A stretch of 64,000 bases of DNA from an uncultured Candidatus Saccharibacteria bacterium (GTDB lineage Bacteria > Patescibacteriota > Saccharimonadia > Saccharimonadales > JAUPVS01). The stretch is taken from contig CAZVKH010000004.1 in the NCBI GenBank assembly GCA_964627095.1, forward strand, positions 2,886-66,885, in the 5' to 3' direction. Shown here piece by piece: positions 1-64,000 of this stretch. Position 1 is the first letter of the stretch; each line of letters begins with the position of its first letter. The notes under the pieces are model-generated. The model searched no databases, was not told the origin of the DNA, and was given only the letters and a program-made list of their open reading frames with translations. A program made the position numbers and the translations under genes.

Positions 1-690
1 GGCTTTGACGACATCGCCGACGGTAAAGAGTCGTGGCAGAAGATGCTAGACGACTTTTATAAGAAGTTTCACCCCTTGGTCGAAGCCTCCGCCAACGTCA
101 GCCGCGAAGAAACCTCGCAAGCCCGCAAGCTCGGCACCGACCCCAAGAGCGGTAAACCCGTAATTGCCCGCTACGGTCGCTACGGCCCAATGCTGCAAAT
201 CGGCGAGGCCGAAGACGACGAAAAACCGCGTTTCGCTCCAATGCCAGCCAACGCCACCCTAGAAGATGTCACCTTCGAGCAGGCCATGGAGATGTTTAAG
301 CTACCACGCACTGTTGGCACCACGCCCGACGGCCAAGAAATCAAAGCCAACATCGGCCGCTTTGGCCCCTATATTCAAGTCGGCAAACTGTTTGTATCAA
401 TTAAAGACCACGACCCGCTAACTATCTCCGAAAAAGACGCTCAAGCCGCCTACGCCGAAAAACTCCAGAAAGAGGCCGACAAATACATCCAGCGCTTCAA
501 GGGTGGCATCGATGTCATCAACGGCCCTTATGGCCCCTATATTACTGATGGTAAGAAGAATGCCAAGATCCCCAAAGACCAAGAACCAGCCAAGCTCACC
601 GAAGCCGAATGCAAGCAGTTACTAGCCGACGCTCCCGCCAAAGGCAAGGGCCGCCGCAACTTCAAACGCAAACCTGCCAAGAAGAAATAA
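1..690 (+). CDS. topA: DNA topoisomerase I, C-terminal part (5' end lies upstream of window)
   Basis: Frame 1 is open from base 1 into ORF 43..690. It carries repeated topo I C-terminal repeat motifs (ARYGRYGPMLQ, IGRFGPYIQ, NGPYGPYITDG) and a Lys-rich tail. Stop TAA at 688-690. Confidence 0.7.
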   Translation, partial: GFDDIADGKESWQKMLDDFYKKFHPLVEASANVSREETSQARKLGTDPKSGKPVIARYGRYGPMLQIGEAEDDEKPRFAPMPANATLEDVTFEQAMEMFKLPRTVGTTPDGQEIKANIGRFGPYIQVGKLFVSIKDHDPLTISEKDAQAAYAEKLQKEADKYIQRFKGGIDVINGPYGPYITDGKKNAKIPKDQEPAKLTEAECKQLLADAPAKGKGRRNFKRKPAKKK

Positions 691-695
691 GTTAT

Positions 696-727
696 CCCCA
701 GCTTGCTATCTGGGGGAGTTATTATCT
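696..727 (+). terminator. weak terminator-like hairpin after topA
   Basis: CCCCAG (696-701) pairs with CTGGGG (710-715). It is followed only by a poor T tract (GAGTTATTAT). Confidence 0.4.
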
Positions 728-800
728 CGCAATATTCTACAACATTTTTTCTGCAGAACTGTCCATTTACTGCTACAATAAGTTCATAGCAACACTATGT

Positions 801-829
801 TTGACTTTTAAAAACTTTCGTTTTATAAT
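801..829 (+). promoter_or_regulatory. sigma-70 type promoter TTGACT-N17-TATAAT
   Basis: TTGACT at 801-806 and TATAAT at 824-829. It lies about 65 nt upstream of ATG 898, which has an SD. Confidence 0.7.
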
Positions 830-897
830 CATAGTAATGTCTTCGGTGGAACAGACAATCACTTACCCATAAAACTTGTAAGAAGAAGGAAGAGACC

Positions 898-1932
898 ATG
901 CCAGAACAAAACCCGACCGCCCTCGAGATTGAACAGATTATCAACGATATTCTGGCTACCATTGAGCGCGAACGTGAACGCGAAATTATCTCGCGTCGTT
1001 TTGGCCTGTTCGACCGCAAAGAAACCCTTGAACAAATTGGGGAACTCCTAGGCATTACCCGCGAACGGGTGCGCCAACTCGAAAAGTCGGTAATTACTCG
1101 CCTCAAGGCCACTGCCGAAAAAGACCTGCCGCACATCAATGATGTCCAAAGTCGCTTTGTCAGTGAACTCGAGCAAACCGGTGGCGTCAGCCGCGTTAGC
1201 GACCTTAGCGCCCGCCTCACCAAAGACAATAGCCGCACCGATCAGGCCCGCGTGTCATTTCTTACCCAATTGTGCCCCAGCCTGGCCGTTATCGACGAAA
1301 ACGATCACTTCCACCACGCTGTTGGCCTAGCCAAACTGCACACCGAAAAGCAAATGAAAGACCAAGTCACCAAGATTATCGACGCCATTAAAAAGATCGC
1401 CGAACCAACCACTATCGACAAGGTAGCCACCGCCGTTAAAGACAGTGATCAAGCCCACGTGGCCGCTCTGGCCAGCACCAGCAAAAAACTAGCTACCCTC
1501 AACGGTCGCTGGGGTCTAATTAAGTGGCCAATGGTCAACCCCAAGAACATCCGCGACAAAATCTACGTCATCCTCTACGAAAAAGGGAAGCCCCTCCACT
1601 TTAACGACATCTCCGAAGCCATCAAGAAGTCCGAATTCAAGCGCAAAGATGTTACCACCCAAGCCATCCACAACGAGCTGATCAAAGACGGCCGTTTCGT
1701 TCTAATTGGTCGTGGCATCTACGCACTCAAGGAATGGGGCTACGAGAAGGGAACTGTGGCCGACATCATCACCGAAGTTCTTAAGAAGGCCGGTGAACCA
1801 CTGCACCGTGACGAAATCGTCAAGCGTGTCCTTAAAAGCCGTCACGTCAAAGAAACCACCATCTTGCTGAACCTCCAGGGCAAACCCCAATTCAAGCGCG
1901 TCGCCAAAGCCACCTACGCCTTAGCCGACTAG
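898..1932 (+). CDS. sigma-70 region-4-like HTH protein with C-terminal HARE-HTH-like winged-helix modules
   Basis: N-terminal ISRRFGL..TLEQIGELLGITRERVRQLEKSVITRLK matches a sigma-70 region 4 HTH. The C-terminal segments PLHFNDISEAIKK..IGRGIYALKEWGY and PLHRDEIVKRV look HARE-HTH-like. AAGGAAGAG SD lies just upstream and a consensus promoter sits at 801-829. Confidence 0.6.
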   Translation: MPEQNPTALEIEQIINDILATIEREREREIISRRFGLFDRKETLEQIGELLGITRERVRQLEKSVITRLKATAEKDLPHINDVQSRFVSELEQTGGVSRVSDLSARLTKDNSRTDQARVSFLTQLCPSLAVIDENDHFHHAVGLAKLHTEKQMKDQVTKIIDAIKKIAEPTTIDKVATAVKDSDQAHVAALASTSKKLATLNGRWGLIKWPMVNPKNIRDKIYVILYEKGKPLHFNDISEAIKKSEFKRKDVTTQAIHNELIKDGRFVLIGRGIYALKEWGYEKGTVADIITEVLKKAGEPLHRDEIVKRVLKSRHVKETTILLNLQGKPQFKRVAKATYALAD

Positions 1933-1942
1933 GGTAGCTCAA

Positions 1943-2602
1943 ATGGGAACCCCAAAACGCCCCGAACAAGCCCGCCCCGGCATGCTGCGTTCATCATCAT
2001 ATCGTGTCGAGCAGGGTGGTGTTGCCACGACATTATTTGCACCTGATTTATCTTTGTTCGATCTTTTTCACCCCGATATTGACACTACCTTTACCGGTCA
2101 GATGGAACAGGTAACAACTACCCCTGATGCCATACATCCTGACCTACAGACATCGCCCGACCTATATCTGTTTACAGCCTACTCTGCCGTACCGGTTGCT
2201 GATGCCGTGCGCGGGTTCCATGAAGCCGCCGGCTGGTCGACTCCAGACCTTGGCTACATACAAGCCGACAGTCGGCTGTCGAAATGGTTCAGTGACGGTA
2301 GGGCTAAATCCGTCAGTGCCGCCGAATCAGAGCGCCTAGCCGCGCTCACTGACGGCAAGGAACATGTCTGTGTCGTTGATCAACACGTTTCTAGCGGCAT
2401 GACACTGGTTTACGCCGGCCACCTCCTTCAAAACGCTGGTGTCGAGGCAGCCTCGGCAATTCGGGGCTACGGCTGGTATCAAGATGCCCACTCTTGGGGT
2501 GTCGACCTCCAAGGCGTCACCTCGCATTGGCATGACTCAATGAACGAAATCGGCCACGACGCCTACCAGCAAACTAACCAAGGAGCCACCACCAATGCCT
2601 GA
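1943..2602 (+). CDS. hypothetical protein, phosphoribosyltransferase-like core
   Basis: EHVCVVDQHVSSGMTLVYAG resembles the type I PRTase PRPP loop (hydrophobic x4, acidic, xx, SGxT), but the second acidic residue is Gln. It starts 10 nt after the previous stop. Confidence 0.4.
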   Translation: MGTPKRPEQARPGMLRSSSYRVEQGGVATTLFAPDLSLFDLFHPDIDTTFTGQMEQVTTTPDAIHPDLQTSPDLYLFTAYSAVPVADAVRGFHEAAGWSTPDLGYIQADSRLSKWFSDGRAKSVSAAESERLAALTDGKEHVCVVDQHVSSGMTLVYAGHLLQNAGVEAASAIRGYGWYQDAHSWGVDLQGVTSHWHDSMNEIGHDAYQQTNQGATTNA

Positions 2603-3011
2603 AGCCTATCCCGAGCCAATCACCGACATGGTCATCGATATCGATGACTTTATGTGGTCTACCCAAGACCACGCCCGTGACCATCTTGCACTGTTTTATG
2701 ATTTAGACGAGTTACCCGAAAACCCCGATCATCCCGACAGGATTTACTGGTCGGCCGTCATAGAAGCGGTTGCCAGTTGCGCCAGTAAAGGCCCCAACGG
2801 AGAGGTTGACCTTTTATCTGCCGAGACAATCGAACAACTGCTTAGCACTGCCGAACACTCCGAAGTCGACACAACCGTCTTTCTGCAAACATTAGCAATG
2901 TATTGTAAGCGACGGGCACAGCAACGCAAAAGGGGACGACCCCTGCTTAGTCCAGAAGAGCAGCTAGAAAGGGCTTTGGATCACTTCGAACCCGAAAAGT
3001 GGTATCACTAA
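2595..3011 (+). CDS. hypothetical acidic protein, translationally coupled to 1943..2602
   Basis: The ATG at 2595 overlaps the upstream stop (ATGCCTGA). The 138-aa product is acidic and has no motif I can name. Confidence 0.4.
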   Translation: MPEAYPEPITDMVIDIDDFMWSTQDHARDHLALFYDLDELPENPDHPDRIYWSAVIEAVASCASKGPNGEVDLLSAETIEQLLSTAEHSEVDTTVFLQTLAMYCKRRAQQRKRGRPLLSPEEQLERALDHFEPEKWYH

Positions 3012-3241
3012 GCATCGTCTCTGCCGCCAAACCCCAAAATAACCGTTCACACAAAAACTGAACATTTTGCGAACACGCAATAGTACTAGGTAGTAGTGGA
3101 GTATTGAACAGACTCGCATAATTTAGCGCCATAGTGGGGGGTGCCAGGGAAATAATAAAAACAAATTTTTAAATTCGAAATAATAGTGGCAGAAATGGCG
3201 CAGAGTGTGGGTGTAGTAGAACCAATCCAGTCACATACTTC

Positions 3242-3269
3242 ATGTCGCACAATGTATATTTTACGACTA
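3242..3269. other. candidate dif-like recombination site (11-6-11 imperfect palindrome)
   Basis: ATGTCGCACAA TGTATA TTTTACGACTA. The inner arms GTCGCACAA and TTTTACGAC are 7/9 symmetric. The central hexamer and the CGCAxAATGTATATT core match E. coli dif as I recall it. It lies in the AT-rich spacer where + and - genes converge. Confidence 0.35.
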
Positions 3270-3667
3270 ATATATTGGGTTATAGAATGGTTGGCTATAC
3301 CTCTTCTATAGGGGAGTTATTCGGTAATTACGCTGCTAACGTCAAGTCTTAGCGTGCACGCGCCTGTCACGACCTGACAGTTCCTTTATCTTGCTAACCT
3401 GACTGCTACTGTGCGCTTTATCACTCCCAAGTTATCCACACATAATTCGTACAACGATTTGACTTTTCCACAGCTCTATTTGCAAATATTTGCTTTTTCT
3501 TCTATTCCATATTTTTACTAGCTTTCCCCCGCTCTGCCGCAAAATACAGTAAATTTGACTTATTACCTTTTGTGCAGTGTGGTATAGTTTTTTTCACAAA
3601 CGAGTCATGGAACGGTATGTGAACAAAAAGCGAACTAGAAGAGTGGTGGACTAGGGGGGCACAGCAG

Positions 3668-4561
3668 CTACAGATAATAAGCTCGGCCCGGTATCCTAAC
3701 GTCAATGTACTGAGCCGGTGTGACCTTGGTTTCTTCTAACTTCTTCTTGGTTGCCAAAAAGGTGCCTACTGCTTCCCTAGCCTGCGAATTAACACTGAAC
3801 TTTACATAATAGGGCTGGCCGGCAATCTTAACGTCGATCTGTTGGGCAACCTTGGGCAGAGTAATACTTTCGATGGCAATTTGTTTAGCTTTTAGCTGGG
3901 CAACCACCTCTGTTATAAACTGCACATCCTCGGCCGGCAAGACGGTCTTACCGGTGGCAACTTCTAGGCCACTTTGATCATTAACCACTGGCAAGGTGGC
4001 CCGTACAGTGGAGCTCAACTCCTTAGCTGGCATTATCACCGTACCACGCTTATCCAACACATAGGCCTGGCTGTTTGCCGTGAGGATAATCTGCGGCTGG
4101 GCAATACTGAGCGTTACAATTGGCCGGCGACTTACTAGTGGTAGCGTCAATGAAACTTGATCGACTTCGGGAAATTCGGCTCGAAAGGCTTTTTCGAAAC
4201 TACCGGTGTTAACAGTGAACTTAGTCCGGTTAAGTAGCGATTGGCTAAGAATCTTCTGGGCACCAACTTCGTAGTCGACTTTGTCGCGCAGCACAATGGC
4301 TTGTGGGCTATTGGCCGAAACAACCACCTTGGGGTTGGTGGTCAGACCCAAACAATACAGCACACTCACCGTAACGGCGACTAGGGCGACTATCGAAGGA
4401 AAGTTACGAACCCAGGTCTTGTCCCAAAACGAACCACCCTTGGAGCTCTTTTTGGCCGGTTGTGGCCGTGAAGTATCAGTTGCCCGGATAGTCTGATTAG
4501 TGTTGTAAGAAAATACACGTTTCTTAGGCTGACCGGGGTTACGTTCTTGTCGTCCCGACAT
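3668..4561 (-). CDS. ftsQ: cell division protein FtsQ/DivIB-like
   Basis: Basic cytoplasmic N-terminus, a single TM (FPSIVALVAVTVSVLYCLGL) and a POTRA/FtsQ-like external part. It is the last gene of the dcw cluster, 4 nt after murG. Confidence 0.55.
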   Translation of the reverse strand: MSGRQERNPGQPKKRVFSYNTNQTIRATDTSRPQPAKKSSKGGSFWDKTWVRNFPSIVALVAVTVSVLYCLGLTTNPKVVVSANSPQAIVLRDKVDYEVGAQKILSQSLLNRTKFTVNTGSFEKAFRAEFPEVDQVSLTLPLVSRRPIVTLSIAQPQIILTANSQAYVLDKRGTVIMPAKELSSTVRATLPVVNDQSGLEVATGKTVLPAEDVQFITEVVAQLKAKQIAIESITLPKVAQQIDVKIAGQPYYVKFSVNSQAREAVGTFLATKKKLEETKVTPAQYIDVRIPGRAYYL

Positions 4562-4565
4562 CGGC

Positions 4566-5732
4566 CTACTTCTCCCCTGCCCGCTTGCTAGCGACCGCGA
4601 CTAGTAATTGCGCCAAGCTTAGTGCCGCCTCTGGCACGGCCAAGCGGTGCAACTTTTGCCCCAATTCGTGACGCTTTTTTTGGTCACTTAACAGATCGGT
4701 GATGGCTTCTTTTAAGGCGTGCCCATGGTTAGACACCAGCTGGTCTTGGTCCAAAATCAGAGCGGCACCTTCTTCCTTTAGATACTGAGCATTCTTGGTT
4801 TGATGACCACCGGTTAGTAAGGGATTAGGAACAATGATGCAGGCTTTGGCTTGAATGCCAAACTCGGCAATGGTGTTGGCACCAGCCCGCGTTACGATCA
4901 CATCGGCGGCACCACTGTACTTATAAAGGTCGCCGTAAGGCATTAAACCGTGGACCTGCAGACGTTTGTTAGTGTAATCACCATAAACAGTTTCGTTGCC
5001 AACGCCAACCTGATGAATAATATGAAGTTTGGGCATGGCTTTGAACAGATCGGCGGCAAAATCAGCCAGGGCTAAGTTAATGCTTTGGGCACCATTACTG
5101 CCACCGGTGATCATCAACACCTGCGCGTCCGCCGGCAAATCCAGGTCACGACGGTATTGTTGTAGGAGCTTACCGGTTACTTTTTGGTAGTTATCGCTGA
5201 CAATAACACCGGTGTAGCGCATTTTTTGGACTGGATATTTGTAGTATTGCGGCGGCATACCAGTAGCATGGTAGGTCGCCCAGCGACTCACCAAACGGTT
5301 TGCCATGCCCGGTATGGCATCGGAATCGTGCGTTACCAGCGGATACTTATGTCGGCAGGCCAAGCCAATCGGAACACCCACAAAACCACCCTTCAGCAAG
5401 ATAACATCCGGTTTTAGACGTCTTAACAAGAACCAGCTCTCTATTACGCCCAAAAAGACATAAACCAGATCACGCAGGTTGCGTAGGTTGGTTTTAACAT
5501 CCAATAAACGTTTCAACCACGATTCACCATGATAACGGCGGAATTTACCGGCGTACACCTTATACTGGCGGTCAAACACCACCTGACCCTTGGTCATGCT
5601 ACTAAACCGACTGCCCCGTTCACCAACGTAGATAATCTCGGTGGTCGGGTCGAGCTCTTTAAGCTTGTGAGCGACGGCCAACAACGGGGTTATGTGACCC
5701 CCCGTTCCGCCGCCAGTGAGGAGCACTTTCAT
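4566..5732 (-). CDS. murG: UDP-GlcNAc:lipid I N-acetylglucosaminyltransferase MurG
   Basis: N-terminal LTGGGTGGHITPLLAV G-loop and C-terminal ITGGSNGA and TGGHQTKNA motifs, in the conserved dcw position. Confidence 0.9.
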   Translation of the reverse strand: MKVLLTGGGTGGHITPLLAVAHKLKELDPTTEIIYVGERGSRFSSMTKGQVVFDRQYKVYAGKFRRYHGESWLKRLLDVKTNLRNLRDLVYVFLGVIESWFLLRRLKPDVILLKGGFVGVPIGLACRHKYPLVTHDSDAIPGMANRLVSRWATYHATGMPPQYYKYPVQKMRYTGVIVSDNYQKVTGKLLQQYRRDLDLPADAQVLMITGGSNGAQSINLALADFAADLFKAMPKLHIIHQVGVGNETVYGDYTNKRLQVHGLMPYGDLYKYSGAADVIVTRAGANTIAEFGIQAKACIIVPNPLLTGGHQTKNAQYLKEEGAALILDQDQLVSNHGHALKEAITDLLSDQKKRHELGQKLHRLAVPEAALSLAQLLVAVASKRAGEK

Positions 5733-6939
5733 TGGCTCTTCCCTCCCTTGTTGTTTGACCAGTTTGCGAGCTAACCGCCGCCGTTCGATATACCGTATAA
5801 CGTGAAATCTGGAAGACTAAACCAACTGCTCCCAATACAAATACCAAGCTGGTTCCACCGTAACTAATAAATGGCAGCGTAATACCCTTAAGTGGCAGCA
5901 GCCCAAGCATGGCACCGACGTTAATTAGCACCTGGGTGCTAAGCCAAGCTAAGATGCCTACCACCAGTAAGCGGCTGTAGTCGTCGGGCGCCCGCTCGGC
6001 GATGCGGAATAACCTCCTAAAGAAGGTTATGAACAACGCCACCAGCGCGGTGACACCAATAAAGCCAAACTTCTCGGCCAGAATCGCAAAGATTGAGTCG
6101 TTGGCAGCTTCGGGCAAGTAACCATAGGCTTGCACGCTGTTAGCCACACCTAGGCCAAACATACCGCCGGAGCCAACTGTTATCAGAGCTTGGCAAACCT
6201 GGTAGCCAGCATTCTGACAATCTTGCTCAGGGTGCATAAAGGTCATTAAGCGGTCGCGGCGATAACTACTGCCAGCGATCAACAGCAAGCCACCAATGGC
6301 CACAATTGCGCCCACCATCATAACGCGTTTCATCGGCATGCCGGCCACAAAGGCCATCGAGCCAATCATCGCCACCATAACCGCCGTCGAACCAAAGTCG
6401 CTCTGTACCTTACCGACCACTAAGCCAATCGCCACCATGGCTATAACCAAGGGTTGTAAGGTCTTCTTAACATCACCCAGGCTGCCCTCTTGGATTCTTT
6501 CTACCAAAAAACAGGCTAGCCAAATTAACAAAGCAAATTTAATTAGTTCAGCCGCCTGAAAAGACATGCCGCCAACTTGAATCCAGCGATAAGCGCCATT
6601 CACCCGCTCACCAAACAAGCGTACTGCTATGGCGGCCAGAGCAGCCGTAATTAACAGTGGTCGCTGCAGATGCCGCCAAAAGTTTACCGGTATATTGGCC
6701 ATGGCCACAAAGGCCACAATACCTAGGGCAATGGCAATCATCTGTTTATTCACAAAATAATTGTCACCGACCTGTTTTTGAATGGCTAGCCCGGGGCTAA
6801 TGGCATAGAGTACGATCAGGCCAATCACAATCAAGGCAGTGGCAATTAGCAAAAGCCAGTAATCTGGTCGATGGCGCCGCTGGCGGGGACCGTCTAGGTC
6901 GGTCGGCTGCTGGCGCGTTTTTACACTACCTATAGCCAT
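5659..6939 (-). CDS. ftsW: SEDS family peptidoglycan polymerase FtsW
   Basis: Multi-TM protein with RWIQVGGMSFQAAELIKF and LPLKGITLPFISYGGTS motifs. I set the start at ATG 6939 (MAIGSV) because the longer ORF overlaps mraY. The 3' tail overlaps the murG start by 74 nt. Confidence 0.85.
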   Translation of the reverse strand: MAIGSVKTRQQPTDLDGPRQRRHRPDYWLLLIATALIVIGLIVLYAISPGLAIQKQVGDNYFVNKQMIAIALGIVAFVAMANIPVNFWRHLQRPLLITAALAAIAVRLFGERVNGAYRWIQVGGMSFQAAELIKFALLIWLACFLVERIQEGSLGDVKKTLQPLVIAMVAIGLVVGKVQSDFGSTAVMVAMIGSMAFVAGMPMKRVMMVGAIVAIGGLLLIAGSSYRRDRLMTFMHPEQDCQNAGYQVCQALITVGSGGMFGLGVANSVQAYGYLPEAANDSIFAILAEKFGFIGVTALVALFITFFRRLFRIAERAPDDYSRLLVVGILAWLSTQVLINVGAMLGLLPLKGITLPFISYGGTSLVFVLGAVGLVFQISRYTVYRTAAVSSQTGQTTREGRANESAPHWRRNGGSHNPVVGRRSQA

Positions 6940-7970
6940 TTTCCGACCACAAACAGGATTAAGCCCACCACGCCTGCTACTTGGCCGATAATCCAGAACC
7001 GCATGGTCACCTTGGCTTCGGGCCAACCACTGGCCTGAAAATGGAAGTGCACCGGAGAAATCTTAAAAATCTTTTTGCCATGTCGCAGCTTCTTAGAGGT
7101 CAGCTGCAGTATGACCGAGCCGGTCTCGGCCACAAACACAATACCAATAATCGGTAGTAAGATTACCGTATCTGTTAACATCGCCACTACGCCCAACGCC
7201 GTCCCTAACGAAAACGAGCCGATATCACCCATAAAGAAACGCGCCGGGAAAATATTAAACCAAGTGTAACTGAGTAATCCGCCCACTACCGCCATACAAA
7301 AACCGGCCACACCAAAGCGGCCCTGCAAAACGGCGATAATGGCGTAGGTTGCAAAGGCAATCGCACACAAGCCACCGGCCAGACCATCCAGACCATCGGT
7401 GATATTAACGGCGTTGGCAGTGGCCACCACCACCAAGACAAACAATGGGATAATCAACCAGCCCAGCTGTAGCGATCCGCCTGGTATGTGCATGCTAGAA
7501 ACATCAAGCTTAAAGTGAAAGAACAATCCGCCCACCAAGGCAATTAAGGTAATCAGTAGCAATTTTAATTTAGAAGGTAGCCCAGCCACACCTAAGCCGC
7601 TACCACGGACATTAATAATATCGTCAATTAAACCCACAAAGCCAGCCCCTAAAAAGGCGGCTAGCGGTAGCCAGGTTTCACCCCGGCTCAGGTTAAACAG
7701 AACTGTCACAATACCAACGGCCACCACAAAAATAATGCCGGCCATGGTTGGAATTAGACGTTTGTGTTTTTCGCCATGTAGCTTGGTTAGCATCGGTGTG
7801 GGTGCGCCGGTGACAGTTTTGGTGCGCGGCTTCTTCCACCACTGCCCTCTATAGGCCAAGGTGGTGTACAACGGGGTTATCGCCATGCTAATAAAGAAGC
7901 TTAAAAAGCCCAGGGACAAAATGCGTACCAGCGTGTTGGTGTCGATGATGAGGTTGATGGTGGAGTTCAT
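6930..7970 (-). CDS. mraY: phospho-N-acetylmuramoyl-pentapeptide transferase MraY
   Basis: Motifs NAVNITDGLDGLAGG, FMGDIGSFSLG and PVHFHF in a 10-TM architecture. Confidence 0.9.
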   Translation of the reverse strand: MNSTINLIIDTNTLVRILSLGFLSFFISMAITPLYTTLAYRGQWWKKPRTKTVTGAPTPMLTKLHGEKHKRLIPTMAGIIFVVAVGIVTVLFNLSRGETWLPLAAFLGAGFVGLIDDIINVRGSGLGVAGLPSKLKLLLITLIALVGGLFFHFKLDVSSMHIPGGSLQLGWLIIPLFVLVVVATANAVNITDGLDGLAGGLCAIAFATYAIIAVLQGRFGVAGFCMAVVGGLLSYTWFNIFPARFFMGDIGSFSLGTALGVVAMLTDTVILLPIIGIVFVAETGSVILQLTSKKLRHGKKIFKISPVHFHFQASGWPEAKVTMRFWIIGQVAGVVGLILFVVGKWL

Positions 7971-7997
7971 TTGGATTCCTTCTATTATACCTGTTTA

Positions 7998-9773
7998 TTA
8001 GCTTTTTGGCGTCACGTTAAAGTTATTAATTAGCATGTTGGTCATGTCAACAAACATCGGTGCGGCCGCCTTAGAACCGGCATAACCGGGTATCTTGGGC
8101 TCGTTAACTCTGGTAACAATTATATACTGCGGTTTATCGCCGCCCACAAAACCGGTAAAGGTACCGTTAAACTTATCTTCGTAGTAGCCACCACCGGGCT
8201 TGGCTATCTGAGCCGTACCAGTTTTACCACCAATGCTATAACCGGCCGGCAAACGCGGCATGCCATAGCCAACATGATTCTTTTCAAAACTGTACTGCAT
8301 AATTTCTTTAATTGTCTGGCTAACATCTGGCTTGACCACGCCAGCCTTTACCACCGTAGGCTTTTGCTGCACCAGCTGATTATCTTTATTCATGTAGCCA
8401 TCGACCAAGTGTGGCTTGTAGTAGGTGCCGCCGTTAACCACACTGGCCAGAGCGCCAGCCATCTGTAGTGGCGTCGCCGTCATACCCTGCCCAAAGGCGG
8501 TGTTAGCATATTGCAAGTTTAAGCCGTAACCATCGTTTGGATCAGGTATTGTGCCGGCTGTTTCGTAACCCTGCTCAATACCGGTCTGCTTACCAAACTG
8601 GTAGCGATCAACCATGTAACCGTGCCAGGTCTGACGTGCCTTTTGGTTAACTTGGCCCCCACCCATCTGCATCAAAAGCCACGTCGCACCGGTGTTAAGC
8701 GACAGTTGGATAATGTCAGAAACCGACCGCGTGCCAGCCCCACCGTCTTCTTCGATATTAGTAATCTTATAGCCGTCGATGTCGTAAAAACTGGGGTCAA
8801 AATAGGTCGTCTCGCGCTTAACCACACCCTGATCCAGGGCGGCGGCAGCGGTTAGCGGCTTCATACTAGAGCCCACCTCCAGCGCCGAACTAACCGATGC
8901 ATTAGTAAAGACGTTGGCATCTTCGACCTTAGAAAAATCGGCCGGGCTGTAAGTTGGGAAGCTAGCCATGGCTAAGATGGCGCCGGTATTAGGATCCATT
9001 ATCATGGCATCACCCGACTTCGACTTAGCCCGCTCTAAACCAGCCTTGAGGTTGTCCTCGAGTTGTTTTTGCATGGCGATATCAATGCTCAGCACCACCC
9101 GCTTACCGGCTTGGGCTTCTTTAACAATATTATCTTTATTGGCCACCAATGGAATGCCTCGGGCGTCGGTTATGGCTCGCAATTCGCCCGCCTGGCCTTT
9201 CAGCTGGCTATCTAAGGCCTGTTCTAGCCCGTACTTGCCTTCTCCTTCGTCATTCACAAAACCAAGCAGCTGAGCGGCTAATTGGCCCTGCGGATAAGTC
9301 CGATAGGTCGTCTCGCGCGTGCCAACACCTTTGAGCTTGAGCTTCTCTACCTTGGCGCGCTGTTCTTTATTAAGTTTTTTAGCCAGAACTGAGTAACGGC
9401 TGTTTACCTTCATCTGTTTCTCGTAATAACTGGCGTCGCCACCGATGGCATCAGCAATCTGGTGAGCATCTTTCCAGGCATCTTTCACGTACTTGGGGTC
9501 AGCAAACAAAGTATAGAGTTTTTGGTTCAAGACAACCGGCACTACCGTATCGCCGTCGTGGGCGGCAATCACTCCCCGCTCGGCCGGGATTTGGTACTCC
9601 TTTAACTGGCTGTTCATAGCCAATTGGCGATAGTAGTCGTGTCGAATGACCTGTAAGTAAAAGGCTCTTAAGATAAAGACCGCCGCCACAAGCAAAAAAA
9701 CGCTATACCATAAACGTAAGCGTTGCACGGCAGGATTGCTACCGGTGGAAGGCATGGGGCTGCGTGGATGCAT
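7998..9773 (-). CDS. ftsI: class B penicillin-binding protein (FtsI-type transpeptidase)
   Basis: N-terminal TM followed by transpeptidase motifs SSMKP (SxxK), SLN (SxN) and KTGTA (KTG), in the dcw position after ftsL. Confidence 0.85.
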   Translation of the reverse strand: MHPRSPMPSTGSNPAVQRLRLWYSVFLLVAAVFILRAFYLQVIRHDYYRQLAMNSQLKEYQIPAERGVIAAHDGDTVVPVVLNQKLYTLFADPKYVKDAWKDAHQIADAIGGDASYYEKQMKVNSRYSVLAKKLNKEQRAKVEKLKLKGVGTRETTYRTYPQGQLAAQLLGFVNDEGEGKYGLEQALDSQLKGQAGELRAITDARGIPLVANKDNIVKEAQAGKRVVLSIDIAMQKQLEDNLKAGLERAKSKSGDAMIMDPNTGAILAMASFPTYSPADFSKVEDANVFTNASVSSALEVGSSMKPLTAAAALDQGVVKRETTYFDPSFYDIDGYKITNIEEDGGAGTRSVSDIIQLSLNTGATWLLMQMGGGQVNQKARQTWHGYMVDRYQFGKQTGIEQGYETAGTIPDPNDGYGLNLQYANTAFGQGMTATPLQMAGALASVVNGGTYYKPHLVDGYMNKDNQLVQQKPTVVKAGVVKPDVSQTIKEIMQYSFEKNHVGYGMPRLPAGYSIGGKTGTAQIAKPGGGYYEDKFNGTFTGFVGGDKPQYIIVTRVNEPKIPGYAGSKAAAPMFVDMTNMLINNFNVTPKS

Positions 9774-9785
9774 AGGCTAAAGGGT

Positions 9786-10133
9786 CTAGTTTTGTACGGT
9801 AGCAGATGGAGCGACCGAAACCAAGTTCTTGGCAGCTTCGCTGGCCTGAACGCGGTCCAAGGCCTGCAAACGAGCGGCGGCCACTTCTAGGTCATCGTGC
9901 TCTTCTTTTAACTGTGACTGCTGATCCTGAAGGTTGTTGATCTTATAACCGTAGGCGTTGGTCTTGGTTACCTGGGTCAGGTACAACAAGCCCAAAACAC
10001 AGGCCAAAACAATCAAAATAATGGTGTTGCTAACCGGACCAATCGTGCGGCCCTTCTGCTGAAAACTAGTGCTGTTTTGGTTGCGTTGACCAAACCGTTG
10101 TCGGTTAGTCGCCAAAGTACTGGAGTATGTCAT
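9786..10133 (-). CDS. ftsL: FtsL/DivIC-like septum formation protein
   Basis: 115 aa with one TM (IILIVLACVLGLLYL) followed by a coiled-coil segment (NNLQDQQSQLKEEHDDLEVAAARLQ). It lies between rsmH and ftsI. Confidence 0.5.
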   Translation of the reverse strand: MTYSSTLATNRQRFGQRNQNSTSFQQKGRTIGPVSNTIILIVLACVLGLLYLTQVTKTNAYGYKINNLQDQQSQLKEEHDDLEVAAARLQALDRVQASEAAKNLVSVAPSATVQN

Positions 10134-10178
10134 GTTTTATCTTTTGTTTTAGTTTTTAGTATTTCGAAGTTTTATTTT

Positions 10179-10247
10179 GGAAGCCCGGGCGAACCCGGGA
10201 CTTCCGCTACAAAGCGTTGTTAAAGAACTTTAACGCGGACTTTGTAG
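10179..10247 (-). promoter_or_regulatory. two adjacent stable hairpins in the rsmH-ftsL intercistronic spacer
   Basis: The first hairpin spans 10179-10205 and reads GGAAG(U)CCCGGG-UUCG-CCCGGGCUUCC on the mRNA strand. The second spans 10207-10247, with CUACAAAG..CUUUGUAG enclosing GUUAAAG-UU-CUUUAAC. Confidence 0.55.
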
Positions 10248-10298
10248 GCTCGGGAGCTACTTTTTACCTGGATTGGCATGTATTTCCCTTTCTTTTTT

Positions 10299-11180
10299 TT
10301 ATTTTTTCGCTGCGGCTCGGAGTTTTGCACTCCGGGCGCGCGGATTAATAACAATTTCGGCGTCGCTGCCACTTACCGGCTTCTTGGTAAGCAACTCAAT
10401 TCGAGCTTCGTAGCCTTCAGCGTATTCGGCCAGGGTGCGCTTAACGACGCGATCCTCTAGGCTATGAAAACTGATGACGGCCAATCGGCCTCCTGGCTTA
10501 AGCAGGTCTATCCACAGTGGTAACGCTTGTTCCAGTAAGTTCAGTTCGTCATTAACGACGATCCGAATAGCCTGAAAACTGCGCGTTGCCGGATGAACCT
10601 TACTGTGGCCCGGCCAGGCCTTGGCGACAACCTTGGCGAGCTCGGTGGTGGTGCGGAACGGTCGGTTCTGCACAATCAACCGGGCAATCTGACGCGATTT
10701 GGGTTCTTCCCCAAAGCGCCACAAGATGTCGGCCAGCTCAACTTCGCTATAGCTGTTGACGACGTCGGCAGCAGACAAGGCTTGGCTTTGATCCATGCGC
10801 ATGTCTAAGGCTGCTTCGTTGACAAAGCTAAAGCCGCGACTAGTGATGTTAAGGTGCGGCGACGATACGCCCAGATCGGCCAGTACCATGTCGTACTGTT
10901 CGTCAGCGTCGGCTAGTTGTTGACTGGCCTGCAGAAAATCGCTGTGGATTACCTTGGCGCCCTGTTTAACCAGTGGCTCTAAGGCGGCGATTGCCTGGCT
11001 GTCGCGATCGACCAAGCACATCCCTGCTGGGTTGCCCGTTTTTTCTAACACGGCTTTAGCGTGCCCACCGTAACCGGCGGTCATGTCTACGTAGCTGTCA
11101 CCGGCCTGGGGAGCCAGATATTGCAGCACCGCGTCTAACAAGACGGGTATATGTTCTTGGTTGTTTGGATCGTCTACCAT
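10299..11180 (-). CDS. rsmH: 16S rRNA (cytosine1402-N4)-methyltransferase RsmH
   Basis: Motifs HIPVLLDAVL, DMTAGYGGHA, DLGVSSPHL and ISFHSLEDRVVK. Confidence 0.9.
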   Translation of the reverse strand: MVDDPNNQEHIPVLLDAVLQYLAPQAGDSYVDMTAGYGGHAKAVLEKTGNPAGMCLVDRDSQAIAALEPLVKQGAKVIHSDFLQASQQLADADEQYDMVLADLGVSSPHLNITSRGFSFVNEAALDMRMDQSQALSAADVVNSYSEVELADILWRFGEEPKSRQIARLIVQNRPFRTTTELAKVVAKAWPGHSKVHPATRSFQAIRIVVNDELNLLEQALPLWIDLLKPGGRLAVISFHSLEDRVVKRTLAEYAEGYEARIELLTKKPVSGSDAEIVINPRARSAKLRAAAKK

Positions 11181-11218
11181 TTTGTTTTTGTTTTGGTGTT
11201 TGTTGTTAACAAGGTCAC

Positions 11219-11432
11219 CTAATTGGTAATCAGCTTTTTGTTTTTTGTTTGGAACGTTTTTGTTTTTTTAGCTGTTATTTGAAAGACGTGTGGTGTAGGT
11301 TGCCCTACGTACTTCTTCTAAATAACCGTTTTGAGAGAGACTTATGTGTGAGGTGGAGTTTTGGGAGGTGTTTTGATAAAGGTGCGAGGATTTATTTGAG
11401 TGAATCCCGGATCACTGCTGATTACCAATTAG
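11219..11432. repeat. 16-bp perfect inverted repeat enclosing 182 bp in the mraZ-rsmH spacer
   Basis: CTAATTGGTAATCAGC at 11219-11234 and its reverse complement GCTGATTACCAATTAG at 11417-11432. The interior holds further nested hairpins (GTTATTT..AAATAAC, GTAGG-TTGC-CCTAC, GGATT..AATCC). Confidence 0.8.
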
Positions 11433-11498
11433 CTAACCTCGAGACTTATGCTCGATGTCATTTGAATGCTATTTGTTAAAGAACTGAACAGCGGCCGC

Positions 11499-11849
11499 TT
11501 AGGCTGCTTTCAAACGCCAATACTTGCCGGCCCGCACTGCCACTACTTTCTGGGTAATCCCAGCGTAGTCCAGTAAATGCTGTTCAAGCGTGATGCGGCC
11601 CTGCTTTTGATCGAGCTCGTTATCACACTTTCCCATCCTGAACTGCACGTTCAGATCGGCGGTTCGCTCATCCAGGATATTACCTTGGAGTTGCGGTTCA
11701 ACTTCTTCATCCCATACCTTTTTGGGGTACAGGTGCAGGTACTTCTGGAAACCTTGGGTAATGACTACTCCGGTTAAAAACTCGTGACGCAATTCGGCTG
11801 GAATAGTCAGCCTCCGCTTGTCATCAAGTTTCCTTTCGAAATAATCCAC
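11499..11849 (-). CDS. mraZ: transcriptional regulator MraZ
   Basis: Two SpoVT/AbrB-like half motifs, LDDKRRLTIPAELR and DQKQGRITLEQHLLDYAGI. GTG start preceded by an AAGAGGAA SD. First gene of the dcw cluster. Confidence 0.8.
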   Translation of the reverse strand: MDYFERKLDDKRRLTIPAELRHEFLTGVVITQGFQKYLHLYPKKVWDEEVEPQLQGNILDERTADLNVQFRMGKCDNELDQKQGRITLEQHLLDYAGITQKVVAVRAGKYWRLKAA

Positions 11850-11923
11850 CGTGGTTCCTCTTTTACCTGAACGTTGAACATAAATTGTGTGTTTGTTTTG
11901 TGGAGCGATAACCAGCTTTTTGG

Positions 11924-11978
11924 TTACCCACTTTTACCCACTGACCTGAATATACTACCCACCCTTACCCACACGCAA
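11924..11978 (-). promoter_or_regulatory. predicted MraZ operator (4 phased GTGGGTA boxes) overlapping the mraZ promoter
   Basis: The plus strand carries TTACCCAC at 11924, 11934 and 11965, and CTACCCAC at 11955, giving spacing of 10/21/10 bp. A TTGCGT (-35, 11978..11973) and TATATT/TAGTAT (-10, 11957..11949) flank or overlap the boxes. Confidence 0.65.
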
Positions 11979-12034
11979 CCCCTTTCCTTCCTTTTTATAG
12001 ATAAAGTACCTAAAGTTATCCACAGTTGTGTCAT

Positions 12035-12064
12035 CAAACAAAAACACCACACTAGGTGTGGTGT
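12035..12064 (-). terminator. rho-independent terminator after the LysM-like gene
   Basis: On the minus strand, ACACCACAC-CTA-GTGTGGTGT is followed by TTTTGTTTG. Confidence 0.7.
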
Positions 12065-12085
12065 CTATCGGACTTTTTTTGAACT

Positions 12086-12484
12086 TTATCGCTTTTCGGG
12101 CGGAACAGTCGTGGCTGGCGCCATAAGTGTGTCGCCGGCCATTAAGTCACCTTTAATCTGGTCGTCAAAGTTATGGGCACCAGCTCGGTAATCATGACCC
12201 TTTGGTGTATAGTCCATGGCAAGACTGTTAAAGGTGTCCCCAGGGTTAGCAGTGATTTCCACAAAAGCGTCTGGGTTCTCTCTGGCTTCTTCGGCTGTAG
12301 GAACTTCGGTTTGGCGAGCCTCGTTGATATCACCAACTCGGTTCGCTACAACGCCGGTAGCAGCAGCTACTGCACTGGCCATCAAGACTGCGTTCCAGAC
12401 TTTGCGACCACGGCTAATGTCTTCACTGACGCGTGAGCTACGTGCGTTTGGGTTGTTGGCTGGGTTTTCGTGTGATGCGATCAT
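12086..12484 (-). CDS. membrane-anchored LysM-like protein
   Basis: One TM (VWNAVLMASAVAAATGVVA) and a C-terminal LysM-like pattern, PGDTFNSLAMDY...LMAGDTLMAP. Start set at ATG 12484, 7 nt after the -10 box TAGTAT. A terminator follows at 12035-12064. Confidence 0.45.
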   Translation of the reverse strand: MIASHENPANNPNARSSRVSEDISRGRKVWNAVLMASAVAAATGVVANRVGDINEARQTEVPTAEEARENPDAFVEITANPGDTFNSLAMDYTPKGHDYRAGAHNFDDQIKGDLMAGDTLMAPATTVPPEKR

Positions 12485-12491
12485 AGCCAAC

Positions 12492-12520
12492 ATACTAGCA
12501 TAAGCTTTGTTATTTGTCAA
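12492..12520 (-). promoter_or_regulatory. promoter TTGACA-N17-TAGTAT, leaderless (N7 to ATG 12484)
   Basis: The minus strand reads TTGACAAATAACAAAGCTTATGCTAGTAT GTTGGCT ATG. It shares a 16-mer with the promoter at 27253-27281. Confidence 0.7.
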
Positions 12521-12555
12521 TAATGTTGGCTGGGCTAACAGAGGCTAAGCTGGGA

Positions 12556-13806
12556 CTAACGTAATTGCTTGATAAGTTCACCAAACCACTTGGCGCTGGG
12601 GCGCAAGCTACGCTTCATGCCATTTTTGCGGTCCACCGCTACTAGGCCAAATTTGGGCCACCAACCGGCTTCCCATTCAAAGTTGTCTAATAAACTCCAG
12701 TGGAAGTAGCCGCGCAGGTCAACACCTTCGCTCAGAGCCCGTTCCATGGCCACGACAGTTTCTTCGATCCACCAACGGCGGAATTGGTCGTGAGCGTCGG
12801 CCACACCGTTTTCGGTAATAAAGATGGGCTTTTTGTAGCGCGCCCAGGCCCTTAATAGTAACGGGTAGACTCCCTCGGGCTCCATGTACCAGCCCAGGTC
12901 ATTCAGCGGTACCTTGGGGTTATTGGGCTTAAAGTGCTGGTAGTAGTCGGTAAAGTAGTAGTTAATGCCAATAAAGTCCTGCTGGTGGCGAGTGCGCCGC
13001 AAGAACCACCAGTTCCAGGCATAGCGCATCACCTTGGTAGTTGATTCGTCGATAATGTTATGCGGTCGCTTAGCCTGAATATTACCTAGTTGGGCGGCAA
13101 TGCCAACCTGCAGGTGTGGGTGGGCCTTCTTGAGTAATTTATAAGACTGTTTGTGCGCCAGGTGCAGGTTCCTGTAACTGGTAAAGGCCTTCCAGAAGTT
13201 CTTTTCTTGTGGTGGCCGGGTGGCCGTTACGAAACCGAGGCTCATGTAGACATTGGGTTCGTTCAGGGTAACTATGTAACCCAGGTCAGCACCATATTCA
13301 TCGGATATTTTTTGGACGAACCTTAAAAAGTACTTGAGGTTGGCGCGTTTGGCAAAGGCGCCTTTGTCCTGGAACCAAGTTGGCACCGTCCAGTGCCAGA
13401 TATTTAAGAAAGGTTCGATCTTGCGACGGCGCAGTTCGGCCAAGTAGTCGCGGTAATGCGCCACGGCGGCTTCGTCCCACACCCCTTCTTCGGGTTCCAA
13501 GCGGGCCCATTCGATGCTAAAGCGGAAGGCATTCATGTTCATGCTCTCCAGTAGATCAAAATCTTCTTTGTAACGGCTGTAGTGATCGACACCCTTACCA
13601 GAGACATAGTTGTCGGGTTCGGTGGCCTGAGACTTGATGTCGTCCCAATTGGGCAGCCAGTTCAGACGCTTGGGGGCGGTGCCAGCCAGTTCCTTGGCGT
13701 GAGCCAGTTCCCACACCGTCCAGTCGTCGTGCAAGCCACCTTCGACCTGGTGTCCAGCCGTGCTGGCGCCCCAGTAAAAGGATTTTGGAAAGATCGGTTT
13801 AGGCAT
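12556..13806 (-). CDS. glycoside hydrolase family 1 beta-glucosidase
   Basis: N-terminal signature FPKSFYWGASTAGHQVEGG, acid/base TLNEPN and nucleophile ITENG. Confidence 0.85.
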   Translation of the reverse strand: MPKPIFPKSFYWGASTAGHQVEGGLHDDWTVWELAHAKELAGTAPKRLNWLPNWDDIKSQATEPDNYVSGKGVDHYSRYKEDFDLLESMNMNAFRFSIEWARLEPEEGVWDEAAVAHYRDYLAELRRRKIEPFLNIWHWTVPTWFQDKGAFAKRANLKYFLRFVQKISDEYGADLGYIVTLNEPNVYMSLGFVTATRPPQEKNFWKAFTSYRNLHLAHKQSYKLLKKAHPHLQVGIAAQLGNIQAKRPHNIIDESTTKVMRYAWNWWFLRRTRHQQDFIGINYYFTDYYQHFKPNNPKVPLNDLGWYMEPEGVYPLLLRAWARYKKPIFITENGVADAHDQFRRWWIEETVVAMERALSEGVDLRGYFHWSLLDNFEWEAGWWPKFGLVAVDRKNGMKRSLRPSAKWFGELIKQLR

Positions 13807-13811
13807 GGTTC

Positions 13812-14531
13812 TTACTTTACACCAGATGGCCGGAGCTTCATATAATAGTCACGCTCCTCTGGCGCCAAGCGTTCCAAGGCGTAGCGCAGCGCTGTTCGTG
13901 GCATGGTAGCACCGTACTGATCCAAGAAGTCACGCAGGGCGTCTTGGTTCTTTTTTCCAGCCTCGCGCAGCATCCAACCAACCGCCTTGTGCATCAGGTC
14001 GTGCTCGTCGCCCAACAGGATTTCGGCAAGCGCAAAGGTGTCGTCCAGCTGCCCGACCCGAATAAATTGCCAGGTGCTGACCATGGCAATACGCCTCTCC
14101 CATAAACTTTTGGAACGAGCCAGTTTGTACAGCGGGTCACGCGGCTTGTCCATCAGGTAGCCACCAACCACTTGGCGGCAGCTGACATCTACCAAGTCCC
14201 AGTTGTTGATGCGGTCGGTGCGGCGCAAATACAGGTTGTACAGATCTTGCTGTAGAACCGGATCCTTGGCGCGCCTGGCTTGCTCGGTCATGATAATAAC
14301 GGCCGCCAGGCGGTGCTCGTGGATGGGGCTTTCCAGCACTGTTTCGATTTCTTTCAGGTTTAAACCCCTAAAGTCAGCCGCCACTTTGCGTGTTACGGGA
14401 ACGGTGATGCCAATAAAGATGTCGCCTTCGCCGTACTGCCCCTTCCCCGTCTTAAAAAAGCGCTGGGCAAACTGGGCGGCGTGCGGATCGCCGCGCTTAT
14501 CGAGTTCGATCATAAGCAGAGTGGCTGTCAT
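13812..14531 (-). CDS. DNA alkylation repair protein (AlkD-like HEAT repeat family)
   Basis: FAQRFFKTGKGQYGEGDIFIGITVP, NNWDLVD and GWMLRE patterns typical of the DNA_alkylation family. Start set at ATG 14531, 6 nt after the TACAAT box. Confidence 0.7.
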   Translation of the reverse strand: MTATLLMIELDKRGDPHAAQFAQRFFKTGKGQYGEGDIFIGITVPVTRKVAADFRGLNLKEIETVLESPIHEHRLAAVIIMTEQARRAKDPVLQQDLYNLYLRRTDRINNWDLVDVSCRQVVGGYLMDKPRDPLYKLARSKSLWERRIAMVSTWQFIRVGQLDDTFALAEILLGDEHDLMHKAVGWMLREAGKKNQDALRDFLDQYGATMPRTALRYALERLAPEERDYYMKLRPSGVK

Positions 14532-14537
14532 GCAGCT

Positions 14538-14552
14538 ATTGTACGCTATAAT
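14538..14552. promoter_or_regulatory. back-to-back divergent leaderless promoters (AlkD-like / DUF1345)
   Basis: On the minus strand, TACAAT (14543..14538) lies N6 before ATG 14531. On the plus strand, TATAAT (14547-14552) lies N7 before ATG 14560. Confidence 0.6.
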
Positions 14553-14559
14553 GCTTATG

Positions 14560-15213
14560 ATGAAACTGGCGCGCATTCACCGCAAAACCGAACCAATCTG
14601 GCACGTTCAACTGGCCATAGGTGTGGCCATTGCCGTGCAACTCCTTCTTAACAAAAGTTTTGCGGTTGGCCCTCAGAACCTGTTAGCCGGCATTGAGCTA
14701 TTGTTGCTGATTGCGATTAGTATTCCGGGGCGCAAACTTCATAAACACAAGCCTTTGGTAATCCGTCATCTTCTGGCAATTATACTATTGGGAATTATCA
14801 CTGTTTCTAACATTTTGTCGCTGGTGTTGGTTAGCATCGACCTGATTAACGGGTCGTCGGCCGACGGCCACGACTTAATCTTTTCGGCGGTGGTAATATT
14901 TGCCACCAATATTGTTATTTTTGGCTTACTCTACTGGGAGCTCGACGAAGATACTGGTGACGAAGACCCCGACACCACCCGTGATTTCTTGTTTCATCAA
15001 CTCGTCTTGCCTGCCAGCATCACCAAACAACCCTACTGGAACCCAACCTTCTTTGACTACTTGTATGTTTCCATTACCAACGCCACCGCTTTCAGCCCGT
15101 CCGACACCTTCCCGCTAACTCACCGGGCCAAGTTACTTATGGCAATCCAGTCCTTAACTTCGCTCACAACCGTGGTACTGGTGGCATCACGAGCCATTGC
15201 CATTCTGCGCTAG
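14560..15213 (+). CDS. DUF1345-like integral membrane protein
   Basis: 4-5 TM helices and YLYVSITNATAFSPSDT resembling the DUF1345 signature. The track ORF 14203.. is an antisense extension over the AlkD-like gene. Start set at ATG 14560, 7 nt after TATAAT (14547-14552). Confidence 0.55.
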   Translation: MKLARIHRKTEPIWHVQLAIGVAIAVQLLLNKSFAVGPQNLLAGIELLLLIAISIPGRKLHKHKPLVIRHLLAIILLGIITVSNILSLVLVSIDLINGSSADGHDLIFSAVVIFATNIVIFGLLYWELDEDTGDEDPDTTRDFLFHQLVLPASITKQPYWNPTFFDYLYVSITNATAFSPSDTFPLTHRAKLLMAIQSLTSLTTVVLVASRAIAILR

Positions 15214-15654
15214 CTAGAGCTGTCGACTATCGTAAGCCCAGTGCAATAAGGCCTGCCGTTGCTTGGTATGACAAGTGGCATCACCGGGGTGGCAAGCTTT
15301 TTTAACTTGCCCAACATGGCGGCGCATCGCCTTCCAGCGTTTAATTTGGCGTTCGTCCTCTTGAGGCAGCCGGCGACCCATGGTGTAGCGACAATACCAT
15401 TGGAACCAGCCCAAAGGATCTTCGTCGCTCAACCAGCCCTTCTCGGCCCAGACTTGATGTGACTGGCTGGCCATGACCCCAAAGTAGTTATAGTCCTTGG
15501 TCGGGCCTGCGGTACTCAGGCGGGCTTTGGCAAACCATTCTTTTGGGAATTCAGCCCGCTCTTCTTCGTTAAAATAGGCGCCGCCAAAGACGCCCAGCTC
15601 CAGCATCTGCTGGGGCGTGAGATCAGGTTTAAATTCATCGTAGATGGTCGGCAT
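15214..15654 (-). CDS. conserved hypothetical protein
   Basis: The 147-aa product has GVFGGAYF and PLGWFQWYCRYTMGRR..DERQIKRW motifs that I recognise as a recurring uncharacterised family but cannot name. Start set at ATG 15654. Confidence 0.5.
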   Translation of the reverse strand: MPTIYDEFKPDLTPQQMLELGVFGGAYFNEEERAEFPKEWFAKARLSTAGPTKDYNYFGVMASQSHQVWAEKGWLSDEDPLGWFQWYCRYTMGRRLPQEDERQIKRWKAMRRHVGQVKKACHPGDATCHTKQRQALLHWAYDSRQL

Positions 15655-15659
15655 ACTGT

Positions 15660-15672
15660 CAGTATGATAACA
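15660..15672. promoter_or_regulatory. divergent -10 elements for 15654(-) and the NUDIX gene 15680(+)
   Basis: On the minus strand, TGTTATCATACT lies 6-9 nt before ATG 15654. On the plus strand, TATGAT (15663-15668) lies 11 nt before ATG 15680. Confidence 0.5.
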
Positions 15673-15679
15673 TTTCAGC

Positions 15680-16123
15680 ATGAATCGACGCGTCGCCGCT
15701 CGCGGCATTATTGTGCACAATGGCCGTTTGCTATGCGCCCAGCTTAAAGCCTACGACGACAAGCCTGCTCAGGATTTTTGGTCGACACCAGGTGGTGGCG
15801 TTAACCCCGGCGAAGCCCTCATCCCTGCCCTGGAACGTGAAATCATCGAAGAAACTGGCATTAAGCCAAAGGTTGGTCGGTTACTATACATCCAACAGTT
15901 CGTCTGGCATGCCAATGAGCAGATGGAATTCTTTTTCTACATAGAAAATGCCAGCGACTACCTAAATATCGACATCACCCAAACCAGCCATGGTGCAGCC
16001 GAAATTGACCGCATCGAGTTCGTTGACCCCAAAGCAGTTACCGTGCTCCCCAAATTCTTGAAAGATGAAGACATGAATACTGTTGCAGCGCAGACTCAAC
16101 CCAAGATATTTAACTATCTGTAG
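15680..16123 (+). CDS. NUDIX hydrolase
   Basis: Nudix box GGGVNPGEALIPALEREIIEETGI. Confidence 0.85.
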   Translation: MNRRVAARGIIVHNGRLLCAQLKAYDDKPAQDFWSTPGGGVNPGEALIPALEREIIEETGIKPKVGRLLYIQQFVWHANEQMEFFFYIENASDYLNIDITQTSHGAAEIDRIEFVDPKAVTVLPKFLKDEDMNTVAAQTQPKIFNYL

Positions 16124-16186
16124 GCGGGCAGTGTTGTTGCAGCCAGCTGGCGATGGCGGGCACATCAAGACGGTCTAGCTTGTCGT

Positions 16187-16864
16187 TTATTTAATGATGT
16201 TTAATCGTTCCAGAACGGAGTAAATTTGGACTTGTTCTTGTTGATCAAACGAACGGGACAGCCATTCCTCAAAATCATGTAAACAGCTATCCTCGGCTTC
16301 GTTGTCGCTTAATTGCTGGTCACTGCTGCCTACACCGCCCAGTGCATCTATCTCCTCTAGAACTTCACCACACTCGTCAACATACTGATATATCAGTTCC
16401 CTAATGGGTATGTAGTCCTCGTCGTCTATATAAAAGCGATGGACTTCGTTACAAACGTCTCCTTGTTCTGCCAATGTGATACCTTCGAAGTCAACTACAC
16501 CGTCATCGGACTCTTCTTCGGCATCTTCGCCTTGCGAGAAGTCTGGAATCGGCCAGTAGGCATTATAGTCACGCGGTCGTTGGCGGGTAATTTCCACAGT
16601 ATATTTTACATACTGCGTCGAAGCGTCGTCTAGATCATTAAACTTGGCCGCGCTAAAAAGTATTGTCAGCGACGATTCATCATCATAATGAAAGGTCTTC
16701 TCGCCAACGACACGTTTTAAACCCTCGGCTTCTTTAAAGTTTTGCTCCGCCACAACATCGGCGGCCGAAGCAAAAACATACTCGCACAAACGAATTGCCT
16801 CGGGGCTAGCCTGAGTTATTGCCTCGAAAGGGTCCTGGGGTGGTCTTGGGTCTGGAATATCCAC
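16187..16864 (-). CDS. hypothetical, extremely acidic protein
   Basis: GTG start with an AGGGAG SD 6 nt upstream. The 225-aa product is very rich in D/E (runs such as GEDAEEESDDG and DDEDY). No TM and no known motif. Confidence 0.5.
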   Translation of the reverse strand: MDIPDPRPPQDPFEAITQASPEAIRLCEYVFASAADVVAEQNFKEAEGLKRVVGEKTFHYDDESSLTILFSAAKFNDLDDASTQYVKYTVEITRQRPRDYNAYWPIPDFSQGEDAEEESDDGVVDFEGITLAEQGDVCNEVHRFYIDDEDYIPIRELIYQYVDECGEVLEEIDALGGVGSSDQQLSDNEAEDSCLHDFEEWLSRSFDQQEQVQIYSVLERLNIIK

Positions 16865-16944
16865 GTCGTACTCCCTTATGTGCCTGCTTCTTGCTTTAGC
16901 CTGTCAAAGCCGCGGCATTTTTGCAAGCACAAGGGTTTTGTGGC

Positions 16945-17643
16945 TTAAAGTTTCACCTCGTCCAGGCTAGTAACCACGGCGACGTGGTCTCGCCAGCCGT
17001 CGTCGAGCAGATGGGAGTGCATATATTCGGGGCCGTCGCGGCAGACGATTACCGCCTTGGCGCCCAGGTTTAGGGCAAATTGGGCGTCAACGTGTTGATC
17101 GCCAATCACCAACAGCTTAGTTGCATCAACCTGCCAGCGTTCCAGCAGGTCACCCAATACAGCTGGGTCGGGCTTGCGAAAGCCGTTGCCTTCGTCGCCA
17201 CAGATGATTTCGTCGATGTGATCCACTAAACCACTATTACTTACTATGCTCCGTGGACTGCCCAGGCCACGACCCTCGTGATCGCGGTTGGTCACAATTA
17301 CCTGCGGAATACCTAAAGCAGCTGCCTGCGCCGATAAGCGGACGGCATCTTTAAGCAAATGCTGTTCGACCTCAATAAAATGATCACTCTGCTTTTCTAG
17401 AAAATGCTCGATGTATTCGTCGATGTCGGTGTCACCAAAGTTGTTGCCGTAGGCGGCGCGGATTGAGTCTCCAAGTAGTCCATGATAATTCTTTCGAGCC
17501 AGTTCTTCGCTGGGTTCTTCCAAACCAAAAGTCTTAGCAACATCACGGTTAACGTCCATGTAGATTTTAAAACTATCTAGAATCGTGCCATCCAAGTCCC
17601 AGGCGATGGCTTGCGGGGTGAATCCTTCTAATGGGTTGGGCAT
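16945..17643 (-). CDS. HAD family hydrolase
   Basis: Motif I WDLDGTILDS, motif II VTNR and a late GDQHVD. Confidence 0.75.
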   Translation of the reverse strand: MPNPLEGFTPQAIAWDLDGTILDSFKIYMDVNRDVAKTFGLEEPSEELARKNYHGLLGDSIRAAYGNNFGDTDIDEYIEHFLEKQSDHFIEVEQHLLKDAVRLSAQAAALGIPQVIVTNRDHEGRGLGSPRSIVSNSGLVDHIDEIICGDEGNGFRKPDPAVLGDLLERWQVDATKLLVIGDQHVDAQFALNLGAKAVIVCRDGPEYMHSHLLDDGWRDHVAVVTSLDEVKL

Positions 17644-17645
17644 GT

Positions 17646-18998
<1,353 letters not shown>

Positions 18999-19006
18999 TG
19001 CGCCGT

Positions 19007-19015
19007 ATTATAACA
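19007..19015 (-). promoter_or_regulatory. extended -10 promoter TGTTATAAT, leaderless glyQS
   Basis: TGT+TATAAT (19015..19007), then 8 nt, then ATG 18998. Confidence 0.65.
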
Positions 19016-19017
19016 GA

Positions 19018-19527
19018 TTAAGTGCGGCTACGGTTTTCTAAAACTTCTAGACAGACCCCAATAAAGGCATCGGCTTCGTCGGAGTTGGTTGGCGCAACTG
19101 GAATACGCCCAGCCGCCACCAGGCCAAATAGCCGGCTTTCATCTTCTGCTAAATCCGCCTGAAAGCCATCAAAGCCGTCAATTGCTGGGTGGACATCAAT
19201 TGCCATACCGCTGGCTGCCGGGAATACAATCGTTGGTGATTGTACTGCCCTTCCTTGGGCATCTAGTATATGATCAACCCTCAACGTCGCTCCTGCAGCA
19301 CAACGGGCCACAAAAAAACGGGCGGTGTACTCTTTTAAGAAATCTGGCCGGGGGTTAACTTCGTTGTCATGTTCAATACTCACGCAACCGCTCAGAAGCG
19401 GAAACCTCAGAAGAGTCGTTTCGTACTGCTCACTTCCGGGCGCCAGCACAGCCAGCGAAGCATCGATTCGATGCAGCGAACTTCGATTCAGAAACAACTC
19501 AACAGGTTCAATGCTATGCAAACTCAT
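19018..19527 (-). CDS. hypothetical protein
   Basis: ORF with no recognisable motif. Start set at ATG 19527 (MSLHS), 9 nt after TACAAT (19542..19537). The upstream TTG/ATG codons overlap the -10 box. Confidence 0.4.
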   Translation of the reverse strand: MSLHSIEPVELFLNRSSLHRIDASLAVLAPGSEQYETTLLRFPLLSGCVSIEHDNEVNPRPDFLKEYTARFFVARCAAGATLRVDHILDAQGRAVQSPTIVFPAASGMAIDVHPAIDGFDGFQADLAEDESRLFGLVAAGRIPVAPTNSDEADAFIGVCLEVLENRSRT

Positions 19528-19572
19528 AATCGGCATATTGTACAACTTTTTTACTCTAAATGCTAGGATTGT

Positions 19573-20274
19573 TTAGACGCGGATGTACTGTTGGCGAATG
19601 CTTTGAACCAACTGGCGGCACGGCCCTACTACCTTTTCGGCGTCAGCCAAGACGCTCAGGCGAGCGGGGTCGCGCAAACCAAACACCAGACGCAACAGTT
19701 TAATATGGTCGGCGCCCAGTAAGCCTTGGTCGGCCGGCGCAAAGCACATGCTGTCAAAATCAAAACTGTAACGCTGGTCGGCCACCAACTTAACACCGGC
19801 GGCATCACTGGTTAAATTGGGCTGCAAGCCGGCGATCTGTAGCAGCTGGGCGTCAAACCACAACTCCAGCAAGCCTTCCGACAATCCCCCATCCAAGGTC
19901 TGCAAGGTTCTTTCTAGCAATTCAAAATACTCGTTCTCGGTGGCATCTTCGGTGGCCCGGTTGATACGCTTAAGTAGCTCGTAGCCCAGCATGGTACGAC
20001 CAATGTCGTGCACGATGTTGCCGTAGTGTTTTTGCAGACGCGACGAAATTAAGGTGTGAATTTCGCTCTTGCCCGGCAAGTATGTAATCTGGCTGACACT
20101 AAATAGTTCAATGCCGCCGGCCAGTTTGCTCTTGATCTTACGCACCCCCTTGGCAATTAGGCGAACCTTGCCGTGATCGGGAGTCAGCATGGTAATAATG
20201 CGGTCGGCTTCGCCAAAATTGGTCCGAGCCAACACGATACCTTGGGTCACGATCTGGTTACGGCTGGGGTTCAT
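19573..20274 (-). CDS. recO: DNA repair protein RecO
   Basis: OB-fold N-terminus GIVLARTNFGEADRIITMLTPDHGKVRLIAKGVRK. Its start overlaps the upstream receiver gene stop by 4 nt. Confidence 0.8.
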   Translation of the reverse strand: MNPSRNQIVTQGIVLARTNFGEADRIITMLTPDHGKVRLIAKGVRKIKSKLAGGIELFSVSQITYLPGKSEIHTLISSRLQKHYGNIVHDIGRTMLGYELLKRINRATEDATENEYFELLERTLQTLDGGLSEGLLELWFDAQLLQIAGLQPNLTSDAAGVKLVADQRYSFDFDSMCFAPADQGLLGADHIKLLRLVFGLRDPARLSVLADAEKVVGPCRQLVQSIRQQYIRV

Positions 20275-20657
20275 ACGCGAGCCGGAGACATCAGGCCGAG
20301 TGCTCGCTTAACCAGTTCGTCCAAGCTGGTTTCGGGCTTGTATAAGTAGTCATGAATGCCCAGCTGCGGCCAGTAGTCGCGGCCAATGCCAGGGTGGTCT
20401 TGAGGTACATTGGTATGCAGTAGCACTGGTATATCGTCGCAGTCCGGGTAGGATCTAATTTCGTACAAAAACTCCACGCCATTATGTTTGGGCAGGTGTA
20501 ATTCTAGCACCACTAAAGCCGGTGCATGGTCGTCGATCACCGCCAAGGCCGCCTGGGCGTCGGTCCGCCAAAATACCTGATGGTCAGCCGCCGCAAAGGC
20601 CTGCGCGTAGCTGTCTGCCAGCCCTGCATCCGGTTCTAACAATAATATATTGGCCAT
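20271..20657 (-). CDS. stand-alone receiver-domain protein, atypical (Glu at phospho-acceptor position)
   Basis: CheY-like fold pattern with LLLEPD, VVLELHLPKHNG, LLHTN and YLYKP. The residue aligned with CheY D57 is Glu. Confidence 0.7.
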   Translation of the reverse strand: MANILLLEPDAGLADSYAQAFAAADHQVFWRTDAQAALAVIDDHAPALVVLELHLPKHNGVEFLYEIRSYPDCDDIPVLLHTNVPQDHPGIGRDYWPQLGIHDYLYKPETSLDELVKRALGLMSPARV

Positions 20658-20701
20658 ACCCCTCTTACCCGCCTTACTTGCAGGTAGTATAGCAAAAACT
20701 T

Positions 20702-21373
20702 TTACTGGCTGAACTTATAATTGGGCAAAATATGAGTATCGAGGTCTTTTACAAAGTCGGGCGATTCTACCCAAATCTTAAGCGTTTTGTCACGAATCGG
20801 CAGCAGAATCATGGCGCCCTTCTTGTTCGGCACAATGTCGCCCTCTAAGCGCACTCCAGTTATAGTGGGAGCCTGGGGCGGGACATAAGCGGCGGCCGTG
20901 ACCTTGCCCGATTTTACAAATGAATCAAATGACTTCAGAACCGTGGCGTAAGACTGATCAACCACCTGAATGCGTAAGGCGTAAGCCGGGTTGCCATCAA
21001 CCGCTGGCACAAAACCCGGGTGGAAGAAAGCATCAAGCGGTGTCGAACCAGTCGTCTTTTCGCTAATATAAGCGCTCCAGGTTTTTGGATAACTGACAAC
21101 TAAGCTACCGTAGGCACTCGGCCCTTCATACAGCTTGTAGGGTTGCTTTTCTTTTTCTAAAAACTCATTATCTTTTTTGCTAGATGTCTTTTCTTCGGCC
21201 ACTACCACCGCGGCGGCGGCTTTTTGGTCACTGTTATTCTTGTAATCCTGGCGACTAATAAAGGCCCAGATACCAAAACTGCCGGCCGCTACAAAGAAGA
21301 TCACAGCAATAATAAGAGGAATCAAAAGTGGGTCCATATGACCACGTTGATTGAGTTGTTTCATACCGCTCAT
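20702..21373 (-). CDS. hypothetical membrane-anchored protein
   Basis: N-terminal TM (LLIPLIIAVIFFVAAGSFGIWAFI) and an external domain with no known motif. Confidence 0.45.
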   Translation of the reverse strand: MSGMKQLNQRGHMDPLLIPLIIAVIFFVAAGSFGIWAFISRQDYKNNSDQKAAAAVVVAEEKTSSKKDNEFLEKEKQPYKLYEGPSAYGSLVVSYPKTWSAYISEKTTGSTPLDAFFHPGFVPAVDGNPAYALRIQVVDQSYATVLKSFDSFVKSGKVTAAAYVPPQAPTITGVRLEGDIVPNKKGAMILLPIRDKTLKIWVESPDFVKDLDTHILPNYKFSQ

Positions 21374-21385
21374 GTTAAACGAGAA

Positions 21386-21880
21386 TTAGTATTTATACAA
21401 GAATAAAGCGCCCTTTTGAGCGCTTGTTTGGCGCCCTGGCACCAAAAAGGTGTAGCTTAAAAGCCGAATTGGCTTACCCTGCGCCTGCTTTTTTTGGACA
21501 ATTTTTTTATCCAACTTTTTCATATATTTATCAAGCAAGAAGACGAATATCCCGTCGCAGTCGGGCCAGTCCCGTCGCCAATAATTGCCCCACACAATTT
21601 TTACCTGACCCCTGTATTTTAAGGTCTGCAGCCAGGCGACCAGGGCTAAAATCGGGTTTAGCTCGTACCCCACCACCTTTAGTCCGCGCCGCGCCGCTGC
21701 CTTGGCCACTCGCCCATCGCCACAGCCCAGTTCGAGCATGGTCTGGCCTGGCTTCAACGCTAACATATCCAAGGCCTCTTCGGCCTGCTTCTTCATGGTT
21801 GGCAAATAGGGCGCCCCAAACAAAATCACAAAGGCAAAAATGAAGAAGATAACCGTGGCCGTCAGGACAACCGGATTCAT
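21386..21880 (-). CDS. class I SAM-dependent methyltransferase with N-terminal TM
   Basis: Motif I LELGCGDGRVAKAAARRG and motif II VVGYELNP. Confidence 0.7.
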   Translation of the reverse strand: MNPVVLTATVIFFIFAFVILFGAPYLPTMKKQAEEALDMLALKPGQTMLELGCGDGRVAKAAARRGLKVVGYELNPILALVAWLQTLKYRGQVKIVWGNYWRRDWPDCDGIFVFLLDKYMKKLDKKIVQKKQAQGKPIRLLSYTFLVPGRQTSAQKGALFLYKY

Positions 21881-22083
21881 GAGGCGGCTGGCGTCGTCCA
21901 GTCGGCCTTAATCTTCTGAACTTTGTTTTCGGCCGTCTTTAAATAGCCCTCAAGCTCAGCCAGTATCTTCTGCCCGTCGGCGTATAACTCCAGTGCCCGT
22001 TCGACATCAATGTCGTCGGACTGCATTTCGGTTAAAACTGCGTCTAGTTGGGCTTGCAGGGTTTTATAAGATTTTTTAGCCAT
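21877..22083 (-). CDS. xseB: exodeoxyribonuclease VII small subunit
   Basis: 68-aa helical protein with an ERALELYADGQKILAELEGYLKTAE pattern. It lies directly after xseA. Confidence 0.75.
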   Translation of the reverse strand: MAKKSYKTLQAQLDAVLTEMQSDDIDVERALELYADGQKILAELEGYLKTAENKVQKIKADWTTPAAS

Positions 22084-22088
22084 AACTA

Positions 22089-23201
22089 TTAGATAGTACC
22101 AGAAACCGTGGCGTCTGTGTCGCCATCCCTAAACTGGATGGTGATTTTGTCGGCTGGTTTTAATTGCTTGGCAGTTGTTACTGGCTTGCCTTCCCGACGC
22201 ACCACGGCATAGCCGCGTCGTAAGACCTGCTGCGGACTCAGGGCTTGTAGTAGCTGGCGGCGAGACGCTAAATCTTGTTCGGCTTGCTCAAACAGCTGTA
22301 AAAGTCGTTTGCGCAGCCAGTCTTGGTTAGCCAACACCTGTTGGCGACCGTCCACCAGTGGCTGCTGCAACAAGTAGCCCAGCTGCTCGGCCTTGGCTTT
22401 TAGGTGGGTTCTTTCCTGCTTTTTGTCGGGCACCAACAACTGGGCAGCATTACTAGGTGTACTGGCGCGTTGATCGGCCGCTAGTTCGGCCAAACTCAAG
22501 TCAACTTCGTGACCGATTGCCACCAAGGTAGGAATCCGGCTAGCCGCTACCGCTCTGGTAACTTGTTCGGTGCTAAAAGCTGCCAAATCTTCGGCCGAAC
22601 CACCGCCACGAGTGATGATCAGCACCTCGGGCGGTTGGGTATGGGCATTAAAGTACTCAATCGCTCGCACAATCTGCTCCACGGCCGGCTCGCCCTGTAC
22701 CTGAACATCAGCCAGTTGCATGTCTACCCCGCCCCAGCGTTCGTTCATAATCTTTACAAAATCGGCATAGGCCGCTGACTCGCCCGAAGTAATTAGGCCA
22801 ACGCGTTCCGGTAAGTACGGCAACGGCCGCTTACGGCTGTCGTCAAACAAACCCTCGGCCGTCAGCTTGGCCTGCAACAGCGCCGCCGCCTTCTTTAAAG
22901 AACCCTCGCCGACCGGCTGCAAATTCACAATCGTCACACTAAAACCAAACTGCGGATGCAAACGCGGGTTGCCGCGGACCTGCAACATCATGCCATCTTC
23001 TAGCGGCCCTGGCAGCTGGTATACCGTTCCAAAAAAGCGCACGCTGGCATATTCATCTTTTAGGTCAAAGTACACCCAACGGTTCTTACTAACCTTAAAG
23101 TTGGCCAACTCGCCTACTATCACCACATTCGGGTAGGCATTCTCCAGGGTCTGGTTCAACACCCCTACAAAATCGGACACACTTAAGATGACGTCGGTCA
23201 T
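22089..23201 (-). CDS. xseA: exodeoxyribonuclease VII large subunit
   Basis: N-terminal OB fold (SVSDFVGVLNQTLE..VVIVGELANF) and a catalytic core with ITRGGGSAEDL and IGHEVD. Confidence 0.85.
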   Translation of the reverse strand: MTDVILSVSDFVGVLNQTLENAYPNVVIVGELANFKVSKNRWVYFDLKDEYASVRFFGTVYQLPGPLEDGMMLQVRGNPRLHPQFGFSVTIVNLQPVGEGSLKKAAALLQAKLTAEGLFDDSRKRPLPYLPERVGLITSGESAAYADFVKIMNERWGGVDMQLADVQVQGEPAVEQIVRAIEYFNAHTQPPEVLIITRGGGSAEDLAAFSTEQVTRAVAASRIPTLVAIGHEVDLSLAELAADQRASTPSNAAQLLVPDKKQERTHLKAKAEQLGYLLQQPLVDGRQQVLANQDWLRKRLLQLFEQAEQDLASRRQLLQALSPQQVLRRGYAVVRREGKPVTTAKQLKPADKITIQFRDGDTDATVSGTI

Positions 23202-24244
23202 GCCGGTTTGGGCGGGCCCTCGTGTCGGAGCGCCTTATGGTAGAAGTAATAACCAGGGATTAACTGCAAGGTAATGTTGATTACGCGGTACATCACGGTT
23301 ACCGGAATGCTGACCGAGGCCGGCACACCAGCCGCTGCCAAGGTACCGGTCATCAAAGCTTCGTAGATACCAACACCGCCTGGCAACACCGAAATCATGC
23401 CGGCAAAGTTAGCCACGGCGTAAGCCAAAATGACCGCCCCCGGGTTCACCCATTGCCCAAAGGCGATGTAAACCACGTAAATCGCCGCGATCTCGGTGGT
23501 GTTAGCCAGCAAGGCGCACAGCGCCGGGCCCAGCAATTGGCGCGGTTGCTGACGGATTATCACATAGTTTTCGTGCAAGTCCTTAAAAGTTGCTTGAACT
23601 CGTGCCACATTAATTGTTTCGGGATGCTTAGGCCGCACTACATGGATGACCCGGTTCACTACCCTAGTTATATAGGTAAAGAAACTGTTGATACGGCGTT
23701 CACTACCAATAATAAAGGCCGCGCCCAACGTGCCGATAAACAAAAAGGTGGCGATCGAACCGCCAATTAACAGCACAAAGTTATTAGCCTGGCCGCCAAT
23801 TGCCAGCATAATCAAACCAACGATAATCAGTACTTCAAAACTAGTAAACAACAGGATGAACTTCATAGTCTGCACTAGCGTGGCCTTACCGGTCGACACC
23901 TCAAGCTGCTTCATGCGCACCCCAAAGTAAGAAAAACCGGACACACCACCGCTTGGGAAGACGTTGTTGACCATATTTAGCTCCAGCGCCACCTTGTACA
24001 TCTCACGGTAACGGACCTTGGTACCCAATATACCGAACAAGTAGCGATACATTCGGGCGTAGGCATCATAGTTCCAAAGCTCAATTGGGATAATCAGCAG
24101 CAAGGCGTAGGCATTTACCCGGGTGGCGTTCTGAATGGTTTCCAGAATTTGGTCGCGCAAAACATAACATAACCCCAGCAAGGCCCCAACTGTTACCAGG
24201 TTGAGAATCAGTTTCCAGCGCTTCTTATTGTCAGCTTCGCTCAT
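23198..24244 (-). CDS. flippase-like / LPG-synthase-TM (UPF0104-like) membrane protein
   Basis: About 8 TM helices. The family is assigned from overall pattern only. Start set at ATG 24244, 8 nt after TATAAT. The track start at 24250 is a TTG. Confidence 0.5.
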   Translation of the reverse strand: MSEADNKKRWKLILNLVTVGALLGLCYVLRDQILETIQNATRVNAYALLLIIPIELWNYDAYARMYRYLFGILGTKVRYREMYKVALELNMVNNVFPSGGVSGFSYFGVRMKQLEVSTGKATLVQTMKFILLFTSFEVLIIVGLIMLAIGGQANNFVLLIGGSIATFLFIGTLGAAFIIGSERRINSFFTYITRVVNRVIHVVRPKHPETINVARVQATFKDLHENYVIIRQQPRQLLGPALCALLANTTEIAAIYVVYIAFGQWVNPGAVILAYAVANFAGMISVLPGGVGIYEALMTGTLAAAGVPASVSIPVTVMYRVINITLQLIPGYYFYHKALRHEGPPKPA

Positions 24245-24252
24245 TTGCAATC

Positions 24253-24280
24253 ATTATACCCCACAAAAACGCGCTATACT
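24253..24280. promoter_or_regulatory. back-to-back divergent leaderless promoters
   Basis: On the minus strand, TATAAT (24258..24253) lies N8 before ATG 24244. On the plus strand, TATACT (24275-24280) lies N8 before ATG 24289. Confidence 0.6.
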
Positions 24281-24288
24281 GTAGCTAA

Positions 24289-25455
24289 ATGAATCAGTCA
24301 GTTGTAATTTTAGGCCGCCAGCCTGCCTTAGGCCTGGCCGAACTCGAAAGCCTCTACGGCGCTCCCGCCCTGCACCCAGTTAGCGCCCAGGTGGCTCTGC
24401 TTGACGTCGACCCGGCCACTGTTAACTTTGACCGCCTCGGTGGCACTGTTAAGCTTGCCAAGCTACTAACCCGCCTCAATAACACTTCTTGGCAATCAGT
24501 CGTACGCTACATCGCCAAAACCATTCCCGACCATCTGCAATATATTCCCGAAGGAAAAATCCGCCTTGGTTTTAACGTCTACGGCCTAGATGCCAGCGTC
24601 GCCGAAATCAACCGCAGCGCCCTAGAAGTTAAAAAAGCCATCAAAAAAGCCGGCCGCTCGGTGCGCGTCGTACCCAACACCACGCCCGACCTTAACAGCG
24701 CCCAAACCCTGCACAATCAGCTAACCGGCCCGACCGGGCTAGAATTCATTGTGGCCAAAGATGGCACCGGTGTTTTGCTGGCTCAAGTAACCCATGTGCA
24801 AGATATCAACGCCTACGCCGCTCGCGACCAGGCCCGCCCCAAACGTGACGCCCGGGTTGGCATGCTCCCACCCAAACTAGCCCAGATCATCGTTAACCTA
24901 GCCGCTACCGATACTGGCACCGTCTTAGATCCCTTCTGCGGTACCGGTGTAATTTTGCAAGAAGCCTTACTCGACGGCCATAATGCCTACGGCAGCGACT
25001 TAGAACCACGCATGATCGACTATTCACGCACCAACCTCGACTGGCTAGCCCAAAAATACACTCTGGCGGGCACAGTAGCTCTTGAAGTTGGCGATGCCAC
25101 CGACCACCATTGGTCCGAACCGTTTGACGTAGTCGCTGGTGAGACCTACCTGGGGCGCCCTTTCTCGGCCGAACCGACGGGTGAAATCCTCGGTCAAGTG
25201 CGGCGTGACGTCGATACAATTCACCGTAAATTCCTTAAAAACCTGGCTCGCCAAACGCAGCCCGGCTTTCGAGCCTGCCTAGCGGTTCCAGCCTGGATTA
25301 CCAAAAATGGCATTTTGCACCTCCCTACCCTTGATTCTCTCGAGGATTTAGGGTATACTCGGATGAGTTTTGTTCACGCAGGCAATACAGACCTAGTCTA
25401 TTATCGCCCAGGCCAAGTGGTTGGCCGTGAACTCGTAGTACTAATAAGGAAGTAG
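24289..25455 (+). CDS. SAM-dependent RNA/DNA methyltransferase (TRM11/RlmL-like)
   Basis: Motif I VLDPFCGTGVILQEA and the acidic loop GSDLEP. The N-terminal domain is of unknown type. Confidence 0.6.
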   Translation: MNQSVVILGRQPALGLAELESLYGAPALHPVSAQVALLDVDPATVNFDRLGGTVKLAKLLTRLNNTSWQSVVRYIAKTIPDHLQYIPEGKIRLGFNVYGLDASVAEINRSALEVKKAIKKAGRSVRVVPNTTPDLNSAQTLHNQLTGPTGLEFIVAKDGTGVLLAQVTHVQDINAYAARDQARPKRDARVGMLPPKLAQIIVNLAATDTGTVLDPFCGTGVILQEALLDGHNAYGSDLEPRMIDYSRTNLDWLAQKYTLAGTVALEVGDATDHHWSEPFDVVAGETYLGRPFSAEPTGEILGQVRRDVDTIHRKFLKNLARQTQPGFRACLAVPAWITKNGILHLPTLDSLEDLGYTRMSFVHAGNTDLVYYRPGQVVGRELVVLIRK

Positions 25456-25468
25456 AAGAAGTAGCCCA

Positions 25469-25741
25469 ATGTCACACGTCAAAGCCGGTGGAGCAGCCAA
25501 AAACGTTCATGATAGCCCAGGTCAACGCCTTGGCGTTAAACTATTTGGTGGCGAAAAAGTAAAAGTTGGTCAAGTTATCGTTCGCCAGGTTGGTCTAACC
25601 AAGCGTGCCGGCGAAGGCACCAAACTAAGCCGCAACTTCACTATCCACGCCGACCGTGACGGCATCGTTACCTACCGCACCCGCAAGATCCGCCGTTTCA
25701 CCGGCAAAACCGTCAAGCGCACCGAAGTCACCGTTCAATAA
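25469..25741 (+). CDS. rpmA: 50S ribosomal protein L27
   Basis: MSHVKAGGAAKNVHDSPGQRLGVKLFGGE..VIVRQVG. Confidence 0.9.
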   Translation: MSHVKAGGAAKNVHDSPGQRLGVKLFGGEKVKVGQVIVRQVGLTKRAGEGTKLSRNFTIHADRDGIVTYRTRKIRRFTGKTVKRTEVTVQ

Positions 25742-25745
25742 CGGC

Positions 25746-27227
25746 CTACTTTATATAGCCCTTCTCTTTGGCAATTTCACGATACATGTTTGTCATGTAA
25801 ACAAGTCCATGCATGGACTCACGGTAGCCAAGAAAGTCATCTATGCCTAGGACAGAATCACTCGTTAAACCTTTATAGTGCTCAACTCGCTCTTCGGTGC
25901 GTTGCCTGATACCATCTGGCCCACCATCTAATTGGATTTGCCGGTCCATTAGGCGTTTCTCTACGCCATCAAAGCCACCAACATGAGACTGAATCGCCCT
26001 CAGAACAGGGCTGCGCTGTGGCTTTACATAGTTAGCCGGCATTACGGCAAGTATGTCGACTACACTCTCCAAACCATAGGCGTTAGCAAGACTAGTCATA
26101 AGTTCTGCCTGCTTGCCGCCCTTCTCCTGTCCCTCCCCGATAAGACTTCGCAAATCTACGCCTGTAATTACTCCTAGGTCGTTAGCAAAGTTCTTGGCGT
26201 CACCATAGCCTTGCTTATTTCGGCCGCCATATTCTGCCCGTAACTCTTCTACCGTCAGTCCAAACTCGTTGTCGCCGTCTACCAATAAGCCACCTTGAGT
26301 GTGTGTATACTCGTGTTCAATAAGCGCTAGCTCTCGATCACGCTCGCCTTCGCCATAATTATCAGCTGCTACGTCTTCAGCATCAAGAAAACGTTCGGCC
26401 AGCGTAGACGTAATACACAGCTGCTGTACGCCATCAATAGAAGTAACCCAAGCTAAAGCTTCAATTTCATCACGACCGAGGGCGTTAAAAAACTTCTGCC
26501 TTCGTTCAATTAGCCCTTCTTCCCATTGTTTTTTGGCAGCTATGTCAATTTCCCAATTATCGTAGGCTGTCTTTTTTTCGGCTGGACTCATCTTTTCTAA
26601 AGCTTCATCTGTTGGAAACTTCGGTAGTTTAAAGTTATAGACATCACTGCCATTCTCGTTGATAGAAAGCACCCTTAACTTATATGGGTCTTCGTTTTCA
26701 GCCGTAATACCCAGACGCTCTTTAACATCGTCGAGCAGACCATCGTCTATAGCCTGAGTCATGCGTTCTGTGAATTGTATGTCAGTAAACTTGTCATAGG
26801 CTTCTGCCCTAGCCTTTTCTGACAGCTGTGACTGGTTATGCTCATCCTCCAGAGCTTGTCGAATGTCATCAAAGCCAGTTACATGTTTTCGAGCCAACAC
26901 TAAGGTTGTATCAGCAATGTACTCGCGTTCCGCAAACTGCAAGCCACCTTCACGTTCCTTCTCCTTCACTGCGACCAATTTGGCGGCTATAGACAGGAAG
27001 ACTAAGCTTCTTTCGGGTGCATCAAAAAAGCTGTCATCAATTCCAAAGTCCTCGATAAGCTCCTGCGCCGCTGATTCAACACTTTCACGATTTGCTTCTA
27101 GCTCAGGTATCGAACCGGCAAATTGATCCATTATCTCAGCAGCAGCTTGCACAGACCGATTCATCTCTGGGGTTTGCTGTTCTGTAAGCGGCTCTGTTGG
27201 TGGTTTTTGTGTTTGTAGTTCTGTCAT
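25746..27227 (-). CDS. hypothetical protein with HExxH metalloprotease-like motif
   Basis: 494 aa with no signal peptide or TM. It has a single LIEHEYTHTQGG motif with a downstream EELRAEYGG. Start set at ATG 27227, downstream of the promoter at 27253-27281. Confidence 0.5.
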   Translation of the reverse strand: MTELQTQKPPTEPLTEQQTPEMNRSVQAAAEIMDQFAGSIPELEANRESVESAAQELIEDFGIDDSFFDAPERSLVFLSIAAKLVAVKEKEREGGLQFAEREYIADTTLVLARKHVTGFDDIRQALEDEHNQSQLSEKARAEAYDKFTDIQFTERMTQAIDDGLLDDVKERLGITAENEDPYKLRVLSINENGSDVYNFKLPKFPTDEALEKMSPAEKKTAYDNWEIDIAAKKQWEEGLIERRQKFFNALGRDEIEALAWVTSIDGVQQLCITSTLAERFLDAEDVAADNYGEGERDRELALIEHEYTHTQGGLLVDGDNEFGLTVEELRAEYGGRNKQGYGDAKNFANDLGVITGVDLRSLIGEGQEKGGKQAELMTSLANAYGLESVVDILAVMPANYVKPQRSPVLRAIQSHVGGFDGVEKRLMDRQIQLDGGPDGIRQRTEERVEHYKGLTSDSVLGIDDFLGYRESMHGLVYMTNMYREIAKEKGYIK

Positions 27228-27252
27228 GAAGAATAATGTATTAACAGATACA

Positions 27253-27281
27253 ATACTAGCATAAGCTTGATGTTTTGTCAA
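27253..27281 (-). promoter_or_regulatory. promoter TTGACA-N17-TAGTAT for the HExxH protein gene
   Basis: The minus strand reads TTGACAAAACATCAAGCTTATGCTAGTAT. A ~19-nt leader without an SD precedes ATG 27227. Confidence 0.65.
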
Positions 27282-27300
27282 TGAAGTTATACGGGGGTGA

Positions 27301-27328
27301 AACAAAAAACGCCCCTCTGGGGAGCGTT
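27301..27328 (-). terminator. terminator-like hairpin after the small Pro-rich gene
   Basis: The minus strand reads AACGCUCCCC-AGA-GGGGCGUU followed by UUUUGUUU. The stem has a 2-nt bulge. Confidence 0.5.
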
Positions 27329-27349
27329 CTTTGCAATGTAAAGCTATGT

Positions 27350-27532
27350 TTACTCTTGTGGAGCTAGCGGATCAACTGGTGCCTCGGGGGCAACAGGAGC
27401 TTCCGGAACCTGTGGTGCTTCTGGTGCCTCTGGCGGCATAGACGGCGCCGGTGGTACTGGATCAACTGGTGGTTGATCGGCTGGTGGCATATCTGGCACC
27501 ACTGGAGCTGGAGGGTTTTGATCTGGTTGCAT
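27350..27532 (-). CDS. small proline-rich protein
   Basis: 60 aa of PxxP/PEAP repeats. It has its own TTGACA-N17-TAAATT promoter, a GAGGA SD 7 nt before the ATG, and a terminator-like hairpin downstream. Confidence 0.45.
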   Translation of the reverse strand: MQPDQNPPAPVVPDMPPADQPPVDPVPPAPSMPPEAPEAPQVPEAPVAPEAPVDPLAPQE

Positions 27533-27568
27533 GTTTTTTCCTCTGTTTATTTTTGTATTAACAGTAAA

Positions 27569-27597
27569 AATTTACCATAAGCACAAAGGTATGTCAA
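27569..27597 (-). promoter_or_regulatory. promoter TTGACA-N17-(TGG)TAAATT for the small Pro-rich gene
   Basis: The minus strand reads TTGACATACCTTTGTGCTTATGGTAAATT. The downstream leader carries a GAGGA SD. Confidence 0.6.
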
Positions 27598-27608
27598 TTT
27601 ACTGGAAG

Positions 27609-28112
27609 CTAGTTGCCGAGGTGGTGGCGGATGCGGTCGACGACGTCGGCGATGACAACCTGGGATTTAACAAGGTAGTCATCGGCGCCAAGTTGGGTGG
27701 CGCGGTCTTTGTCACTGTCCTGGCTCAGGGCGGTCAGCATAATGACCTTAACATTGGCGGTTTCGGGAGTGTTGCGCAAGATGTCGAGGACATCGAAGCC
27801 ACTCACCTTTGGCATCATAACGTCGAGTAAAATAAGATCAGGCTTGTACTGTAAAGCAGTCGACAAGGCTTCTTCGCCGTTGGGAACGCGTTTAACATCA
27901 AAGCTCTCGGCCTGCAGGCGGGTAACGTATACGTTGGCCAGAGCGTCGTCGTCTTCTACTAGAAGGATTTTTTTAAGGGCTGGACCGGTATTGGCAGCTG
28001 GTGCGGCAATAGGTGCGGCAATAGGTGCGGCAGCTGGTGTCTGAACAGGTTCAGTCGTAGCTGGATTTTGTGGTTGTATAGGTGTTTGTGTATCTGTATC
28101 CATAGTGCTCAT
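27609..28112 (-). CDS. single-domain response regulator (CheY-like) with low-complexity N-terminus
   Basis: Canonical LLVEDDD, LILLDVMMPKVSG, IMLTA and YLVKS motifs. The N-terminal Pro/Ala repeat is APIAAPIAAPA. It starts 15 nt after the pyrG stop. Confidence 0.8.
   Translation of the reverse strand: MSTMDTDTQTPIQPQNPATTEPVQTPAAAPIAAPIAAPAANTGPALKKILLVEDDDALANVYVTRLQAESFDVKRVPNGEEALSTALQYKPDLILLDVMMPKVSGFDVLDILRNTPETANVKVIMLTALSQDSDKDRATQLGADDYLVKSQVVIADVVDRIRHHLGN
28000..28032 (-). repeat. 12-bp tandem repeat (2.75 copies) inside the response-regulator N-terminus
   Basis: GGTGCGGCAATA occurs at 28000-28011 and 28012-28023, with a partial third copy. It encodes the APIAAPIAAPA repeat. Confidence 0.8.
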
Positions 28113-28127
28113 GCTACAAGTTTTTGG

Positions 28128-29747
28128 CTATTTCTGCAAGAGCGATTTGATGAAGCCGTCGAACATTGGGTGGGCTCGGTTAGGACGTGATTTGAACTCG
28201 GGGTGGAATTGGCTGGCCATCATAAAGGGATGGTCAACAGCTTCGATGATTTCGACTAGTTTATCGTCGGGCGAGGTACCAACAGCGCGAATGCCCCACT
28301 TTTGGTACTGGTCACGGTAGTCGTTATTGCATTCGTAACGGTGGCGGTGGCGTTCGACGATGTCTTTTTTGCCATAGAGTTTAGCGGCTTGACTGTCTTT
28401 GGCCAGCACACATGGGTAATCGCCCAAGCGCATGGTGCCACCAGTGTTTTCCTTACCTTCTTGGCCGGCCATAAAGTCGATGACTTTGGTTGGACTGTCC
28501 GGATCGAGCTCACGACTAGTGGCGTCTTTTAGACCGGCATTACGAGCGGCGGCGATTACCGCCATCTGCAAGCCTAGGCAAAGACCTAGGTAAGACTTCT
28601 TCTTAGCCAAACAGTACTGAGCAGCGGCAATCTTGCCTTCTAGTCCACGGGTACCAAAACCACCGGGCACAACAATGCCATCAACTGCGTTAAGTAGCTT
28701 GGCGCGCTGGTCGGGACTGGCCTTTTCGACAGACTCGGCTTCGATCCATTCGATATCTACGGCGACATCGTTGGCCCAAGCGGCCGAGCGTAAGGCTTCG
28801 AACACCGACATGTAGGTGTCTTGGTTGTCCATGTATTTGGCCACCACACCGACTTTAACGCGCTTACTGCGCTGTTTGGTAGCGCTGTCGACAACTGAGC
28901 GCCATTCCTTTAAATGCGGCTTAGCGACCTTTAGATCAAGCCGTTTAGCAATTACATCAGCAATACCGGTATCTTCTAGGGTTAATGGCACTTGGTAGAT
29001 AGACGAAGCGTTGGGCAGCAAGGCAATTGCATCGGTAGCAACACCGCAGAATAAGCTTAGTTTTTCTTTGACGCTTTCGTTAGCCGGATTTTCGCTGCGT
29101 CCCACCAAAATATCCGGGGCGATACCCAGACCACGCAGGTCGCGCACCGAGTTCTGAGCCGGTTTAGTTTTGGTTTCTTGGCTGGCGCCTAAGTATGGCA
29201 AGTACACTACGTGAACATACAAACAGTTTTCGAGCCCAACCCGAATACCGAGTTCGCGAATCGCTTCGATAAAGCTAAGGCTTTCGTAGTCCCCTACCGT
29301 ACCACCAATTTCGACCAAGTGAACATCAAAACCTTGGCCAGCCTTTTGAATGTAATCGGCAATCAGGCCGGTTAAATGTGGAATAATTTGAACGTCTTCG
29401 CCAGCATACAGGCCAGCCCGTTCGTCTTGGATGATTTGCTGCAAGACCCGACCCGACATCAAGCTACTAGACTGGGTTAGTTCTTGGTCGATGAAACGTT
29501 CGTAGTGACCCAGGTCAAGATCGGTTTCGGCGCCGTCTTTGGTGACGAAGCATTCGCCGTGTTCACGCGGGTTAAGCGTACCGGCATCAACGTTAAGATA
29601 GGGGTCACATTTTTGGAGGTTAACTTTGAGGCCACGGGCCTTTAAGAGATTGCCGATTGAAGCGGCGGTGATGCCCTTGCCGAGCCCCGAAAGGACTCCG
29701 CCGGTTACAAATATAAACTTAGTTGGTCGCTTTTTAACGCTTACCAC
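28128..29747 (-). CDS. pyrG: CTP synthase
   Basis: FIFVTGGVLSGLGKG N-terminus and a glutamine amidotransferase domain with GLCLGLQ. GTG start. Confidence 0.95.
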   Translation of the reverse strand: MVSVKKRPTKFIFVTGGVLSGLGKGITAASIGNLLKARGLKVNLQKCDPYLNVDAGTLNPREHGECFVTKDGAETDLDLGHYERFIDQELTQSSSLMSGRVLQQIIQDERAGLYAGEDVQIIPHLTGLIADYIQKAGQGFDVHLVEIGGTVGDYESLSFIEAIRELGIRVGLENCLYVHVVYLPYLGASQETKTKPAQNSVRDLRGLGIAPDILVGRSENPANESVKEKLSLFCGVATDAIALLPNASSIYQVPLTLEDTGIADVIAKRLDLKVAKPHLKEWRSVVDSATKQRSKRVKVGVVAKYMDNQDTYMSVFEALRSAAWANDVAVDIEWIEAESVEKASPDQRAKLLNAVDGIVVPGGFGTRGLEGKIAAAQYCLAKKKSYLGLCLGLQMAVIAAARNAGLKDATSRELDPDSPTKVIDFMAGQEGKENTGGTMRLGDYPCVLAKDSQAAKLYGKKDIVERHRHRYECNNDYRDQYQKWGIRAVGTSPDDKLVEIIEAVDHPFMMASQFHPEFKSRPNRAHPMFDGFIKSLLQK

Positions 29748-29836
29748 CTCTTATATGCCCTCTTACAAATTATCCCTTTTATGCTACCGCATTCTTTAGC
29801 GAAAACCAAGTAATCCGAAGGTAATAATTACACTGT

Positions 29837-31081
29837 TTACTGAAGAGCTTGGAAAGCGGCGTCTTTTTGTGGGTCCTGTTGGCTCTTAATTTGCTCGGTG
29901 CTAATTTCGACGACTTTATCGGGTGTGATGCCGGCCTTGTCGATGTTCTTGCCATTGGGCGTAAACCAACGCGCAATCGTTACCTTAAGCACGCCACCAT
30001 CATTAAGCTTGATCAGTTGCTGCACACTTCCCTTACCGTATGACTTTTGGCCAATCAGCGTCGCCGCACCTTGGTCTTTGAGCGCTCCAGCGGTAATTTC
30101 ACTGGCGCTGGCACTGCCTTCGTCGATTAACACAACCGTTGGGATGCCTTGTAGCGGCGCGTCGCCACTGGCTTTAAAGGTACTGGTAATTACGCCGTCA
30201 CGCCGTTCGGTTAGAACGGTTTTGCCACTTGGTAGCCACAGACTGGAAACATCTACTGCCGAGTCGAGTAAACCGCCAGGGTTACTACGTACATCCAACA
30301 CTACGCCCTTAACGTTATTCTTTTTAAAGTCTTGAGCAGCTTTTTGGGCTAGAGCCGTAGTGTCTTCGCCGTAGCGGCTAATCTTTAGGTAACCGATGTT
30401 GTTGATGATCTTACTTTCGACACTAGGGATAGAAATATCTTGACGCGTAATGGTGACATCGGACACTTCGCCGTCGCGCACAATCTTAAGTTTTACAGTA
30501 GTATCTTTGGGCCCGCGAATTTTGTCGACCACCTCTGATACGCTCAAGCCATTAGTTGAAGTTCCATCGACTTCGGCGACGATGTCTTTAGGTTTCAGGC
30601 CGGCTTTTTCGGCCGGGAAACCAGCGATTGGCGCCAGCACGATAATGTTATCTTTGTCGTCTTTTGTTAATTCGGCCCCGATACCAGTAAATGAACCACT
30701 TAATTCATTATTGAAGTCTTGGTACTCCTTGGCCGTTAGATACTCGGTATAGGGGTTGCCGGCGGCCTTAACTAGGCCCCTCTTCATGCCATCATTGAGG
30801 GAGTTGGCGTCGAGTTCGCCGTCGAAGTTAGCTTTAAGCTGCTTATAAACTTCTTGAACAGCAGCAAAATCAAGGCTGGCCGGTAGGTTCTTTTGATTAG
30901 CGGTTTGGCCAGTAAAGGTAATTCGGCCACTGCCGACGTTCATGCCAAAAGCAAAAATGAATACCCCAACCAATACCAAACTAATACGTTTGATTCGCGT
31001 ACGACCACGTTTTGATAAACGTCGTTTATTATGGTTAGAAGGATCGTGGTCAGGGTCGGTTCGGGTCACGCTTTTACACAC
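29837..31081 (-). CDS. S41 family C-terminal processing peptidase with PDZ domain
   Basis: N-terminal TM, PDZ (GIGAEL..GFPAEKAGLKPKDIV), catalytic Ser context GSASASE and Lys context SYGKGSVQ. The start (GTG at 31081) is uncertain. Confidence 0.85.
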   Translation of the reverse strand: MCKSVTRTDPDHDPSNHNKRRLSKRGRTRIKRISLVLVGVFIFAFGMNVGSGRITFTGQTANQKNLPASLDFAAVQEVYKQLKANFDGELDANSLNDGMKRGLVKAAGNPYTEYLTAKEYQDFNNELSGSFTGIGAELTKDDKDNIIVLAPIAGFPAEKAGLKPKDIVAEVDGTSTNGLSVSEVVDKIRGPKDTTVKLKIVRDGEVSDVTITRQDISIPSVESKIINNIGYLKISRYGEDTTALAQKAAQDFKKNNVKGVVLDVRSNPGGLLDSAVDVSSLWLPSGKTVLTERRDGVITSTFKASGDAPLQGIPTVVLIDEGSASASEITAGALKDQGAATLIGQKSYGKGSVQQLIKLNDGGVLKVTIARWFTPNGKNIDKAGITPDKVVEISTEQIKSQQDPQKDAAFQALQ

Positions 31082-31145
31082 TCCACACTGGTTTTAAGAT
31101 TAATACGCTTCTGCTTGCCTGCCCTTTATTATGGCACATTAAGGT

Positions 31146-32336
31146 CTAGAAGTGTATGAAGACTAAGCCGCTAGCCGACACGTTGTAGGCCAACGAGAAA
31201 CGACCGTCTAAGCTAGCATTGTATTGGCTGATGTTGATTGTACCATTTGGATTGACGCTTTCGACATACATGGCATGTCCGTAGGGCTGTGAATTCTTAA
31301 TGGCCACATCACCAGCCCGTGGGCTACCGTCAACCGGTATGCCGGCGGCACGGGCGTTGTCGTCCCACTGATTGGCGTTACCAATACCACCCCAGTAAGG
31401 CATATAGCGACCACTCTCGTAAACCTTCCAGGCGGTGTAGCTAACGCATTCGCGGTTAAACATCCCCCAACGGTCAACTAGGCTGTCTTGAGCCGATGAG
31501 CACCACGGTGACGGATAGGTGTCGCCCCGACTAGTGTCACAAGCTGTACCCAGAACTAGATTAGAGCCACCAAACAAACGGGCGTTTTCGGCGGCTTGTT
31601 GGGCGCGCAGGGCGGCAATTTCTTTATTGTTAGACCGCGTTGCTTGATCGAACTGGTCTTTTTGCGATTGGGTATAGGCCAGCAAGCTGTTCTGCTCGTT
31701 GCGCTGCCCTGCCAAGGTAGCTTGCATGGTTTCTTGATCCTTTAAAAGCTTTTCGACTTCTTCCTTTTGGGCCGCCAATTGGTGACGCAATTCTGTTACA
31801 CGATCTAAGGTTGCCTTAATTTTAGCTTGAACCGAATTGCGGTACTGCTGCTTGTCGACGAACTGACTCAAGTCCTTGCTTGATGCCAACATCTCTAAGG
31901 TGCTGATCTCGCCTTCTAGGTACATCTGCCGGATATTATCGCCCAGGACTTTCTTTTGCTTGGCTAGCTCGGCTTCGGCGGCAGTAATTTGATTCTGTAG
32001 GTCGGCTTGCTTGGCTTTATTGGCATCAATCGAAACCTGCAACCCATTAATTTGAGCTTGGAGCTTATCAACCGCGTCCTGGTAACTACTAGCCTGCACC
32101 TGTAACTGACCGGCCTGGGCCTGGTTTTGTTCGTTTTGGGCGCGCAAGGCGTTAATGGCGTCTTCGAAACGATCGGCCCGCACCAGCGGTGTGCCAATAG
32201 TGCTAAAGGCAAAGCCAGCAATAAGCAGCCCAACTGCTAATGATTTAGCAATTCGGCTGCGCTGCATTATTCGGCCTGTTTTGTGAACTTTTTGTTTCAT
32301 ATTTTTTTGATTTTTAAGATGTAACATATGTATCAT
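31146..32336 (-). CDS. coiled-coil + CHAP domain peptidoglycan hydrolase (PcsB-like)
   Basis: Signal/TM segment AKSLAVGLLIAGFAF, a long Gln/Ala-rich coiled coil, and a C-terminal CHAP domain with catalytic Cys (NRECVSYTAWKV) and His (GHAMYVESV). The true start is probably ATG 32300 or 32267. Confidence 0.75.
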   Translation of the reverse strand: MIHMLHLKNQKNMKQKVHKTGRIMQRSRIAKSLAVGLLIAGFAFSTIGTPLVRADRFEDAINALRAQNEQNQAQAGQLQVQASSYQDAVDKLQAQINGLQVSIDANKAKQADLQNQITAAEAELAKQKKVLGDNIRQMYLEGEISTLEMLASSKDLSQFVDKQQYRNSVQAKIKATLDRVTELRHQLAAQKEEVEKLLKDQETMQATLAGQRNEQNSLLAYTQSQKDQFDQATRSNNKEIAALRAQQAAENARLFGGSNLVLGTACDTSRGDTYPSPWCSSAQDSLVDRWGMFNRECVSYTAWKVYESGRYMPYWGGIGNANQWDDNARAAGIPVDGSPRAGDVAIKNSQPYGHAMYVESVNPNGTINISQYNASLDGRFSLAYNVSASGLVFIHF

Positions 32337-32409
32337 AACATACCCCGCAATTCTTTTGAATCTACCCTACCAAGCTGTTGTAACCGTGCTGTTGGCCGAT
32401 TGAGTGGCC

Positions 32410-33363
32410 TTATTTTGTCGTTTTAAATTTGAGATACCGCCGGGTCGCAAAGTAAGAAGAAGCGGCTCCAATAACTATACCGATACCAATCTGTGCGGTC
32501 AAGATAATCCAGTAATGGTTAACAAAGTAGTCGTTTGCAAAACCAATGTCGAGCAGGCCAAGACTGCTGGCTTCGAAGGTGGTCGAAGAAACACTAAACA
32601 GCGCATTACAGATGAGCACCGACACTATGGCAGCTATCAGTCCATAAAGCATCGTTTCAACAATAAATGGACCCCTAATAAACCAGGTGCTGGCACCCAG
32701 TAAACGCATAATATTGAGCTCATCACGACGGTTAAATATGGCCATACGAATGGTGTTAAAGATAATCAACATCGAAATTACCGTAAAAATTATAATCCCC
32801 ACCAGGCCACCTTTCTGAATGAAGTTGGTGGCATTACTAATTTTGTCGATGGCTTCTTTGCGGTCACCCGAATATGAGGTTTCGTCGGATTGCAAAGCCT
32901 TGTTTTCCGGCTTTTCGAGGAAGAGCTTTAGTTCTTGTAGCTGGTTGGGGTCTTTGGGTTTAATCTTGAGACTGGCCGGCAAAGGGTTGTCGGTTTGCGA
33001 AATTGCCACCAGTAAATCAACATTATTTTGGTTGTCTTTTTTGTATTTCTCGAGAGCCTCTTGCTTAGAAATATAGACAACTGACTTTACAGTCGCTAAA
33101 TCACTGGCCTGTTTAACTAGTCGGTCTTTTTGCTGAGTTGGCACATCATCCTTAAGATAAACCGAAACATCGATCTTATCGTTAATCTGGGCAATGGTGT
33201 TATTAAAGGTCGCTCGGGCGATGACGGAAAATAGTACGATCGTTAAGGTAATGACCATAACGGCGATTGCCGCAGCCGATAGCCAAGCATTGCGCACAAA
33301 GTTTACGGCGCCGGCCTTAAAAATGCGCTCCATCACAATCAGTTTGCGGCGAAAGCTTTTCAT
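32410..33363 (-). CDS. ftsX: cell division permease FtsX
   Basis: TM1, a large external loop, then three C-terminal TMs. Its start overlaps the ftsE stop. Confidence 0.85.
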   Translation of the reverse strand: MKSFRRKLIVMERIFKAGAVNFVRNAWLSAAAIAVMVITLTIVLFSVIARATFNNTIAQINDKIDVSVYLKDDVPTQQKDRLVKQASDLATVKSVVYISKQEALEKYKKDNQNNVDLLVAISQTDNPLPASLKIKPKDPNQLQELKLFLEKPENKALQSDETSYSGDRKEAIDKISNATNFIQKGGLVGIIIFTVISMLIIFNTIRMAIFNRRDELNIMRLLGASTWFIRGPFIVETMLYGLIAAIVSVLICNALFSVSSTTFEASSLGLLDIGFANDYFVNHYWIILTAQIGIGIVIGAASSYFATRRYLKFKTTK

Positions 33364-34043
33364 CCTTTATAGGCTCCCTGAGCACGATCGCTGGCAATCT
33401 TACCGTCGTTAATTGTGATAACCCGACGCTTTAGTTTGTTAACAATTTCTTGGTTATGCGTGGTTAATAGAACGGTGGTGCCGTACTCATTAATCTTTTG
33501 TAGAACCTTAACTACGTCCCAAGCGTGCTTAGGGTCAAGGTTGCCAGTTGGTTCATCGGCAATTAAGATCTTAGGCTGTCGAGCGATGGCGCGAGCGATG
33601 GCAACACGCTGACGTTCACCACCAGATAATTCTAGCGGCATGCGTTTTTCTTTACCCTTTAGGCCAACGATGTCGAGCACGCGTGGTACGGTGTAGCGAA
33701 TTTCTTGCTTGCCGGTACCAACAATTTCTAACGCGAAGGCGACATTTTCGAAGACTGTTTTATTGGGCAACAACTTGAAGTCCTGAAAAACTGTTCCAAT
33801 ACGACGGCGCAGATATGGAATTTCCTTATCTTTAAGCTTGTCGTAATCGATGCCACCGACGATAATCTTGCCGCTAGTGGGCTTCTCTTCCCTAGTAAGT
33901 AACTTCAGCAAGGTAGACTTACCGGCACCGCTAGCACCAACTACAATCACAAACTCGCGCGGCTCAACGTGCAAACTTATGCGGTCTAGTGCCGGCGACA
34001 TACCCTTACCGTAGACTTTGGTTACTCGATCCAATAAAATCAT
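33360..34043 (-). CDS. ftsE: cell division ATP-binding protein FtsE
   Basis: Walker A GASGAGKST, signature LSGGERQR and Walker B ILIADEPTG. Start set at ATG 34043 (MILLDRVTKVYG), 7 nt after TGCTATAAT. Confidence 0.9.
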   Translation of the reverse strand: MILLDRVTKVYGKGMSPALDRISLHVEPREFVIVVGASGAGKSTLLKLLTREEKPTSGKIIVGGIDYDKLKDKEIPYLRRRIGTVFQDFKLLPNKTVFENVAFALEIVGTGKQEIRYTVPRVLDIVGLKGKEKRMPLELSGGERQRVAIARAIARQPKILIADEPTGNLDPKHAWDVVKVLQKINEYGTTVLLTTHNQEIVNKLKRRVITINDGKIASDRAQGAYKG

Positions 34044-34050
34044 TAGCTTT

Positions 34051-34059
34051 ATTATAGCA
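34051..34059 (-). promoter_or_regulatory. extended -10 promoter TGCTATAAT, leaderless ftsE
   Basis: TGC+TATAAT, then 7 nt (AAAGCTA), then ATG 34043. Confidence 0.7.
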
Positions 34060-34179
34060 GGTCGGGCAGCGAATAAAATGAGCTGTTTGGATTGCGTTGG
34101 CAAGCCAAGCCTGAACAAAGTGAAGGCCGACCTGCTTCCACCGAGCGCAACGAGGTGATTGCAGGTAATTACAAGCCAA

Positions 34180-34446
34180 TCAGTCAAAAGTCCAGTGAAA
34201 GTAGATTTCTTTGATGTCGTTTTCCACCGCCATCAGTCGTCCGTTGATTTCTTCTACCTTCTTCTTCACCATACTCATTTCAAAACCGAGATTGCGCACC
34301 AAGTGCTCTAGGCTACTCAAGCGCAGATCTTGCTGCTCCAGATGCTGGTCGATTACATCAAAACGTTTCTCCAGATTATAAACCCTAGCGCCAATGCTAC
34401 TGACGGCGTCTAGAATCGTCTTGTTGGTAATTATCTCCTCGGTCAT
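34180..34446 (-). CDS. small coiled-coil hypothetical protein
   Basis: 88 aa with a heptad-like pattern. It lies between prfB and the ftsE promoter. Confidence 0.4.
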   Translation of the reverse strand: MTEEIITNKTILDAVSSIGARVYNLEKRFDVIDQHLEQQDLRLSSLEHLVRNLGFEMSMVKKKVEEINGRLMAVENDIKEIYFHWTFD

Positions 34447-34502
34447 ACAAACAGGATATAAGCCAAAGATTAAATAGTTCTTAAGGTTGGCAAATATTAC
34501 AA

Positions 34503-35597
34503 CTAATCGGTTGGGTTGCCGAGCTGCTTCTCGAGGTAGGCGTCGATGAATGGGTTTAGGTCACCGCTTAGCACGCCGTCGACATCACTGGTTTCGTGGC
34601 GGGTGCGTAGGTCTTTGGCTTGTTTGTAAGGATGCAGGACATAGCTGCGAATCTGGTTGCCCCACTCGGCCGACTGGTTTGGCCCTTTTATTTCGGCGAG
34701 TTTTTCTTTGTGCTGTTCAAGCTGCAACTGGGCAAGACGTGACCGAATAATTGTTAAGGCTGTTTCTTTGTTCTGTAGTTGGGAGCGTTCATTCTGGATG
34801 GCTACGGTTATGCCCGATGGTATATGGGTAATCCGAACCGCTGAGTCGGTGGTGTTAACTGATTGGCCGCCGTGGCCGCCAGCGCGGTAGACGTCAATTT
34901 TTAGATCTTTTTCGTCGAGTGCCAAGTTGGCATCGGCCTCAACCTTAGGTAGAACTTCGACTTTGGCAAAACTGGTTTGGCGCAAGTTGTCAGAGTTAAA
35001 CGGACTAAGTCTAACTAAGCGATGAACACCGTGTTCGGACTGTAGCTTGCCATAGGCAAATGCGCCCGCAACATCGATGGTGACACTCTTGAGGCCGGCT
35101 TCTTCGCCGGGTGACTGTTCGATTGTTTCCACACTAAAGCCCTGCTGCTCAGCCCAACGAACATACATACGCAGCAACATCTGGGCCCAGTCTTGGGCAT
35201 CGGTGCCACCGGCACCGGCGTGGATTGAAACAATAGCACCAAGCTGGTCGTATGGCCCACTAAATTGCAGTTGCTTTTTGAGCTGATTCATTTGGCTCTG
35301 AGCACTTGCGAGCTGTTTTTCTAAATCAATTTTGACACTCAAGTCATTGAGCTGGGCTAACTCCAAAGCTTCATCAACCTGTTGCTGCAGATTTTGCCAA
35401 GGCTCAATCCTAGACTGCAAGCTGGCTAATTGTTTCATTACCTGCTGAGCCTGGTTTTGGTCATCCCAAAAGCCAGCGGTCTGACTAATAGTCGTTAGTT
35501 CGGCTTGTTCGGCCTGCAATTTTTCGATTCGTAACAGGGCAATGGCTTCTTGAAGCCGCGCCTTTAGTTCGGTAAATTGCGAAATGAGTTCCTGCAT
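34503..35597 (-). CDS. prfB: peptide chain release factor 2 (uninterrupted ORF, no +1 frameshift site)
   Basis: SPF motif (RLSPFNSDNLRQTSFA) and GGQ motif ([19 protein letters not shown]). Confidence 0.9.
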   Translation of the reverse strand: MQELISQFTELKARLQEAIALLRIEKLQAEQAELTTISQTAGFWDDQNQAQQVMKQLASLQSRIEPWQNLQQQVDEALELAQLNDLSVKIDLEKQLASAQSQMNQLKKQLQFSGPYDQLGAIVSIHAGAGGTDAQDWAQMLLRMYVRWAEQQGFSVETIEQSPGEEAGLKSVTIDVAGAFAYGKLQSEHGVHRLVRLSPFNSDNLRQTSFAKVEVLPKVEADANLALDEKDLKIDVYRAGGHGGQSVNTTDSAVRITHIPSGITVAIQNERSQLQNKETALTIIRSRLAQLQLEQHKEKLAEIKGPNQSAEWGNQIRSYVLHPYKQAKDLRTRHETSDVDGVLSGDLNPFIDAYLEKQLGNPTD

Positions 35598-35605
35598 TAC
35601 TGCAG

Positions 35606-35611
35606 ATTATA
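35606..35611 (-). promoter_or_regulatory. -10 box TATAAT, leaderless prfB
   Basis: TATAAT (35611..35606), then 8 nt, then ATG 35597. It lies within the 16-nt gap after the upstream gene. Confidence 0.55.
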
Positions 35612-35613
35612 AC

Positions 35614-36240
35614 CTACTCTTGAATAGTTGTGGTGGTGGTATCAGTGGTTTCGGTTGTAGTAGCGTCAGTTTCGGATGACGAGCCACCAATTACAACGAC
35701 TGCCAAAAGCATTATGCCGATAATAAGTACGCCTACAATCAAAGCGATCATCAAACCTTTTTTGCCACCCTTGTTGGCTTGCATAGGATGGAGTGGCATA
35801 CCGGCGTTATCACCAGGTGCCGGTACCGGGCTGGTTGGGTCGGTTGAAGCTAGCGGTGGTGTCATATTAGACGATGGTGCGGCTGGGCCCATTGAACCTT
35901 CGCCATAGGCATCGGCTGACGGGGCAGCAAAACTGTCAGTTGGAGCAGCTGATGGTGTGCTGGGCTGGGCGCCAAATGCAACCGTGTCATTAACTCCGGC
36001 CATGCTAGGATCGCTGGGAGCAGCTGGTGTTTCTGGTGTCATCGGGTTGTCAACTGGGGTGGTGTCAGTAAAGGGCGATGGCGTGGCTGGAGCCACAGGT
36101 GACTCAAAGGCTGGTGTTTCGCTAGGAGCCGGCGCGACACCACTGGTGACATTAATAGGCGTGCCACTATCAACCGGGTTTTCGGTTGGTGGTGGCGTTG
36201 TGTTTACGGTTGGATCATTAGTTGGTTCTTGTGGAGGCAT
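35614..36240 (-). CDS. Pro/Thr/Ala-rich low-complexity protein with C-terminal TM
   Basis: Low-complexity N-terminal 150 aa, one TM (LMIALIVGVLIIGIMLLAVVVIGG) and a Thr-rich tail. It has its own TGGTATGAT promoter. Confidence 0.45.
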   Translation of the reverse strand: MPPQEPTNDPTVNTTPPPTENPVDSGTPINVTSGVAPAPSETPAFESPVAPATPSPFTDTTPVDNPMTPETPAAPSDPSMAGVNDTVAFGAQPSTPSAAPTDSFAAPSADAYGEGSMGPAAPSSNMTPPLASTDPTSPVPAPGDNAGMPLHPMQANKGGKKGLMIALIVGVLIIGIMLLAVVVIGGSSSETDATTTETTDTTTTTIQE

Positions 36241-36290
36241 TGTTTAAGTTCTCGCTTATTTACATTATTGGTATCATACCATAAGCGTGA

Positions 36291-37577
36291 TTAGGGCCAC
36301 AATCGCGAGGCCTGCTTATAGAGGTTATCGGCAAACTCTGGCCCGGCATTGCTTAAACAGCCTAGGCCCCAGATATTATCTTCGAACATAGTGTTAGCGA
36401 CTTTAATGATGCGCTGTTTATTAATCGCCTTGATGCGCGTTGGTAGCTGGTAAAAGTCTTCGATAACTTCGTCAAAGAAGTAACGGTTGGCATAACCACT
36501 GGCCGTTCCGCCTACCGTCTGCGCACTGCGTTGGTAGCGTCCCACCGAATACTGCTTGGCGGCCTGGACATCTTCGTCAGCCAGATCACCACCAAACAAA
36601 GCCCCTAGCTCTTTAGTAATTATGTTGAAGAGCGGCTTGGCATTGGCGGGCGACACTTGGGCGCCGAACCACCAGTTACTACTGGACTCCAGAATTGAAT
36701 GGCCAGAACTCATACTATAAACCAAACCTTTTTCACGAGCCGTTCCCCAAATACGTGAATACAGCGTTTCGGTCAACATAGTGTTAAGCAGCCCTAAAGC
36801 ATCCCCTTCTGGGTCACTGATTTGACGTAACTTAAAAGTATCTAGGTAGAAGTAAATGTTATCGACAGATTTTTTAGGAACATACAACGGCTTATTGAGT
36901 CGGTGCGGCACCTCAACAGGCAAAGGCGTGCGACCATCCCCTTCTGGTAACTCAATGGAACCAATCACCGCCTTAATTGCTGCCTTGCGTTCTGGAGTAA
37001 TGTTACCGGCAATAACGAAACGTAAATTACTACTGGTATGAGTCTGCTTGTAATGGCGGTTAATGTCATCGAGGGTGACATTCTTCATCAGGCGAACGCG
37101 CTCTTGGTCGGTTACAACCTTAAAGCCATATTCTTCGCGCAGCGCTAAGCTCAGGTGGCGAAAATGACTATTGGAGCGCGAAATTAGCTCTTCGCGAACA
37201 TTACCAGATTCAGCCTGAAACTCTTCGGCTAAAAATAACGGCTTTGTAATTGAGGTGATCAGCAAACCTAGAATACGGTCCCATTCAAAATCGGCGCACT
37301 CGGCTTCGTAGGTTATTTCGTAAGTACCAGTTGAGGCATTAGAATAGGCACCATTTTTTTCGAACTCGGCCTGAAAAGCTCGTGCCTTAGGAATGAGCTG
37401 GTTGGCACCCAGCAGCATATGCTCCATAAGATGCGGTGTTTCCCAAATATTACGATCTACCAGATATTCGCCGGCCCGAAAGTTAAAGTCAAAGGTCATA
37501 ACAGTAGCATCAGGAATATGAACCAGCAAACCACGCGCCCCGTTCTTAGTTTTTATCTCTGATACTGAATGCTTCAT
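36291..37577 (-). CDS. M16 family (insulinase-like) zinc peptidase
   Basis: HLMEH (HxxEH) zinc motif near the N-terminus. Start set at ATG 37577, with a GGAGG SD 7 nt upstream. Confidence 0.8.
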   Translation of the reverse strand: MKHSVSEIKTKNGARGLLVHIPDATVMTFDFNFRAGEYLVDRNIWETPHLMEHMLLGANQLIPKARAFQAEFEKNGAYSNASTGTYEITYEAECADFEWDRILGLLITSITKPLFLAEEFQAESGNVREELISRSNSHFRHLSLALREEYGFKVVTDQERVRLMKNVTLDDINRHYKQTHTSSNLRFVIAGNITPERKAAIKAVIGSIELPEGDGRTPLPVEVPHRLNKPLYVPKKSVDNIYFYLDTFKLRQISDPEGDALGLLNTMLTETLYSRIWGTAREKGLVYSMSSGHSILESSSNWWFGAQVSPANAKPLFNIITKELGALFGGDLADEDVQAAKQYSVGRYQRSAQTVGGTASGYANRYFFDEVIEDFYQLPTRIKAINKQRIIKVANTMFEDNIWGLGCLSNAGPEFADNLYKQASRLWP

Positions 37578-37707
37578 TAAATTGCCTCCAGCCTTCCCTG
37601 CCACTGCATACCAAAGAAATTGACTTTGTTTACGAATAGCGAAAGGTTATCCGCAGACCGCCTTTGGCGGGCGAGGACTCTAACCTTGAGATATTTGTAT
37701 AACAAAG

Positions 37708-40323
37708 TTATTTCTTCCTCTTGGCTTTGTTCTTGCGCTTGCGCTCGGCCTTGCGAGCCTTTTTACGGGCATCGGTTGATACCACTTTCTTGGTACGACT
37801 GGCCGGTAAACTCCCCTGTGGAGCAACTTTAAAGTCGGTTTCGACAAACTCGTCTGACTCAATTACCTTGTCGGCGTTATCAATTGAGCGACGAGCTGCT
37901 CGGGTTAACTCAGTTTCGATTGGTTCGTCGTAGTCACTAGCAACAGGTTCGGCATGCAATAAGGTTCGGACGACGTCATGCCTTAGCGTGTCTTGCATGG
38001 TTTCAAACAAAATCTGACCTTGGCGGCGGTACTCGACCAGTGGGTCACGTTGACCAACACTAATCCAGCCAATTCCCTCGCGCAGGTGCTCCATGTTTTC
38101 GAGGTGCTGCATCCAAAGATTATCTAATACCTGCAAGTAAATGTCGCGCTCCACCTTGCGCATATTGTCCGTGCCAAAGGCGGCTGTGCGCGATTCATAC
38201 AAACTAATCGCTTCTTGCACCAAAACCTTCTCGAAACCACTGGCTTCGGTGTCGAACAAACGATCTAGGGTTGGGTCGTCAAAGGCAAAAGCCTCAACAA
38301 TTAAGGCTTCGTAGGTGTCGCTGGTAGCCAATGGTGAGGCCGCTAAAGCACGGGCTTCTTGTTCGATAAAAATACGGATGCGCTTTTCGATATCGGCGCG
38401 GTGCAAAATTTCTTTGCGCATAGTGTAAATCGCACGACGGTGACGGTTCATAACGTCGTCGTACTGCACAACGTTTTTACGCATATCAAAGTTGCGGCCT
38501 TCGACCTTCTTTTGCGCCGATTCTAGGCTGCGTGAAATAATCCGGTTCTCGATTGGCATGTCATCAGGTACATTCATGCGCTGCATAATCGAAGCGATTC
38601 GATCACCACCAAACACGCGCATCAAGTCATCATCGGTGCTAACAAAGAACTGGGTGATACCGGGATCGCCTTGGCGACCGGCCCGCCCACGCAGCTGGTT
38701 GTCGATGCGGCGCGACTCGTGTCGTTCCGAACCAAGAATGAACAAACCGCCTAGTTTCTTGACGTCTTCGTCGAGCATAATGTCGGTACCACGACCAGCA
38801 ATGTTAGTAGCCAGCGTTACGGCTCCCTTTTGGCCAGCCTTGGCAACAATGGCGGCTTCGCGTTCGTTGTTCTTGGCGTTCAGGATTTCGTGCTTGATGC
38901 CCGATTTCTTTAAGAGCTGTGCCAAACGTTCGTTTTTTTCGATCGAGGCCGATCCAATTAGAACTGGCTGCCCTTTCTGCTGCAAGACGCGAACTTCTTT
39001 GATAATGGCGGCAAACTTGCCTTCTTCGGATTTATAAATGCGGTCTGGTCGGTCTTCACGAACAACCTTTTTGTTAGAAGGAATCTGCAGCACATTTAGT
39101 TCGTAAATCTGGTGGAACTCTTCGCTCTCGGTTTCGGCCGTACCGGTCATACCCGACAACTTTTCGTACAAGCGGAAGTAGTTCTGGAAAGAAATTGTCG
39201 CCAGCGTCATTGATTCTTCTTGAACATCAACACTTTCTTTGGCTTCGATGGCTTGGTGTAAACCTTCGTTATAACGTCGGCCCTTCAGCAAACGGCCGGT
39301 GAACTCATCGACAATCACAACCTCGCCATCGGTGGTTACGACGTAGTCTTTATCGCGCTTAAACAGCGCTTCGGCGCGCAAGGCTTGTTCGAGGTGGTAG
39401 ATGGTACGGATATTATCAGTGGCATACAGGTTGTCGATGCCCAGGATCTTTTCGACCTGCTCAACACCTTCGTCGGTTAAGACAACGGCTTTGCGCTTTT
39501 CATCAATTTCGAAGTGATCATCCTTCTTGAGCTGACGGGCCACCTTACTAAACTGCAAGTAGGCGCTGGCGCTAGTGCTGGACGGTGCCGAAATAATCAA
39601 TGGCGTACGGGCTTCGTCAATTAAGATTGAGTCGACCTCGTCGACGATGGCAAAGTGCAGTTCGCGCTGGCGCAACTGGTCGACTTCGCGCACCATGTTG
39701 TCGCGCAGGTAGTCAAAACCAAACTCGTTGTTTGTGCCATAAGTAACGTCGGCGGCGTAAGCTTCTTGGCGCGAACATGGTTTAAGCGGATGCATGCGCT
39801 TGTCGAAATGATTCTTGTTGGTGAAGTTAGCATCATAAATATATGATTCTTCGGCAATAATAACGGCGGCGGTAAGGCCCAAGAAGGCGTAAACTTCGCC
39901 CATCCAACCAGCGTGGAGCTGAGCCAGATAGTCGTTAACGGTAACCACGTGAACACCTTTTTCGGTCAATGCGTTCAAGTAAACCGGTAAGGTAGCTACC
40001 AAAGTTTTACCTTCACCAGTTTTCATTTCGGCTACACTTCCCTCGTGTAAAGCCATACCGCCAATCAATTGCACATCGAAGTGACGTTGGCCAATCGTAC
40101 GATCAGCAACTTCGCGCACCAGTGCAAAAGCGTCGGGTAAAATTGCATCAAGGCTTTCTTTTTTAAGGCGCTTCTTGAGTTTAGTAGTCTGGTCTTTGAG
40201 CTGCGCGTCGGTCATTTTTTTATACTTTGGACCAAGGTTGTTGACAACCGCCACTCGTTTTTGCAAACGCTTTAGTGTTTTGGCCTGGGGGTCCCCGAGT
40301 ACTTTCTTAAAAATCTTCTTCAT
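37708..40323 (-). CDS. secA: preprotein translocase ATPase SecA
   Basis: MKTGEGKTLVATLP Walker A, DEVDSILIDEARTPLIIS and a basic C-terminal tail. Confidence 0.95.
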   Translation of the reverse strand: MKKIFKKVLGDPQAKTLKRLQKRVAVVNNLGPKYKKMTDAQLKDQTTKLKKRLKKESLDAILPDAFALVREVADRTIGQRHFDVQLIGGMALHEGSVAEMKTGEGKTLVATLPVYLNALTEKGVHVVTVNDYLAQLHAGWMGEVYAFLGLTAAVIIAEESYIYDANFTNKNHFDKRMHPLKPCSRQEAYAADVTYGTNNEFGFDYLRDNMVREVDQLRQRELHFAIVDEVDSILIDEARTPLIISAPSSTSASAYLQFSKVARQLKKDDHFEIDEKRKAVVLTDEGVEQVEKILGIDNLYATDNIRTIYHLEQALRAEALFKRDKDYVVTTDGEVVIVDEFTGRLLKGRRYNEGLHQAIEAKESVDVQEESMTLATISFQNYFRLYEKLSGMTGTAETESEEFHQIYELNVLQIPSNKKVVREDRPDRIYKSEEGKFAAIIKEVRVLQQKGQPVLIGSASIEKNERLAQLLKKSGIKHEILNAKNNEREAAIVAKAGQKGAVTLATNIAGRGTDIMLDEDVKKLGGLFILGSERHESRRIDNQLRGRAGRQGDPGITQFFVSTDDDLMRVFGGDRIASIMQRMNVPDDMPIENRIISRSLESAQKKVEGRNFDMRKNVVQYDDVMNRHRRAIYTMRKEILHRADIEKRIRIFIEQEARALAASPLATSDTYEALIVEAFAFDDPTLDRLFDTEASGFEKVLVQEAISLYESRTAAFGTDNMRKVERDIYLQVLDNLWMQHLENMEHLREGIGWISVGQRDPLVEYRRQGQILFETMQDTLRHDVVRTLLHAEPVASDYDEPIETELTRAARRSIDNADKVIESDEFVETDFKVAPQGSLPASRTKKVVSTDARKKARKAERKRKNKAKRKK

Positions 40324-40402
40324 GCGCGCAGTTTTTCCTCATTGTTATTAAGCAACCGTACCCACCCGGTGGAGCTATCTGTCTATTGTAGCTTAGTCCG
40401 AA

Positions 40403-40762
40403 CTATAATTCACGCCGAAATCGACGAATCACGCGTTGGTGAAACTTGGCCGACTCTTGTGTGTCTTTATACTTCTTAATTTGGTTCTTGAGCTTGGCCT
40501 CGACGATGTCAACGGCCGCGTACATATTAATGGTCGTCTCTTTGACTAATAGGGTTTCTTTAGGTAGATGTAGGATCACCTCGCACTGGCACTGCTTCTT
40601 GTCCTTGGCCTTGCTCTCTTTAAGCTTAACCTCGGCATGGGCCGATACCTTGGCATGCTTAGACATATACTTATCTAGGTGGCCAATCTTGCGTTTGGTG
40701 TACTTTTCTAAATCTTCATCGACTTGGAAGTGAACGCCATTGATTTCGATTTTTTGAATCAT
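40403..40762 (-). CDS. hpf: ribosome hibernation promoting factor / RaiA family (short form)
   Basis: S30AE-type pattern with LEKYTKRKIGHLDKY and MYAAVDIVEAKLKNQIKKYK. Its start overlaps the serS stop (ATGA). Confidence 0.8.
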   Translation of the reverse strand: MIQKIEINGVHFQVDEDLEKYTKRKIGHLDKYMSKHAKVSAHAEVKLKESKAKDKKQCQCEVILHLPKETLLVKETTINMYAAVDIVEAKLKNQIKKYKDTQESAKFHQRVIRRFRREL

Positions 40763-42051
40763 GCCCTACCTCCTATGTATGGTTTTAATACTTTAGGAAC
40801 CCGAATCGTGCCATCGTCTTTTTGGTAATTCTCCATGATGGCCTTGAGAATCCTACCCATTGCGAACGCCGTGGCGTCATTGGTGTGCACCAGCTCGACC
40901 GTACCACTGGTACGGCGGACTCGAGTTTGTAAACGGCGGGCTTGGTAGTCGGTCATATAATCGGCAGTATGCGTTTCGCGGTACTGCTGTTGCGCGGGCA
41001 TCCAGGTATTGATATCGACACCCTGCGCGTTGGGCTTGCCAATATCGGCGGTACATTTTTGGATCAACTGATATGGTAATTCAAGTTGTTGGACTAGGTA
41101 TTCCTGAATGGCCACTAGCAACTTATGTTCATCCAGCCCGGTTTCGGCGGTGCTAAAAACTTCCATCTCCATCTTGTCGAACTGATGCATGCGGAAGATG
41201 CCTTCGGTGTCCTTACCGTAGCTACCAGCTTCGCGTCGGAAGCTAGTGGCATAGCCCAGGTAACGAATTGGCAGATCTTTTTCGTCGAGAATTTCGTTCA
41301 TGTACATCGTGCATAAGCTGTGTTCGGCGCTGGCATTCATCCACAGATCGTCTTGGGCCAGCTTATAGGTCACCTCTTCGGCATCAAGTCGAGCCGACGC
41401 TTCGTAGGGTTCGGTCTTGACCATGGCCGGCGGCAGAACTGGCGTGAATGGTTTACTACTTACTTTAAGATTATTTTCTTTCACCAAACGAGCGATCAGT
41501 TTCTCGTCGCCCAATGCGTCCATAACAAATTGCATAATGGCAAACTGCAAACGCACTACGTCGCCCTTTAAATAGGCAAAGCGCGCACCGGCCACTTTAG
41601 CAGCCCGCTCTTTGTCGATTGTGTCATGCAAGCTACCCAACTCGGCGTCACTCTTGGCTTTAAAGCTAAACTTGGCAGGTTCGCCCACCGTCTTAACGAC
41701 GACGTTGTCGTCTTCGGTGGCGCCAACCGGCACTGTGTCCAACGAAACATTCGGTACCTTTTTATACAGCTCGTTGAACTTGGTTTCGACGGCTTCTAGC
41801 TCGGTTTCGATTTTAGCCAGTTTAGTTTTTAGAACCTTACCCTGTTCGATCTGCTCAGGGCTAGGCTTCTGTCCTTTGGTGCTAGCGGCCTGCTGATTAC
41901 GCAACTGGCGCAGCAATTCGGCATCGCCCAATAGCTGACGTCTTTGAGCATCAACTTCGATCAGCTTAGGGATGTCGACTTTGACGTTTTTTTGTTTAGC
42001 CTTCTGGGCAACCACTTCTGGATTATCACGGATGTACTGAATATCTAACAT
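40759..42051 (-). CDS. serS: serine--tRNA ligase
   Basis: MLDIQYIRDNPE N-terminus, a coiled-coil tRNA-binding arm and a class II core with FRREAGSYGKDTEGIFRMHQF. Confidence 0.9.
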   Translation of the reverse strand: MLDIQYIRDNPEVVAQKAKQKNVKVDIPKLIEVDAQRRQLLGDAELLRQLRNQQAASTKGQKPSPEQIEQGKVLKTKLAKIETELEAVETKFNELYKKVPNVSLDTVPVGATEDDNVVVKTVGEPAKFSFKAKSDAELGSLHDTIDKERAAKVAGARFAYLKGDVVRLQFAIMQFVMDALGDEKLIARLVKENNLKVSSKPFTPVLPPAMVKTEPYEASARLDAEEVTYKLAQDDLWMNASAEHSLCTMYMNEILDEKDLPIRYLGYATSFRREAGSYGKDTEGIFRMHQFDKMEMEVFSTAETGLDEHKLLVAIQEYLVQQLELPYQLIQKCTADIGKPNAQGVDINTWMPAQQQYRETHTADYMTDYQARRLQTRVRRTSGTVELVHTNDATAFAMGRILKAIMENYQKDDGTIRVPKVLKPYIGGRA

Positions 42052-42056
42052 ACTTA

Positions 42057-42066
42057 TATTATACAG
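42057..42066 (-). promoter_or_regulatory. -10 region CTGTATAATA, leaderless serS
   Basis: TATAAT (42063..42058), then 6 nt, then ATG 42051. Confidence 0.6.
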
Positions 42067-42281
42067 CTATCTGGCTAGACCTTTAACATATCAAGCTGTT
42101 TGGCGAGGCTACTGGCTTGGTCGGCGACAACCAACATCTGATCGGTCGGTATATTCTGGCTAATTATAGCCACGTATAATTTTCTATCCTTAATTTCAAC
42201 ACAGGTATAAGGCATACTGCTGCAGACTGGCTCAAGTAGAGCGCGAACCTTGTCTAGTAGAGCCTGCGACGTACCAGCTGC

Positions 42282-42701
42282 TTAATAGACAGTATACTTG
42301 GCGGTAATATTTGGCGACGATACATTAACGACTGCGAGCTCCTTTGTGCTTCGTGGCATACCCATCTTTTTATCAAGAAAGAATAGATGGCTTGGCTGCT
42401 TGAAGCTGGCGAGATCATACGATAAGGTCACTGTATCAAGATAAATCTTGAAAGCCATGCGGTGCTCTACGATCTGCGCAATACCTGTTTGGTCGTTATG
42501 TAGTTCAAAATGCACAATTGATTTGTAGTCTTGCAGGAAAGGCGGACAAACAAATGCAGAGTTCGGCGTAGTTCTCCAGCTCTTGGCTTCAAAACTACTG
42601 CGTATACGTTCCATCCTACGCTTCCCGGCGCCCTGAATTAATATAGCCACGATCATAAGGGGCACAAATAGTAACATAAAAACAATCAGGAACTGTATCA
42701 T
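42282..42701 (-). CDS. hypothetical membrane protein coupled to the upstream nuclease
   Basis: N-terminal TM (FLIVFMLLFVPLMIVAILI). The ATG directly abuts the nuclease stop (TAGATG), with an AAAGGAG SD inside the nuclease 3' end. Confidence 0.45.
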   Translation of the reverse strand: MIQFLIVFMLLFVPLMIVAILIQGAGKRRMERIRSSFEAKSWRTTPNSAFVCPPFLQDYKSIVHFELHNDQTGIAQIVEHRMAFKIYLDTVTLSYDLASFKQPSHLFFLDKKMGMPRSTKELAVVNVSSPNITAKYTVY

Positions 42702-43502
42702 CTATTTCTCCTTTCTTTTCGACTTTGTTTGGTTATGGATATATTTTAGCGTCAGTTCAGTCCGTTGGCGAGCGTACAAACAAAAATCGCATTCGCCGCC
42801 CATGGCAGCCGTGCCCACGGCGGGCATGTCACCGTCCAGGCATTGCTTCATTTTTACCAAGGTTGGTTCGACCCAGGCATCACTTCCCTTGTATGGAATT
42901 AGTTTGGTGCGGAATTCTAGGTGATCATTAAAACCGTCAACATCAATCCGGGCATTGGTGTACACAAAATAGCCGGTGTCACTAACCGGCAGACCATTCT
43001 GGCGCAACAGCCATTGGTAGACTTCGAGCTGGCGTTTGTAGCTAATCTGCCAGTCAGAGTCAATCGATACTTCTTTATCTTTAGAAGTGGCTTTGTAATC
43101 GACCACGATGGCGTTACCTTGGTCGTCTACCCACAAGTCGTCGATAGCACCAAAGACGTGCAAGTTTGTCGGCTGGTGAACGGCCACTACGCCAGTGAAG
43201 TTATGACGCCACTGATCCAAATTATCGTGCTGCATTGGCACGGCCTTAATTTGGTTGTCGGCCATAATTTTATGCGGCGTGCCAGCCTGACGGTGGCGGT
43301 CGAATTCTTTCTTATAGAGTTCGTCGATAGTCTTATTGATGTTGAAGGGTGGCCCATTGGGGCGCTTAATCTTAAGCCGGGCGTCCAACCAAAAACAGCG
43401 CGGGCACTGCATAAACAGCTCAATCTTGCTGCGGCTAACTTTAAAAACCTCGGCTTGGCCGGGCTGATACGGTTTGTTTCGTTCTTGCCAGTAATTCCCC
43501 AT
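42702..43502 (-). CDS. PD-(D/E)XK nuclease, Cas4/RecB-like with Cys cluster
   Basis: GAIDDLWVD...IVVDYK (D..DxK) and YKRQLEVYQW (QxxxY) motifs. N-terminal CPRC plus C-terminal C..CDFC cysteines suggest an Fe-S or Zn site. Start set at ATG 43502. Confidence 0.65.
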   Translation of the reverse strand: MGNYWQERNKPYQPGQAEVFKVSRSKIELFMQCPRCFWLDARLKIKRPNGPPFNINKTIDELYKKEFDRHRQAGTPHKIMADNQIKAVPMQHDNLDQWRHNFTGVVAVHQPTNLHVFGAIDDLWVDDQGNAIVVDYKATSKDKEVSIDSDWQISYKRQLEVYQWLLRQNGLPVSDTGYFVYTNARIDVDGFNDHLEFRTKLIPYKGSDAWVEPTLVKMKQCLDGDMPAVGTAAMGGECDFCLYARQRTELTLKYIHNQTKSKRKEK

Positions 43503-43509
43503 GAGGGTC

Positions 43510-44202
43510 TTATTGTAGCAGTTTGGCGACGGCGGCAACAGCGGCAGTTTCGGCGCGCAGCGTAAAGTCGCCCAACGGCAGCCGGCCAATTTCTTGAGTC
43601 ACAAATAGTTGCTTCTCTTGATCACTCCAGCCACCTTCGGGCCCGATTAGCACACCAACCTCGCTATAATTTGGTTGTCGTTGCTTGGTTAGTTCGTGCT
43701 GTTCGCAGACAAACAACGGCACTTTGCCGGCAAATTCGTGCAAAGCGGTTTGCAACAACAGCGGCTGTCTAATAGATGGAATATCGCCACGGCCACATTG
43801 TTCAGCGGCTTCGATAACAATTTTTTGGGCGCGCTCCTCGTTAAAGCCAGTCTTTTCGGAGCGTTCGGCCAGCACCGGCACCAAGTGGCTGGCGCCCAGC
43901 TCGGTCGCCTTCTGCAACACCCAGTCGTTCTTATCTTTCTTAAGTAGCGACCAAAACAAGTAAACCTCTTTGCTTGGCAGCTTGGCCACAAAGTCAGTTA
44001 GTAGCTCCAACTTAGCATGATCCTGGGCTAGTTCGTTCAGGCTATAAAGCTTTTCATGACCTTGACCGTCGAACAGAACTACTTCTTGGCCAACCCGAAA
44101 GCGCAATACCTTGCGCCACTGATCAACTAAGCGCTGCTCGCGAACTTCAACATAGTGCCCCAGGTGCAACTCTGGACCAGTGTAAAAACGGTGCAACCTC
44201 AC
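43510..44202 (-). CDS. rsmE: 16S rRNA (uracil1498-N3)-methyltransferase RsmE
   Basis: MRLHRFY N-terminus (PUA-like) and a C-terminal SPOUT knot IGPEGGWS. Confidence 0.8.
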   Translation of the reverse strand: MRLHRFYTGPELHLGHYVEVREQRLVDQWRKVLRFRVGQEVVLFDGQGHEKLYSLNELAQDHAKLELLTDFVAKLPSKEVYLFWSLLKKDKNDWVLQKATELGASHLVPVLAERSEKTGFNEERAQKIVIEAAEQCGRGDIPSIRQPLLLQTALHEFAGKVPLFVCEQHELTKQRQPNYSEVGVLIGPEGGWSDQEKQLFVTQEIGRLPLGDFTLRAETAAVAAVAKLLQ

Positions 44203-44840
44203 TTCTGACTACCCCCAAAGGCCTGCTTAGTCAGAATACTTACTAGTTCCTGTGGGGTATGTGCCAAGTAGTCTGGCTGGTATTTCTTTAGAATGGTTTC
44301 ACCGTTGTAGCCCCAAGTCACTGACACCACCGGGATTTTGCTTTTGTGAGCAGCTTCGATATCGCGCACCTCGTCACCCACATAGATGGCATCGCTGGCC
44401 TTGGCCTTCTGGTCCTTTAAGACAACCTTAAAGACGCGCGACTTACTAAACAAACCGACGTTGCCGTAAACGCGGTCGACATATTGTTCAATTTTTTCAC
44501 GCCCTAAAACCTTGCGTATATTCTCTTCGCTATTCGAGCTAACCACCGAAATCTGAAAACCTTGGTCGTGCAGAGTTTTTACGACAGCATCTATGTCGGG
44601 GAAGGCCTTGAGCTCACCCAAACGCGCCCCTAGTAACTTCTTGCCTTTTATCATTAAACGCAACAGCTGCCAGTATGGTACGCCACTATATTTAATGATC
44701 TCACGCGCCGGCATCTCGCGGAATTTAGCCAACTCCTGGTCGCTCAGATCCAAGCCTGGCACCATCTGCCCGGCAATACTAACCGCCACTGGCAAACTGT
44801 CTACCAGCGTGCCGTCAAAGTCGAAGATGACATGCTTCAT
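44199..44840 (-). CDS. HAD family phosphatase (phosphoglycolate phosphatase-like)
   Basis: Motif I IFDFDGTLVDS, motif II VVSSN and motif IV VGDEVRD. It starts 9 nt after the heliorhodopsin stop, and its own stop overlaps the rsmE start. Confidence 0.7.
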   Translation of the reverse strand: MKHVIFDFDGTLVDSLPVAVSIAGQMVPGLDLSDQELAKFREMPAREIIKYSGVPYWQLLRLMIKGKKLLGARLGELKAFPDIDAVVKTLHDQGFQISVVSSNSEENIRKVLGREKIEQYVDRVYGNVGLFSKSRVFKVVLKDQKAKASDAIYVGDEVRDIEAAHKSKIPVVSVTWGYNGETILKKYQPDYLAHTPQELVSILTKQAFGGSQK

Positions 44841-44849
44841 GAGCCTGCC

Positions 44850-45701
44850 CTACGGTCGAAGCGTCCCAAAGAATACCTGCCAGGCTAAAGCCGACTTGGC
44901 CACCAAACTCAAAATCATATAAACTCGTTCGCCATACAAGTAATCGGCCCACTTGCCGACCTTCTTATACTGCAGATACATATTGACCGCAAAGCTCATA
45001 AAGAATAAGAACATGCTCAGGTAAATCCAGTAAACAAAGCTCGGGATCTGGCCGCTACCGTAGGCCGAAGCGCCGGCTACATAAATACCAAAGACGAACC
45101 ATGGCACTATGCCGGCCAGACAACCAATGTTGTAGCTAATCCAGCTGGTTTTTTTGGTAGTCTGGTTGTGAATCTCCATAACCAAGCCCATCATATTCAT
45201 AATAAAGTCGAGCACAAAGATCATCAGCAAGCTAGACAGATCATAAACACCACTCAACATGGCAATCGCCACCATCATGGTGCTGGCACTGATGCCATAC
45301 TCGAACCAACGCGCTTTGTTGATACCCTTCTTTAGGTCGGCTTCGTAGGTTTTACGATAAACCGTCGCGATTACCAAGTGTGCAATGGCTGACATAAAGA
45401 AGAAAGCCGCCACCAAGTAAGCCAAGTTAACATCAAACAGGTGCCGACTGGCGGCCACCAAAACCGGATTACCACTTTGCGATGCCAGCGTATCCAGCGT
45501 TAGATAGTTGGTTGTTACGGGGAAAGTTGAACTTTGGCTAAGCAGCAATACAGCCACTCCTTGCACAAAATGCAGACCGGCCATCACCAAGTTCCAGCTA
45601 TTCAAGCTAGCCAAACTAATCTTAGGTTTTTTGACCGCTTGCTTGGTTGTCTTGGTTGTTTTTGTAGTCTTTGCGTTCTTTGAGGTAGATTTTTTTGCCA
45701 T
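44850..45701 (-). CDS. heliorhodopsin (7-TM retinal protein, inverted topology family)
   Basis: Similar by eye along its full length to the heliorhodopsin prototype as I recall it. Matching segments are SLNSWNLVMAGLHFVQGVAVL, ARWFEYGISAS (Glu counterion position), GCLAGIVPW, and LQYKKVGKWADYLYGERVYMILSLVAKSALAWQVFFGTLRP (Schiff-base Lys in SLVAKS). Confidence 0.8.
   Translation of the reverse strand: MAKKSTSKNAKTTKTTKTTKQAVKKPKISLASLNSWNLVMAGLHFVQGVAVLLLSQSSTFPVTTNYLTLDTLASQSGNPVLVAASRHLFDVNLAYLVAAFFFMSAIAHLVIATVYRKTYEADLKKGINKARWFEYGISASTMMVAIAMLSGVYDLSSLLMIFVLDFIMNMMGLVMEIHNQTTKKTSWISYNIGCLAGIVPWFVFGIYVAGASAYGSGQIPSFVYWIYLSMFLFFMSFAVNMYLQYKKVGKWADYLYGERVYMILSLVAKSALAWQVFFGTLRP
45642..45668 (-). 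repeat. 9-bp tandem repeat encoding the (KTT)n N-terminal extension of the heliorhodopsin
   Basis: CTTGGTTGT occurs at 45642-45650 and 45651-45659, with a degenerate third copy at 45660-45668. Confidence 0.75.
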
Positions 45702-45707
45702 GCCTCT

Positions 45708-45716
45708 ACTTTAGCA
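45708..45716 (-). promoter_or_regulatory. extended -10 promoter TGCTAAAGT, leaderless heliorhodopsin
   Basis: TGC+TAAAGT (45716..45708), then 6 nt (AGAGGC), then ATG 45701. Confidence 0.55.
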
Positions 45717-45732
45717 CAAAAACAGAGAAGGT

Positions 45733-47052
45733 TTAGCGCTTGTGTCGACGAACGGCGGCGACAGCCACGCCCATACCGGCGACAGCCGTAACACCAGCGA
45801 CTTTAGCAGCTCGTATTACTTGACGGCGACGCTTTTCGTGAGAGTCGTTGGGTTTGACTTCTTCATCAACAGCTTTGTCAGCTGGGATTTGGGCAGCAGC
45901 TATCTCAGGAGCCACTTGTGGGGCGGCCGCAACTGACTCACCAAGCTCGGCTAATCGGCGTTCAACTGCCTGGTTGACGATGAAGTCGAAATCACCAAAC
46001 CTAGCATCGATTATTCTCTGGACGCTGGCCAATTTTTCTTTTACTTCTTGGGCAAATTCTTCTTCTTTTAGGGCGAAGTAGGCGTCAATACCTTCTTTAC
46101 TTAACACTTCGGGGGTGGCCCTAGCAGGAGCAGTTGCTTCAACTGGTTCAGCGGCTGGCTCATCGTCGCCTCTTAGAATTTTAGGAACCACCCTTGTAGG
46201 TGCCGTGCCAGGGATGCGGCGTTTACGGCGACGCAACACAGGCGTGTTGTCAGGGTAGACCATATCTTCTGGAAGTAATGCTGGTGGTAGTTTAACCTTT
46301 TTTCCACGTTTATCGCGGACCGTGTCTCGACGCCAGCCAAGTACGTTGTCACGCTCAGGTATAGCTATATATGAACCCGTCGATCGCTCTTCTGGGCTGT
46401 TCAAATATACCGGGTGAACGTCTTGGTATTCGGCCTTAAGATCGGGGTCAGCGGCTAAAGCATCGGCACCAAATAATTCCTTGAACCGTTCCTCTGTGAG
46501 AACCTTTTTATAGTGCATCGGCTTTGAAAAAAATACTTCGTCAGCTTTTTCACCTTTTAGAGTGTAGTACCTTGGCGCTTCAGTATCTGTTGCATGGCCG
46601 TCAGTTGGTTTGGCAAGATTGGGTGCTGGCGAAGTGGCCGGGCTAGCAGTTGGCCAGCTAATCTTCTTATATAGCGTGTTGGGAGGACTAGGAACGACGG
46701 GCATTGCCTGGGTCTCACCGTCATTAGCTCCTACCACGCGCTTCTTTACATCGCGGGTTGGCGCAGCCGGTTCTGCTGCGGGTGCTGAATCCTGAGCTCC
46801 CTGACCGAACCTGCCAACAAGACCAGTGCCTCGTACAAGACGAGGGGTTATTTCATCGCGTGGCACACCAGTTACTGCAGCTATTGCATCAATGTCTAAA
46901 TATCCTGCCAGTTTCACCTGATCTGGAGTTGGCTGTGCCGCTACCGGAGGTGCTGCGGGCATCTGAATTTCGCCCCAATCTACAATAGGCAAAGCTGGAC
47001 CAGCTTCGGGGCCAGGTGCGGGCACAGCTGAAGGAAAGCGTGGATTTGTCAT
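45733..47052 (-). CDS. hypothetical Pro/Ala-rich protein with C-terminal TM anchor
   Basis: 439 aa, with C-terminal VAGVTAVAGMGVAVAAV followed by RRHKR. No known motif. Start set at ATG 47052, 7 nt after TGTTAGTAT. Confidence 0.45.
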   Translation of the reverse strand: MTNPRFPSAVPAPGPEAGPALPIVDWGEIQMPAAPPVAAQPTPDQVKLAGYLDIDAIAAVTGVPRDEITPRLVRGTGLVGRFGQGAQDSAPAAEPAAPTRDVKKRVVGANDGETQAMPVVPSPPNTLYKKISWPTASPATSPAPNLAKPTDGHATDTEAPRYYTLKGEKADEVFFSKPMHYKKVLTEERFKELFGADALAADPDLKAEYQDVHPVYLNSPEERSTGSYIAIPERDNVLGWRRDTVRDKRGKKVKLPPALLPEDMVYPDNTPVLRRRKRRIPGTAPTRVVPKILRGDDEPAAEPVEATAPARATPEVLSKEGIDAYFALKEEEFAQEVKEKLASVQRIIDARFGDFDFIVNQAVERRLAELGESVAAAPQVAPEIAAAQIPADKAVDEEVKPNDSHEKRRRQVIRAAKVAGVTAVAGMGVAVAAVRRHKR

Positions 47053-47059
47053 AGGTGTT

Positions 47060-47068
47060 ATACTAACA
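47060..47068 (-). promoter_or_regulatory. extended -10 promoter TGTTAGTAT, leaderless 439-aa gene
   Basis: TGT+TAGTAT, then 7 nt (AACACCT), then ATG 47052. Confidence 0.6.
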
Positions 47069-47090
47069 TAAACGGGTTGTTTTTGCAACT

Positions 47091-47588
47091 TTATTTTTCT
47101 GTATGTTGGTCTACGGACTGGTATGGAATATGGCACATTCCCCTGCCGGTACGTTCGGCAAATTTCTGGTGATAGGCTTCGGCCGGGTAAAACTCACTTG
47201 CTGGTGAGATTTGGGTAACAATCGGTTCTGGCCAGTTATCTTGGGCTTCGGCTTTGGCGGCCTCGGCAGCCTTTTGCTGTGACTTGTCTTGGTAGAAAAT
47301 AGCACTGCGATAGCTGTCGCCGACATCGGGACCTTGGCGATTGAGCTGGGTTGGGTCATGCAGTCTAAAGAAGTGTTGCAGTAGAATTTGGTAACTGACT
47401 TGTTTAGGGTCAAAAGTGACCTGGACGGCTTCGGCGTGGCCGGTGTTATGGGTGCAAACCTCTTCGTAAGTGGGGTCTTGGGTATGGCCACCGGTGTAGC
47501 CAACAATTGTTTTGGTGACGCCGGGAATTTGGTCAAAATAGTATTGCACTCCCCAAAAACAGCCGGCCGCGAAAATTGCTTGTTCCAT
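47091..47588 (-). CDS. msrA: peptide-methionine (S)-S-oxide reductase MsrA
   Basis: AAGCFWGVQYYF catalytic Cys motif and GHAEAVQVTFDP. Confidence 0.9.
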   Translation of the reverse strand: MEQAIFAAGCFWGVQYYFDQIPGVTKTIVGYTGGHTQDPTYEEVCTHNTGHAEAVQVTFDPKQVSYQILLQHFFRLHDPTQLNRQGPDVGDSYRSAIFYQDKSQQKAAEAAKAEAQDNWPEPIVTQISPASEFYPAEAYHQKFAERTGRGMCHIPYQSVDQHTEK

Positions 47589-47595
47589 GTTAGTC

Positions 47596-47601
47596 AGTAT
47601 A
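47596..47601 (-). promoter_or_regulatory. -10 box TATACT, leaderless msrA
   Basis: TATACT (47601..47596), then 7 nt (GACTAAC), then ATG 47588. It sits immediately after the terminator at 47606-47637. Confidence 0.6.
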
Positions 47602-47605
47602 GCCT

Positions 47606-47637
47606 AAAAAGAAACCAGCCCTAGTGTGTAGGGCTGG
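47606..47637 (-). terminator. rho-independent terminator after the hdeD-like gene
   Basis: On the minus strand, CCAGCCCUA-CACAC-UAGGGCUGG (9-bp stem) is followed by UUUCUUUUU. Confidence 0.8.
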
Positions 47638-47675
47638 CGTTCTCGGCAAGAGACCGAATGGACTGAATTTTAGTA

Positions 47676-48230
47676 TTATTGTTCGAGTGTTTTTTTGACG
47701 TCTAGTGACAGTGCGATCATCAACGGACCAACAACCAAGGCGTATAGACCAAATAGCCATACGAATGCGACACCGCTAGCGGCAGGTTGGAAGAGCATGA
47801 TTACACCAACTAAGAATGATACCAAACCAGCTAGGATGGTAAGCATACGGCCAGTGGCACTGAGGCCATCTTCGGCGAAAGCCACAACGACTTCGAAGAT
47901 ACCGCGGGCGATGAAGGTCAAACCAACTACCAAAATGAAGGTGGCGAAGGTTACCTGTGGATGGCGTACCAAGTACAAACCAACGGCTGCTTCGATTACA
48001 CCAAGCAGTACAGTTAGTGGCCAGCCACGATGTTGACCCATCGACATAAGACCTTGGAATACGTTAATAACACCGGCGAGCATTACAAAGGCGCTAACCA
48101 GGTATACAAGTGAAACAAGTGTTAGGCCAGGCCAAAACACGGCTGTTACACCAAACATTAATACGGCGATGCCGCGGATTGTTAAAGCCCACCAATTTAC
48201 AGCGAGATTATCTGCTACTTTCTTTGCCAT
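47676..48230 (-). CDS. HdeD/DUF308 family membrane protein
   Basis: Repeated DUF308-type TM pairs (WWALTIRGIAVLMFGVTAVFWP). AAGGAGG SD 7 nt upstream, and a strong terminator downstream. Confidence 0.7.
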   Translation of the reverse strand: MAKKVADNLAVNWWALTIRGIAVLMFGVTAVFWPGLTLVSLVYLVSAFVMLAGVINVFQGLMSMGQHRGWPLTVLLGVIEAAVGLYLVRHPQVTFATFILVVGLTFIARGIFEVVVAFAEDGLSATGRMLTILAGLVSFLVGVIMLFQPAASGVAFVWLFGLYALVVGPLMIALSLDVKKTLEQ

Positions 48231-48318
48231 GAATGGTCCTCCTTATTTGGTCTCTATAAACCAATAATGCACCGCTTTAGGGGTAAATGCAAGCAGAAGC
48301 ATGTTGTAATTATTTTGC

Positions 48319-48621
48319 CTATTCTTGAACTTGAACGTCTTGCCAAAAAGCTACGTAATTACTGAAGTCTTTTTTGACGGCATCGATGGCACTTGGCAAT
48401 GGTTCTGGATAGCTCCAAGCATTGTCTTTGCTAGTCTTATCGCCTTCGACAACGTTGAAGTATTGGCAGACTCCCTTCCATGGACAGGTATAAGGCGTGT
48501 CACTTTTTTGTAAGAACTCGGTCTTGACGCTGGCTGGCGGAAAGTACCAGTTCCCTTCTATGTAGATTAAATCTTCTTTAGAGGCTTCGGCGATTGTTTG
48601 ATTGTTCCAAATTGCTTTCAT
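48319..48621 (-). CDS. DUF427 domain protein
   Basis: AIWNNQTIAEAS..IYIEGNWYFP..CPWKGVCQYFNV pattern. Start set at ATG 48621, 6 nt after TATACT. Confidence 0.7.
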   Translation of the reverse strand: MKAIWNNQTIAEASKEDLIYIEGNWYFPPASVKTEFLQKSDTPYTCPWKGVCQYFNVVEGDKTSKDNAWSYPEPLPSAIDAVKKDFSNYVAFWQDVQVQE

Positions 48622-48627
48622 GCTTTT

Positions 48628-48633
48628 AGTATA
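48628..48633 (-). promoter_or_regulatory. -10 box TATACT, leaderless DUF427 gene
   Basis: TATACT (48633..48628), then 6 nt, then ATG 48621. Confidence 0.55.
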
Positions 48634-48635
48634 CG

Positions 48636-49010
48636 CTATTCGAGCGCGTGGATTTGCGGGTGGTCGAGTCCAAAGTAATGCGCCATCTCGTGCCACAGGG
48701 TGTGGCGGACGTTTTCTTGCAACTCCTCAGGAGTGTTACTTTTATAGGCTAAGGGGTGCTTGAACAAGGTAATCTTGTCGGGCATCAGCTTAACCATGCC
48801 ACCACGGGCTGGCAGCGGGACGCCTTCGTATAAGCCAAGTAGGGTTTGGTCGTGACGCAGTTTGAGCTGGTAGTGTTGTTCCGGCGTCGGGTCATCGGCG
48901 TAGACAATGGCCACGTTGTCGAGTTTTTGGGTGTACTTTTTAGGTAAAGAATCGAGGGCGCGGCCAACAATTAAGTCAAACTCGTCGTCGGTAGGTATGG
49001 CGACGGACAT
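48636..49010 (-). CDS. small zincin-like metallopeptidase family protein (DUF1025-like)
   Basis: C-terminal HEMAHYFGLDH motif. 124 aa. Confidence 0.7.
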   Translation of the reverse strand: MSVAIPTDDEFDLIVGRALDSLPKKYTQKLDNVAIVYADDPTPEQHYQLKLRHDQTLLGLYEGVPLPARGGMVKLMPDKITLFKHPLAYKSNTPEELQENVRHTLWHEMAHYFGLDHPQIHALE

Positions 49011-49014
49011 GGCT

Positions 49015-50547
49015 TTAGGCTTCTAGTTTGAGACGTTTTATTAGCCAGTCGCGCGGCAGCATACTCAAGAACCAACCAGCGCGCGGTCCGGAGTCTTTGC
49101 CGATTAAGACTTGGTAGAGCGTAGTAAATAGCTCTTTGGGGGCAAGCTCGGTTTGGTCCTTGAATTCATAGATGGCTTGGTGGAACCATGCGCCGTCGGC
49201 GTCTTGAGGAGCATCGGCGACTTTTTGACCCAACTGCTGCAGGTAGGTTTTCTGGGCTTCGGATAACGAACTGGTTTGAAGTGTTTGTAGCGGCTCGAAC
49301 TTAACGTCCTCGGGAGCCCACAGCTTAAGCCACTCACTAATAAAAGCTAGTTCCCTAATAATAATGTCGCGATCTTCGCCGACCACCTTACCGTATTCGG
49401 TGCGGGCTAGGATTTCGAGTGTCTTTTGGGCATCTTTCAAAGCTGCCTGGTAGCTGGCGACTAAGTGAGAAAATGGCACACGGCTGACCGTTTTTTCTTG
49501 GCTGCCCCGGTTGCATACGTACAGTAGTTGCTGGTCCGACTCGGACAGGTCGGGCTGGCTACTGAGAGCAGCGTACTCATCAACCAGTTTAATAGTGCCC
49601 TCGGTTTGGTCAAAGTAGAGGCGTTTGGCTGGCGCGTAGCGCAACATGAAGAAGCGCGTTACTTCGGCTGGTAACACCTTAATAATTTCGGTAGCCTGGA
49701 TACCGGTGCCCCGGCTGGCACTCATCTTTTTATTGTCGCCGGCCAGGTTCACAAAATCGTATGGCACGGGGATCGGTGGATTGGCCTTATAAATTTGTTC
49801 CATCATGCCAACGCCGGTGTCAAATGAGCCACCCTTTGTAGCGTGATCACGGCCAAACGGCTCGGCGTTAACGCCAAGCAGCCACCAGCGACCCGGCCAG
49901 TCCAGTCGCCAATCCAACTTAACAGCGCCCTTATCGTAGGCAACGCTCTGAGTGTTACCTTCCTTATCTTCGTAACTAAGGGTCTTGGCTTTAGTATCAA
50001 TCCCCAAGAAGCGACGGTTCTTGAGATAGCCGTCTTCCATAATTTGGATCGGCGACCAGTGCTCATCGAGTTGACGGCCGGCCACAGTTTCGAGGGTTTG
50101 TTTGGCTTGAGCCATATGTTCAAGACAGCGCTCGATAGCCGGTACAAAAAAGCCTTGGCGATATTTTTGGTGACTATAAATAACTTCCATCTCGATACCA
50201 AGCGCCTTGGCACTGGCGATAAAGTCATCCAGAAAATAGTCGGCATAGGAACGATCGGTGCCGTCGGGTGCCGGAATGTCACAGAGTGGTTTGCCCAAAT
50301 ACTTTTCGTATTCGGCCGGTATGTTACCTGGTATCTTACGTAAGCCATCGAGGTCGTCGGCAAAGTGCACATGCCGAGCCTGGCGGCCACGGCGGCGTAG
50401 CTCCAACAGAATAGCGTCACTGGTAATAATCTCGCGCAGGTGCCCAACATGATAGGTACCCGACGGCGAAGCCCCAGATGACACCAGAATTTCACCATCT
50501 GGGTGTTTGGTAATCAACTCATCAACAAGCGTCTGAAGCCACTGCAT
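49015..50547 (-). CDS. lysK: lysine--tRNA ligase, class I
   Basis: Class I signature SGASPSGTYHVGHLRE (HIGH variant) and KMSASRG (KMSKS variant). 510 aa. Confidence 0.85.
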   Translation of the reverse strand: MQWLQTLVDELITKHPDGEILVSSGASPSGTYHVGHLREIITSDAILLELRRRGRQARHVHFADDLDGLRKIPGNIPAEYEKYLGKPLCDIPAPDGTDRSYADYFLDDFIASAKALGIEMEVIYSHQKYRQGFFVPAIERCLEHMAQAKQTLETVAGRQLDEHWSPIQIMEDGYLKNRRFLGIDTKAKTLSYEDKEGNTQSVAYDKGAVKLDWRLDWPGRWWLLGVNAEPFGRDHATKGGSFDTGVGMMEQIYKANPPIPVPYDFVNLAGDNKKMSASRGTGIQATEIIKVLPAEVTRFFMLRYAPAKRLYFDQTEGTIKLVDEYAALSSQPDLSESDQQLLYVCNRGSQEKTVSRVPFSHLVASYQAALKDAQKTLEILARTEYGKVVGEDRDIIIRELAFISEWLKLWAPEDVKFEPLQTLQTSSLSEAQKTYLQQLGQKVADAPQDADGAWFHQAIYEFKDQTELAPKELFTTLYQVLIGKDSGPRAGWFLSMLPRDWLIKRLKLEA

Positions 50548-50553
50548 AGATAT

Positions 50554-50559
50554 ATTGTA
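50554..50559 (-). promoter_or_regulatory. -10 box TACAAT, leaderless lysK
   Basis: TACAAT (50559..50554), then 6 nt (ATATCT), then ATG 50547. Confidence 0.6.
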
Positions 50560-50570
50560 CCTCTTGTTGC

Positions 50571-51029
50571 CTAGCCGATGGCGGCGACTTTGTAGGTTGC
50601 GGATTCGGCTGGGGTTTGGATTTCGACTTCGTCACCGACTTTTTTACCGAGCAAGGCTTGGCCAATTGGTGATTCGTCGGAGATCTTACCGTTAAGCGGG
50701 TCGGCTTCGACAGTGCCGACAACCTGGAATTCTTTGCTTTTGCCGTTGGCTTTAAGAGTAACGTGCGAGCCAAGCTGGACCTTGCTATCGCCCTTAGGTT
50801 TTTTGATGACTTCGACATTTTGCAGAATGTGCTCGATTTCGCCAATGCGGGTTTCGGCGCGTTCTTGTTCTTGGCGAGCTGAGCTATATTCGGCGTTTTC
50901 GGCCAGATCACCAAATTCACGAGCCGCTTTAATTCGTTCAGCGACGGGGCCGCGTTGGGCGACCAGTTCTTTATGTTCGGCTTTGAGTTCGGCAATGCCT
51001 TCGGCAGTCAGGTGGAATGATTTCTTCAT
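50571..51029 (-). CDS. greA: transcription elongation factor GreA
   Basis: AREFGDLAENAEYSSARQEQ coiled-coil finger and a C-terminal FKBP-like domain. Confidence 0.9.
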   Translation of the reverse strand: MKKSFHLTAEGIAELKAEHKELVAQRGPVAERIKAAREFGDLAENAEYSSARQEQERAETRIGEIEHILQNVEVIKKPKGDSKVQLGSHVTLKANGKSKEFQVVGTVEADPLNGKISDESPIGQALLGKKVGDEVEIQTPAESATYKVAAIG

Positions 51030-51089
51030 GGAGTTTTATCCTCTCTTTTCTTTACGGGCACACGTCTGTAGGCGCCTCATTATAACAAA

Positions 51090-52346
51090 CTATTTAGCCC
51101 TTCCGAGGCTTTTTACAACTTCTTCTACCCCTACCATCGTCACGTCACTAGAGGTGCGCTCCTTGAGCTCCACCTGGCCATTCTGCAACGACTTGGCGCT
51201 TACTACCAAACGGTATGGAATACCTAACAAATCGGCATCGGCAAACTTTTCGCCGGCCCGGACATCACGATCATCGTAAAGTGTCTCGATACCGGCATCC
51301 TGGAGGTCTTGGTAGAGCTTGTCGGCGGCCTTAACGACGGTTTCGTCTTCGCCCAGGCGAGCCAGGTAAACAGTAGCTGGTGCGATGTTGGCTGGCCACA
51401 CAATCCCCTTTTCGTCAGACAACACCTCAACTACAGTACCCATCAGTCTGGTAAGGCCAATCCCGTAGGAACCCATAAATACAAAGTGTTCGGCACCTTT
51501 TTCGTCGGTATAAGAAAGATTAAACGGTTCAGAAAACTTAGTACCCAACGAGAAGATGTTGCCGACTTCGATGGCCTTTTTTTCGACCAATTCATCCTTA
51601 GATAGACCAAGATCTTTTAAGGTCTTGTCGTTAAAGACTTCTTTGTTGACGGCGATACCCTTGGCTTCATCAATATAGATAATGTCTTCGCCAGCCTCCG
51701 ATACGGTCTGAAATTCGTGTGAGTAAGTCGAGAACGTGCCACCCGAGGCGAATGTAACGTAGGTGCTATCACCAATACCTAAGCGCTTGTATACATTGGT
51801 GTAAGCATCGGTAGCCTTCTTGTAAAAATCATCGTGCTCGGCTTTGTCTTTAGAAAAAGAATAAAGCGCCTTCCAGTAAAACTCACGACCGCGCATAATG
51901 CCCGACTTGCTACGAACTTCGTTCCTAAAAATGGTCTTAAAATCGTAGGCGTAGACTGGGAGGTCTTTGTATGAAGAAATAAAGTCCTTCATTAGGTTTG
52001 AGTAGGCCTCTTCGTTAGTGAACGACAAGCCAACTTCGGTACCATTCTTTAACTTGGTCTTAAACCAGTTATCAACGACCTTGTCGTCCCAACGGTCGGT
52101 TTTTTCCCAGACATCTTTTGTTTGCAAAGCCGATGTTTTCATTTCTACACCACCAATGTCATTCATCTCTTCGCGAATAATCGCCTGGATCTTCTCGAGC
52201 ACAACCATGCCGAGCGGCAATAAACTATACACGCCAGCCATTTCTTTATGGATGTAGCCGGCCTTAATAAGAAGCTGGGCGTTGCGGGCGACCTCGTCGG
52301 CTGGTGCCTGCTTGCGGGTTTTGGTAAATAGTTGTGTGACGCGCAT
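51090..52346 (-). CDS. proS: proline--tRNA ligase, bacterial-type N-terminus but lacking the INS editing domain
   Basis: MRVTQLFTKTRKQAPADEVARNAQLLIKAGYI and motif 2 FRNEVRSKSGIMRGREF. Only about 50 aa lie between motif 2 and the GNIFSLGTKFS region. 418 aa in total. Confidence 0.85.
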   Translation of the reverse strand: MRVTQLFTKTRKQAPADEVARNAQLLIKAGYIHKEMAGVYSLLPLGMVVLEKIQAIIREEMNDIGGVEMKTSALQTKDVWEKTDRWDDKVVDNWFKTKLKNGTEVGLSFTNEEAYSNLMKDFISSYKDLPVYAYDFKTIFRNEVRSKSGIMRGREFYWKALYSFSKDKAEHDDFYKKATDAYTNVYKRLGIGDSTYVTFASGGTFSTYSHEFQTVSEAGEDIIYIDEAKGIAVNKEVFNDKTLKDLGLSKDELVEKKAIEVGNIFSLGTKFSEPFNLSYTDEKGAEHFVFMGSYGIGLTRLMGTVVEVLSDEKGIVWPANIAPATVYLARLGEDETVVKAADKLYQDLQDAGIETLYDDRDVRAGEKFADADLLGIPYRLVVSAKSLQNGQVELKERTSSDVTMVGVEEVVKSLGRAK

Positions 52347-52358
52347 GTGATTCCTTTT

Positions 52359-52388
52359 ATTAAAAATCCCCTCGTTTGGAGCGAGGGG
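52359..52388 (-). terminator. rho-independent terminator 12 nt upstream of the proS start region
   Basis: On the minus strand, CCCCUCG-CUCCAAA-CGAGGGG is followed by AUUUUUAAU. It lies downstream of the CPBP gene and directly before the AAGGA SD of proS. Confidence 0.65.
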
Positions 52389-52503
52389 TGTTGTTTGCTT
52401 ATTTTACAATATAACTAAACATCAGCCCCTAAGCGTCGCGGCATCTTGGACTTGAGAGTAGTAATGCTTGTGTATTGTCGTTTCACACCCTCATGCTACT
52501 GCA

Positions 52504-53301
52504 TTATCTGACAAAAATAAAGAGCGCCGCAAAGGCAAGACCATTTTTGAGCATGTGTAAGCCAATTGGCGCCCACAGGCGTCCTGTTTTTTGACGCAAG
52601 AAGATAAGTACTAATGACAAAATAAAAGTGTCGATGGCAGCCGACCATAACAGCGGCGCGCCACTGCCAAACTGCAAGTGGGCCATCGCAAAAATAAGAC
52701 TAGTGATAGTTGCGGCCGCAAATAGTGGCAACTTGGACTTAAGTCCCAAGAACAAGAAGCCGCGCGTCACTATTTCTTCGGTCACCGGCGGCAAAATTAC
52801 CAGGCTAGCAAACACCAATATTAGAGCAGCGCCCCGAGCCGACTCAAAACCAATCTGCTGTTGCTGATCAAGATCAATCTGTGGGAACCATTGCTTCATG
52901 ACTAAGCTTGAGATTATGACGATCGGAAAATACATACCAAAACCGATTAGGGCGTAAGCCGCATCAACCCACTGCGGCTTAGTTAGTCCTAGGGTTTTAA
53001 AACTGGCGCGATGGGTTTTAAGGAATATGGCCAGTAGGCCAAGTGTGGTGGCTTCGACAATTAATACATAAAAGAACTGCACGTTGGTTTGGTCGACCCA
53101 CTGTTCGATTTGGTCGGCCGTCCAACCCTTGCCGTTGGCGATACCCAAGATAATTAAACTGCCTAGGAACTGCGACAAAAAGTACATTATTACCGTAAAG
53201 GCCACCGCCATCAGTGGTCCCCACGTAATTGGTCGGCCGTCCGGCAGGTCAATTACGTGGTCGAGTTGCTGGTCGGCCTTGGGGGTTTTAACTTGCGGCA
53301 T
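52504..53301 (-). CDS. CPBP family intramembrane glutamic endopeptidase
   Basis: EEIVTRGF (EExxxR) and FAMAHL (FxxxH) motifs in a multi-TM protein. Confidence 0.75.
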   Translation of the reverse strand: MPQVKTPKADQQLDHVIDLPDGRPITWGPLMAVAFTVIMYFLSQFLGSLIILGIANGKGWTADQIEQWVDQTNVQFFYVLIVEATTLGLLAIFLKTHRASFKTLGLTKPQWVDAAYALIGFGMYFPIVIISSLVMKQWFPQIDLDQQQQIGFESARGAALILVFASLVILPPVTEEIVTRGFLFLGLKSKLPLFAAATITSLIFAMAHLQFGSGAPLLWSAAIDTFILSLVLIFLRQKTGRLWAPIGLHMLKNGLAFAALFIFVR

Positions 53302-54428
53302 TAAAAGTTCCGCCTTACATCAACAATTGTTATCAGCACAAACAATACCATTAGGGCTATAAACCCAATGCTGTTAATCATGTCTTCGCGCTCGGGAGTT
53401 AAGGGCTTTTTAATAAGTTTGTAGAATAATAGAGTGAAGAGCCTACCGCCATCGAGGGCCGGGATTGGTAGTATGTTCATGATGGCCAAAGTTAATGAGA
53501 TAACGGCAATTATCAGCAGGATGAACTGATAACCTAGCAAGCTACCGTCTTTGATAAGCACGAAGATGCCAACCGGACCGGATACTTGGGCACTAGCCTG
53601 ACCGGCATTACCCTGCACCAAGTTACTGACGGCACTACCTAACCCTTTTAGAGTAGCTTCGGTTAGCTGGACAATCAGGCCGGCCGCCACCACTGGCGCC
53701 GACCAAGTTGAGCGCTGTAAAACATACTCGGTTGGGCTAACGCCTAGGTAGCCCTTGGGCTCGTCAGTATTTTGGCTGGCGTCGACTTCTTGTTGCGAAC
53801 GCAACACGACAGTTTTTTGACTAGTCTGACCATTCCTAACTATTTCTACTTGGGCCGATTGGCCAGCAAACTGCTTGGTAGCAGTTGGCAGTTGATCTTG
53901 GCTAGTTATGGCTACGGCCGACTTGCCCGGAGCACTAATTGCCACTAGCTGGTCACGCTGTTCCAAACCAGCTTTAGCGGCCGGCGAATCAGGTTGAACA
54001 TAACCGACTAGCACTTGCTGCTTAACAACTTTGGTATCGCTGTCGATTGTAAATTGATTATCGATTAGCTTAGGCATACCCACTATGGCTAAGAAAGTAA
54101 AAATCACAAACGCCGTGGCCAGGTTCATGCCGACACCGGCTACCATAACTTTGACCTTGGCACTCAAGCTGGCGGCACCAAAACTGCCTTTGGCAGTATC
54201 GGCATCGTGTTCACCTTTTAGTTTCACAAAACCACCCAGCGGCAGCCAGTTTAGGCTATAAATTGTACCCTTCTTTTTTGCTAAGACTGCCGCCCGCGGC
54301 GGAAAGCCGACGCCAAACTCTTCAACCTCAATATCGTTACGCCGAGCGGCAATAAAGTGGCCAAACTCGTGCACCACCACCAAGCCAACAAATAATAGCA
54401 AACCAAGTATTAGTAAGAATAATGACAT
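53301..54428 (-). CDS. rseP: RIP metalloprotease RseP (site-2 protease)
   Basis: HEFGHFIAAR HExxH motif in TM1, a central PDZ domain and a C-terminal NILPIPALDGG. Confidence 0.85.
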   Translation of the reverse strand: MSLFLLILGLLLFVGLVVVHEFGHFIAARRNDIEVEEFGVGFPPRAAVLAKKKGTIYSLNWLPLGGFVKLKGEHDADTAKGSFGAASLSAKVKVMVAGVGMNLATAFVIFTFLAIVGMPKLIDNQFTIDSDTKVVKQQVLVGYVQPDSPAAKAGLEQRDQLVAISAPGKSAVAITSQDQLPTATKQFAGQSAQVEIVRNGQTSQKTVVLRSQQEVDASQNTDEPKGYLGVSPTEYVLQRSTWSAPVVAAGLIVQLTEATLKGLGSAVSNLVQGNAGQASAQVSGPVGIFVLIKDGSLLGYQFILLIIAVISLTLAIMNILPIPALDGGRLFTLLFYKLIKKPLTPEREDMINSIGFIALMVLFVLITIVDVRRNF

Positions 54429-55114
54429 TACTGACCGTACCTCCGTTGTCGCTGTTGATATTCAGTTAGGGCTTGATCAAGGTCGGCCTCGCTAAAATCG
54501 GGCCACAGGGTACTCGTAAAATACAGTTCGCTATAAGCCGCCCGCCACAGCATAAAGTTACTAAGGCGCTGCTCCCCGGATGTGCGAATAATAAGATCAA
54601 CCGCTGGCAGATCTGGTTCGTATAAGTTTGCCTGTAGACTTTGGATGGTTACGGGCTGTCTAGCCGCTACAGCCCGGTTGGCAGCATCGACAATTTCTTG
54701 CTGGCCGCCATAGTTAAAACAAATTGCCAGCGTTCCTTTGGTGTTGTCCTTGGTGGCTTGAACGGCGCGATCAATGGTTTGCAATATTTTGGCATCTAAG
54801 CCGTCGCGACTACCCAACATAACTAGTCGAATGCCAGCCTCATGAAAAGTCGTCAGATGTTTCTCGACACCCTTAACTACCAATCTCATCAGGTATGACA
54901 CTTCTTCTTGGGTGCGCTGCCAATTCTCGGTCGAAAAAATATAGGCCGATACTACTTTGATACCACGGTCAAAACTAGCTAGGGCAACGTTTTTAAAGGC
55001 CTCTAGGCCCTGTCTGTGACCTTCTAGCGCCGGCTTGGCATGCTGTTTAGCCCAGCGCCGGTTGCCGTCCAGAATATAGCCAATATGGTTTGGAACCGTT
55101 GCGGCCTCCGTCAT
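54428..55114 (-). CDS. uppS: isoprenyl transferase (undecaprenyl diphosphate synthase)
   Basis: GYILDGNRRWA and IRTSGEQRLSNFMLW motifs. Confidence 0.9.
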   Translation of the reverse strand: MTEAATVPNHIGYILDGNRRWAKQHAKPALEGHRQGLEAFKNVALASFDRGIKVVSAYIFSTENWQRTQEEVSYLMRLVVKGVEKHLTTFHEAGIRLVMLGSRDGLDAKILQTIDRAVQATKDNTKGTLAICFNYGGQQEIVDAANRAVAARQPVTIQSLQANLYEPDLPAVDLIIRTSGEQRLSNFMLWRAAYSELYFTSTLWPDFSEADLDQALTEYQQRQRRYGQ

Positions 55115-55126
55115 ATACCCTTCCCC

Positions 55127-55690
55127 TTAAACAGTCATGATTTCTTGTTCTTTGGCCTTGGCGGTGGCTTCGGCCTGGTTCTTAGCCTGGGTCATAGCTT
55201 CTTCGACTTGCTGCCCAAGGCGCTTAGCCTCATCTTCGCTAATGTCTTTGTCTTTCTTGGCTTCGGCCAACGTATCCAACGCTTCGTGCCGGGTACCGCG
55301 CATGGCGATCATGCAGTCTTCGAGCTTGGCTCCAACCTGCTTGGTTATATCACGGCGACGTTCTTCGTTTAATGGCGGAATTGGAATGCGCACCACACGG
55401 CCATCATCACTAGGGTTCAAGCCCATGCTTTGATTATCACGAATAGCCGCCGAAATGGCTTCGATGTTACTGGGGTCAAACGGGGTAATCTGCAGCAACT
55501 GAGCCTCGGGCGCACTAACACTAGCCACCTGGTTAAGCGGCATCGGCGTACCGTAAGCCGTCACCATCAAACCATCAAGCATGCCGGCATGGGCGCGACC
55601 AGTCCGCAGTTTTTTTAACTCTTCTTCGTAGTGAGTAATAGTATTAGCGAACTTGGTTTTGGCTTGGTCAACGACTTGTGTTGGGCTCAA
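55127..55690 (-). CDS. frr: ribosome recycling factor
   Basis: LRTGRAHAGMLD and PIPPLNEERRRD motifs. TTG start with a GGGAG SD 6 nt upstream. Confidence 0.9.
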   Translation of the reverse strand: MSPTQVVDQAKTKFANTITHYEEELKKLRTGRAHAGMLDGLMVTAYGTPMPLNQVASVSAPEAQLLQITPFDPSNIEAISAAIRDNQSMGLNPSDDGRVVRIPIPPLNEERRRDITKQVGAKLEDCMIAMRGTRHEALDTLAEAKKDKDISEDEAKRLGQQVEEAMTQAKNQAEATAKAKEQEIMTV

Positions 55691-55755
55691 TGTTATCTCC
55701 CGTTAATTAGGTAGTCTTATTGTAGTACAAACAGCCGCCGAAAGTATAGGGCTCG

Positions 55756-56244
55756 CTACTCGGGTACGACCGAAATTCCCTGTCTGGAAATGTCGGTTAC
55801 CCACACATTCGGGTAAGCCGTCGACGGATCTAGCGCTATCAACATGTGTTCGGGTGCCACACCAAAGGTACTTTGCTCAATCGAATCTTCATCAATACCA
55901 CACTGTCTCATACTTTTACTAAGAATTTGCGAGCCAATACAAACTTCGGTACCGGGTCGGACTGGTCGTAACTCGTAACTATCAAACTGCTCAATCTGGG
56001 GCTTCCATGGCTCAACATCGCTACCCACCAGGGCTGTTTTGTTATCGAACTCTTGCATAAAGACGCTTAGGTGTAGCCGACCTAGCGTGCGGCTGGTCCG
56101 CAATCGAGCACTAGCATCAACACAAACTTCAGTCTGGCCTAGTCTAAAGGTTCGACCGTATTCCTGTCGGCCGGTAACATTATCGATTCTCGACACCAGA
56201 CCTACTCTGTGTCGATGCTGTTGTGGCAAGACAAGATTTCCCAT
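55756..56244 (-). CDS. hypothetical protein occupying the usual pyrH slot
   Basis: 162-aa ORF between tsf and frr with no UMP kinase motifs. There is only a weak, unconvincing FHA-like pattern (GQTEVCVD..GRLHLSV..VTDISRQG). Confidence 0.4.
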   Translation of the reverse strand: MGNLVLPQQHRHRVGLVSRIDNVTGRQEYGRTFRLGQTEVCVDASARLRTSRTLGRLHLSVFMQEFDNKTALVGSDVEPWKPQIEQFDSYELRPVRPGTEVCIGSQILSKSMRQCGIDEDSIEQSTFGVAPEHMLIALDPSTAYPNVWVTDISRQGISVVPE

Positions 56245-56258
56245 ATTTCTTTACTTGG

Positions 56259-56855
56259 TTAGGCGACTTCGCCCAAAGCGATGCGGCTAAAGCGGCGCAC
56301 CACAACATTTTCGCCCAGCTTGGCGGCGTTTTCTTTAACGTATTCACCAACTGTTAGATCAGGATTCTTAACGAATGGCTGGTCGAGCAAACAACGCTCG
56401 GCAAAGTACTTGGCCAACATGCCGTCGACAATTTTGTCGAGCATATTTTCGGGCTTGCCTTCGGCCTTGGCCTTATCAGCAAATTCGGCGGCAACCTTAG
56501 CGCGTTCGTCAGCTGGAACATCTTCGACCGAAACATACAATGGAGATGAGGCCGCAATATGCATGGCGACATCTTTAACAAAGTTCACAAACACGTCGTT
56601 GCGGGCCACAAAGTCGGTTTCGCAGTTTACTTCTACCAACACACCAATGCGATTGTCATGATTATAAGTACCGACGATGCCGGCGCGAGCTTCGCGTTCA
56701 CCACGCTTTTCGGCCTTGGTTAGACCCTTCTTGCGCATGGCGGCGAGAGCTTTGTCAAAGTCGCCGTTGGCTTCTTCTAAAGCCTTCTTAGCATCGGTTA
56801 GGCCAACGCCAGTTAGGTCTTTAAGTCGTTTTACTTCTTCGATTTTTACTGCCAT
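56259..56855 (-). CDS. tsf: elongation factor Ts (short form)
   Basis: UBA-like N-terminus VKRLKDLTGVGLTDAKKALEE. 198 aa, directly after rpsB. Confidence 0.85.
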   Translation of the reverse strand: MAVKIEEVKRLKDLTGVGLTDAKKALEEANGDFDKALAAMRKKGLTKAEKRGEREARAGIVGTYNHDNRIGVLVEVNCETDFVARNDVFVNFVKDVAMHIAASSPLYVSVEDVPADERAKVAAEFADKAKAEGKPENMLDKIVDGMLAKYFAERCLLDQPFVKNPDLTVGEYVKENAAKLGENVVVRRFSRIALGEVA

Positions 56856-57589
56856 TACTTGGTCTCCGTTTCGTCTTTATCCTTGTCGTCGACTGGCTTA
56901 GCCTTAGCTTTGCCGGCCTTGATAGCGGCTACTACGTAGTCGGTAATCAGCTGGATGGTTTTGAGGGCATCGTCGTTGGCTGGGATTGGATAATCGATTA
57001 GGCTGGGGTCAGTGTTAGTATCGACCACGGCCACGATTGGGATACCAAGTTTGCGAGCTTCGCGAACGGCGTTAACTTCTTCATTAATATCAATGATGAA
57101 GATGGCGCCGGGCTTGGCGTTGAGGTCTTTGATACCACTGTAGTTGTGGTTCATGTCATCGATTTCTTCTTGGAAACGTTGGACTTCGAGCTTGTTGTAC
57201 TTAGCTTCGAGCTGACCAGATTCCATTTTGGCTTCGAGGTCTTTGAGGTGCTTGATGCGGCCACCAATGGTTGCCTTGTTAGTGAGCATACCGCCAACCC
57301 AACGTTCGGTGACGTAAGGCATGTTAGTTTCAACGGCAGCGGCCTTAAGAATGTCCTTAGCCTGACGCTTAGTACCAGCAAAGATGATCTGCTTACCGTC
57401 TTGAGCAACGCGTTGCAAGAAACCTAGGGCGGTATCGAGTTCTTCGACCGTCTTGGTTAGGTCAATGATGTGGCTGCCGTTACGCTTGCTGTGAATGTAT
57501 GGCGCCATTTTAGGGTGCCACCGACTGCTTTTGTGACCAAAATGGGCACCAGCTTCTAATAGTTTTTTAATGTCTACATCTGTAGCCAT
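56855..57589 (-). CDS. rpsB: 30S ribosomal protein S2
   Basis: LLEAGAHFGHKSSRWHPKM and RWVGGMLTN motifs. Confidence 0.95.
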   Translation of the reverse strand: MATDVDIKKLLEAGAHFGHKSSRWHPKMAPYIHSKRNGSHIIDLTKTVEELDTALGFLQRVAQDGKQIIFAGTKRQAKDILKAAAVETNMPYVTERWVGGMLTNKATIGGRIKHLKDLEAKMESGQLEAKYNKLEVQRFQEEIDDMNHNYSGIKDLNAKPGAIFIIDINEEVNAVREARKLGIPIVAVVDTNTDPSLIDYPIPANDDALKTIQLITDYVVAAIKAGKAKAKPVDDKDKDETETK

Positions 57590-57710
57590 GATTTACTCCT
57601 GCTTTCTTGATCCTTGACCTTCGTTTGGGTGCCGCTGTTCGCCTTGGAGAGACTTACTTTGGAGGATCTAATCCCAAACTGCTTTAATTTATTACTCAGT
57701 TATTGTAACA
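57590..57710 (-). promoter_or_regulatory. rpsB promoter (TGTTACAAT) and ~110-nt structured 5' leader
   Basis: Extended -10 at 57710..57702. The leader contains GUUUGGG (57679..57673) pairing with CCCAAAC (57629..57623). AGGAG SD 8 nt before ATG 57589. Confidence 0.5.
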
Positions 57711-57747
57711 GATGTGAAGCAGTTTGCCAACTCCCCCGTTTCACCTC

Positions 57748-57776
57748 TTGACCAAAAGCTAACAGATGTGTATAAT
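57748..57776 (+). promoter_or_regulatory. promoter TTGACC-N17-TATAAT for rpmE
   Basis: TTGACC at 57748-57753 and TATAAT at 57771-57776. The ATG is 12 nt downstream. Confidence 0.65.
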
Positions 57777-57788
57777 TGCCACCTGACT

Positions 57789-58157
57789 ATGAAAAAAGAT
57801 TTACACCCTACCAATTACCGCCCGGTCGTCTTTGAGGACCTTAATAACGGTACCCGCTATTTGACCCGTTCAACCGTTGATGCCGAAGAAAACGTCACCA
57901 TTGATGGCGTCGAATACCCCTTGGTAAAGGTACACATTAGCAGCAGCTCACACCCCTTCTTTACTGGCGAAGAGCGCATTGTTGACATCGAAGGCCGCGT
58001 TGACAAGTTTAAGGCCCGCCGCGAAGCTGCTCAAAAAGCTTTGGACGCTCGCAAAAAAGCCGCCGGTAAGGTTCGCGTTCGTAAGTCTGACGACGAAGAC
58101 GAAGCTGTTGACGAAGTCGCCACCAAGAAACCCGAACCTGCTACCGCTGACAAATAA
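57789..58157 (+). CDS. rpmE: 50S ribosomal protein L31, type B (no Cys motif) with charged C-terminal extension
   Basis: MKKDLHPTNYRPVVF...SSSHPFFTG. Start set at ATG 57789, downstream of a TTGACC-N17-TATAAT promoter. The last ~40 aa are a K/E/D/A-rich extension. Confidence 0.8.
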   Translation: MKKDLHPTNYRPVVFEDLNNGTRYLTRSTVDAEENVTIDGVEYPLVKVHISSSSHPFFTGEERIVDIEGRVDKFKARREAAQKALDARKKAAGKVRVRKSDDEDEAVDEVATKKPEPATADK

Positions 58158-58172
58158 CTAAGTTAACCCATA

Positions 58173-58208
58173 AAGCCGCCTTTTCACTTGAACTAGGCGG
58201 TTTTTGTA
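58173..58208 (+). terminator. rho-independent terminator after rpmE
   Basis: AAGCCGCCU...AGGCGGUUU stem (core at 58176-58181 and 58195-58200) followed by a TTTTT run at 58201-58205. Confidence 0.75.
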
Positions 58209-58225
58209 TATACTAAAGGATAACT

Positions 58226-59284
58226 ATGGAAGAAAAAGAAGCCAGTCTCCGCCAAGAACACCAGGAACTGCAAGCCAAGCTGCAGGACCCGGCAATTTTT
58301 AGCGCGCCCGAATACCCCAAGCTGGCCCGTCGCCAGAGTCAGCTCGATAACCTGCTTGAACTGTTCGACCGCCGAGCGGTCGCCCTAAAGGCCCAGGCAT
58401 CTTCTAAAGAAATGGCAGCTGGTTCCGACGCCGAACTGGCTGACATGGCACGGGCCGAGCTAGACGAGCTCGAAGCCACCTTGACTGAAATTAACAGCGC
58501 GCTAGACGAAGCCCTCACCCCTAAAGATCCTAACGACGAACGCGATTGTATCATCGAAATTCGCGGTGCTGCCGGTGGCGACGAATCCAGCCTATTTGCC
58601 GGTGAACTGTACCGCATGTACGCCCGTTTGGCCGAACGCCGTGGCTATAAAATTGAGCTGCTAAACGAAAGCCCCAACGAAGTCGGTGGTTTTAAAGAAG
58701 TTGTCTTCGCCGTACGCGGGCTCGAAGCCTATCGCACTTTTAAATTCGAAGCCGGTGTCCACCGCGTCCAACGTGTTCCCGCCACCGAAAGCCAAGGCCG
58801 CATCCACACTTCTACCGTAACCGTGGCAGTGTTGCCCGAGGCCGAAGAATCGGATATCGAAATCAACCCTAGCGATCTACGTATTGATGTCTACCGCTCC
58901 GGGGGTCACGGTGGCCAGTCGGTTAACACCACCGACTCGGCGGTGCGCATTACCCACCTACCCTCTGGCTTAGTAGTTTCTAACCAAGACGAAAAGTCGC
59001 AGATTAAGAACAAGGCCAAGGCCATGAGCGTCCTGCGCTCCCGCCTGTTACAACTTAAGATCGACGAAGAGCAGAAAGAGCTATCTGACGCCCGTAAAAA
59101 ACTAATCGGCTCCGGTGACCGTTCCGAAAAGATTCGCACCTATAACTTCCCACAGGACCGCATTACCGACCATCGCATCAACTACAGCCGCAGCAACATA
59201 CCGGTGGCGCTGAACGGTGAAATCGACGACCTGGTCGAGCACCTGCAGGCCTACGAGCGTGAACTGATCAGTCATGACAGTTAA
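58226..59284 (+). CDS. prfA: peptide chain release factor 1
   Basis: PxT motif ([14 protein letters not shown]) and GGQ motif ([19 protein letters not shown]). Confidence 0.95.
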
Positions 59285-60071
59285 CGACTGGCTGCAGCAA
59301 ACCACCCAGCAACTAGATCAAGCCGGTATTGGCACCGCCCGCTTAGACGCATTGGTGCTACTAGGTGACCTACTGAATAAGAATAGTGCTCAACTGCTTG
59401 CCGAACCTAGCACCCAACTGACCCCTGAACAACTAAAGGAGTTGGCCGGTCGAGTTATCCGCCGCGCCCAACATGAGCCGCTGGCCTACATCCGTCAGAA
59501 ATGCGAGTTCTATGGCCGTGAATTTGTGATATCGGCGGCTGTTTTGGTACCCCGACCGGAGTCCGAGACTATGATTGAACTACTCTTAAAACTACCCGTT
59601 CAACACCAAAAAGCCGTCGTTGATGTTGGCACCGGTTCAGGAGCATTGGCCATCACTGCCGCTTGTGAACTGCATGAAATACAGGTAATTGCCACCGATA
59701 TTGATCCCAACTGTCTAAAAGTAGCCCGCCAAAATTGCCAGAAGCACCAAGCCACGGTTGACCTGAAACAAACTAATCTGTTAGAAGGTGTGAAACTCCC
59801 CAAGGAAGCCACTATACTGGCTAACCTCCCTTATGTGCCCGCTGACCACACCATTAACCGGGCGGCCTTGCACGAGCCGCCCCGAGCCATATTCGGTGGT
59901 GCTGACGGCTTAGATCTTTACCGCGAGCTATTCGAACAGCTAAAAGGCCATTCTGGCTACGTACTAACCGAGACACTGCCTTTCCAGCATACAGACCTAA
60001 CAGAGATTGCCAGGCAACACGGCTACAAGCTACAAACTAGCAACGACTTCATCCAAGTATTCTTGGCTTAG
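59274..60071 (+). CDS. prmC: release factor glutamine N5-methyltransferase PrmC
   Basis: SAM motif VDVGTGSGA and substrate motif NLPYV (an NPPY variant). It overlaps the prfA stop. Confidence 0.85.
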
Positions 60072-61249
60072 CTTTGCGGCGCGGCGGCCAAAGTAACACT
60101 TATATCCTGTGTTTTACCGTCGCGGATAACTGTTAATGTTACCTTTTCATCGACCGACAGACGTCCTAGCACCGTCGACAGGCTGTTATTTTCGTCGATT
60201 GGCTTGCCATTAACCTTAGTGATGATGTCACCTGGTTTAATGCCGGCACTAGCAGCCGGGCTACCGGCCACCACAGAGTCGGCACTGTCGAGCACAAAGG
60301 CTCCGCGTTTAGTGGGTAGGTTCTTGGTAGCGGCATAGTCATCAGTAATCGATATGTAACGCACACCTAGGTACGGACGCTCCAGCTTACCCTTGGCCAA
60401 GACGCTTTTAATCATACTGGTAACATCATTAATTGGAATCGAGAAGCCGATATTCTGAGCATCGCCCGCCACCGCTGTGTTAATGCCAATCACTTCGCCG
60501 TTAATATTAACCAATGGGCCACCAGAGTTGCCTTGGTTGATAGCAGCATCGGTCTGGAACAGATCTTGCAACTGTTCGGTGACGCCACTGCCCGAGCTAT
60601 CACCGGCTTCGACATCACGACCATAGCCCGAGATAATTCCCGATGTCACGGTGTTCTGGAACTGCCCCAGGGCATTACCAATCGCTACAACCTTATCGCC
60701 GACCTGCATCTTAGATGAGTCGCCCAGCTTGGCCGGAGTAAGTGTCTTACCTTGTTTGTCATTAACTTTTAAGAAAGCAATGTCCAGCGAGTCACTATCG
60801 TTGGTGCGACCGATGACCGAAACATTGGTTAACTTGGTGCCGTCCGACAGTACCACGTTAACCTTGGTAGTCCCAGCTGGTACAACGTGACGGTTGGTAA
60901 CAATTACACCGTCGGCACTAACAATAAAGCCGGTGCCAGCGCTTTCGGCTTCGCCGGCAGAACGGCCAAAATAATTATCCTCGGCGGTAGCGGCGGCTGA
61001 GCTGGTAACATTAACCGATACAACGCTCGGCCCCACATCTTTAGCAATTTGGCTAATCAAGTTACTTTCCGAAGAAATGACTTGCTTTTGCGTAGACGTA
61101 CTTAAGGTTCCACCATTGCGGTTTTGTATCCAACTACCGGTGTAGCCGGCCGCTAAACTGGCCATCAAAAATACACCCGCGCCCAATAATCCAAGACCCC
61201 GCCGCGACGGGCGCCAAGAGCGTTTTGGCTTAACTGTTTCTTCGTTCAC
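60068..61249 (-). CDS. HtrA/DegP-like serine protease with PDZ domain
   Basis: N-terminal TM and a trypsin fold with TNRHV (His) and GNSGGPL (Ser), plus a C-terminal PDZ. Confidence 0.85.
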   Translation of the reverse strand: MNEETVKPKRSWRPSRRGLGLLGAGVFLMASLAAGYTGSWIQNRNGGTLSTSTQKQVISSESNLISQIAKDVGPSVVSVNVTSSAAATAEDNYFGRSAGEAESAGTGFIVSADGVIVTNRHVVPAGTTKVNVVLSDGTKLTNVSVIGRTNDSDSLDIAFLKVNDKQGKTLTPAKLGDSSKMQVGDKVVAIGNALGQFQNTVTSGIISGYGRDVEAGDSSGSGVTEQLQDLFQTDAAINQGNSGGPLVNINGEVIGINTAVAGDAQNIGFSIPINDVTSMIKSVLAKGKLERPYLGVRYISITDDYAATKNLPTKRGAFVLDSADSVVAGSPAASAGIKPGDIITKVNGKPIDENNSLSTVLGRLSVDEKVTLTVIRDGKTQDISVTLAAAPQS

Positions 61250-61277
61250 TACGCACCCCTCTTTACCCTAGTTTGTT

Positions 61278-62039
61278 CTAAACAGTTTTATCACCCCAGT
61301 CTGAGAAAACAATGAGGATAACTACAATCGCCATCATAATAAACAGAATTTGCCGCTGGAAAAAGGTCGATAACCGATCGGTTTCGTGTAAGTAGTATAA
61401 GGTTGCCAAGCCAAAGCCGATTACCGATATCAGTAACGTGGGTTGCGCGATTGGGCCATAAAACAGTAGCCAGTGGCTCAATATCCAAACTAAAGCGGCG
61501 CCGAAGTAACCCCACAGGTAAGAAAAGAATCGAGTTTGTGGCTCATCAAAACTGGCCAAAAAGTGGCGCGCTGCTAGGTAGCAGATTGCCCAGCTGGCAA
61601 CGATCAAGCCCAGAGCGTTCATATCACCATAACGTAAGAATAAGGCGGTCATGCCAACAAACTGACCAATTAGTGCCTGGGCCGATACCGATATAACCTG
61701 CGAGCCGGGCTTAATAAATAACAACCAGATTGCATAGACGGCCGCCCAGATCAGTTGAAACAGTTGTGAGTCGGCCTGCACCATAAAGACCAGCAAGGAA
61801 ACACCGACGATGATGTCAATGGCATTAGCCCTTATATTAGCTGGCCAGTGGCGCGGCTTGACCGCCCACATTCGCCATTTGCTAAGCAGAATGAGCAATA
61901 ACGCCAATTGGGCAAAATGAATCCGCACCAAAATATACACCAGAATTGGCAAAAGTAACGTTAATAATAAGTGGAGCGCATGTGCCACGCCATTTTTGGG
62001 ACGAATTTTCTTAAACCGTTTAGTTGGCAACTTGGCCAT
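61278..62039 (-). CDS. hypothetical polytopic membrane protein
   Basis: About 8 TM helices and no known motif. It lies between the LCP and HtrA genes. Confidence 0.45.
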   Translation of the reverse strand: MAKLPTKRFKKIRPKNGVAHALHLLLTLLLPILVYILVRIHFAQLALLLILLSKWRMWAVKPRHWPANIRANAIDIIVGVSLLVFMVQADSQLFQLIWAAVYAIWLLFIKPGSQVISVSAQALIGQFVGMTALFLRYGDMNALGLIVASWAICYLAARHFLASFDEPQTRFFSYLWGYFGAALVWILSHWLLFYGPIAQPTLLISVIGFGLATLYYLHETDRLSTFFQRQILFIMMAIVVILIVFSDWGDKTV

Positions 62040-62048
62040 AAGTTCTAT

Positions 62049-63707
62049 TTACTCCGTTTGCTGCCCTAATATTATCACAAAATCAGCCGTACCGGGGGTA
62101 AGACCGGTTGGCAGCTTTGTGGTAGCATTAACACCCAAGCGCTTCTGCAAATAGTGCATGGTGTACTTATTTTTACCATCACGCAAATCAATGAGTTGAG
62201 TTTTGGTGTAGTCCTTAGTTGGTGCGTCGGCAACTTCGCCAACGTTATAACCATACGATTTCAGTAGATTGGCTTTGGTGGTAGCCAAGCCGGCTGTCGT
62301 GGTGCCGTTAAACACCAGGATGTTAGCATTCTCATCTTTAATATAGCTGTCCTTGAGGGTATTGCGAATGTAGTTTTGAATGGCGGCGTAGTCACCAATA
62401 CCAGCCTTAGGCACAACCACGGATTGGCCGGCCACCATATCAGTTGTAATAAAGTCGTTGGGCGGATCGGCTAGACCAACCGAGACAACCTTGTTCGAAG
62501 GAATTTGCTTGGCTATGTTATACAACTTCATGACTTCACCGCTTCCAAAGTTAGTCTCGACGTGATCACCAAAGGCATCCAATAATTGTGACACCTTCAC
62601 TGGATTACCAAAGGTACCTAGGCTCAGTACCTTGTCTTTTAAGGCTACCAGCATTTCGCGTTGGCGTTCGGCACGATCAAAATCACCCCTGGCACTACCA
62701 TGGCGCGAACGCACGTACAGCAACGCTTTTTTGCCATTAAAGTTCTGCTGCCCCACGGCGGCAATTAGCGGATTCCAGTTGTTTTCCCAGGCTACCGAAG
62801 GGTCATACAGCTGGTTTTTAACATTAATATCAACGCCTCCCACGGTATCAATAGACTTACGAAACGCCTCAAAGTCGACCATCACGTGGTAGTGAATCGG
62901 TATTCCCAAGGTGTCTTCGACGGTTTTTTCGATAGCAGCTTGGCCGGCCTTTTCAGCCTCTTGGTCTTGATTAGGAATTTTCTTACCGTCTTGAACGCGG
63001 TACTTTGCATTGGCGTAAACAGCATTAATTTTAGTATAGCTACCACCGGCCGGTTTGACCCACATGTCACGGGGGATACTTACTAAACCAGCTTCTTTAC
63101 TAACCGGGTCAATACTGGCCACTAATAAAGTGTCTGTTAAGTCTGGACCATCGTGACCGGTTCCACCACGCCCCAGAAGTAGAATATTGATTCGGCCGTC
63201 GCCTTCTACCTTAAGCTGCGATGGGTCAACATTGTCTTGCAAGGCCACCGCCGAGCCACCGCCCTGCAACACCTTACGTGACTTCATATAGGCTTTGGCG
63301 CCAACAAAGCCACCGCCCACAAGAACTAGCATCATTAGAGCTAGGCTGGTTCGTTTAGCAAATGTTCGCCACTTGTGCTGGCTACGATGAGCTTTGCGGT
63401 CGGCTTTACTACGCCGATGCAGACCACGCTTCTTCTTCTGAACTGGTGGTTCTTCGCTTAATTGTTGATCGACGGCCTTTTTAAAGGTTGTGGCCGATGG
63501 CAATGTCGGCTGAGCACTAGCCTTAAACCCTTCACTTTGCTTAAAGTTACCTAGCTGAGGGCGGCGTTCTGCATTCTGACGACGGGTGACCTTAGGAGCT
63601 GGTTTACGGTGAAAATCACCGACTCCACCAGATGGTCGTGGTGACCGCAGCATGCCATCTATGGCAAAACCGCGTTTGGAACGTTTGGGTCGTCTAAAAT
63701 TATCCAT
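62049..63707 (-). CDS. LytR-CpsA-Psr (LCP) family protein with C-terminal LytR_C-like domain
   Basis: Basic N-terminus, one TM, and an LCP core with INILLLGRGG, DTLLVASIDP and SIPRDMWV. Confidence 0.8.
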   Translation of the reverse strand: MDNFRRPKRSKRGFAIDGMLRSPRPSGGVGDFHRKPAPKVTRRQNAERRPQLGNFKQSEGFKASAQPTLPSATTFKKAVDQQLSEEPPVQKKKRGLHRRSKADRKAHRSQHKWRTFAKRTSLALMMLVLVGGGFVGAKAYMKSRKVLQGGGSAVALQDNVDPSQLKVEGDGRINILLLGRGGTGHDGPDLTDTLLVASIDPVSKEAGLVSIPRDMWVKPAGGSYTKINAVYANAKYRVQDGKKIPNQDQEAEKAGQAAIEKTVEDTLGIPIHYHVMVDFEAFRKSIDTVGGVDINVKNQLYDPSVAWENNWNPLIAAVGQQNFNGKKALLYVRSRHGSARGDFDRAERQREMLVALKDKVLSLGTFGNPVKVSQLLDAFGDHVETNFGSGEVMKLYNIAKQIPSNKVVSVGLADPPNDFITTDMVAGQSVVVPKAGIGDYAAIQNYIRNTLKDSYIKDENANILVFNGTTTAGLATTKANLLKSYGYNVGEVADAPTKDYTKTQLIDLRDGKNKYTMHYLQKRLGVNATTKLPTGLTPGTADFVIILGQQTE

Positions 63708-63801
63708 AGCAAGTGGTCTTAAGTATAGCGATTATAGTGTCGCACGTAAACCTATTCATAAGCTTAATAATAGGAGTGGTCGGTCGAATAGGATATAGTA
63801 A

Positions 63802-64000
63802 ATGGTGCAAATGGAACACACTAACCCCCACCACCACCCCGCACCAGTCCAACGTGACAATAAAGAAGGACTAAAGAGCATCTTAGCGACCTTGGGGTTA
63901 TTGATTCTTGCCCCCCTCTTAGCCATTTTTCTGACCAGCTTTATCTTTCAATCATACGAAGTTGATGGCCCAAGCATGGAAACAACATTATACAATCAAG
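63802..64000 (+). CDS. lepB: signal peptidase I, N-terminal part (runs off window)
   Basis: My own translation is MVQMEHTNPHHHPAPVQRDNKEGLKSILATLGLLILAPLLAIFLTSFIFQSYEVDGPSMETTLYNQ. It contains a TM and the catalytic Ser box GPSMxxTL. Confidence 0.7.
   Translation, partial: MVQMEHTNPHHHPAPVQRDNKEGLKSILATLGLLILAPLLAIFLTSFIFQSYEVDGPSMETTLYNQ

Follow-up and report, generated by a model that had tools for sequence, protein, structure and literature searches.

Described dif sites are ~28 bp long, with two 11-bp arms in partial dyad symmetry around a 6-8 bp central region (PMC5357621), and one published rule calls for more than four inner palindromic pairs between positions 7-12 and 17-22 (PMC3025954). 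The dif architecture and criteria used here were taken from these two papers and from PMC2731167. For xerS-difSL, the recombinase gene and its site form a module, and in the plasmid sites cer and psi conserved DNA that binds proteins extends for a few hundred bp from one side of the Xer core (PMC5357621). For the Patescibacteria, we found no description of a dif site or Xer system in full-text searches of the literature. These organisms account for a large part of bacterial diversity, and their chromosome maintenance is, to our knowledge, almost uncharted.

The window (the whole 64-kb stretch of DNA analyzed here) is part of the chromosome of a member of the Saccharimonadales (Patescibacteria/CPR) and not of a mobile element, since its genes, as identified with Pfam and NCBIfam, include the dcw cluster and housekeeping genes; secA, pyrG, several tRNA synthetase genes and two release factor genes are among the remaining window genes (Pfam). 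A 28-bp element in the gene-free spacer past the last gene of the dcw cluster is, in our judgment, likely to be the chromosomal dif-type recombination site of this bacterium. The features of the spacer and its surroundings are given in Table 1.

Table 1. Features in and around the spacer that carries the putative dif-type site (window coordinates).
Feature	Position	Strand	Remarks
Topoisomerase I (topA), C-terminal part	43-690	+	Pfam/NCBIfam
Protein with sigma-70 region 4 and HARE-HTH domains	898-1932	+	Pfam/NCBIfam
138-aa gene, last of the + block	2595-3011	+	No function assigned
Gene-free spacer, 656 bp	3012-3667		Between the 3' ends of CDS 2595-3011 (+) and 3668-4561 (-)
Probable dif-type site, 28 bp	3242-3269		Arms and centre; single copy, conserved core
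Left arm ATGTCGCACAA	3242-3252		Part of dif-type site
Central region TGTATA	3253-3258		Part of dif-type site
Right arm TTTTACGACTA	3259-3269		Part of dif-type site
Small hairpin CCTCT-TCTAT-AGGGG (3300-3314), then AGTTATT	3300-3321	+	~30 nt past the site
Terminator-like hairpin CTGTCA-CGACC-TGACAG, then T-rich tail	3364-3380	+	In non-conserved stretch
AAGTTATCCACA, with perfect DnaA-box 9-mer TTATCCACA (3432-3440)	3429-3440	+	Kept only in close relatives
ATTTGACTTTTCCACAG: TTGAC, then DnaA-box-like TT(A/T)TCCACA	3457-3473	+	Module start
AT-rich block GCAAATATTTGCTTTTTC	3482-3499		In most relatives an inverted repeat, CGTGAAAA-N7-TTTTCACG
Second ATTTGACTT, then TGGTATAGTTTTTT, promoter-like	3553-3593	+	TTGAC(A/T), then extended -10
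Direct repeat TGAACA-N5-CGAACT	3620-3635	+	Consensus TGAACA-TTTTA-CGAACA; module end
FtsQ-like gene, 297 aa	3668-4561	-	Closes dcw cluster
dcw cluster: mraZ, rsmH, small ftsL-like gene, ftsI, mraY, ftsW, murG, ftsQ-like gene	11849 down to 3668	-

The flanking coding sequences on both sides end at the spacer (3012-3667, 656 bp), as the original prediction had it. To the left, all coding sequences are on the + strand (4/4), with two small genes following the sigma-70 region 4/HARE-HTH gene and the second of these ending at 3011; to the right (3.6-57.6 kb), the block is mostly on the - strand, with only 2-3 credible + genes among ~55 (~14548-15213, 15680-16123 and 24289-25455). The spacer is also the longest intergenic region of the window: a seeming 637-bp gap (14577-15213) is a + strand membrane-protein gene conserved in relatives, so the next-longest spacer measures 318 bp, about half as much. 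The spacer had further been described as the most AT-rich intergenic region, which it is not; its GC content is 41.5% (window mean, 49.8%), yet three others are lower (691-897, 35.7%; 11181-11498, 38.4%; 10134-10298, 40.0%). No tRNA or tmRNA was found in the spacer by ARAGORN, and Rfam returned no useful match to a known RNA, either at the gathering score across the whole window or at E<=10 across 2900-3800, where the only match was trivial.

This arrangement recurs in relatives. Homologues of the 297-aa protein, labelled FtsQ or hypothetical protein, come from Candidatus Saccharimonadales/Saccharibacteria, and in all relatives that carry one, at identities from 91% to 37%, ftsQ is followed by ~440-1050 bp without genes and then by genes in convergent orientation. 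Between the sigma-70 region 4/HARE-HTH gene and the site, these relatives differ in the genes they carry. The 3' end of ftsQ is usually ~370-540 bp from the site in Saccharibacteria (range ~180-1440), and the linkage extends over the whole class, with one further instance at a Magasanikbacteria locus. Such tight linkage to ftsQ is unusual for a dif site and could mean that the function of the element is connected with the division operon.

The 28-mer at 3242-3269 reads ATGTCGCACAATGTATATTTTACGACTA and has the 11-6-11 architecture that was originally claimed for it, with inner arms GTCGCACAA and TTTTACGAC that are symmetric at 7/9 positions in the window copy. The consensus of the family described below is GTCGCACAA-TGTATA-TTTTGCGAC, which is symmetric at 8/9 positions; the window copy has an A at 3263 where the consensus has a G. 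Counted by the published rule for inner palindromic pairs (PMC3025954), the window copy has four pairs and the family consensus five. In the 64-kb window the degenerate core has a single match even when 3 mismatches are allowed, a second copy of the 24-mer within 5 mismatches is absent, and 0/100 shuffles of the window match the degenerate core; the site is therefore single-copy over this length.

When the 28-mer is set against the sequence that we take to be E. coli dif, the centre agrees at 6/6 positions, the left arm at 6/11 and the right arm at 4/11, while inner arm plus centre of the family consensus agree at 14/16. On this sequence the central TGTATA is shared (6/6) and the right arm diverges from the XerD arm (4-5/11 agreement), as in the earlier comparison with E. 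coli. The inner arm bases are CAcAA/TTtTG here and CATAA/TTATG in E. coli dif. In overall build, with 28 bp, 11-bp arms and a 6-bp centre, the element resembles the dif sites of XerC/XerD in E. coli and of CodV/RipX in B. subtilis (PMC5357621). Like them it occurs once per chromosome, in non-coding DNA and at a gene convergence, and appears to be exploited by mobile elements. It differs from both in its outer arms, which read GTCG/CGAC on the two sides with no recognizable XerD arm.

The element is strongly conserved. In alignments of the spacer, GTCGCAAAATATACATTGTGCGAC (the window site read from the opposite strand) shows either no change or changes at 1-2 positions, and in relatives whose FtsQ is only 37-66% identical the site core is still invariant while the flanking DNA is mostly unalignable. 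A scan with the pattern GTCGNANAATNTANATTNTNCGAC against one genome per species (185,579 species) returned at least 120 stretches from 120 different assemblies, with one site apiece. Hosts among the matches listed are nearly all Saccharibacteria or other Patescibacteria, the latter including Moraniibacteriota, Magasanikbacteria, Parcubacteria/Paceibacterota, Peribacteria and Daviesbacteria; two complete genomes among them (CP064960.1 and CP023991.1) have one match each. The centre is TGTATA in 102/120 of the matches listed, and 89/102 of these TGTATA sites, oriented by the centre, have arms of the form GTCG(C/T)ACAA...TTTT(G/A)CGAC. A minority of sites, Woesebacteria-type loci included, have the centre flipped relative to the arms. 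The inverted GTCGCAMAA arms are near-identical, with one conserved asymmetry (CACAA vs. CAAAA) that is coupled to the orientation of the hexamer. Information content reaches background 2-3 bases beyond the 24-bp core, which indicates a functional unit of ~28 bp. By its sequence, we place the site in a phylum-wide class of its own among putative dif-type sites.

Loci outside the Saccharibacteria gene order provide a link to recombinases. A tblastn search of these loci located a tyrosine recombinase gene at a distance of up to ~1 kb from the site in two Moraniibacteriota (L040, L050), two Woesebacteria-type loci (L030, L081) and two others (L023, L039); in the Moraniibacteriota and Woesebacteria-type loci there is one xer gene, 0.3-0.9 kb from the site. 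The four adjacent recombinases that were scanned all belong to the XerA/XerC/XerD group (NCBIfam), and the closest solved structures of the adjacent recombinases are those of XerD (1A0P) and XerA (5HXY and 4A8E). The Moraniibacteriota recombinase scores best with the archaeal XerA model of NCBIfam and with the XerA structure 5HXY. The L023 recombinase exceeds the NCBIfam XerA cut-off, and its gene lies 16 bp from a site variant with perfectly palindromic arms, on a contig that is archaeal by label only. Xer proteins of the L030 type are 60-85% identical across many Woesebacteria- and Patescibacteria-labelled proteins, which suggests a housekeeping gene. The association also passed a blind prediction test: a homologue of the L030-type Xer from a Woesebacteria genome (P0134, 71% identical) was chosen by protein similarity only, and its locus (L199) has the site, GTCGCAAAATGTATATTGTGCGAC, 390 bp upstream of xer. 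The recombinase gene thus adjoins the site at L030, L081, L199, L040, L050, L023 and L039, and not in the window or in the Saccharibacteria loci examined. With four Xer queries, tblastn gave no Xer gene for these Saccharibacteria loci or for the 64 kb of the window; Pfam found no Xer, FtsK or DnaA among 40 window ORFs (the 30 largest and 10 near the spacer), and the best 120 matches of an Xer search were all from Woesebacteria or unclassified Patescibacteria.

These loci also invite comparison with systems that use one recombinase. The position of xer beside the site in the Moraniibacteriota and Woesebacteria-type loci resembles XerS-difSL of streptococci and lactococci, and, as in XerS-difSL and XerH-difH, the small asymmetry between the arms could direct the order of cleavage. 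The differences are several: the centre of difSL is 11 bp as opposed to 6 bp here, the sequence is unrelated to those of difSL and of difH (Helicobacter, Campylobacter), the recombinases adjacent to the site are closest to XerD and XerA rather than to XerS or XerH, and in Saccharibacteria, the window included, the recombinase gene is not adjacent. XerA acts as a single recombinase on a site with symmetric arms. The XerA-scoring recombinases of the Moraniibacteriota and of L023 (labelled archaeal) recall this archaeal system, whereas the host here is bacterial; the likeness considered is that of recombinase and arm symmetry.

The dif-like reading at the centre of the original prediction is strongly supported by the phylum-wide single-copy core (at least 120 assemblies), the adjacent Xer genes elsewhere and the outcome of the blind prediction. 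The accompanying idea, a single recombinase with a site of its own, agrees with the near-identity of the arms and with the presence of just one xer gene beside the site in other classes; the fit is suggestive, and we leave this part at that strength. We read the element as a dif-type Xer site because Xer genes co-occur with it in independent lineages, because of its 11-6-11 architecture and because of its TGTATA centre. It is very probably an Xer target at which joined sister chromosomes would be resolved. An Xer-family tyrosine recombinase would bind both of the inverted GTCGCAMAA arms, whose near-identity argues for one recombinase, or for two of the same specificity, and would cleave at the borders of the 6-bp TGTATA centre; a crossover between the two site copies of a chromosome dimer would then resolve it before division. 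The CACAA/CAAAA asymmetry probably sets the order of strand exchange, by analogy with single-recombinase systems. The recombinase gene would reside elsewhere in this genome, as opposed to right beside the site in other Patescibacteria classes, and the site itself lies where two gene blocks converge, within what would be the 3' untranslated part of the left operon's transcript.

The spacer had also been put forward as a replication terminus. The gene convergence behind this proposal is seen both in the window and in relatives: the nearest genes converge on the site in 76/82 syntenic and 9/21 non-syntenic loci (background, 53/576 gene junctions), and in the closest relative the + block extends 18.8 kb to the left of the site. 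The GC-skew check named along with the proposal went against it, as no extremum is present at 3.3 kb when skew is cumulated over the window. Because local whole-sequence skew is confounded by the fixed gene content on either side, it was dropped as a terminus test and replaced by third-codon GC skew split by strand and side; intergenic skew did not discriminate between models. Read on the + strand, third-codon skew in the window averages -0.40 for all nine + genes, alike on either side of the site, and +0.10 for 58 - genes, and the + genes range from -0.26 to -0.51 to the left of the site and from -0.22 to -0.51 within the right block. Across 98 Saccharibacteria loci, third-codon skew depends on strand, with a constant offset of ~-0.11 and a side term of ~0, and L201, the closest relative, has the same strand-dependent, side-independent skew along its 18.8 kb to the left of the site. 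The genes on the side of topA thus resemble lagging-strand genes. The skew does not switch between 18.8 kb to the left of the site (L201, plus a 1.05-Mb contig) and +60 kb (the window), which puts the site at least 19 kb from any skew shift-point. In non-syntenic Patescibacteria, same-orientation genes differ in skew by side (replication term, ~+0.05). The terminus label thus has only partial support. The site is not the compositional terminus in Saccharibacteria, and its location away from the GC-skew shift-point in this lineage is a further difference from E. coli and B. subtilis dif. It may be terminus-proximal, possibly within a few per cent of the terminus; it is at 48.7% of CP064960.1 and 75.8% of CP023991.1, counted from record starts that are not established.

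The part of the spacer nearer to ftsQ has conserved DNA of a different kind. In the small hairpin just past the site (3300-3314), the stem is conserved among Saccharibacteria and the loop is variable; hairpin and tail (3300-3321) are possibly a weak terminator of the + operon, in which case the site would be inside the 3' untranslated region of that operon. After ~140 nt of non-conserved DNA comes a conserved non-coding module of ~180 bp, whose end motifs are ~172 nt apart, a distance that is constant in ~45 lineages. Its first block, ATTTGACTTTTCCACAG, is the best-conserved part of the spacer after the dif-type site; the DnaA-box-like TTTTCCACA within it (3464-3472) is conserved in ~50 lineages, is followed by AT-rich conserved DNA and takes the form of a perfect TTATCCACA in about half of lineages. 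The AT-rich inverted repeat is followed by TCCCCTGC and then by the promoter-like block, a second ATTTGAC(A/T)TTT and TATAGTTTTTT, with a conserved geometry in which TTGAC and the -10 are spaced ~28 nt start to start. This promoter-like pair is on the + strand, so that transcription from it, if any, would enter the ftsQ-like gene at its 3' end in the antisense direction. A small ORF beginning at (A/G)TGAACA was considered and rejected, as it is interrupted by stops or lacks a start in L015 and L016. A consensus RNA structure was not recovered for the module (RNAalifold, 49 aligned sequences, zero energy on both strands), and because there was neither an RNA family match nor a consensus structure, we treat its blocks as DNA-level signals.

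The module is absent from the other Patescibacteria classes, and we describe it as a separate, class-specific array of candidate DNA-level signals without an assigned role. The nearest analogy for such a ~180-bp stretch beside the site may be the accessory DNA of cer and psi. It differs from these in that the module begins ~190 bp from the site core, beyond a non-conserved stretch, and in that it has a DnaA box and promoter-like signals, not sites for ArgR, PepA or ArcA. The original prediction made no mention of this conserved DnaA-box/promoter-like module near ftsQ.

Viral contigs bear on what else the site might be. In IMG/VR, 62 stretches contain variants of the site (degenerate pattern), where by our own rough estimate ~1 would occur by chance; the contigs examined are tailed-phage fragments with terminase large subunit genes, the site is 58-340 nt from the contig end, and a Xer-like gene was not seen in the stretches examined. 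The prevailing arrangement of arms and centre in these contigs is the flipped one of the Woesebacteria-type loci. Recombination of phages with the host site would be expected to give such data. The data could also be taken to mean that the element is an attachment site for phages or integrative elements, served by their own or a host recombinase and with no role in dimer resolution, and the variable content on the topA side (genes of 219 and 138 aa here, a hydrolase gene in L008) agrees with that. We nevertheless consider this quite unlikely: a site used by mobile elements only would not stay invariant, once per assembly, throughout the phylum, nor would it adjoin a housekeeping-like Xer gene that is 60-85% conserved. 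Xer-exploiting elements (IMEX) use pre-existing dif sites, and the phage data thus fit the dif reading just as well. Less probable still is that the palindrome serves the two convergent operons as the operator of a dimeric transcription factor or belongs to a bidirectional terminator between them. The core is also found in unrelated gene contexts in other classes, where the sole recurrent neighbor is the Xer recombinase gene, and conservation of a non-palindromic 6-bp centre together with its orientation is a property of recombination sites and not of operators; these observations outweigh the points in favor of an operator or terminator, namely the location of an inverted repeat between two 3' ends, the small hairpin at a distance of 30 nt, the weak promoter-like hexamers over the right arm (consensus scan) and the very tight linkage to ftsQ in Saccharibacteria.

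The DnaA boxes raise the question of whether the spacer is a replication origin and the palindrome an origin-associated element, given the perfect TTATCCACA at 3432-3440 and the TTTTCCACA of the module close to AT-rich DNA. We regard this as most improbable and rejected an oriC identity, since the boxes in the spacer number just one or two, genes run towards the spacer for at least 19 kb to the left and 54 kb to the right, contrary to what an origin would show, and the GC skew keeps its sign across the spacer. Pfam found no dnaA, dnaN or gyrB among the 40 window ORFs, and a DnaA box also occurs upstream of mraZ, where it looks regulatory. Finally, only 16/28 positions agree with E. coli dif, as might be the case for a chance palindrome in AT-rich non-coding DNA. 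The likelihood of this is virtually nil: no window shuffle (0/100) matches even with 3 mismatches, and the conservation data already refute it, the core being conserved in 120/120 independent assemblies listed and the flanks not.

With the dif-type reading preferred, a broader proposal can be framed, to which we assign a rather low probability as a whole. The Patescibacteria would share a dif class of their own (GTCGCAMAA arms, TGTATA centre) with one XerD/XerA-like recombinase acting on it. The site of the Saccharibacteria would have lost its link with the recombinase gene and with the compositional terminus and, along with the 180-bp module, have become anchored at the 3' end of the division operon. 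The module might serve as accessory DNA, as in cer and psi, or as a DnaA-controlled antisense promoter tying division-gene expression to replication; tailed phages would integrate via the host Xer. A phylum-wide site of 24-28 bp could help to orient metagenome-assembled genomes or verify them, to identify the cognate recombinase and to recognize elements that have integrated there, and in the few Saccharibacteria that can be cultured it could be a neutral, conserved target for integration. Its position, at a gene convergence rather than a skew switch and beside a division operon and a DnaA-box module, is unexpected and raises the question of how replication, dimer resolution and division are coupled in these tiny cells.

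Two smaller observations concern the signals around the spacer. TTGACT-N22-TATAGT was considered as a general promoter form and rejected, since the promoter of the sigma-70 region 4/HARE-HTH gene is a canonical TTGACT-17-TATAAT. A second copy of the 12-mer AAGTTATCCACA is located upstream of mraZ (12013-12024), at the far end of the dcw cluster, where it adjoins four GTGGGTA repeats resembling MraZ boxes in an arrangement that is conserved in relatives.

In nearly all Saccharibacteria loci the genes leading up to the site follow the order dprA, topA, a gene encoding a protein with sigma-70 region 4 and HARE-HTH domains, and the site itself, with this last gene lying 0.2–5 kb from the site. In B. 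subtilis the equivalent position is occupied by dprA-topA-trmFO-codV(xerC). The sigma-70 region 4 domain of the 344-aa protein is N-terminal, no other sigma regions are present, and identity among relatives is 44–99%. In the topA-side genes, both in the window and in the closest relative (L201), third codon positions are strongly C-rich (GC3 skew, read on the + strand, of -0.13 to -0.58), matching the few + strand genes found on the other side of the site, within the block of - strand genes. Transcription of the topA-side block, which spans at least 19 kb and contains topA, der and pth, thus seems to run head-on to replication. The three-gene island resembles other + strand genes in its third-codon skew. 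Two large ORFs (519 and 467 aa) had no Pfam match at E ≤ 1e-5.

Features discussed in this section and their coordinates
Feature	Sequence	Coordinates	Strand	Remark
Sigma-70 region 4/HARE-HTH gene	window	898-1932	+	344 aa
topA-side gene block	window; L201	1-3011; 1-18600	+	GC3 skew
mraZ	window	11499-11849	-	
mraZ upstream region	window	11930-12030	-	repeats, DnaA box
519-aa ORF	window	25746-27305	-	
467-aa ORF	window	45733-47136	-	
Three-gene island	window	57714-60071	+	breaks long run of - strand genes
Release-factor gene	window	58226-59284		within island
XerA gene	L023	4537-5403		contig labelled Methanomicrobia archaeon
Site and FtsQ/POTRA-like gene	L069	5334-6458 (oriented)		Magasanikbacteria
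Diverged site copy, GTCGTACAATGTATATTTTACGTC	L202	18563-18586		1.05-Mb JGI contig
Paired site variants	L156; L168	10335-11085; 2306-3056		IMG/VR contigs
Paired site copies	L194	7470-7636		IMG/VR contig, 66.5 kb

In L069, from a different class, the site lies 43 bp after the FtsQ/POTRA-like gene, and its orientation relative to ftsQ is reversed; the site's association with the end of the division cluster may thus predate the Saccharibacteria. The XerA gene of L023 scores above the NCBIfam cut-off and is 16 bp from a site variant with perfectly palindromic arms (GTCGTATAAT...ATTATACGAC); accordingly, this class of site may reach outside the Patescibacteria, or else the contig may be mislabelled. 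The diverged copy on L202, where a 172-aa gene is inserted between the site and ftsQ, was not picked up by our degenerate search pattern.

Several viral contigs (IMG/VR) carry the site as well. The two variants on L156, and likewise on L168, are exact reverse complements spaced 727 bp apart, a configuration typical of invertible DNA segments. On L194 the two copies are 143 bp apart, with identical palindromic arms and opposite central hexamers (TGTATA and TATACA), an arrangement reminiscent of the attP pairs found in CTX-type phages. Eight further contigs (L145, L188, L198, L184, L196, L187, L150 and L152) are tailed-phage fragments with genes for terminase large subunit and portal-like proteins; in each, the site is immediately upstream of the terminase region, at a distance of 58–340 nt from the end of the contig, and no recombinase gene was found in the available sequence.

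At the other end of the division cluster, four GTGGGTA(A/G) repeats upstream of mraZ look like MraZ operator boxes and overlap a promoter-like element (TTGCGT...TAGTATATT), with a perfect DnaA box (CTGTGGATAACTT) ~45 nt further upstream. This entire layout is kept in six other loci (L005, L008, L011, L014, L015 and L016).

Follow-up and report, generated by a model that had tools for sequence, protein, structure and literature searches.

The spacer between mraZ and rsmH in the Saccharibacteria stretch analysed here (the window, 64,000 nucleotides at its full length) is, with moderate confidence, the gene of a structured small RNA that is complete in itself and spans about 240 nt, closing stem included; the RNA sits at this site throughout the class. 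A non-coding element of ~240 nt that is kept class-wide, with a 37-nt stretch conserved like rRNA and with covarying helices, must be under strong selection. The RNA is probably an important regulator. Homologues are carried by phages, in most cases as free-standing genes.

Structure and strand of the spacer RNA

On the minus strand of the window the dcw cluster runs from mraZ through the spacer to rsmH, a 115-aa ORF, a class B PBP gene (ftsI), mraY, ftsW and murG; the 115-aa ORF, which has no Pfam match, is a putative ftsL by its position alone. The first-pass annotation of this DNA, made from the letters, had singled out the spacer for its length, its skewed composition and its inverted repeat. 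All three observations hold. Both flanking genes lie on the minus strand at a distance of 318 bp (11498..11181), the mRNA strand between them has A 0.40, C 0.25, G 0.14 and T 0.22, and the 16-bp arms at 11219-11234 and 11417-11432 are exact reverse complements with 182 nt between them. The inverted repeat grows to 23 nt at 91% identity (11212-11234 and 11417-11439), or to ~25 bp when G-U pairs are counted, and its 16-mer has no second occurrence in the 64-kb window. From 5' to 3' the parts are the boxA-like motif, the 5' arm of P1, P2 with an H-type pseudoknot, GCACCUU, the unpaired core, P3, an A-rich strand and the 3' arm of P1. With their surroundings they are as follows.

11926..11972, minus strand: promoter region of the operon; GTGGGT occurs four times, as two pairs with 10-nt spacing (likely MraZ boxes)
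11499..11849, minus strand: mraZ (116 aa; Pfam MraZ, 3.6e-13)
11474..11484, minus strand: boxA-like motif GUUCUUUAACA, 15 nt past the mraZ stop codon
11417..11443, minus strand: 5' arm of the closing stem P1 (inverted repeat, covariation)
11400..11415, minus strand: hairpin P2, GUGA-UCCGGGAU-UCAC (compensatory changes in all 5 pairs)
11404-11408, minus strand: 5' strand of the pseudoknot, GGGAU, in the P2 loop
11387..11391, minus strand: 3' strand of the pseudoknot, AUCCU, after an A-rich linker (pairs with 11404-11408)
11379..11385, minus strand: conserved GCACCUU, family form GYACMUU (host and phage alignments)
11335..11371, minus strand: C-rich core ACACCUCCCAAAACUCCACCUCACACAUAAGUCUCUC, 37 nt, unpaired, near-invariant, single copy
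11274..11327, minus strand: P3, variable three-tier hairpin (second inverted repeat)
11235..11269, minus strand: A-rich single strand containing CAAAAACAAAAAC, a block nearly invariant in the alignment
11210..11234, minus strand: 3' arm of P1, ending in UAGGUGACCUUG (inverted repeat, covariation)
11181..11209, minus strand: C/A-rich leader before the rsmH start codon, without a Shine-Dalgarno (sequence, compared with other window genes)
10299..11180, minus strand: rsmH (Pfam Methyltransf_5, 3.4e-94)

When both strands were folded, as had been proposed at the outset, the minus-strand RNA reached z = -4.9 with 0/100 shuffles as good, whilst the plus strand folded weakly (z = -2.0). Covariation was sought in homologous spacers by means of a covariance-model alignment of 95 sequences, 92 of them distinct, and was found throughout the helices. 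P1 and P2 together comprise 28 pairs which are 96.8% paired, with both sides changed in 28/28; of the 345 compensatory cells and paired fractions so observed, 0/500 shuffles reach the values, and slid partner columns are 25-45% paired. P1 itself has 23 pairs with compensatory changes in all, and is 97.9% paired across the 92 distinct sequences. A structure-blind MAFFT alignment submitted to RNAalifold returned the same 23-pair P1 and 5-pair P2, again with many compensatory changes. Four P1 positions are mostly G-U or U-G on the minus strand and would be A-C mismatches on the plus strand; the RNA strand is therefore the operon (window minus) strand. The suggestion of an embedded structured ncRNA on either strand was thus right, with the strand now fixed as that of the mRNA. 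The near-invariant core, the pseudoknot, the boxA-like motif and the phage homologues had gone unnoticed at that stage.

It is highly improbable that the functional product comes instead from the plus strand, as an antisense RNA, the 76-aa ORF or a short peptide. The ORF does exist (11249-11479), and the complement of the core, read from the sequence, holds GGAGGTG-type sequences and a 10-codon ATG ORF. However, such a product would have to accommodate the four A-C mismatches in P1 and a weaker fold (z = -2.0 against -4.9). As coding sequence the 76-aa ORF was rejected: it has no Pfam match, and its frame is not kept open in relatives, whose longest stop-free stretches run to 26-68 codons where the window has 78. 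The core was likewise rejected as coding, being near-invariant with no synonymous-site pattern of variation and no start codon.

The H-type pseudoknot joins the 3' portion of the P2 loop, by base pairing, to the nucleotides beyond an AAAAA linker. In a register-free test of cognate against non-cognate partners it scored z ~10, and the paired sequences are diverse (AGGG/CCCU, AAGG/CCUU, AUGG/CCAU, UUGCU/GGCAA, UCGAC/GUCGA and others). Column counts in the covariance-model alignment are moderately convincing, at 64% paired with slid controls close, because that alignment loses register in these columns. Two nested hairpins had been described within the repeat. GTTATTT..AAATAAC around GTAGG/CCTAC (11274-11289 and 11311-11326) stands, whilst GGATT/AATCC is present but constitutes the strand pair of the pseudoknot rather than a simple hairpin. 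P3 has a median z of -3.5 in 73 homologues, with z below -2 in 92% of them, although its sequences are unrelated. The core is unpaired in every fold made. Pairing of GAGGU or AGGUGA in the P1 arms with the CACCU boxes of the core was considered and rejected, as it would amount to only 5 bp against the 25-bp P1 and involves bases too conserved for covariation. The 10-nt direct repeat GAGACTTATG, also remarked on in the first-pass annotation, exists at 11337-11346 and 11441-11450 but carries no weight, because its second copy is unconserved among aligned relatives.

No sense-strand promoter-like site was found inside the window spacer, and the RNA is therefore presumably made from the mraZ promoter. 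The region at 11926..11972 is the sole promoter-type region upstream of the RNA, and its four-repeat layout is kept in ~45 related loci (within L002-L053). Judged by its sequence, the GTGGGT(A) arrangement looks like the classic MraZ autoregulation site; the repeat pairs flank TAGTATATT, a -10-like box of the mraZ promoter. Just upstream of this promoter a perfect DnaA box, TTATCCACA, lies at 12016-12024 on the plus strand, and at the equivalent place two metagenome contigs, L085 (about 6085-6110) and L198, have the palindromic pair TTATCCACAAATCTGTGGATAA. The Pfam match of the 116-aa window MraZ covers residues 5-48 only. In L003-L040 the mraZ 5' UTR contains a conserved AAAAAYAAAAACCACUAG motif, similar both to the RNA's own CAAAAACAAAAAC block and to the C/A-rich leader that precedes rsmH.

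At the other end of the spacer the last three bases of P1 are UUG (11203-11212 region, minus strand), which could start a 12-codon ORF whose stop falls just inside the 5' end of rsmH, 2 nt past its ATG; in an A/C-rich region such as this, open frames arise by chance. Elsewhere in the window a TATAAT-like box stands 6-8 nt before the start codon of many genes (e.g. minus-strand 35597, 42051, 18998, 47588 and 24250), a placement which suggests leaderless mRNAs. A Shine-Dalgarno-like sequence is present in only ~24/56 long ORFs of the window.

Conservation in Saccharibacteria and occurrence in phages

A scan with the RsmH protein, taking one genome per species, yielded 80 loci, the first 56 of them almost all labelled Saccharibacteria/Saccharimonadia. 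The covariance model gave one strong sense-strand match upstream of rsmH in 54/54 evaluable Saccharibacteria loci and no match in 24 loci from other phyla. Relatives without the spacer, or without covariation, would have spoken against the first-pass annotation; both checks went the opposite way, the spacer being present at the same syntenic site in each of the 54. In 47 extractable loci it measures 257-913 bp, with an mRNA-strand composition of about A 0.40, C 0.23, G 0.15 and T 0.22. In other phyla with a detectable MraZ (mostly 32-36% identity) the gap is about 107-172 nt by tblastn, with one exception of ~790 nt. The long mraZ-rsmH spacer is a lineage trait of Saccharibacteria.

Conservation of the core was judged without bias on loci found through the RsmH protein only. 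Among 48 spacers (47 species representatives and the window) ACACCUCCCAAAACUCCACCUCACACAUAAGUCUCUC is identical in 33 and slightly altered in 10 more, where the neighbouring RsmH proteins are just 49-85% identical; MraZ, at 58-90% identity among related loci carrying mraZ, is also more conserved than RsmH. The five most distant spacers, and L045, in which a MraZ match was not found, keep only AAACUCCACCUCACA of the core. A gut lineage that lacks mraZ has its core interrupted by a hairpin, and a TGTATAAT box, read from the sequence, stands 7 nt before the rsmH ATG, right after P1; rsmH in this lineage appears to have its own leaderless promoter after the RNA. With 23 nt of the core as query, metagenomes yielded at least 120 contigs, and those of sufficient length have the core between mraZ and rsmH. 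The exceptions among the contigs listed are L119, which is free-standing with a terminator-like site, and L085 and L198, where a tiny ORF takes the place of mraZ. This ORF of ~23 codons in L085 (6240-6330) and L198, MTQPISELPHKHVAGCIIAPARG, replaces mraZ whilst the boxA-like motif and the RNA are retained. Identity of the core in metagenome and phage copies follows from the search, because the core itself was the query.

The same distribution bears on the proposal, made when the repeat was first noticed, of a small non-autonomous inverted-repeat element. A long terminal inverted repeat around ~180 bp is what a MITE landed between mraZ and rsmH would show. Yet the sequence is single-copy in the 64-kb window and in every locus, it occupies one constant syntenic site in 54/54 loci across the class and is never patchy there, and its arms change in step, with G-U pairs that make sense in RNA only. 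The proposal was accordingly discarded, and the probability we attach to a MITE is close to nil.

Rfam 15 gave no match for the whole window at gathering thresholds, and a cmscan of 11100-11600 with E up to 10 gave only one chance match, to an unrelated lncRNA model; on the phage loci Rfam found tRNAs in L232 only. A tRNA or tmRNA identity was rejected, as ARAGORN found none in the window and none at the RNA in phage loci. No description of this RNA was found in the literature on Saccharibacteria mraZ, riboswitches and small RNAs or on Patescibacteria noncoding RNA. A 2022 transcriptome paper on strain TM7x reports no validated small RNAs in these bacteria. The RNA family is previously undescribed.

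Homologues occur in 14 phage contigs, 13 from IMG/VR and the complete 44.9-kb phage genome MW202692.1. These contigs encode terminase, endolysin and tail-fibre proteins and are therefore real phages. Most phage copies are free-standing, with promoter-like and terminator-like sites. Free-standing copies with one or both kinds of site are found in L119, L245, L232, L207, L228, L237, L246 and MW202692.1, several of these calls having been read from sequence and folds rather than taken from tool output; the promoter-like site of L245, TTGACA-18-TATCAT, matches at 11/12 positions. The free-standing phage copies have a common layout of 5' hairpin, GYACMUU, linker, core, hairpin and A/C-rich strand. 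The L232 copy belongs to a phage tRNA array (332-2956), of which it is the final gene; ARAGORN counts 18 tRNA genes there and Rfam 17, arranged as two convergent blocks on either side of the RNA.

Phage copies embedded between genes can have closing stems of their own. That of L244 is 26 bp and that of L215 22 bp; neither is related in sequence to the host P1, and in both the core is unpaired inside the stem (z = -5.4 and -3.7, respectively). The L244 copy lies between structural genes, and the 3' arm of its P1 covers GGAGGA before the next ORF. In L205, L215 and L221 the copies are in leaders upstream of ORF pairs, the second ORF of L205 matching the terminase large subunit. A closing repeat was not found in the free-standing or leader copies scanned (L232, L207 and L205), and folds of seven free-standing copies contained no closing stem.

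Two further features of the phage loci may be recorded. In L246 the RNA is directly followed (241-400) by a second small-RNA-like unit, with TTGACA-17-TATTAT, ~120 nt containing CGCUCCACC and a terminator hairpin. In L247 (4978-5127; MW202692.1 3563-3712) the phage RNA copy overlaps with UOF80545.1, which is annotated as a hypothetical protein of 49 aa but is probably a spurious gene.

Conserved RNA genes are frequent integration sites of phages. It might therefore be asked whether the core acts mainly as DNA, the host site being an attachment site attB and the phage copies attP. Besides this habit of phages, the identical block of about 25-40 bp common to host and phage would fit, as would the position of the copy just after the lysis genes in L228, L237, L245 and MW202692.1. 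We nevertheless consider it very unlikely. A crossover core alone predicts neither the promoter-like and terminator-like sites nor the closing stems of phage copies, which moreover keep the 5' hairpin, GYACMUU, the 3' hairpin and the A/C-rich strand around the core. Furthermore, integration at the host site would separate rsmH and the division genes from their promoter, and there is no integrase among the flanking ORFs tested, on contig parts.

Possible modes of action

The reading to which we give somewhat better than an even chance is that the RNA is self-contained, is co-transcribed with mraZ under boxA protection, is probably cut out at P1, and acts through its unpaired, anti-Shine-Dalgarno-like core. 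The boxA consensus GYTCTTTAANA was derived for NusB/NusE binding sites (PMC5725501). GUUCUUUAACA, at 11474-11484, matches this consensus exactly, bearing in mind that the consensus is gamma-proteobacterial and may not be that of the host. With up to 2 mismatches the boxA-like motif is present in 42/48 loci, as against 6.5% of shuffled spacers. It stays within ~50 nt of the mraZ stop even where P1 lies 150-250 nt further on, and in lineages without mraZ it stands directly before P1. In rRNA operons, protection of the boxA type carries polymerase across untranslated RNA. By its sequence, and placed as it is where mraZ translation ends, the motif here would most likely recruit NusB/NusE and so let RNA polymerase cross ~300 nt of untranslated, C-rich, G-poor RNA; such protection would be needed because a stretch of this kind is otherwise a good Rho entry site.

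By analogy with the double-stranded processing stems on either side of 16S rRNA, P1 would most likely be a module that cuts the RNA from the polycistronic transcript or insulates it, and would not be part of the working surface. This role is suggested because the closing stem is found in embedded copies and not in free-standing ones, although the L205 leader copy has no closing stem, which counts against it. The earlier idea of a long-range RNA processing element is plausible, from the closing stem of gene-embedded host and phage copies and its absence from free-standing copies.

The working surface would consist of the unpaired core and the upstream GCACCUU, which between them carry three CACCU(C/U) boxes resembling the 16S rRNA 3' tail CACCUCC. 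Most likely the RNA acts in trans. It may pair with purine-rich sequences of the Shine-Dalgarno type or hold a conserved factor that recognises C-rich single strands, and phages may carry their own copies to exploit the same host interaction. In keeping with a trans-acting small RNA with a C-rich seed, some members have promoter-like and terminator-like sites of their own. Neither the 64-kb window nor ~1.5 Mb of related loci, a small fraction of any genome, yielded a target with extended complementarity to the core; duplex energies computed across the window, and a search of every locus for complementary 10-mers, returned only the RNA's own antisense strand. The 37-nt invariant run is far longer than a typical small-RNA seed and thus points to a large partner such as the ribosome, RNA polymerase or a multidomain protein.

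A role in cis, in expression of the dcw cluster, is a serious alternative to action in trans. The RNA would then be the leader of rsmH and the downstream division genes, working as a sensor of the riboswitch kind, as an attenuator that depends on Nus/Rho, or as a signal for processive antitermination made up of boxA and a structured RNA, like lambda nut, HK022 put or Bacillus EAR; this we hold to be possible but rather unlikely, and the corollary that the RNA governs to what extent transcription or translation runs on from mraZ into the operon is put forward just as tentatively. The host copy invariably precedes rsmH directly, on the sense strand and with the boxA-like motif upstream; its single-stranded region has the C-rich, G-poor make-up of Rho entry sites, and the pseudoknot and conserved junction bases recall riboswitch aptamers. 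Among the phage copies, those in the long leaders of L205 (before the terminase large-subunit match) and L215/L221, and that of L244 with its P1 arm over GGAGGA, could be read in the same way. By contrast, what comes after at least seven free-standing copies is a terminator-like hairpin or a convergently oriented gene or tRNA array, which leaves these copies nothing downstream to regulate. The gut-lineage rsmH, with what appears to be its own leaderless promoter past the RNA, would likewise escape such control. In the window the spacer has no sense-strand terminator-like site and P1 sequesters no rsmH Shine-Dalgarno. A riboswitch proper was rejected on similar grounds, there being no such terminator-like site, no Shine-Dalgarno at rsmH to sequester and no gene downstream of free-standing copies.

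A more doubtful possibility is that the RNA is a class-wide housekeeping RNA whose unpaired strand imitates the single-stranded 3' minor domain of 16S rRNA, and serves as decoy or docking site for a ribosome-maturation or translation-initiation factor. CACCUCC is common to the core and the anti-Shine-Dalgarno tail, and ACACCUCCC...UCACACAU in the RNA may be compared with ACACCGCCCGUCACACCAU around C1402 of 16S rRNA, the base methylated by RsmH. Were such mimicry real, it would link ribosome status to the division operon that holds the RNA, and the phage copies, one of them in a tRNA array, would reset host translation.

Its place at the head of the cell-division and cell-wall cluster, together with the phage-borne copies, makes the RNA a concrete candidate for division or translation control in these epibionts. 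Saccharibacteria and other bacteria of the candidate phyla radiation have tiny genomes, and few regulators are known in Saccharibacteria. The phage-borne copies make the RNA a candidate for phage takeover of the host as well. Catalogues of RNA families gain an entry that they lacked, and at least one public record, that of UOF80545.1 in MW202692.1, would be corrected. At least two Saccharibacteria can be cultured with their hosts, and experiments on this RNA are thus feasible.

Comparison with known systems

A number of parallels can be drawn with characterised RNAs. The host copy resembles 6S RNA in its long closing stem, its terminal hairpin and the large internal strands left unpaired. However, no 6S model was matched in Rfam, sequence invariance at this level is untypical of 6S RNA, and free-standing members are without the closing stem, so that the rod-with-bubble shape is not a family trait.

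Antitermination RNAs, namely HK022 put, Bacillus EAR and lambda nut, likewise occupy promoter-proximal positions or lie between early genes of long host or phage operons, and nut and rrn sites contain boxA as this RNA has a boxA-like motif. They differ in that many copies here have no downstream operon, and no Rfam model is similar.

The C-rich surface recalls several trans-acting RNAs. In RsaE/RoxS and RNAIII of Firmicutes, unpaired C-rich motifs pair with Shine-Dalgarno regions, whilst DicF is a prophage small RNA which is cut from an operon and blocks ftsZ translation. The present RNA has in common with this group an unpaired C-rich surface between hairpins, a promoter and terminator of its own in some copies, and links to phages and to the cell-division cluster. 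It has no sequence relationship to them, its conserved stretch is 37 nt rather than a short seed, and no target was found in the loci scanned.

The leader of rRNA operons has the same order of parts: a boxA, here boxA-like, the 5' arm of a long-range stem of ~25 bp, an enclosed structured RNA and the 3' arm. The enclosed RNA here is, by contrast, ~190 nt long, is not rRNA and lies inside a protein-coding operon. With 23 covarying pairs P1 attains the ~20 bp or more of long-range double strand expected of an RNase III-type processing stem, and by analogy it may be cleaved in the same manner; stems of this type have analogues in the embedded phage copies, at 26 and 22 bp.

A parallel in position is the mraW motif of Rfam, which is, like this RNA, a conserved structured RNA upstream of mraW/rsmH on the sense strand, at the head of the division and cell-wall cluster; the present RNA also lies in the 5' UTR of mraW/rsmH, downstream of mraZ. 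The mraW motif is actinobacterial and thus of another phylum, and the spacer has no match to its model even at E up to 10. Furthermore, the RNA described here exceeds it in size and is set apart by a pseudoknot, a near-invariant unpaired core of 37 nt and a boxA-like motif; in phages it also occurs as free-standing genes.

Follow-up and report, generated by a model that had tools for sequence, protein, structure and literature searches.

Leaderless transcription marks the group C genomes of PMC6028130, which are mostly Actinobacteria and Deinococcus-Thermus. In these genomes, the Pribnow box lies 6 to 8 nt from the start of operon-first genes, the other genes carry a ribosome-binding or Shine-Dalgarno (SD) site, and 25 to 50% of operons are predicted to be leaderless. 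About one-quarter of mycobacterial transcripts have neither a 5' UTR nor an SD site, and an ATG or GTG at the 5' end suffices there (PMC4633059). The transcription start site (TSS) is centered 7 bp downstream of -10 elements in a published analysis (PMC12641261).

We analyzed a 64,000-nucleotide stretch of DNA from an uncultured Candidatus Saccharibacteria bacterium (the window), for which an initial annotation had reported -10 boxes directly before many start codons. We consider it about 85% probable that these boxes are sigma-70-type promoters placed so that transcription would start at or near the ATG and the mRNA would be leaderless. Our literature search found no paper describing such a layout for the Saccharibacteria (TM7) lineage.

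Results

The initial annotation proved exact for its 15 listed genes: each start codon, hexamer, and spacer was found on the coding strand as claimed, with spacers of N6 (five genes), N7 (five), N8 (four), and N9 (one). An AlkD-like gene (14529 to 14543, minus strand; ATG 14529-14531, -10 TACAAT 14538-14543, N6) stands back to back with a hypothetical 217-aa gene (14547 to 14562, plus strand; -10 TATAAT 14547-14552, N7, ATG 14560-14562), whose earlier label, DUF1345, reached only an E value of 0.036 and missed the cutoff. A hypothetical 146-aa gene (15652 to 15672, minus; ATG 15652-15654, -10 TATCAT 15664-15669 with a TGT extension, N9) is divergent from a NUDIX gene (15665 to 15682, plus; TGA and TAACAT 15668-15673, N6, ATG 15680-15682), and the two -10 hexamers overlap by 2 bp. 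Likewise divergent are an LPG-synthase-TM family gene (24242 to 24258, minus; ATG 24242-24244, -10 TATAAT 24253-24258, N8) and a methyltransferase gene (24275 to 24291, plus; -10 TATACT 24275-24280, N8, ATG 24289-24291).

The other leaderless-type genes described here are on the minus strand. A hypothetical 132-aa gene (12482 to 12520; ATG 12482-12484, N7), called LysM earlier but without a Pfam match, has -10 TAGTAT at 12492-12497 with a TGC extension and -35 TTGACA at 12515-12520. The hypothetical 439-aa gene at 47050 to 47088 (ATG 47050-47052, N7) has TGT and TAGTAT 47060-47065 with -35 TTGCAA 47083-47088. TGn extensions are also found at glyQS (18996 to 19015; ATG 18996-18998, -10 TATAAT 19007-19012 with TGT, N8), ftsE (34041 to 34059; ATG 34041-34043, -10 TATAAT 34051-34056 with TGC, N7), and the heliorhodopsin gene (45699 to 45716; ATG 45699-45701, TGC and TAAAGT 45708-45713, N6); six of the 15 listed boxes carry one, versus about 1 expected by chance. 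The list is completed by prfB, a single uninterrupted ORF (35595 to 35611; ATG 35595-35597, -10 TATAAT 35606-35611, N8), serS (42049 to 42063; ATG 42049-42051, -10 TATAAT 42058-42063, N6), the DUF427 gene (48619 to 48633; ATG 48619-48621, -10 TATACT 48628-48633, N6), lysK, which encodes a class I LysRS (50545 to 50559; ATG 50545-50547, -10 TACAAT 50554-50559, N6), and msrA (47586 to 47638; ATG 47586-47588, N7, -10 TATACT 47596-47601). Upstream of msrA, the hairpin (47614-47638) and T-tract of an intrinsic terminator reach to within 2 nt of the -10, leaving no space for a leader. The earlier list omitted at least three cases of equal quality: the NUDIX gene (15680, plus), xseB (22083; 22081 to 22101, ATG 22081-22083, TGG and TACTAT 22093-22098, N9), whose box sits within the 3' end of xseA, and a PD-(D/E)XK nuclease gene (43502; 43500 to 43520, ATG 43500-43502, TGC and TACAAT 43512-43517, N9).

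Chance combined with selection could in principle produce such a list, if in A/T-rich intergenic DNA an in-frame ATG were picked for a nearby TANNNT. That motif is loose (roughly 1.5 to 2% per offset), eight of the 15 listed starts differ from the longest-ORF start, and in eight of the 15 the start codon had been picked partly for its box. However, profile searches confirmed the starts of ftsE, serS, msrA, lysK, and DUF427; the profiles match serS, msrA, lysK, and ftsE from residue 1, with ftsE residues 1-215 aligned to positions 1-214 of TIGR02673. The starts of ftsE, DUF427, 47052, and 15654 have independent support; that for AlkD, whose start may instead be at 14513, 6 codons inside, is weak, and 12484 has none. 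The shortened starts proposed earlier were right for ftsE, DUF427, 47052, and 15654, although the short forms of ftsE, DUF427, and 15654 were already in the public calls.

We also counted boxes without relying on gene-start calls. We scored ATGs near the 5' end of long open frames and took the expectation from other offsets. In the window, TANNNT lay 6 to 9 nt before 27 of 130 such ATGs (10.2 expected; P = 2.6 × 10−6), and TATAAT with at most one mismatch lay there 12 times (1.7 expected; P = 1.4 × 10−7). Across 57 related Saccharimonadia loci (about 880 kb), a TATAAT-like box occupied these offsets at 251 of 1,736 ATGs (14.5%, against a background of 1.8%). By offset, the relatives gave 4.5, 3.9, 3.0, and 3.1% at 6, 7, 8, and 9 nt, compared with about 0.5% at other offsets and about 0.2% before internal ATGs. 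An enrichment of the -10-to-ATG distance at 6 to 9 nt was seen in both data sets. The excess was present in almost every Saccharimonadia locus, and distant loci found through glyQS, our negative control, had none. A stop-codon artifact is ruled out because TA[TC]NNT, a pattern that excludes stop codons at its start, peaks too.

This sharp peak and the orthologue conservation described below refute chance as the cause of the whole set, and we regard it as very improbable. Chance should account for about 4 to 6 of the 25 loosely defined cases, and it may explain individual weak ones (1943, 13806, 27227, 28103, and 34446). In the window, 18 to 25 of the 71 genes, about a quarter, are leaderless type, and 29 are SD led. 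An SD core is missing from 17 of the 18 strong cases; in the remaining one, lysK, a GAGG lies far off, at 12 nt. Box and SD site occurred together 11 times, versus 49.6 expected (P = 9 × 10−14). The 880 kb of relatives held roughly 270 excess leaderless-type starts and roughly 190 SD-type starts. With the strict motif, GTG and TTG starts in the relatives showed no peak (1.1% and 1.2%).

A different explanation accepts the boxes as real but places them at the RNA level, as an A/U-rich non-SD ribosome-binding element of the Bacteroidetes "group B" kind within a longer leader, with the promoters further upstream. The motif is indeed A/T rich and sits about where an SD would be, and leaders without an SD exist in the window (27227, 36240, 63707, 10133, and 11180). 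However, the boxes have the flanks of a promoter when scored at positions left out of box selection. The hexamer consensus is TAtaaT with an invariant A-11/T-7 frame, a TGn extension in the correct register accompanies 30% of boxes and 2.3% of controls, and there is a T at -17 and a weak TTG at -35 to -33. A pyrimidine occupies -1 in 79% of N6 cases. A scan of the window for the full -35/-10 consensus showed no enrichment. The same motif recurs at longer, variable distances upstream of SD-led genes (greA, N47; the RR gene at 20657, N27; and frr), and few tightly packed internal genes are preceded by it (5 of 28, two of them with weak hexamers). The msrA terminator likewise leaves an RNA element no leader to occupy, and the confinement of the box to ATG is in keeping with initiation at a 5' end. 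Together, these observations make an RNA element improbable, and we prefer promoters that would yield leaderless mRNAs.

Conservation separated the two kinds of genes. The box precedes the conserved ATG, fixed by protein alignment, in 28 of 32 serS and 34 of 49 lysK orthologues, compared with 0 of 19 for rpsB, 0 of 19 for tsf, 2 of 45 for greA, 1 of 27 for hpf, and 0 of 13 for L27, all SD-carrying genes (Fisher P = 3 × 10−31 for the gene-by-gene difference). An SD leads rpsB in 18 of 19 orthologues and hpf in 19 of 27. An 87%-identical relative (L001) keeps box and ATG at 47052, heliorhodopsin, lysK, and serS, with indels and divergence just upstream, the indels at 47052 lying next to the promoter; in the 230-nt gap before serS, conservation stops at -29. 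At DUF427, the -10 TATACT of the window corresponds to TATAAT in this relative, and the nuclease box region is identical in the two.

The boxes could also be real promoters of minor or conditional use, with closely packed genes made mostly from read-through polycistronic mRNA by termination-reinitiation. Gaps of 5 to 23 nt, with no terminator, separate xseB, the nuclease gene, DUF427, prfB, glyQS, and lysK from co-directional upstream genes, and for such boxes read-through transcripts probably also exist. This explanation cannot hold for the six divergent genes (14531/14560, 15654/15680, and 24244/24289), for msrA behind its terminator, or for serS, ftsE, and 12484, which follow gaps of 71 to 230 nt, and the lysK box is kept in orthologues despite quite different upstream neighbors. 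We regard this reading as unlikely.

SD-led starts coexist with this layout. The six SD examples of the initial annotation, mraZ with AAGAGGAA among them, were all found, on the minus strand: the M16 peptidase gene (37575 to 37589; GGAGG 7 nt before ATG), the DUF308/HdeD-like gene (48228 to 48244; AAGGAGG 7 nt before ATG), rpsB (57587 to 57601; AGGAG 6 nt before ATG), frr, gene 42701 (42699 to 42714; AAAGGAG), which abuts the nuclease gene, and mraZ (11847 to 11863; AAAGAGGAA before a GTG start, 11849). An SD (AGGAGGT) also leads hpf (40760 to 40775, minus), which overlaps the serS stop codon. Two minus-strand counterexamples combine a promoter with a leader: greA (51027 to 51087) has promoter TGTTATAAT at 51079-51087, 47 nt between hexamer and ATG (51027-51029), and SD GAGAGGA; frr (55688 to 55727) has -10 TACAAT within 55714-55727 and SD GGGAG before a TTG start (55688-55690). 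Leader plus SD also heads the transcription units of rpsB, proS, mraZ, M16, DUF308, and RR 20657.

The leaderless layout had been called the rule for operon-first genes. Among 41 candidate first genes (those with an upstream gap of ≥15 nt or with a divergent neighbor), 20 are leaderless type, but 16 are SD led and 5 have neither signal. By this working definition, drawn from gaps and orientation, 20 of the 25 leaderless-type genes are candidate first genes and 5 are not. Strong SD sites were said to serve internal genes, but among 28 tightly packed genes fewer than half (12) show an SD core and 11 lack one; many of these 11 overlap the upstream stop codon (ATGA).

The initial annotation also held that four aminoacyl-tRNA synthetase genes lack leader-based control. 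Three of them, glyQS, serS, and lysK, are leaderless type. The fourth, proS, is SD led, and a terminator-like hairpin immediately precedes its SD site, so control through a leader may be possible in this case. Rfam searches gave no T-box or other family at the gathering threshold in the window, and none at an E value of ≤1 across 41.9 to 52.6 kb. The gap before glyQS is 19 nt and that before lysK 23 nt. In T-box systems, a structured leader RNA of 150 to 300 nt precedes the start, whereas no leader fits before serS, lysK, or glyQS; these loci have nothing in common with T-box or attenuator leaders.

Discussion

Our proposed mechanism is as follows. The promoters would consist of a -10 or an extended -10 element, in most cases lacking a good -35, and RNA polymerase would start at the A of the ATG or 1 to 2 nt before it. 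The mRNA would then begin with AUG and carry no SD site, and the ribosome would have to load directly on the 5'-terminal AUG. Downstream genes on the same transcript would use an SD site or a stop/start overlap, and in other transcription units a promoter of this kind would lie at a greater distance and yield a short leader with an SD site. We infer the actual start point from the usual -10-to-TSS distance of ~7 bp (PMC12641261); with N6, the commonest spacer, the A of the ATG is the 7th base past the -10. The proposed initiation on the 5'-terminal AUG has indirect support from the restriction of the box to ATG and from the profile matches that begin at residue 1 in serS, msrA, lysK, and ftsE. 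Genes with N8 or N9, and the many glyQS orthologues with N10 to N12, may instead yield transcripts with a predicted leader of 1 to 5 nt.

Judged from sequence, this layout is common to the class Saccharimonadia. We think the chances somewhat better than even that leaderless initiation, essentially restricted to AUG, is the commonest single mode of starting transcription units across the class, at least equal to SD-led starts, and undescribed for the lineage. If so, Saccharibacteria would be a further large bacterial lineage relying on leaderless mRNA, beside Actinobacteria and Deinococcus-Thermus, possibly with more of the Patescibacteria/CPR, whose ribosomes are pared down. This would add a data point on the spread of common leaderless initiation in bacteria.

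Many Saccharibacteria genes are given overly long 5' ends by naive ORF tracks, and the box is therefore useful for placing their N termini. Genetic tools for cultivated Saccharibacteria are being developed with borrowed promoters (tuf and rpsJ), and a review proposes riboswitch control via the untranslated region. If one gene in four lacks a 5' UTR, riboswitch or ribosome-binding-site engineering at the native locus would fail for those; leaderless-type genes, including three aminoacyl-tRNA synthetase genes, are predicted to lie beyond leader-based control. An expression module of 15 to 20 bp, extended -10 plus ATG, may be sufficient.

Archaeal leaderless genes (group D of PMC6028130) are first genes, with ribosome-binding sites left to the internal ones, a likeness to the arrangement predicted here, but the archaeal box is of the TATA/BRE type, 22 to 26 nt before the start, and the box here is a bacterial -10 at 6 to 9 nt. 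Bacteroidetes non-SD initiation (group B) shares the many genes without an SD. Its motif precedes first and internal genes alike on mRNAs with leaders, whereas the box here excludes an SD, has promoter flanks, and mostly precedes genes with an upstream gap. The share of leaderless-type genes, 18 to 25 of 71, is like that of mycobacteria (PMC4633059). Unlike in mycobacteria, the Saccharimonadia peak is confined to ATG, the strict motif giving no detectable peak before GTG; this preference is closer to that reported for E. coli. The closest likeness is to group C, the bacterial leaderless type known from GeneMarkS-2, with about half of our candidate first genes leaderless type. The differences are a GC content of about 50%, a box often with a TRTG-type extension, and the lineage, Saccharibacteria (Patescibacteria/CPR), which goes unmentioned in the main text of PMC6028130. 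The layout is that of group C, here in another lineage.

A -10-like box is enriched 6 to 9 nt before ATG codons

We used an offset test that is independent of gene-start calls, measuring the frequency of a -10-like hexamer k bases upstream of each ATG that has at least 100 open codons after it and lies at most 60 codons from the upstream in-frame stop. Because of codon periodicity, the test was too noisy on all ATGs, and using ATGs near ORF 5′ ends cured this. The initial annotation predicted an enrichment of the -10-to-ATG distance at 6 to 9 nt, and we observed it both in the window and in 57 related Saccharimonadia loci from MAGs. TANNNT was present at k = 6 to 9 in 27 of 130 qualifying ATGs in the window, with 10.2 expected from other offsets (P = 2.6 × 10−6), and TATAAT with at most one mismatch was found 12 times versus 1.7 expected (P = 1.4 × 10−7). 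Across the related loci (∼880 kb), the strict motif reached 4.5, 3.9, 3.0, and 3.1% at k = 6, 7, 8, and 9, compared to ∼0.5% at other offsets and ∼0.2% before internal ATGs, and the excess was visible individually in nearly every Saccharimonadia locus. More distant loci recovered via glyQS (L115 to L132) showed no excess in the offset test, and therefore the test creates no peak on its own. These glyQS metagenome relatives are of mixed taxonomy with little synteny and served only for glyQS, L27, and this negative control. A stop-codon artifact was rejected, since TA[TC]NNT, which cannot begin with the upstream gene's stop codon, still peaks.

The box has promoter character

With 341 hits from the relatives aligned on the hexamer and 86 internal-ATG controls for comparison, we scored only positions outside the selection. 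The hexamer consensus was TAtaaT, with G at -14 in 54%, T at -15 in 39%, T at -17 in 43%, and a weak TTG at -35 to -33; a TGn extension was present in 30% of the hits versus 2.3% of the controls. At the modal spacer (N6, six nucleotides between hexamer and ATG), a pyrimidine directly preceded the ATG in 79%. A published promoter survey (PMC12641261) centers the transcription start site (TSS) 7 bp past the -10 element, and on that figure, the seventh base past an N6 box would be the A of the ATG. A full -35/-10 consensus scan of 40 to 58.5 kb showed no enrichment (13 versus 18.7 in shuffles). A canonical -35 is missing from most of these promoters.

The TATACT box of msrA lies 7 nt before the ATG and 2 nt past the end of an intrinsic terminator (47638-47614, hairpin plus T-tract), an arrangement that leaves no room for a leader. 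Boxes also occur further upstream of Shine-Dalgarno (SD)-led genes, with TGTTATAAT 47 nt before the greA ATG, TGCTATACT at N27 before RR 20657, and TACAAT upstream of frr; the box-start distance is therefore not set by a translational role.

Two classes of starts

Among ORF-proximal ATGs in the relatives, 14.5% had an SD core (4.5% at internal ATGs) and 19.7% had a box (4.0% at internal ATGs), and the two signals coincided in 11 cases versus 49.6 expected (P = 9 × 10−14). The leaderless-type excess (∼270) was at least as large as the strict-core SD excess (∼190). Before GTG and TTG, the box showed no peak (1.1% and 1.2% versus 1.9% background); five SD-led starts in the window are GTG codons and one is TTG.

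All 15 leaderless-type starts in the initial annotation, where the mRNA is predicted to begin at the ATG, were found as written on the coding strand with their hexamers and spacers, and 6 of them carry a TGn extension (∼1 expected by chance). Its six SD examples were also correct. The gene it called mraZ is 11499-11849 and starts with GTG, the ORF at 57714 is ribosomal protein L31 with its true start at 57789, and the labels LysM and DUF1345 had no Pfam support.

In 71 window genes with curated starts, some of them picked with the box in view, there were 18 strong leaderless-type cases (the listed 15 plus NUDIX 15680, xseB 22083, and nuclease 43502) and ∼7 weaker ones (1943, 13806, 19527, 21364, 27227, 28103, and 34446), with ∼4 to 6 expected by chance. 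Leaderless starts had been proposed as the rule for operon-first genes. This describes about half of the 41 genes that follow a gap of 15 nt or more or have a divergent neighbor: 20 fall in the leaderless-type class and 16 in the SD-led class, and 5 show neither signal. Strong SD sites had been claimed for internal genes; of 28 tightly packed genes, 12 were SD-led, 5 were leaderless-type, and 11 had neither signal, many of the latter with an ATGA-type stop/start overlap. SD sites are thus neither limited to internal genes nor present at all of them.

Conservation of the start type among orthologs

We fixed orthologous N termini by tblastn and then scored the upstream DNA. Of the lysK and serS orthologs, 34 of 49 and 28 of 32, respectively, had a box 5 to 9 nt upstream of the conserved ATG, in surroundings that were otherwise unalignable. 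The corresponding counts were 0/19 for rpsB, 0/19 for tsf, 2/45 for greA, 1/27 for hpf, and 0/13 for L27 (pooled difference, Fisher P = 3 × 10−31), and SD sites were found in 18/19, 15/19, 28/45, 19/27, and 13/13 of these orthologs, respectively. For proS, frr, rseP, L31, and prfA, the start was leaderless-type or SD-led depending on the relative. The glyQS orthologs often had TATAAT at N10 to N12, which implies a leader of 3 to 5 nt. In the relative L001 (∼87% nucleotide identity), box and ATG were conserved, and just upstream of them the alignment contained indels or was lost at 47052, heliorhodopsin, lysK, and serS; the DUF427 box, TATACT in the window, reads TATAAT in L001. Upstream of serS, the 230-nt gap (42052-42281) aligned to L001, otherwise 87 to 92% identical, only from 29 nt before the ATG and is a variable spacer, possibly with a short ORF.

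The claim that several ORF starts were over-extended was supported for ftsE, DUF427, 47052, and 15654. Read from 34043, residues 1-215 of ftsE aligned to positions 1-214 of the FtsE equivalog, DUF427 from 48621 begins at profile position 1, and start 47052 is backed by indels relative to L001; profile matches for serS, msrA, lysK, and L31 begin at residues 1 to 3. For ftsE (227 aa), DUF427 (100 aa), and 15654 (146 aa), public protein collections contain precisely the short form and not the long one, and the correction therefore concerns the naive ORF list only. Neither the 239-aa nor the 254-aa form of AlkD was in the public collection, and its start may lie six codons further in, in frame, at 14513. 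The glyQS profile begins at 18977, which could be the start; close relatives, however, keep an ATG at the position of 18998.

Aminoacyl-tRNA synthetase genes and leader RNA

Four aminoacyl-tRNA synthetase genes had been said to lack leader-based control, which fits glyQS, serS, and lysK, all leaderless-type, and may not fit proS, which is SD-led and directly behind a hairpin and T-run (52388-52368, minus strand) identical in L001. This G+C-rich hairpin immediately precedes the SD site of proS (52346), ∼115 nt past the end of the upstream gene, with a -10-like TAAAAT/TATATT ∼12 to 25 nt upstream of it, and could either terminate the upstream operon or act as a proS attenuator. Rfam gave no match at the gathering threshold in the whole window and just two weak, chance-level matches at E ≤ 1 in 41.9 to 52.6 kb and 27.15 to 27.7 kb, and thus no T-box, riboswitch, or known sRNA.

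Other promoters and genes in the window

Three leaderless-type pairs are back to back and divergent (14529-14562, 15652-15682, and 24242-24291), with ATG-to-ATG distances of 28, 25, and 44 nt, respectively. The opposite-strand -10 boxes of the 15654/15680 pair share 2 bp (ATGA-TA-ACAT). Each -35 zone lies inside the partner gene, so two polymerases should compete.

Four minus-strand promoters (12492-12520, 27253-27281, 27569-27597, and ∼36270-36286) share GCTTATG(C/G)TA, a TRTG-type extended -10, and in three of them a perfect TTGACA is present with 17-nt spacing. They precede genes for proline/glutamine-rich proteins without a known family (12484, 27227, the 60-aa ORF 27350-27532, and 36240). 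In two of them, CTGTTAATACA lies just downstream of the -10 (27564 and 27247) and could be an operator. The small unit at 27350-27597 (minus strand), overlooked in the first ORF list because of an 80-aa cutoff, comprises a promoter (TTGACA-N17-TAAATT), an SD site (GAGGA), a proline-rich ORF of 60 codons (ATG 27532 to TAA 27350), and a terminator-like hairpin plus T-run (∼27306-27330). Very short leaders (4 to 8 nt) are predicted at L31 (57767-57791, plus strand; TGTGTATAAT at N12 before the ATG and no SD site), gene 7970 (7968-7991, minus strand; TATAAT at N14 and AAGGA within the ∼7-nt leader), and prfA (58209-58228, plus strand; TATACT at N11, overlapping AAGGA).

The window is ∼50% GC and very compact, with coding mostly on the minus strand and no tRNA genes found. 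Pfam and NCBIfam confirmed glyQS, serS, lysK, proS, prfB, prfA, ftsE/ftsX, secA, hpf, greA, frr, tsf, rpsB, L27, L31, msrA, heliorhodopsin, and others. Its class I lysyl-tRNA synthetase (49015-50547, minus strand) is 95% identical to the homolog in the Patescibacteria MAG L001 and 55 to 69% identical to those of ∼55 Saccharimonadia/Saccharibacteria MAGs. The heliorhodopsin gene (44850-45701, minus strand; PF18761, E = 5 × 10−93) is leaderless-type, in a Saccharibacteria genome, and the gene directly upstream encodes a protein of 439 aa that belongs to no known family. The prfB (RF2) gene (34503-35597, minus strand) is one uninterrupted 364-codon ORF, matching the RF2 model over 9-355, with no programmed +1 frameshift site.

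Comparison with known systems

A full-text literature search found no paper describing a leaderless layout for Saccharibacteria, Patescibacteria, or the candidate phyla radiation. The TM7x transcriptome paper is without TSS, promoter, or UTR analysis, and the promoter survey includes 188 RNA-seq-derived TSSs for N. lyticus (PMC12641261). The window layout matches group C of GeneMarkS-2 (PMC6028130): a Pribnow box 6 to 8 nt ahead of first-gene starts and a ribosome binding site on the other genes, common in Actinobacteria and Deinococcus-Thermus, with 25 to 50% of operons predicted to be leaderless. We therefore regard this as a known layout in a new lineage. The share of leaderless-type genes in the window resembles that in mycobacteria, in which roughly one transcript in four is leaderless (PMC4633059). 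A leaderless 5′ end can carry either ATG or GTG in mycobacteria, but E. coli has a strong preference for ATG (PMC4633059), and the ATG restriction in Saccharimonadia looks like the E. coli case. This restriction, an often TRTG-extended box, and a -35 that is usually poor are local features of the layout.
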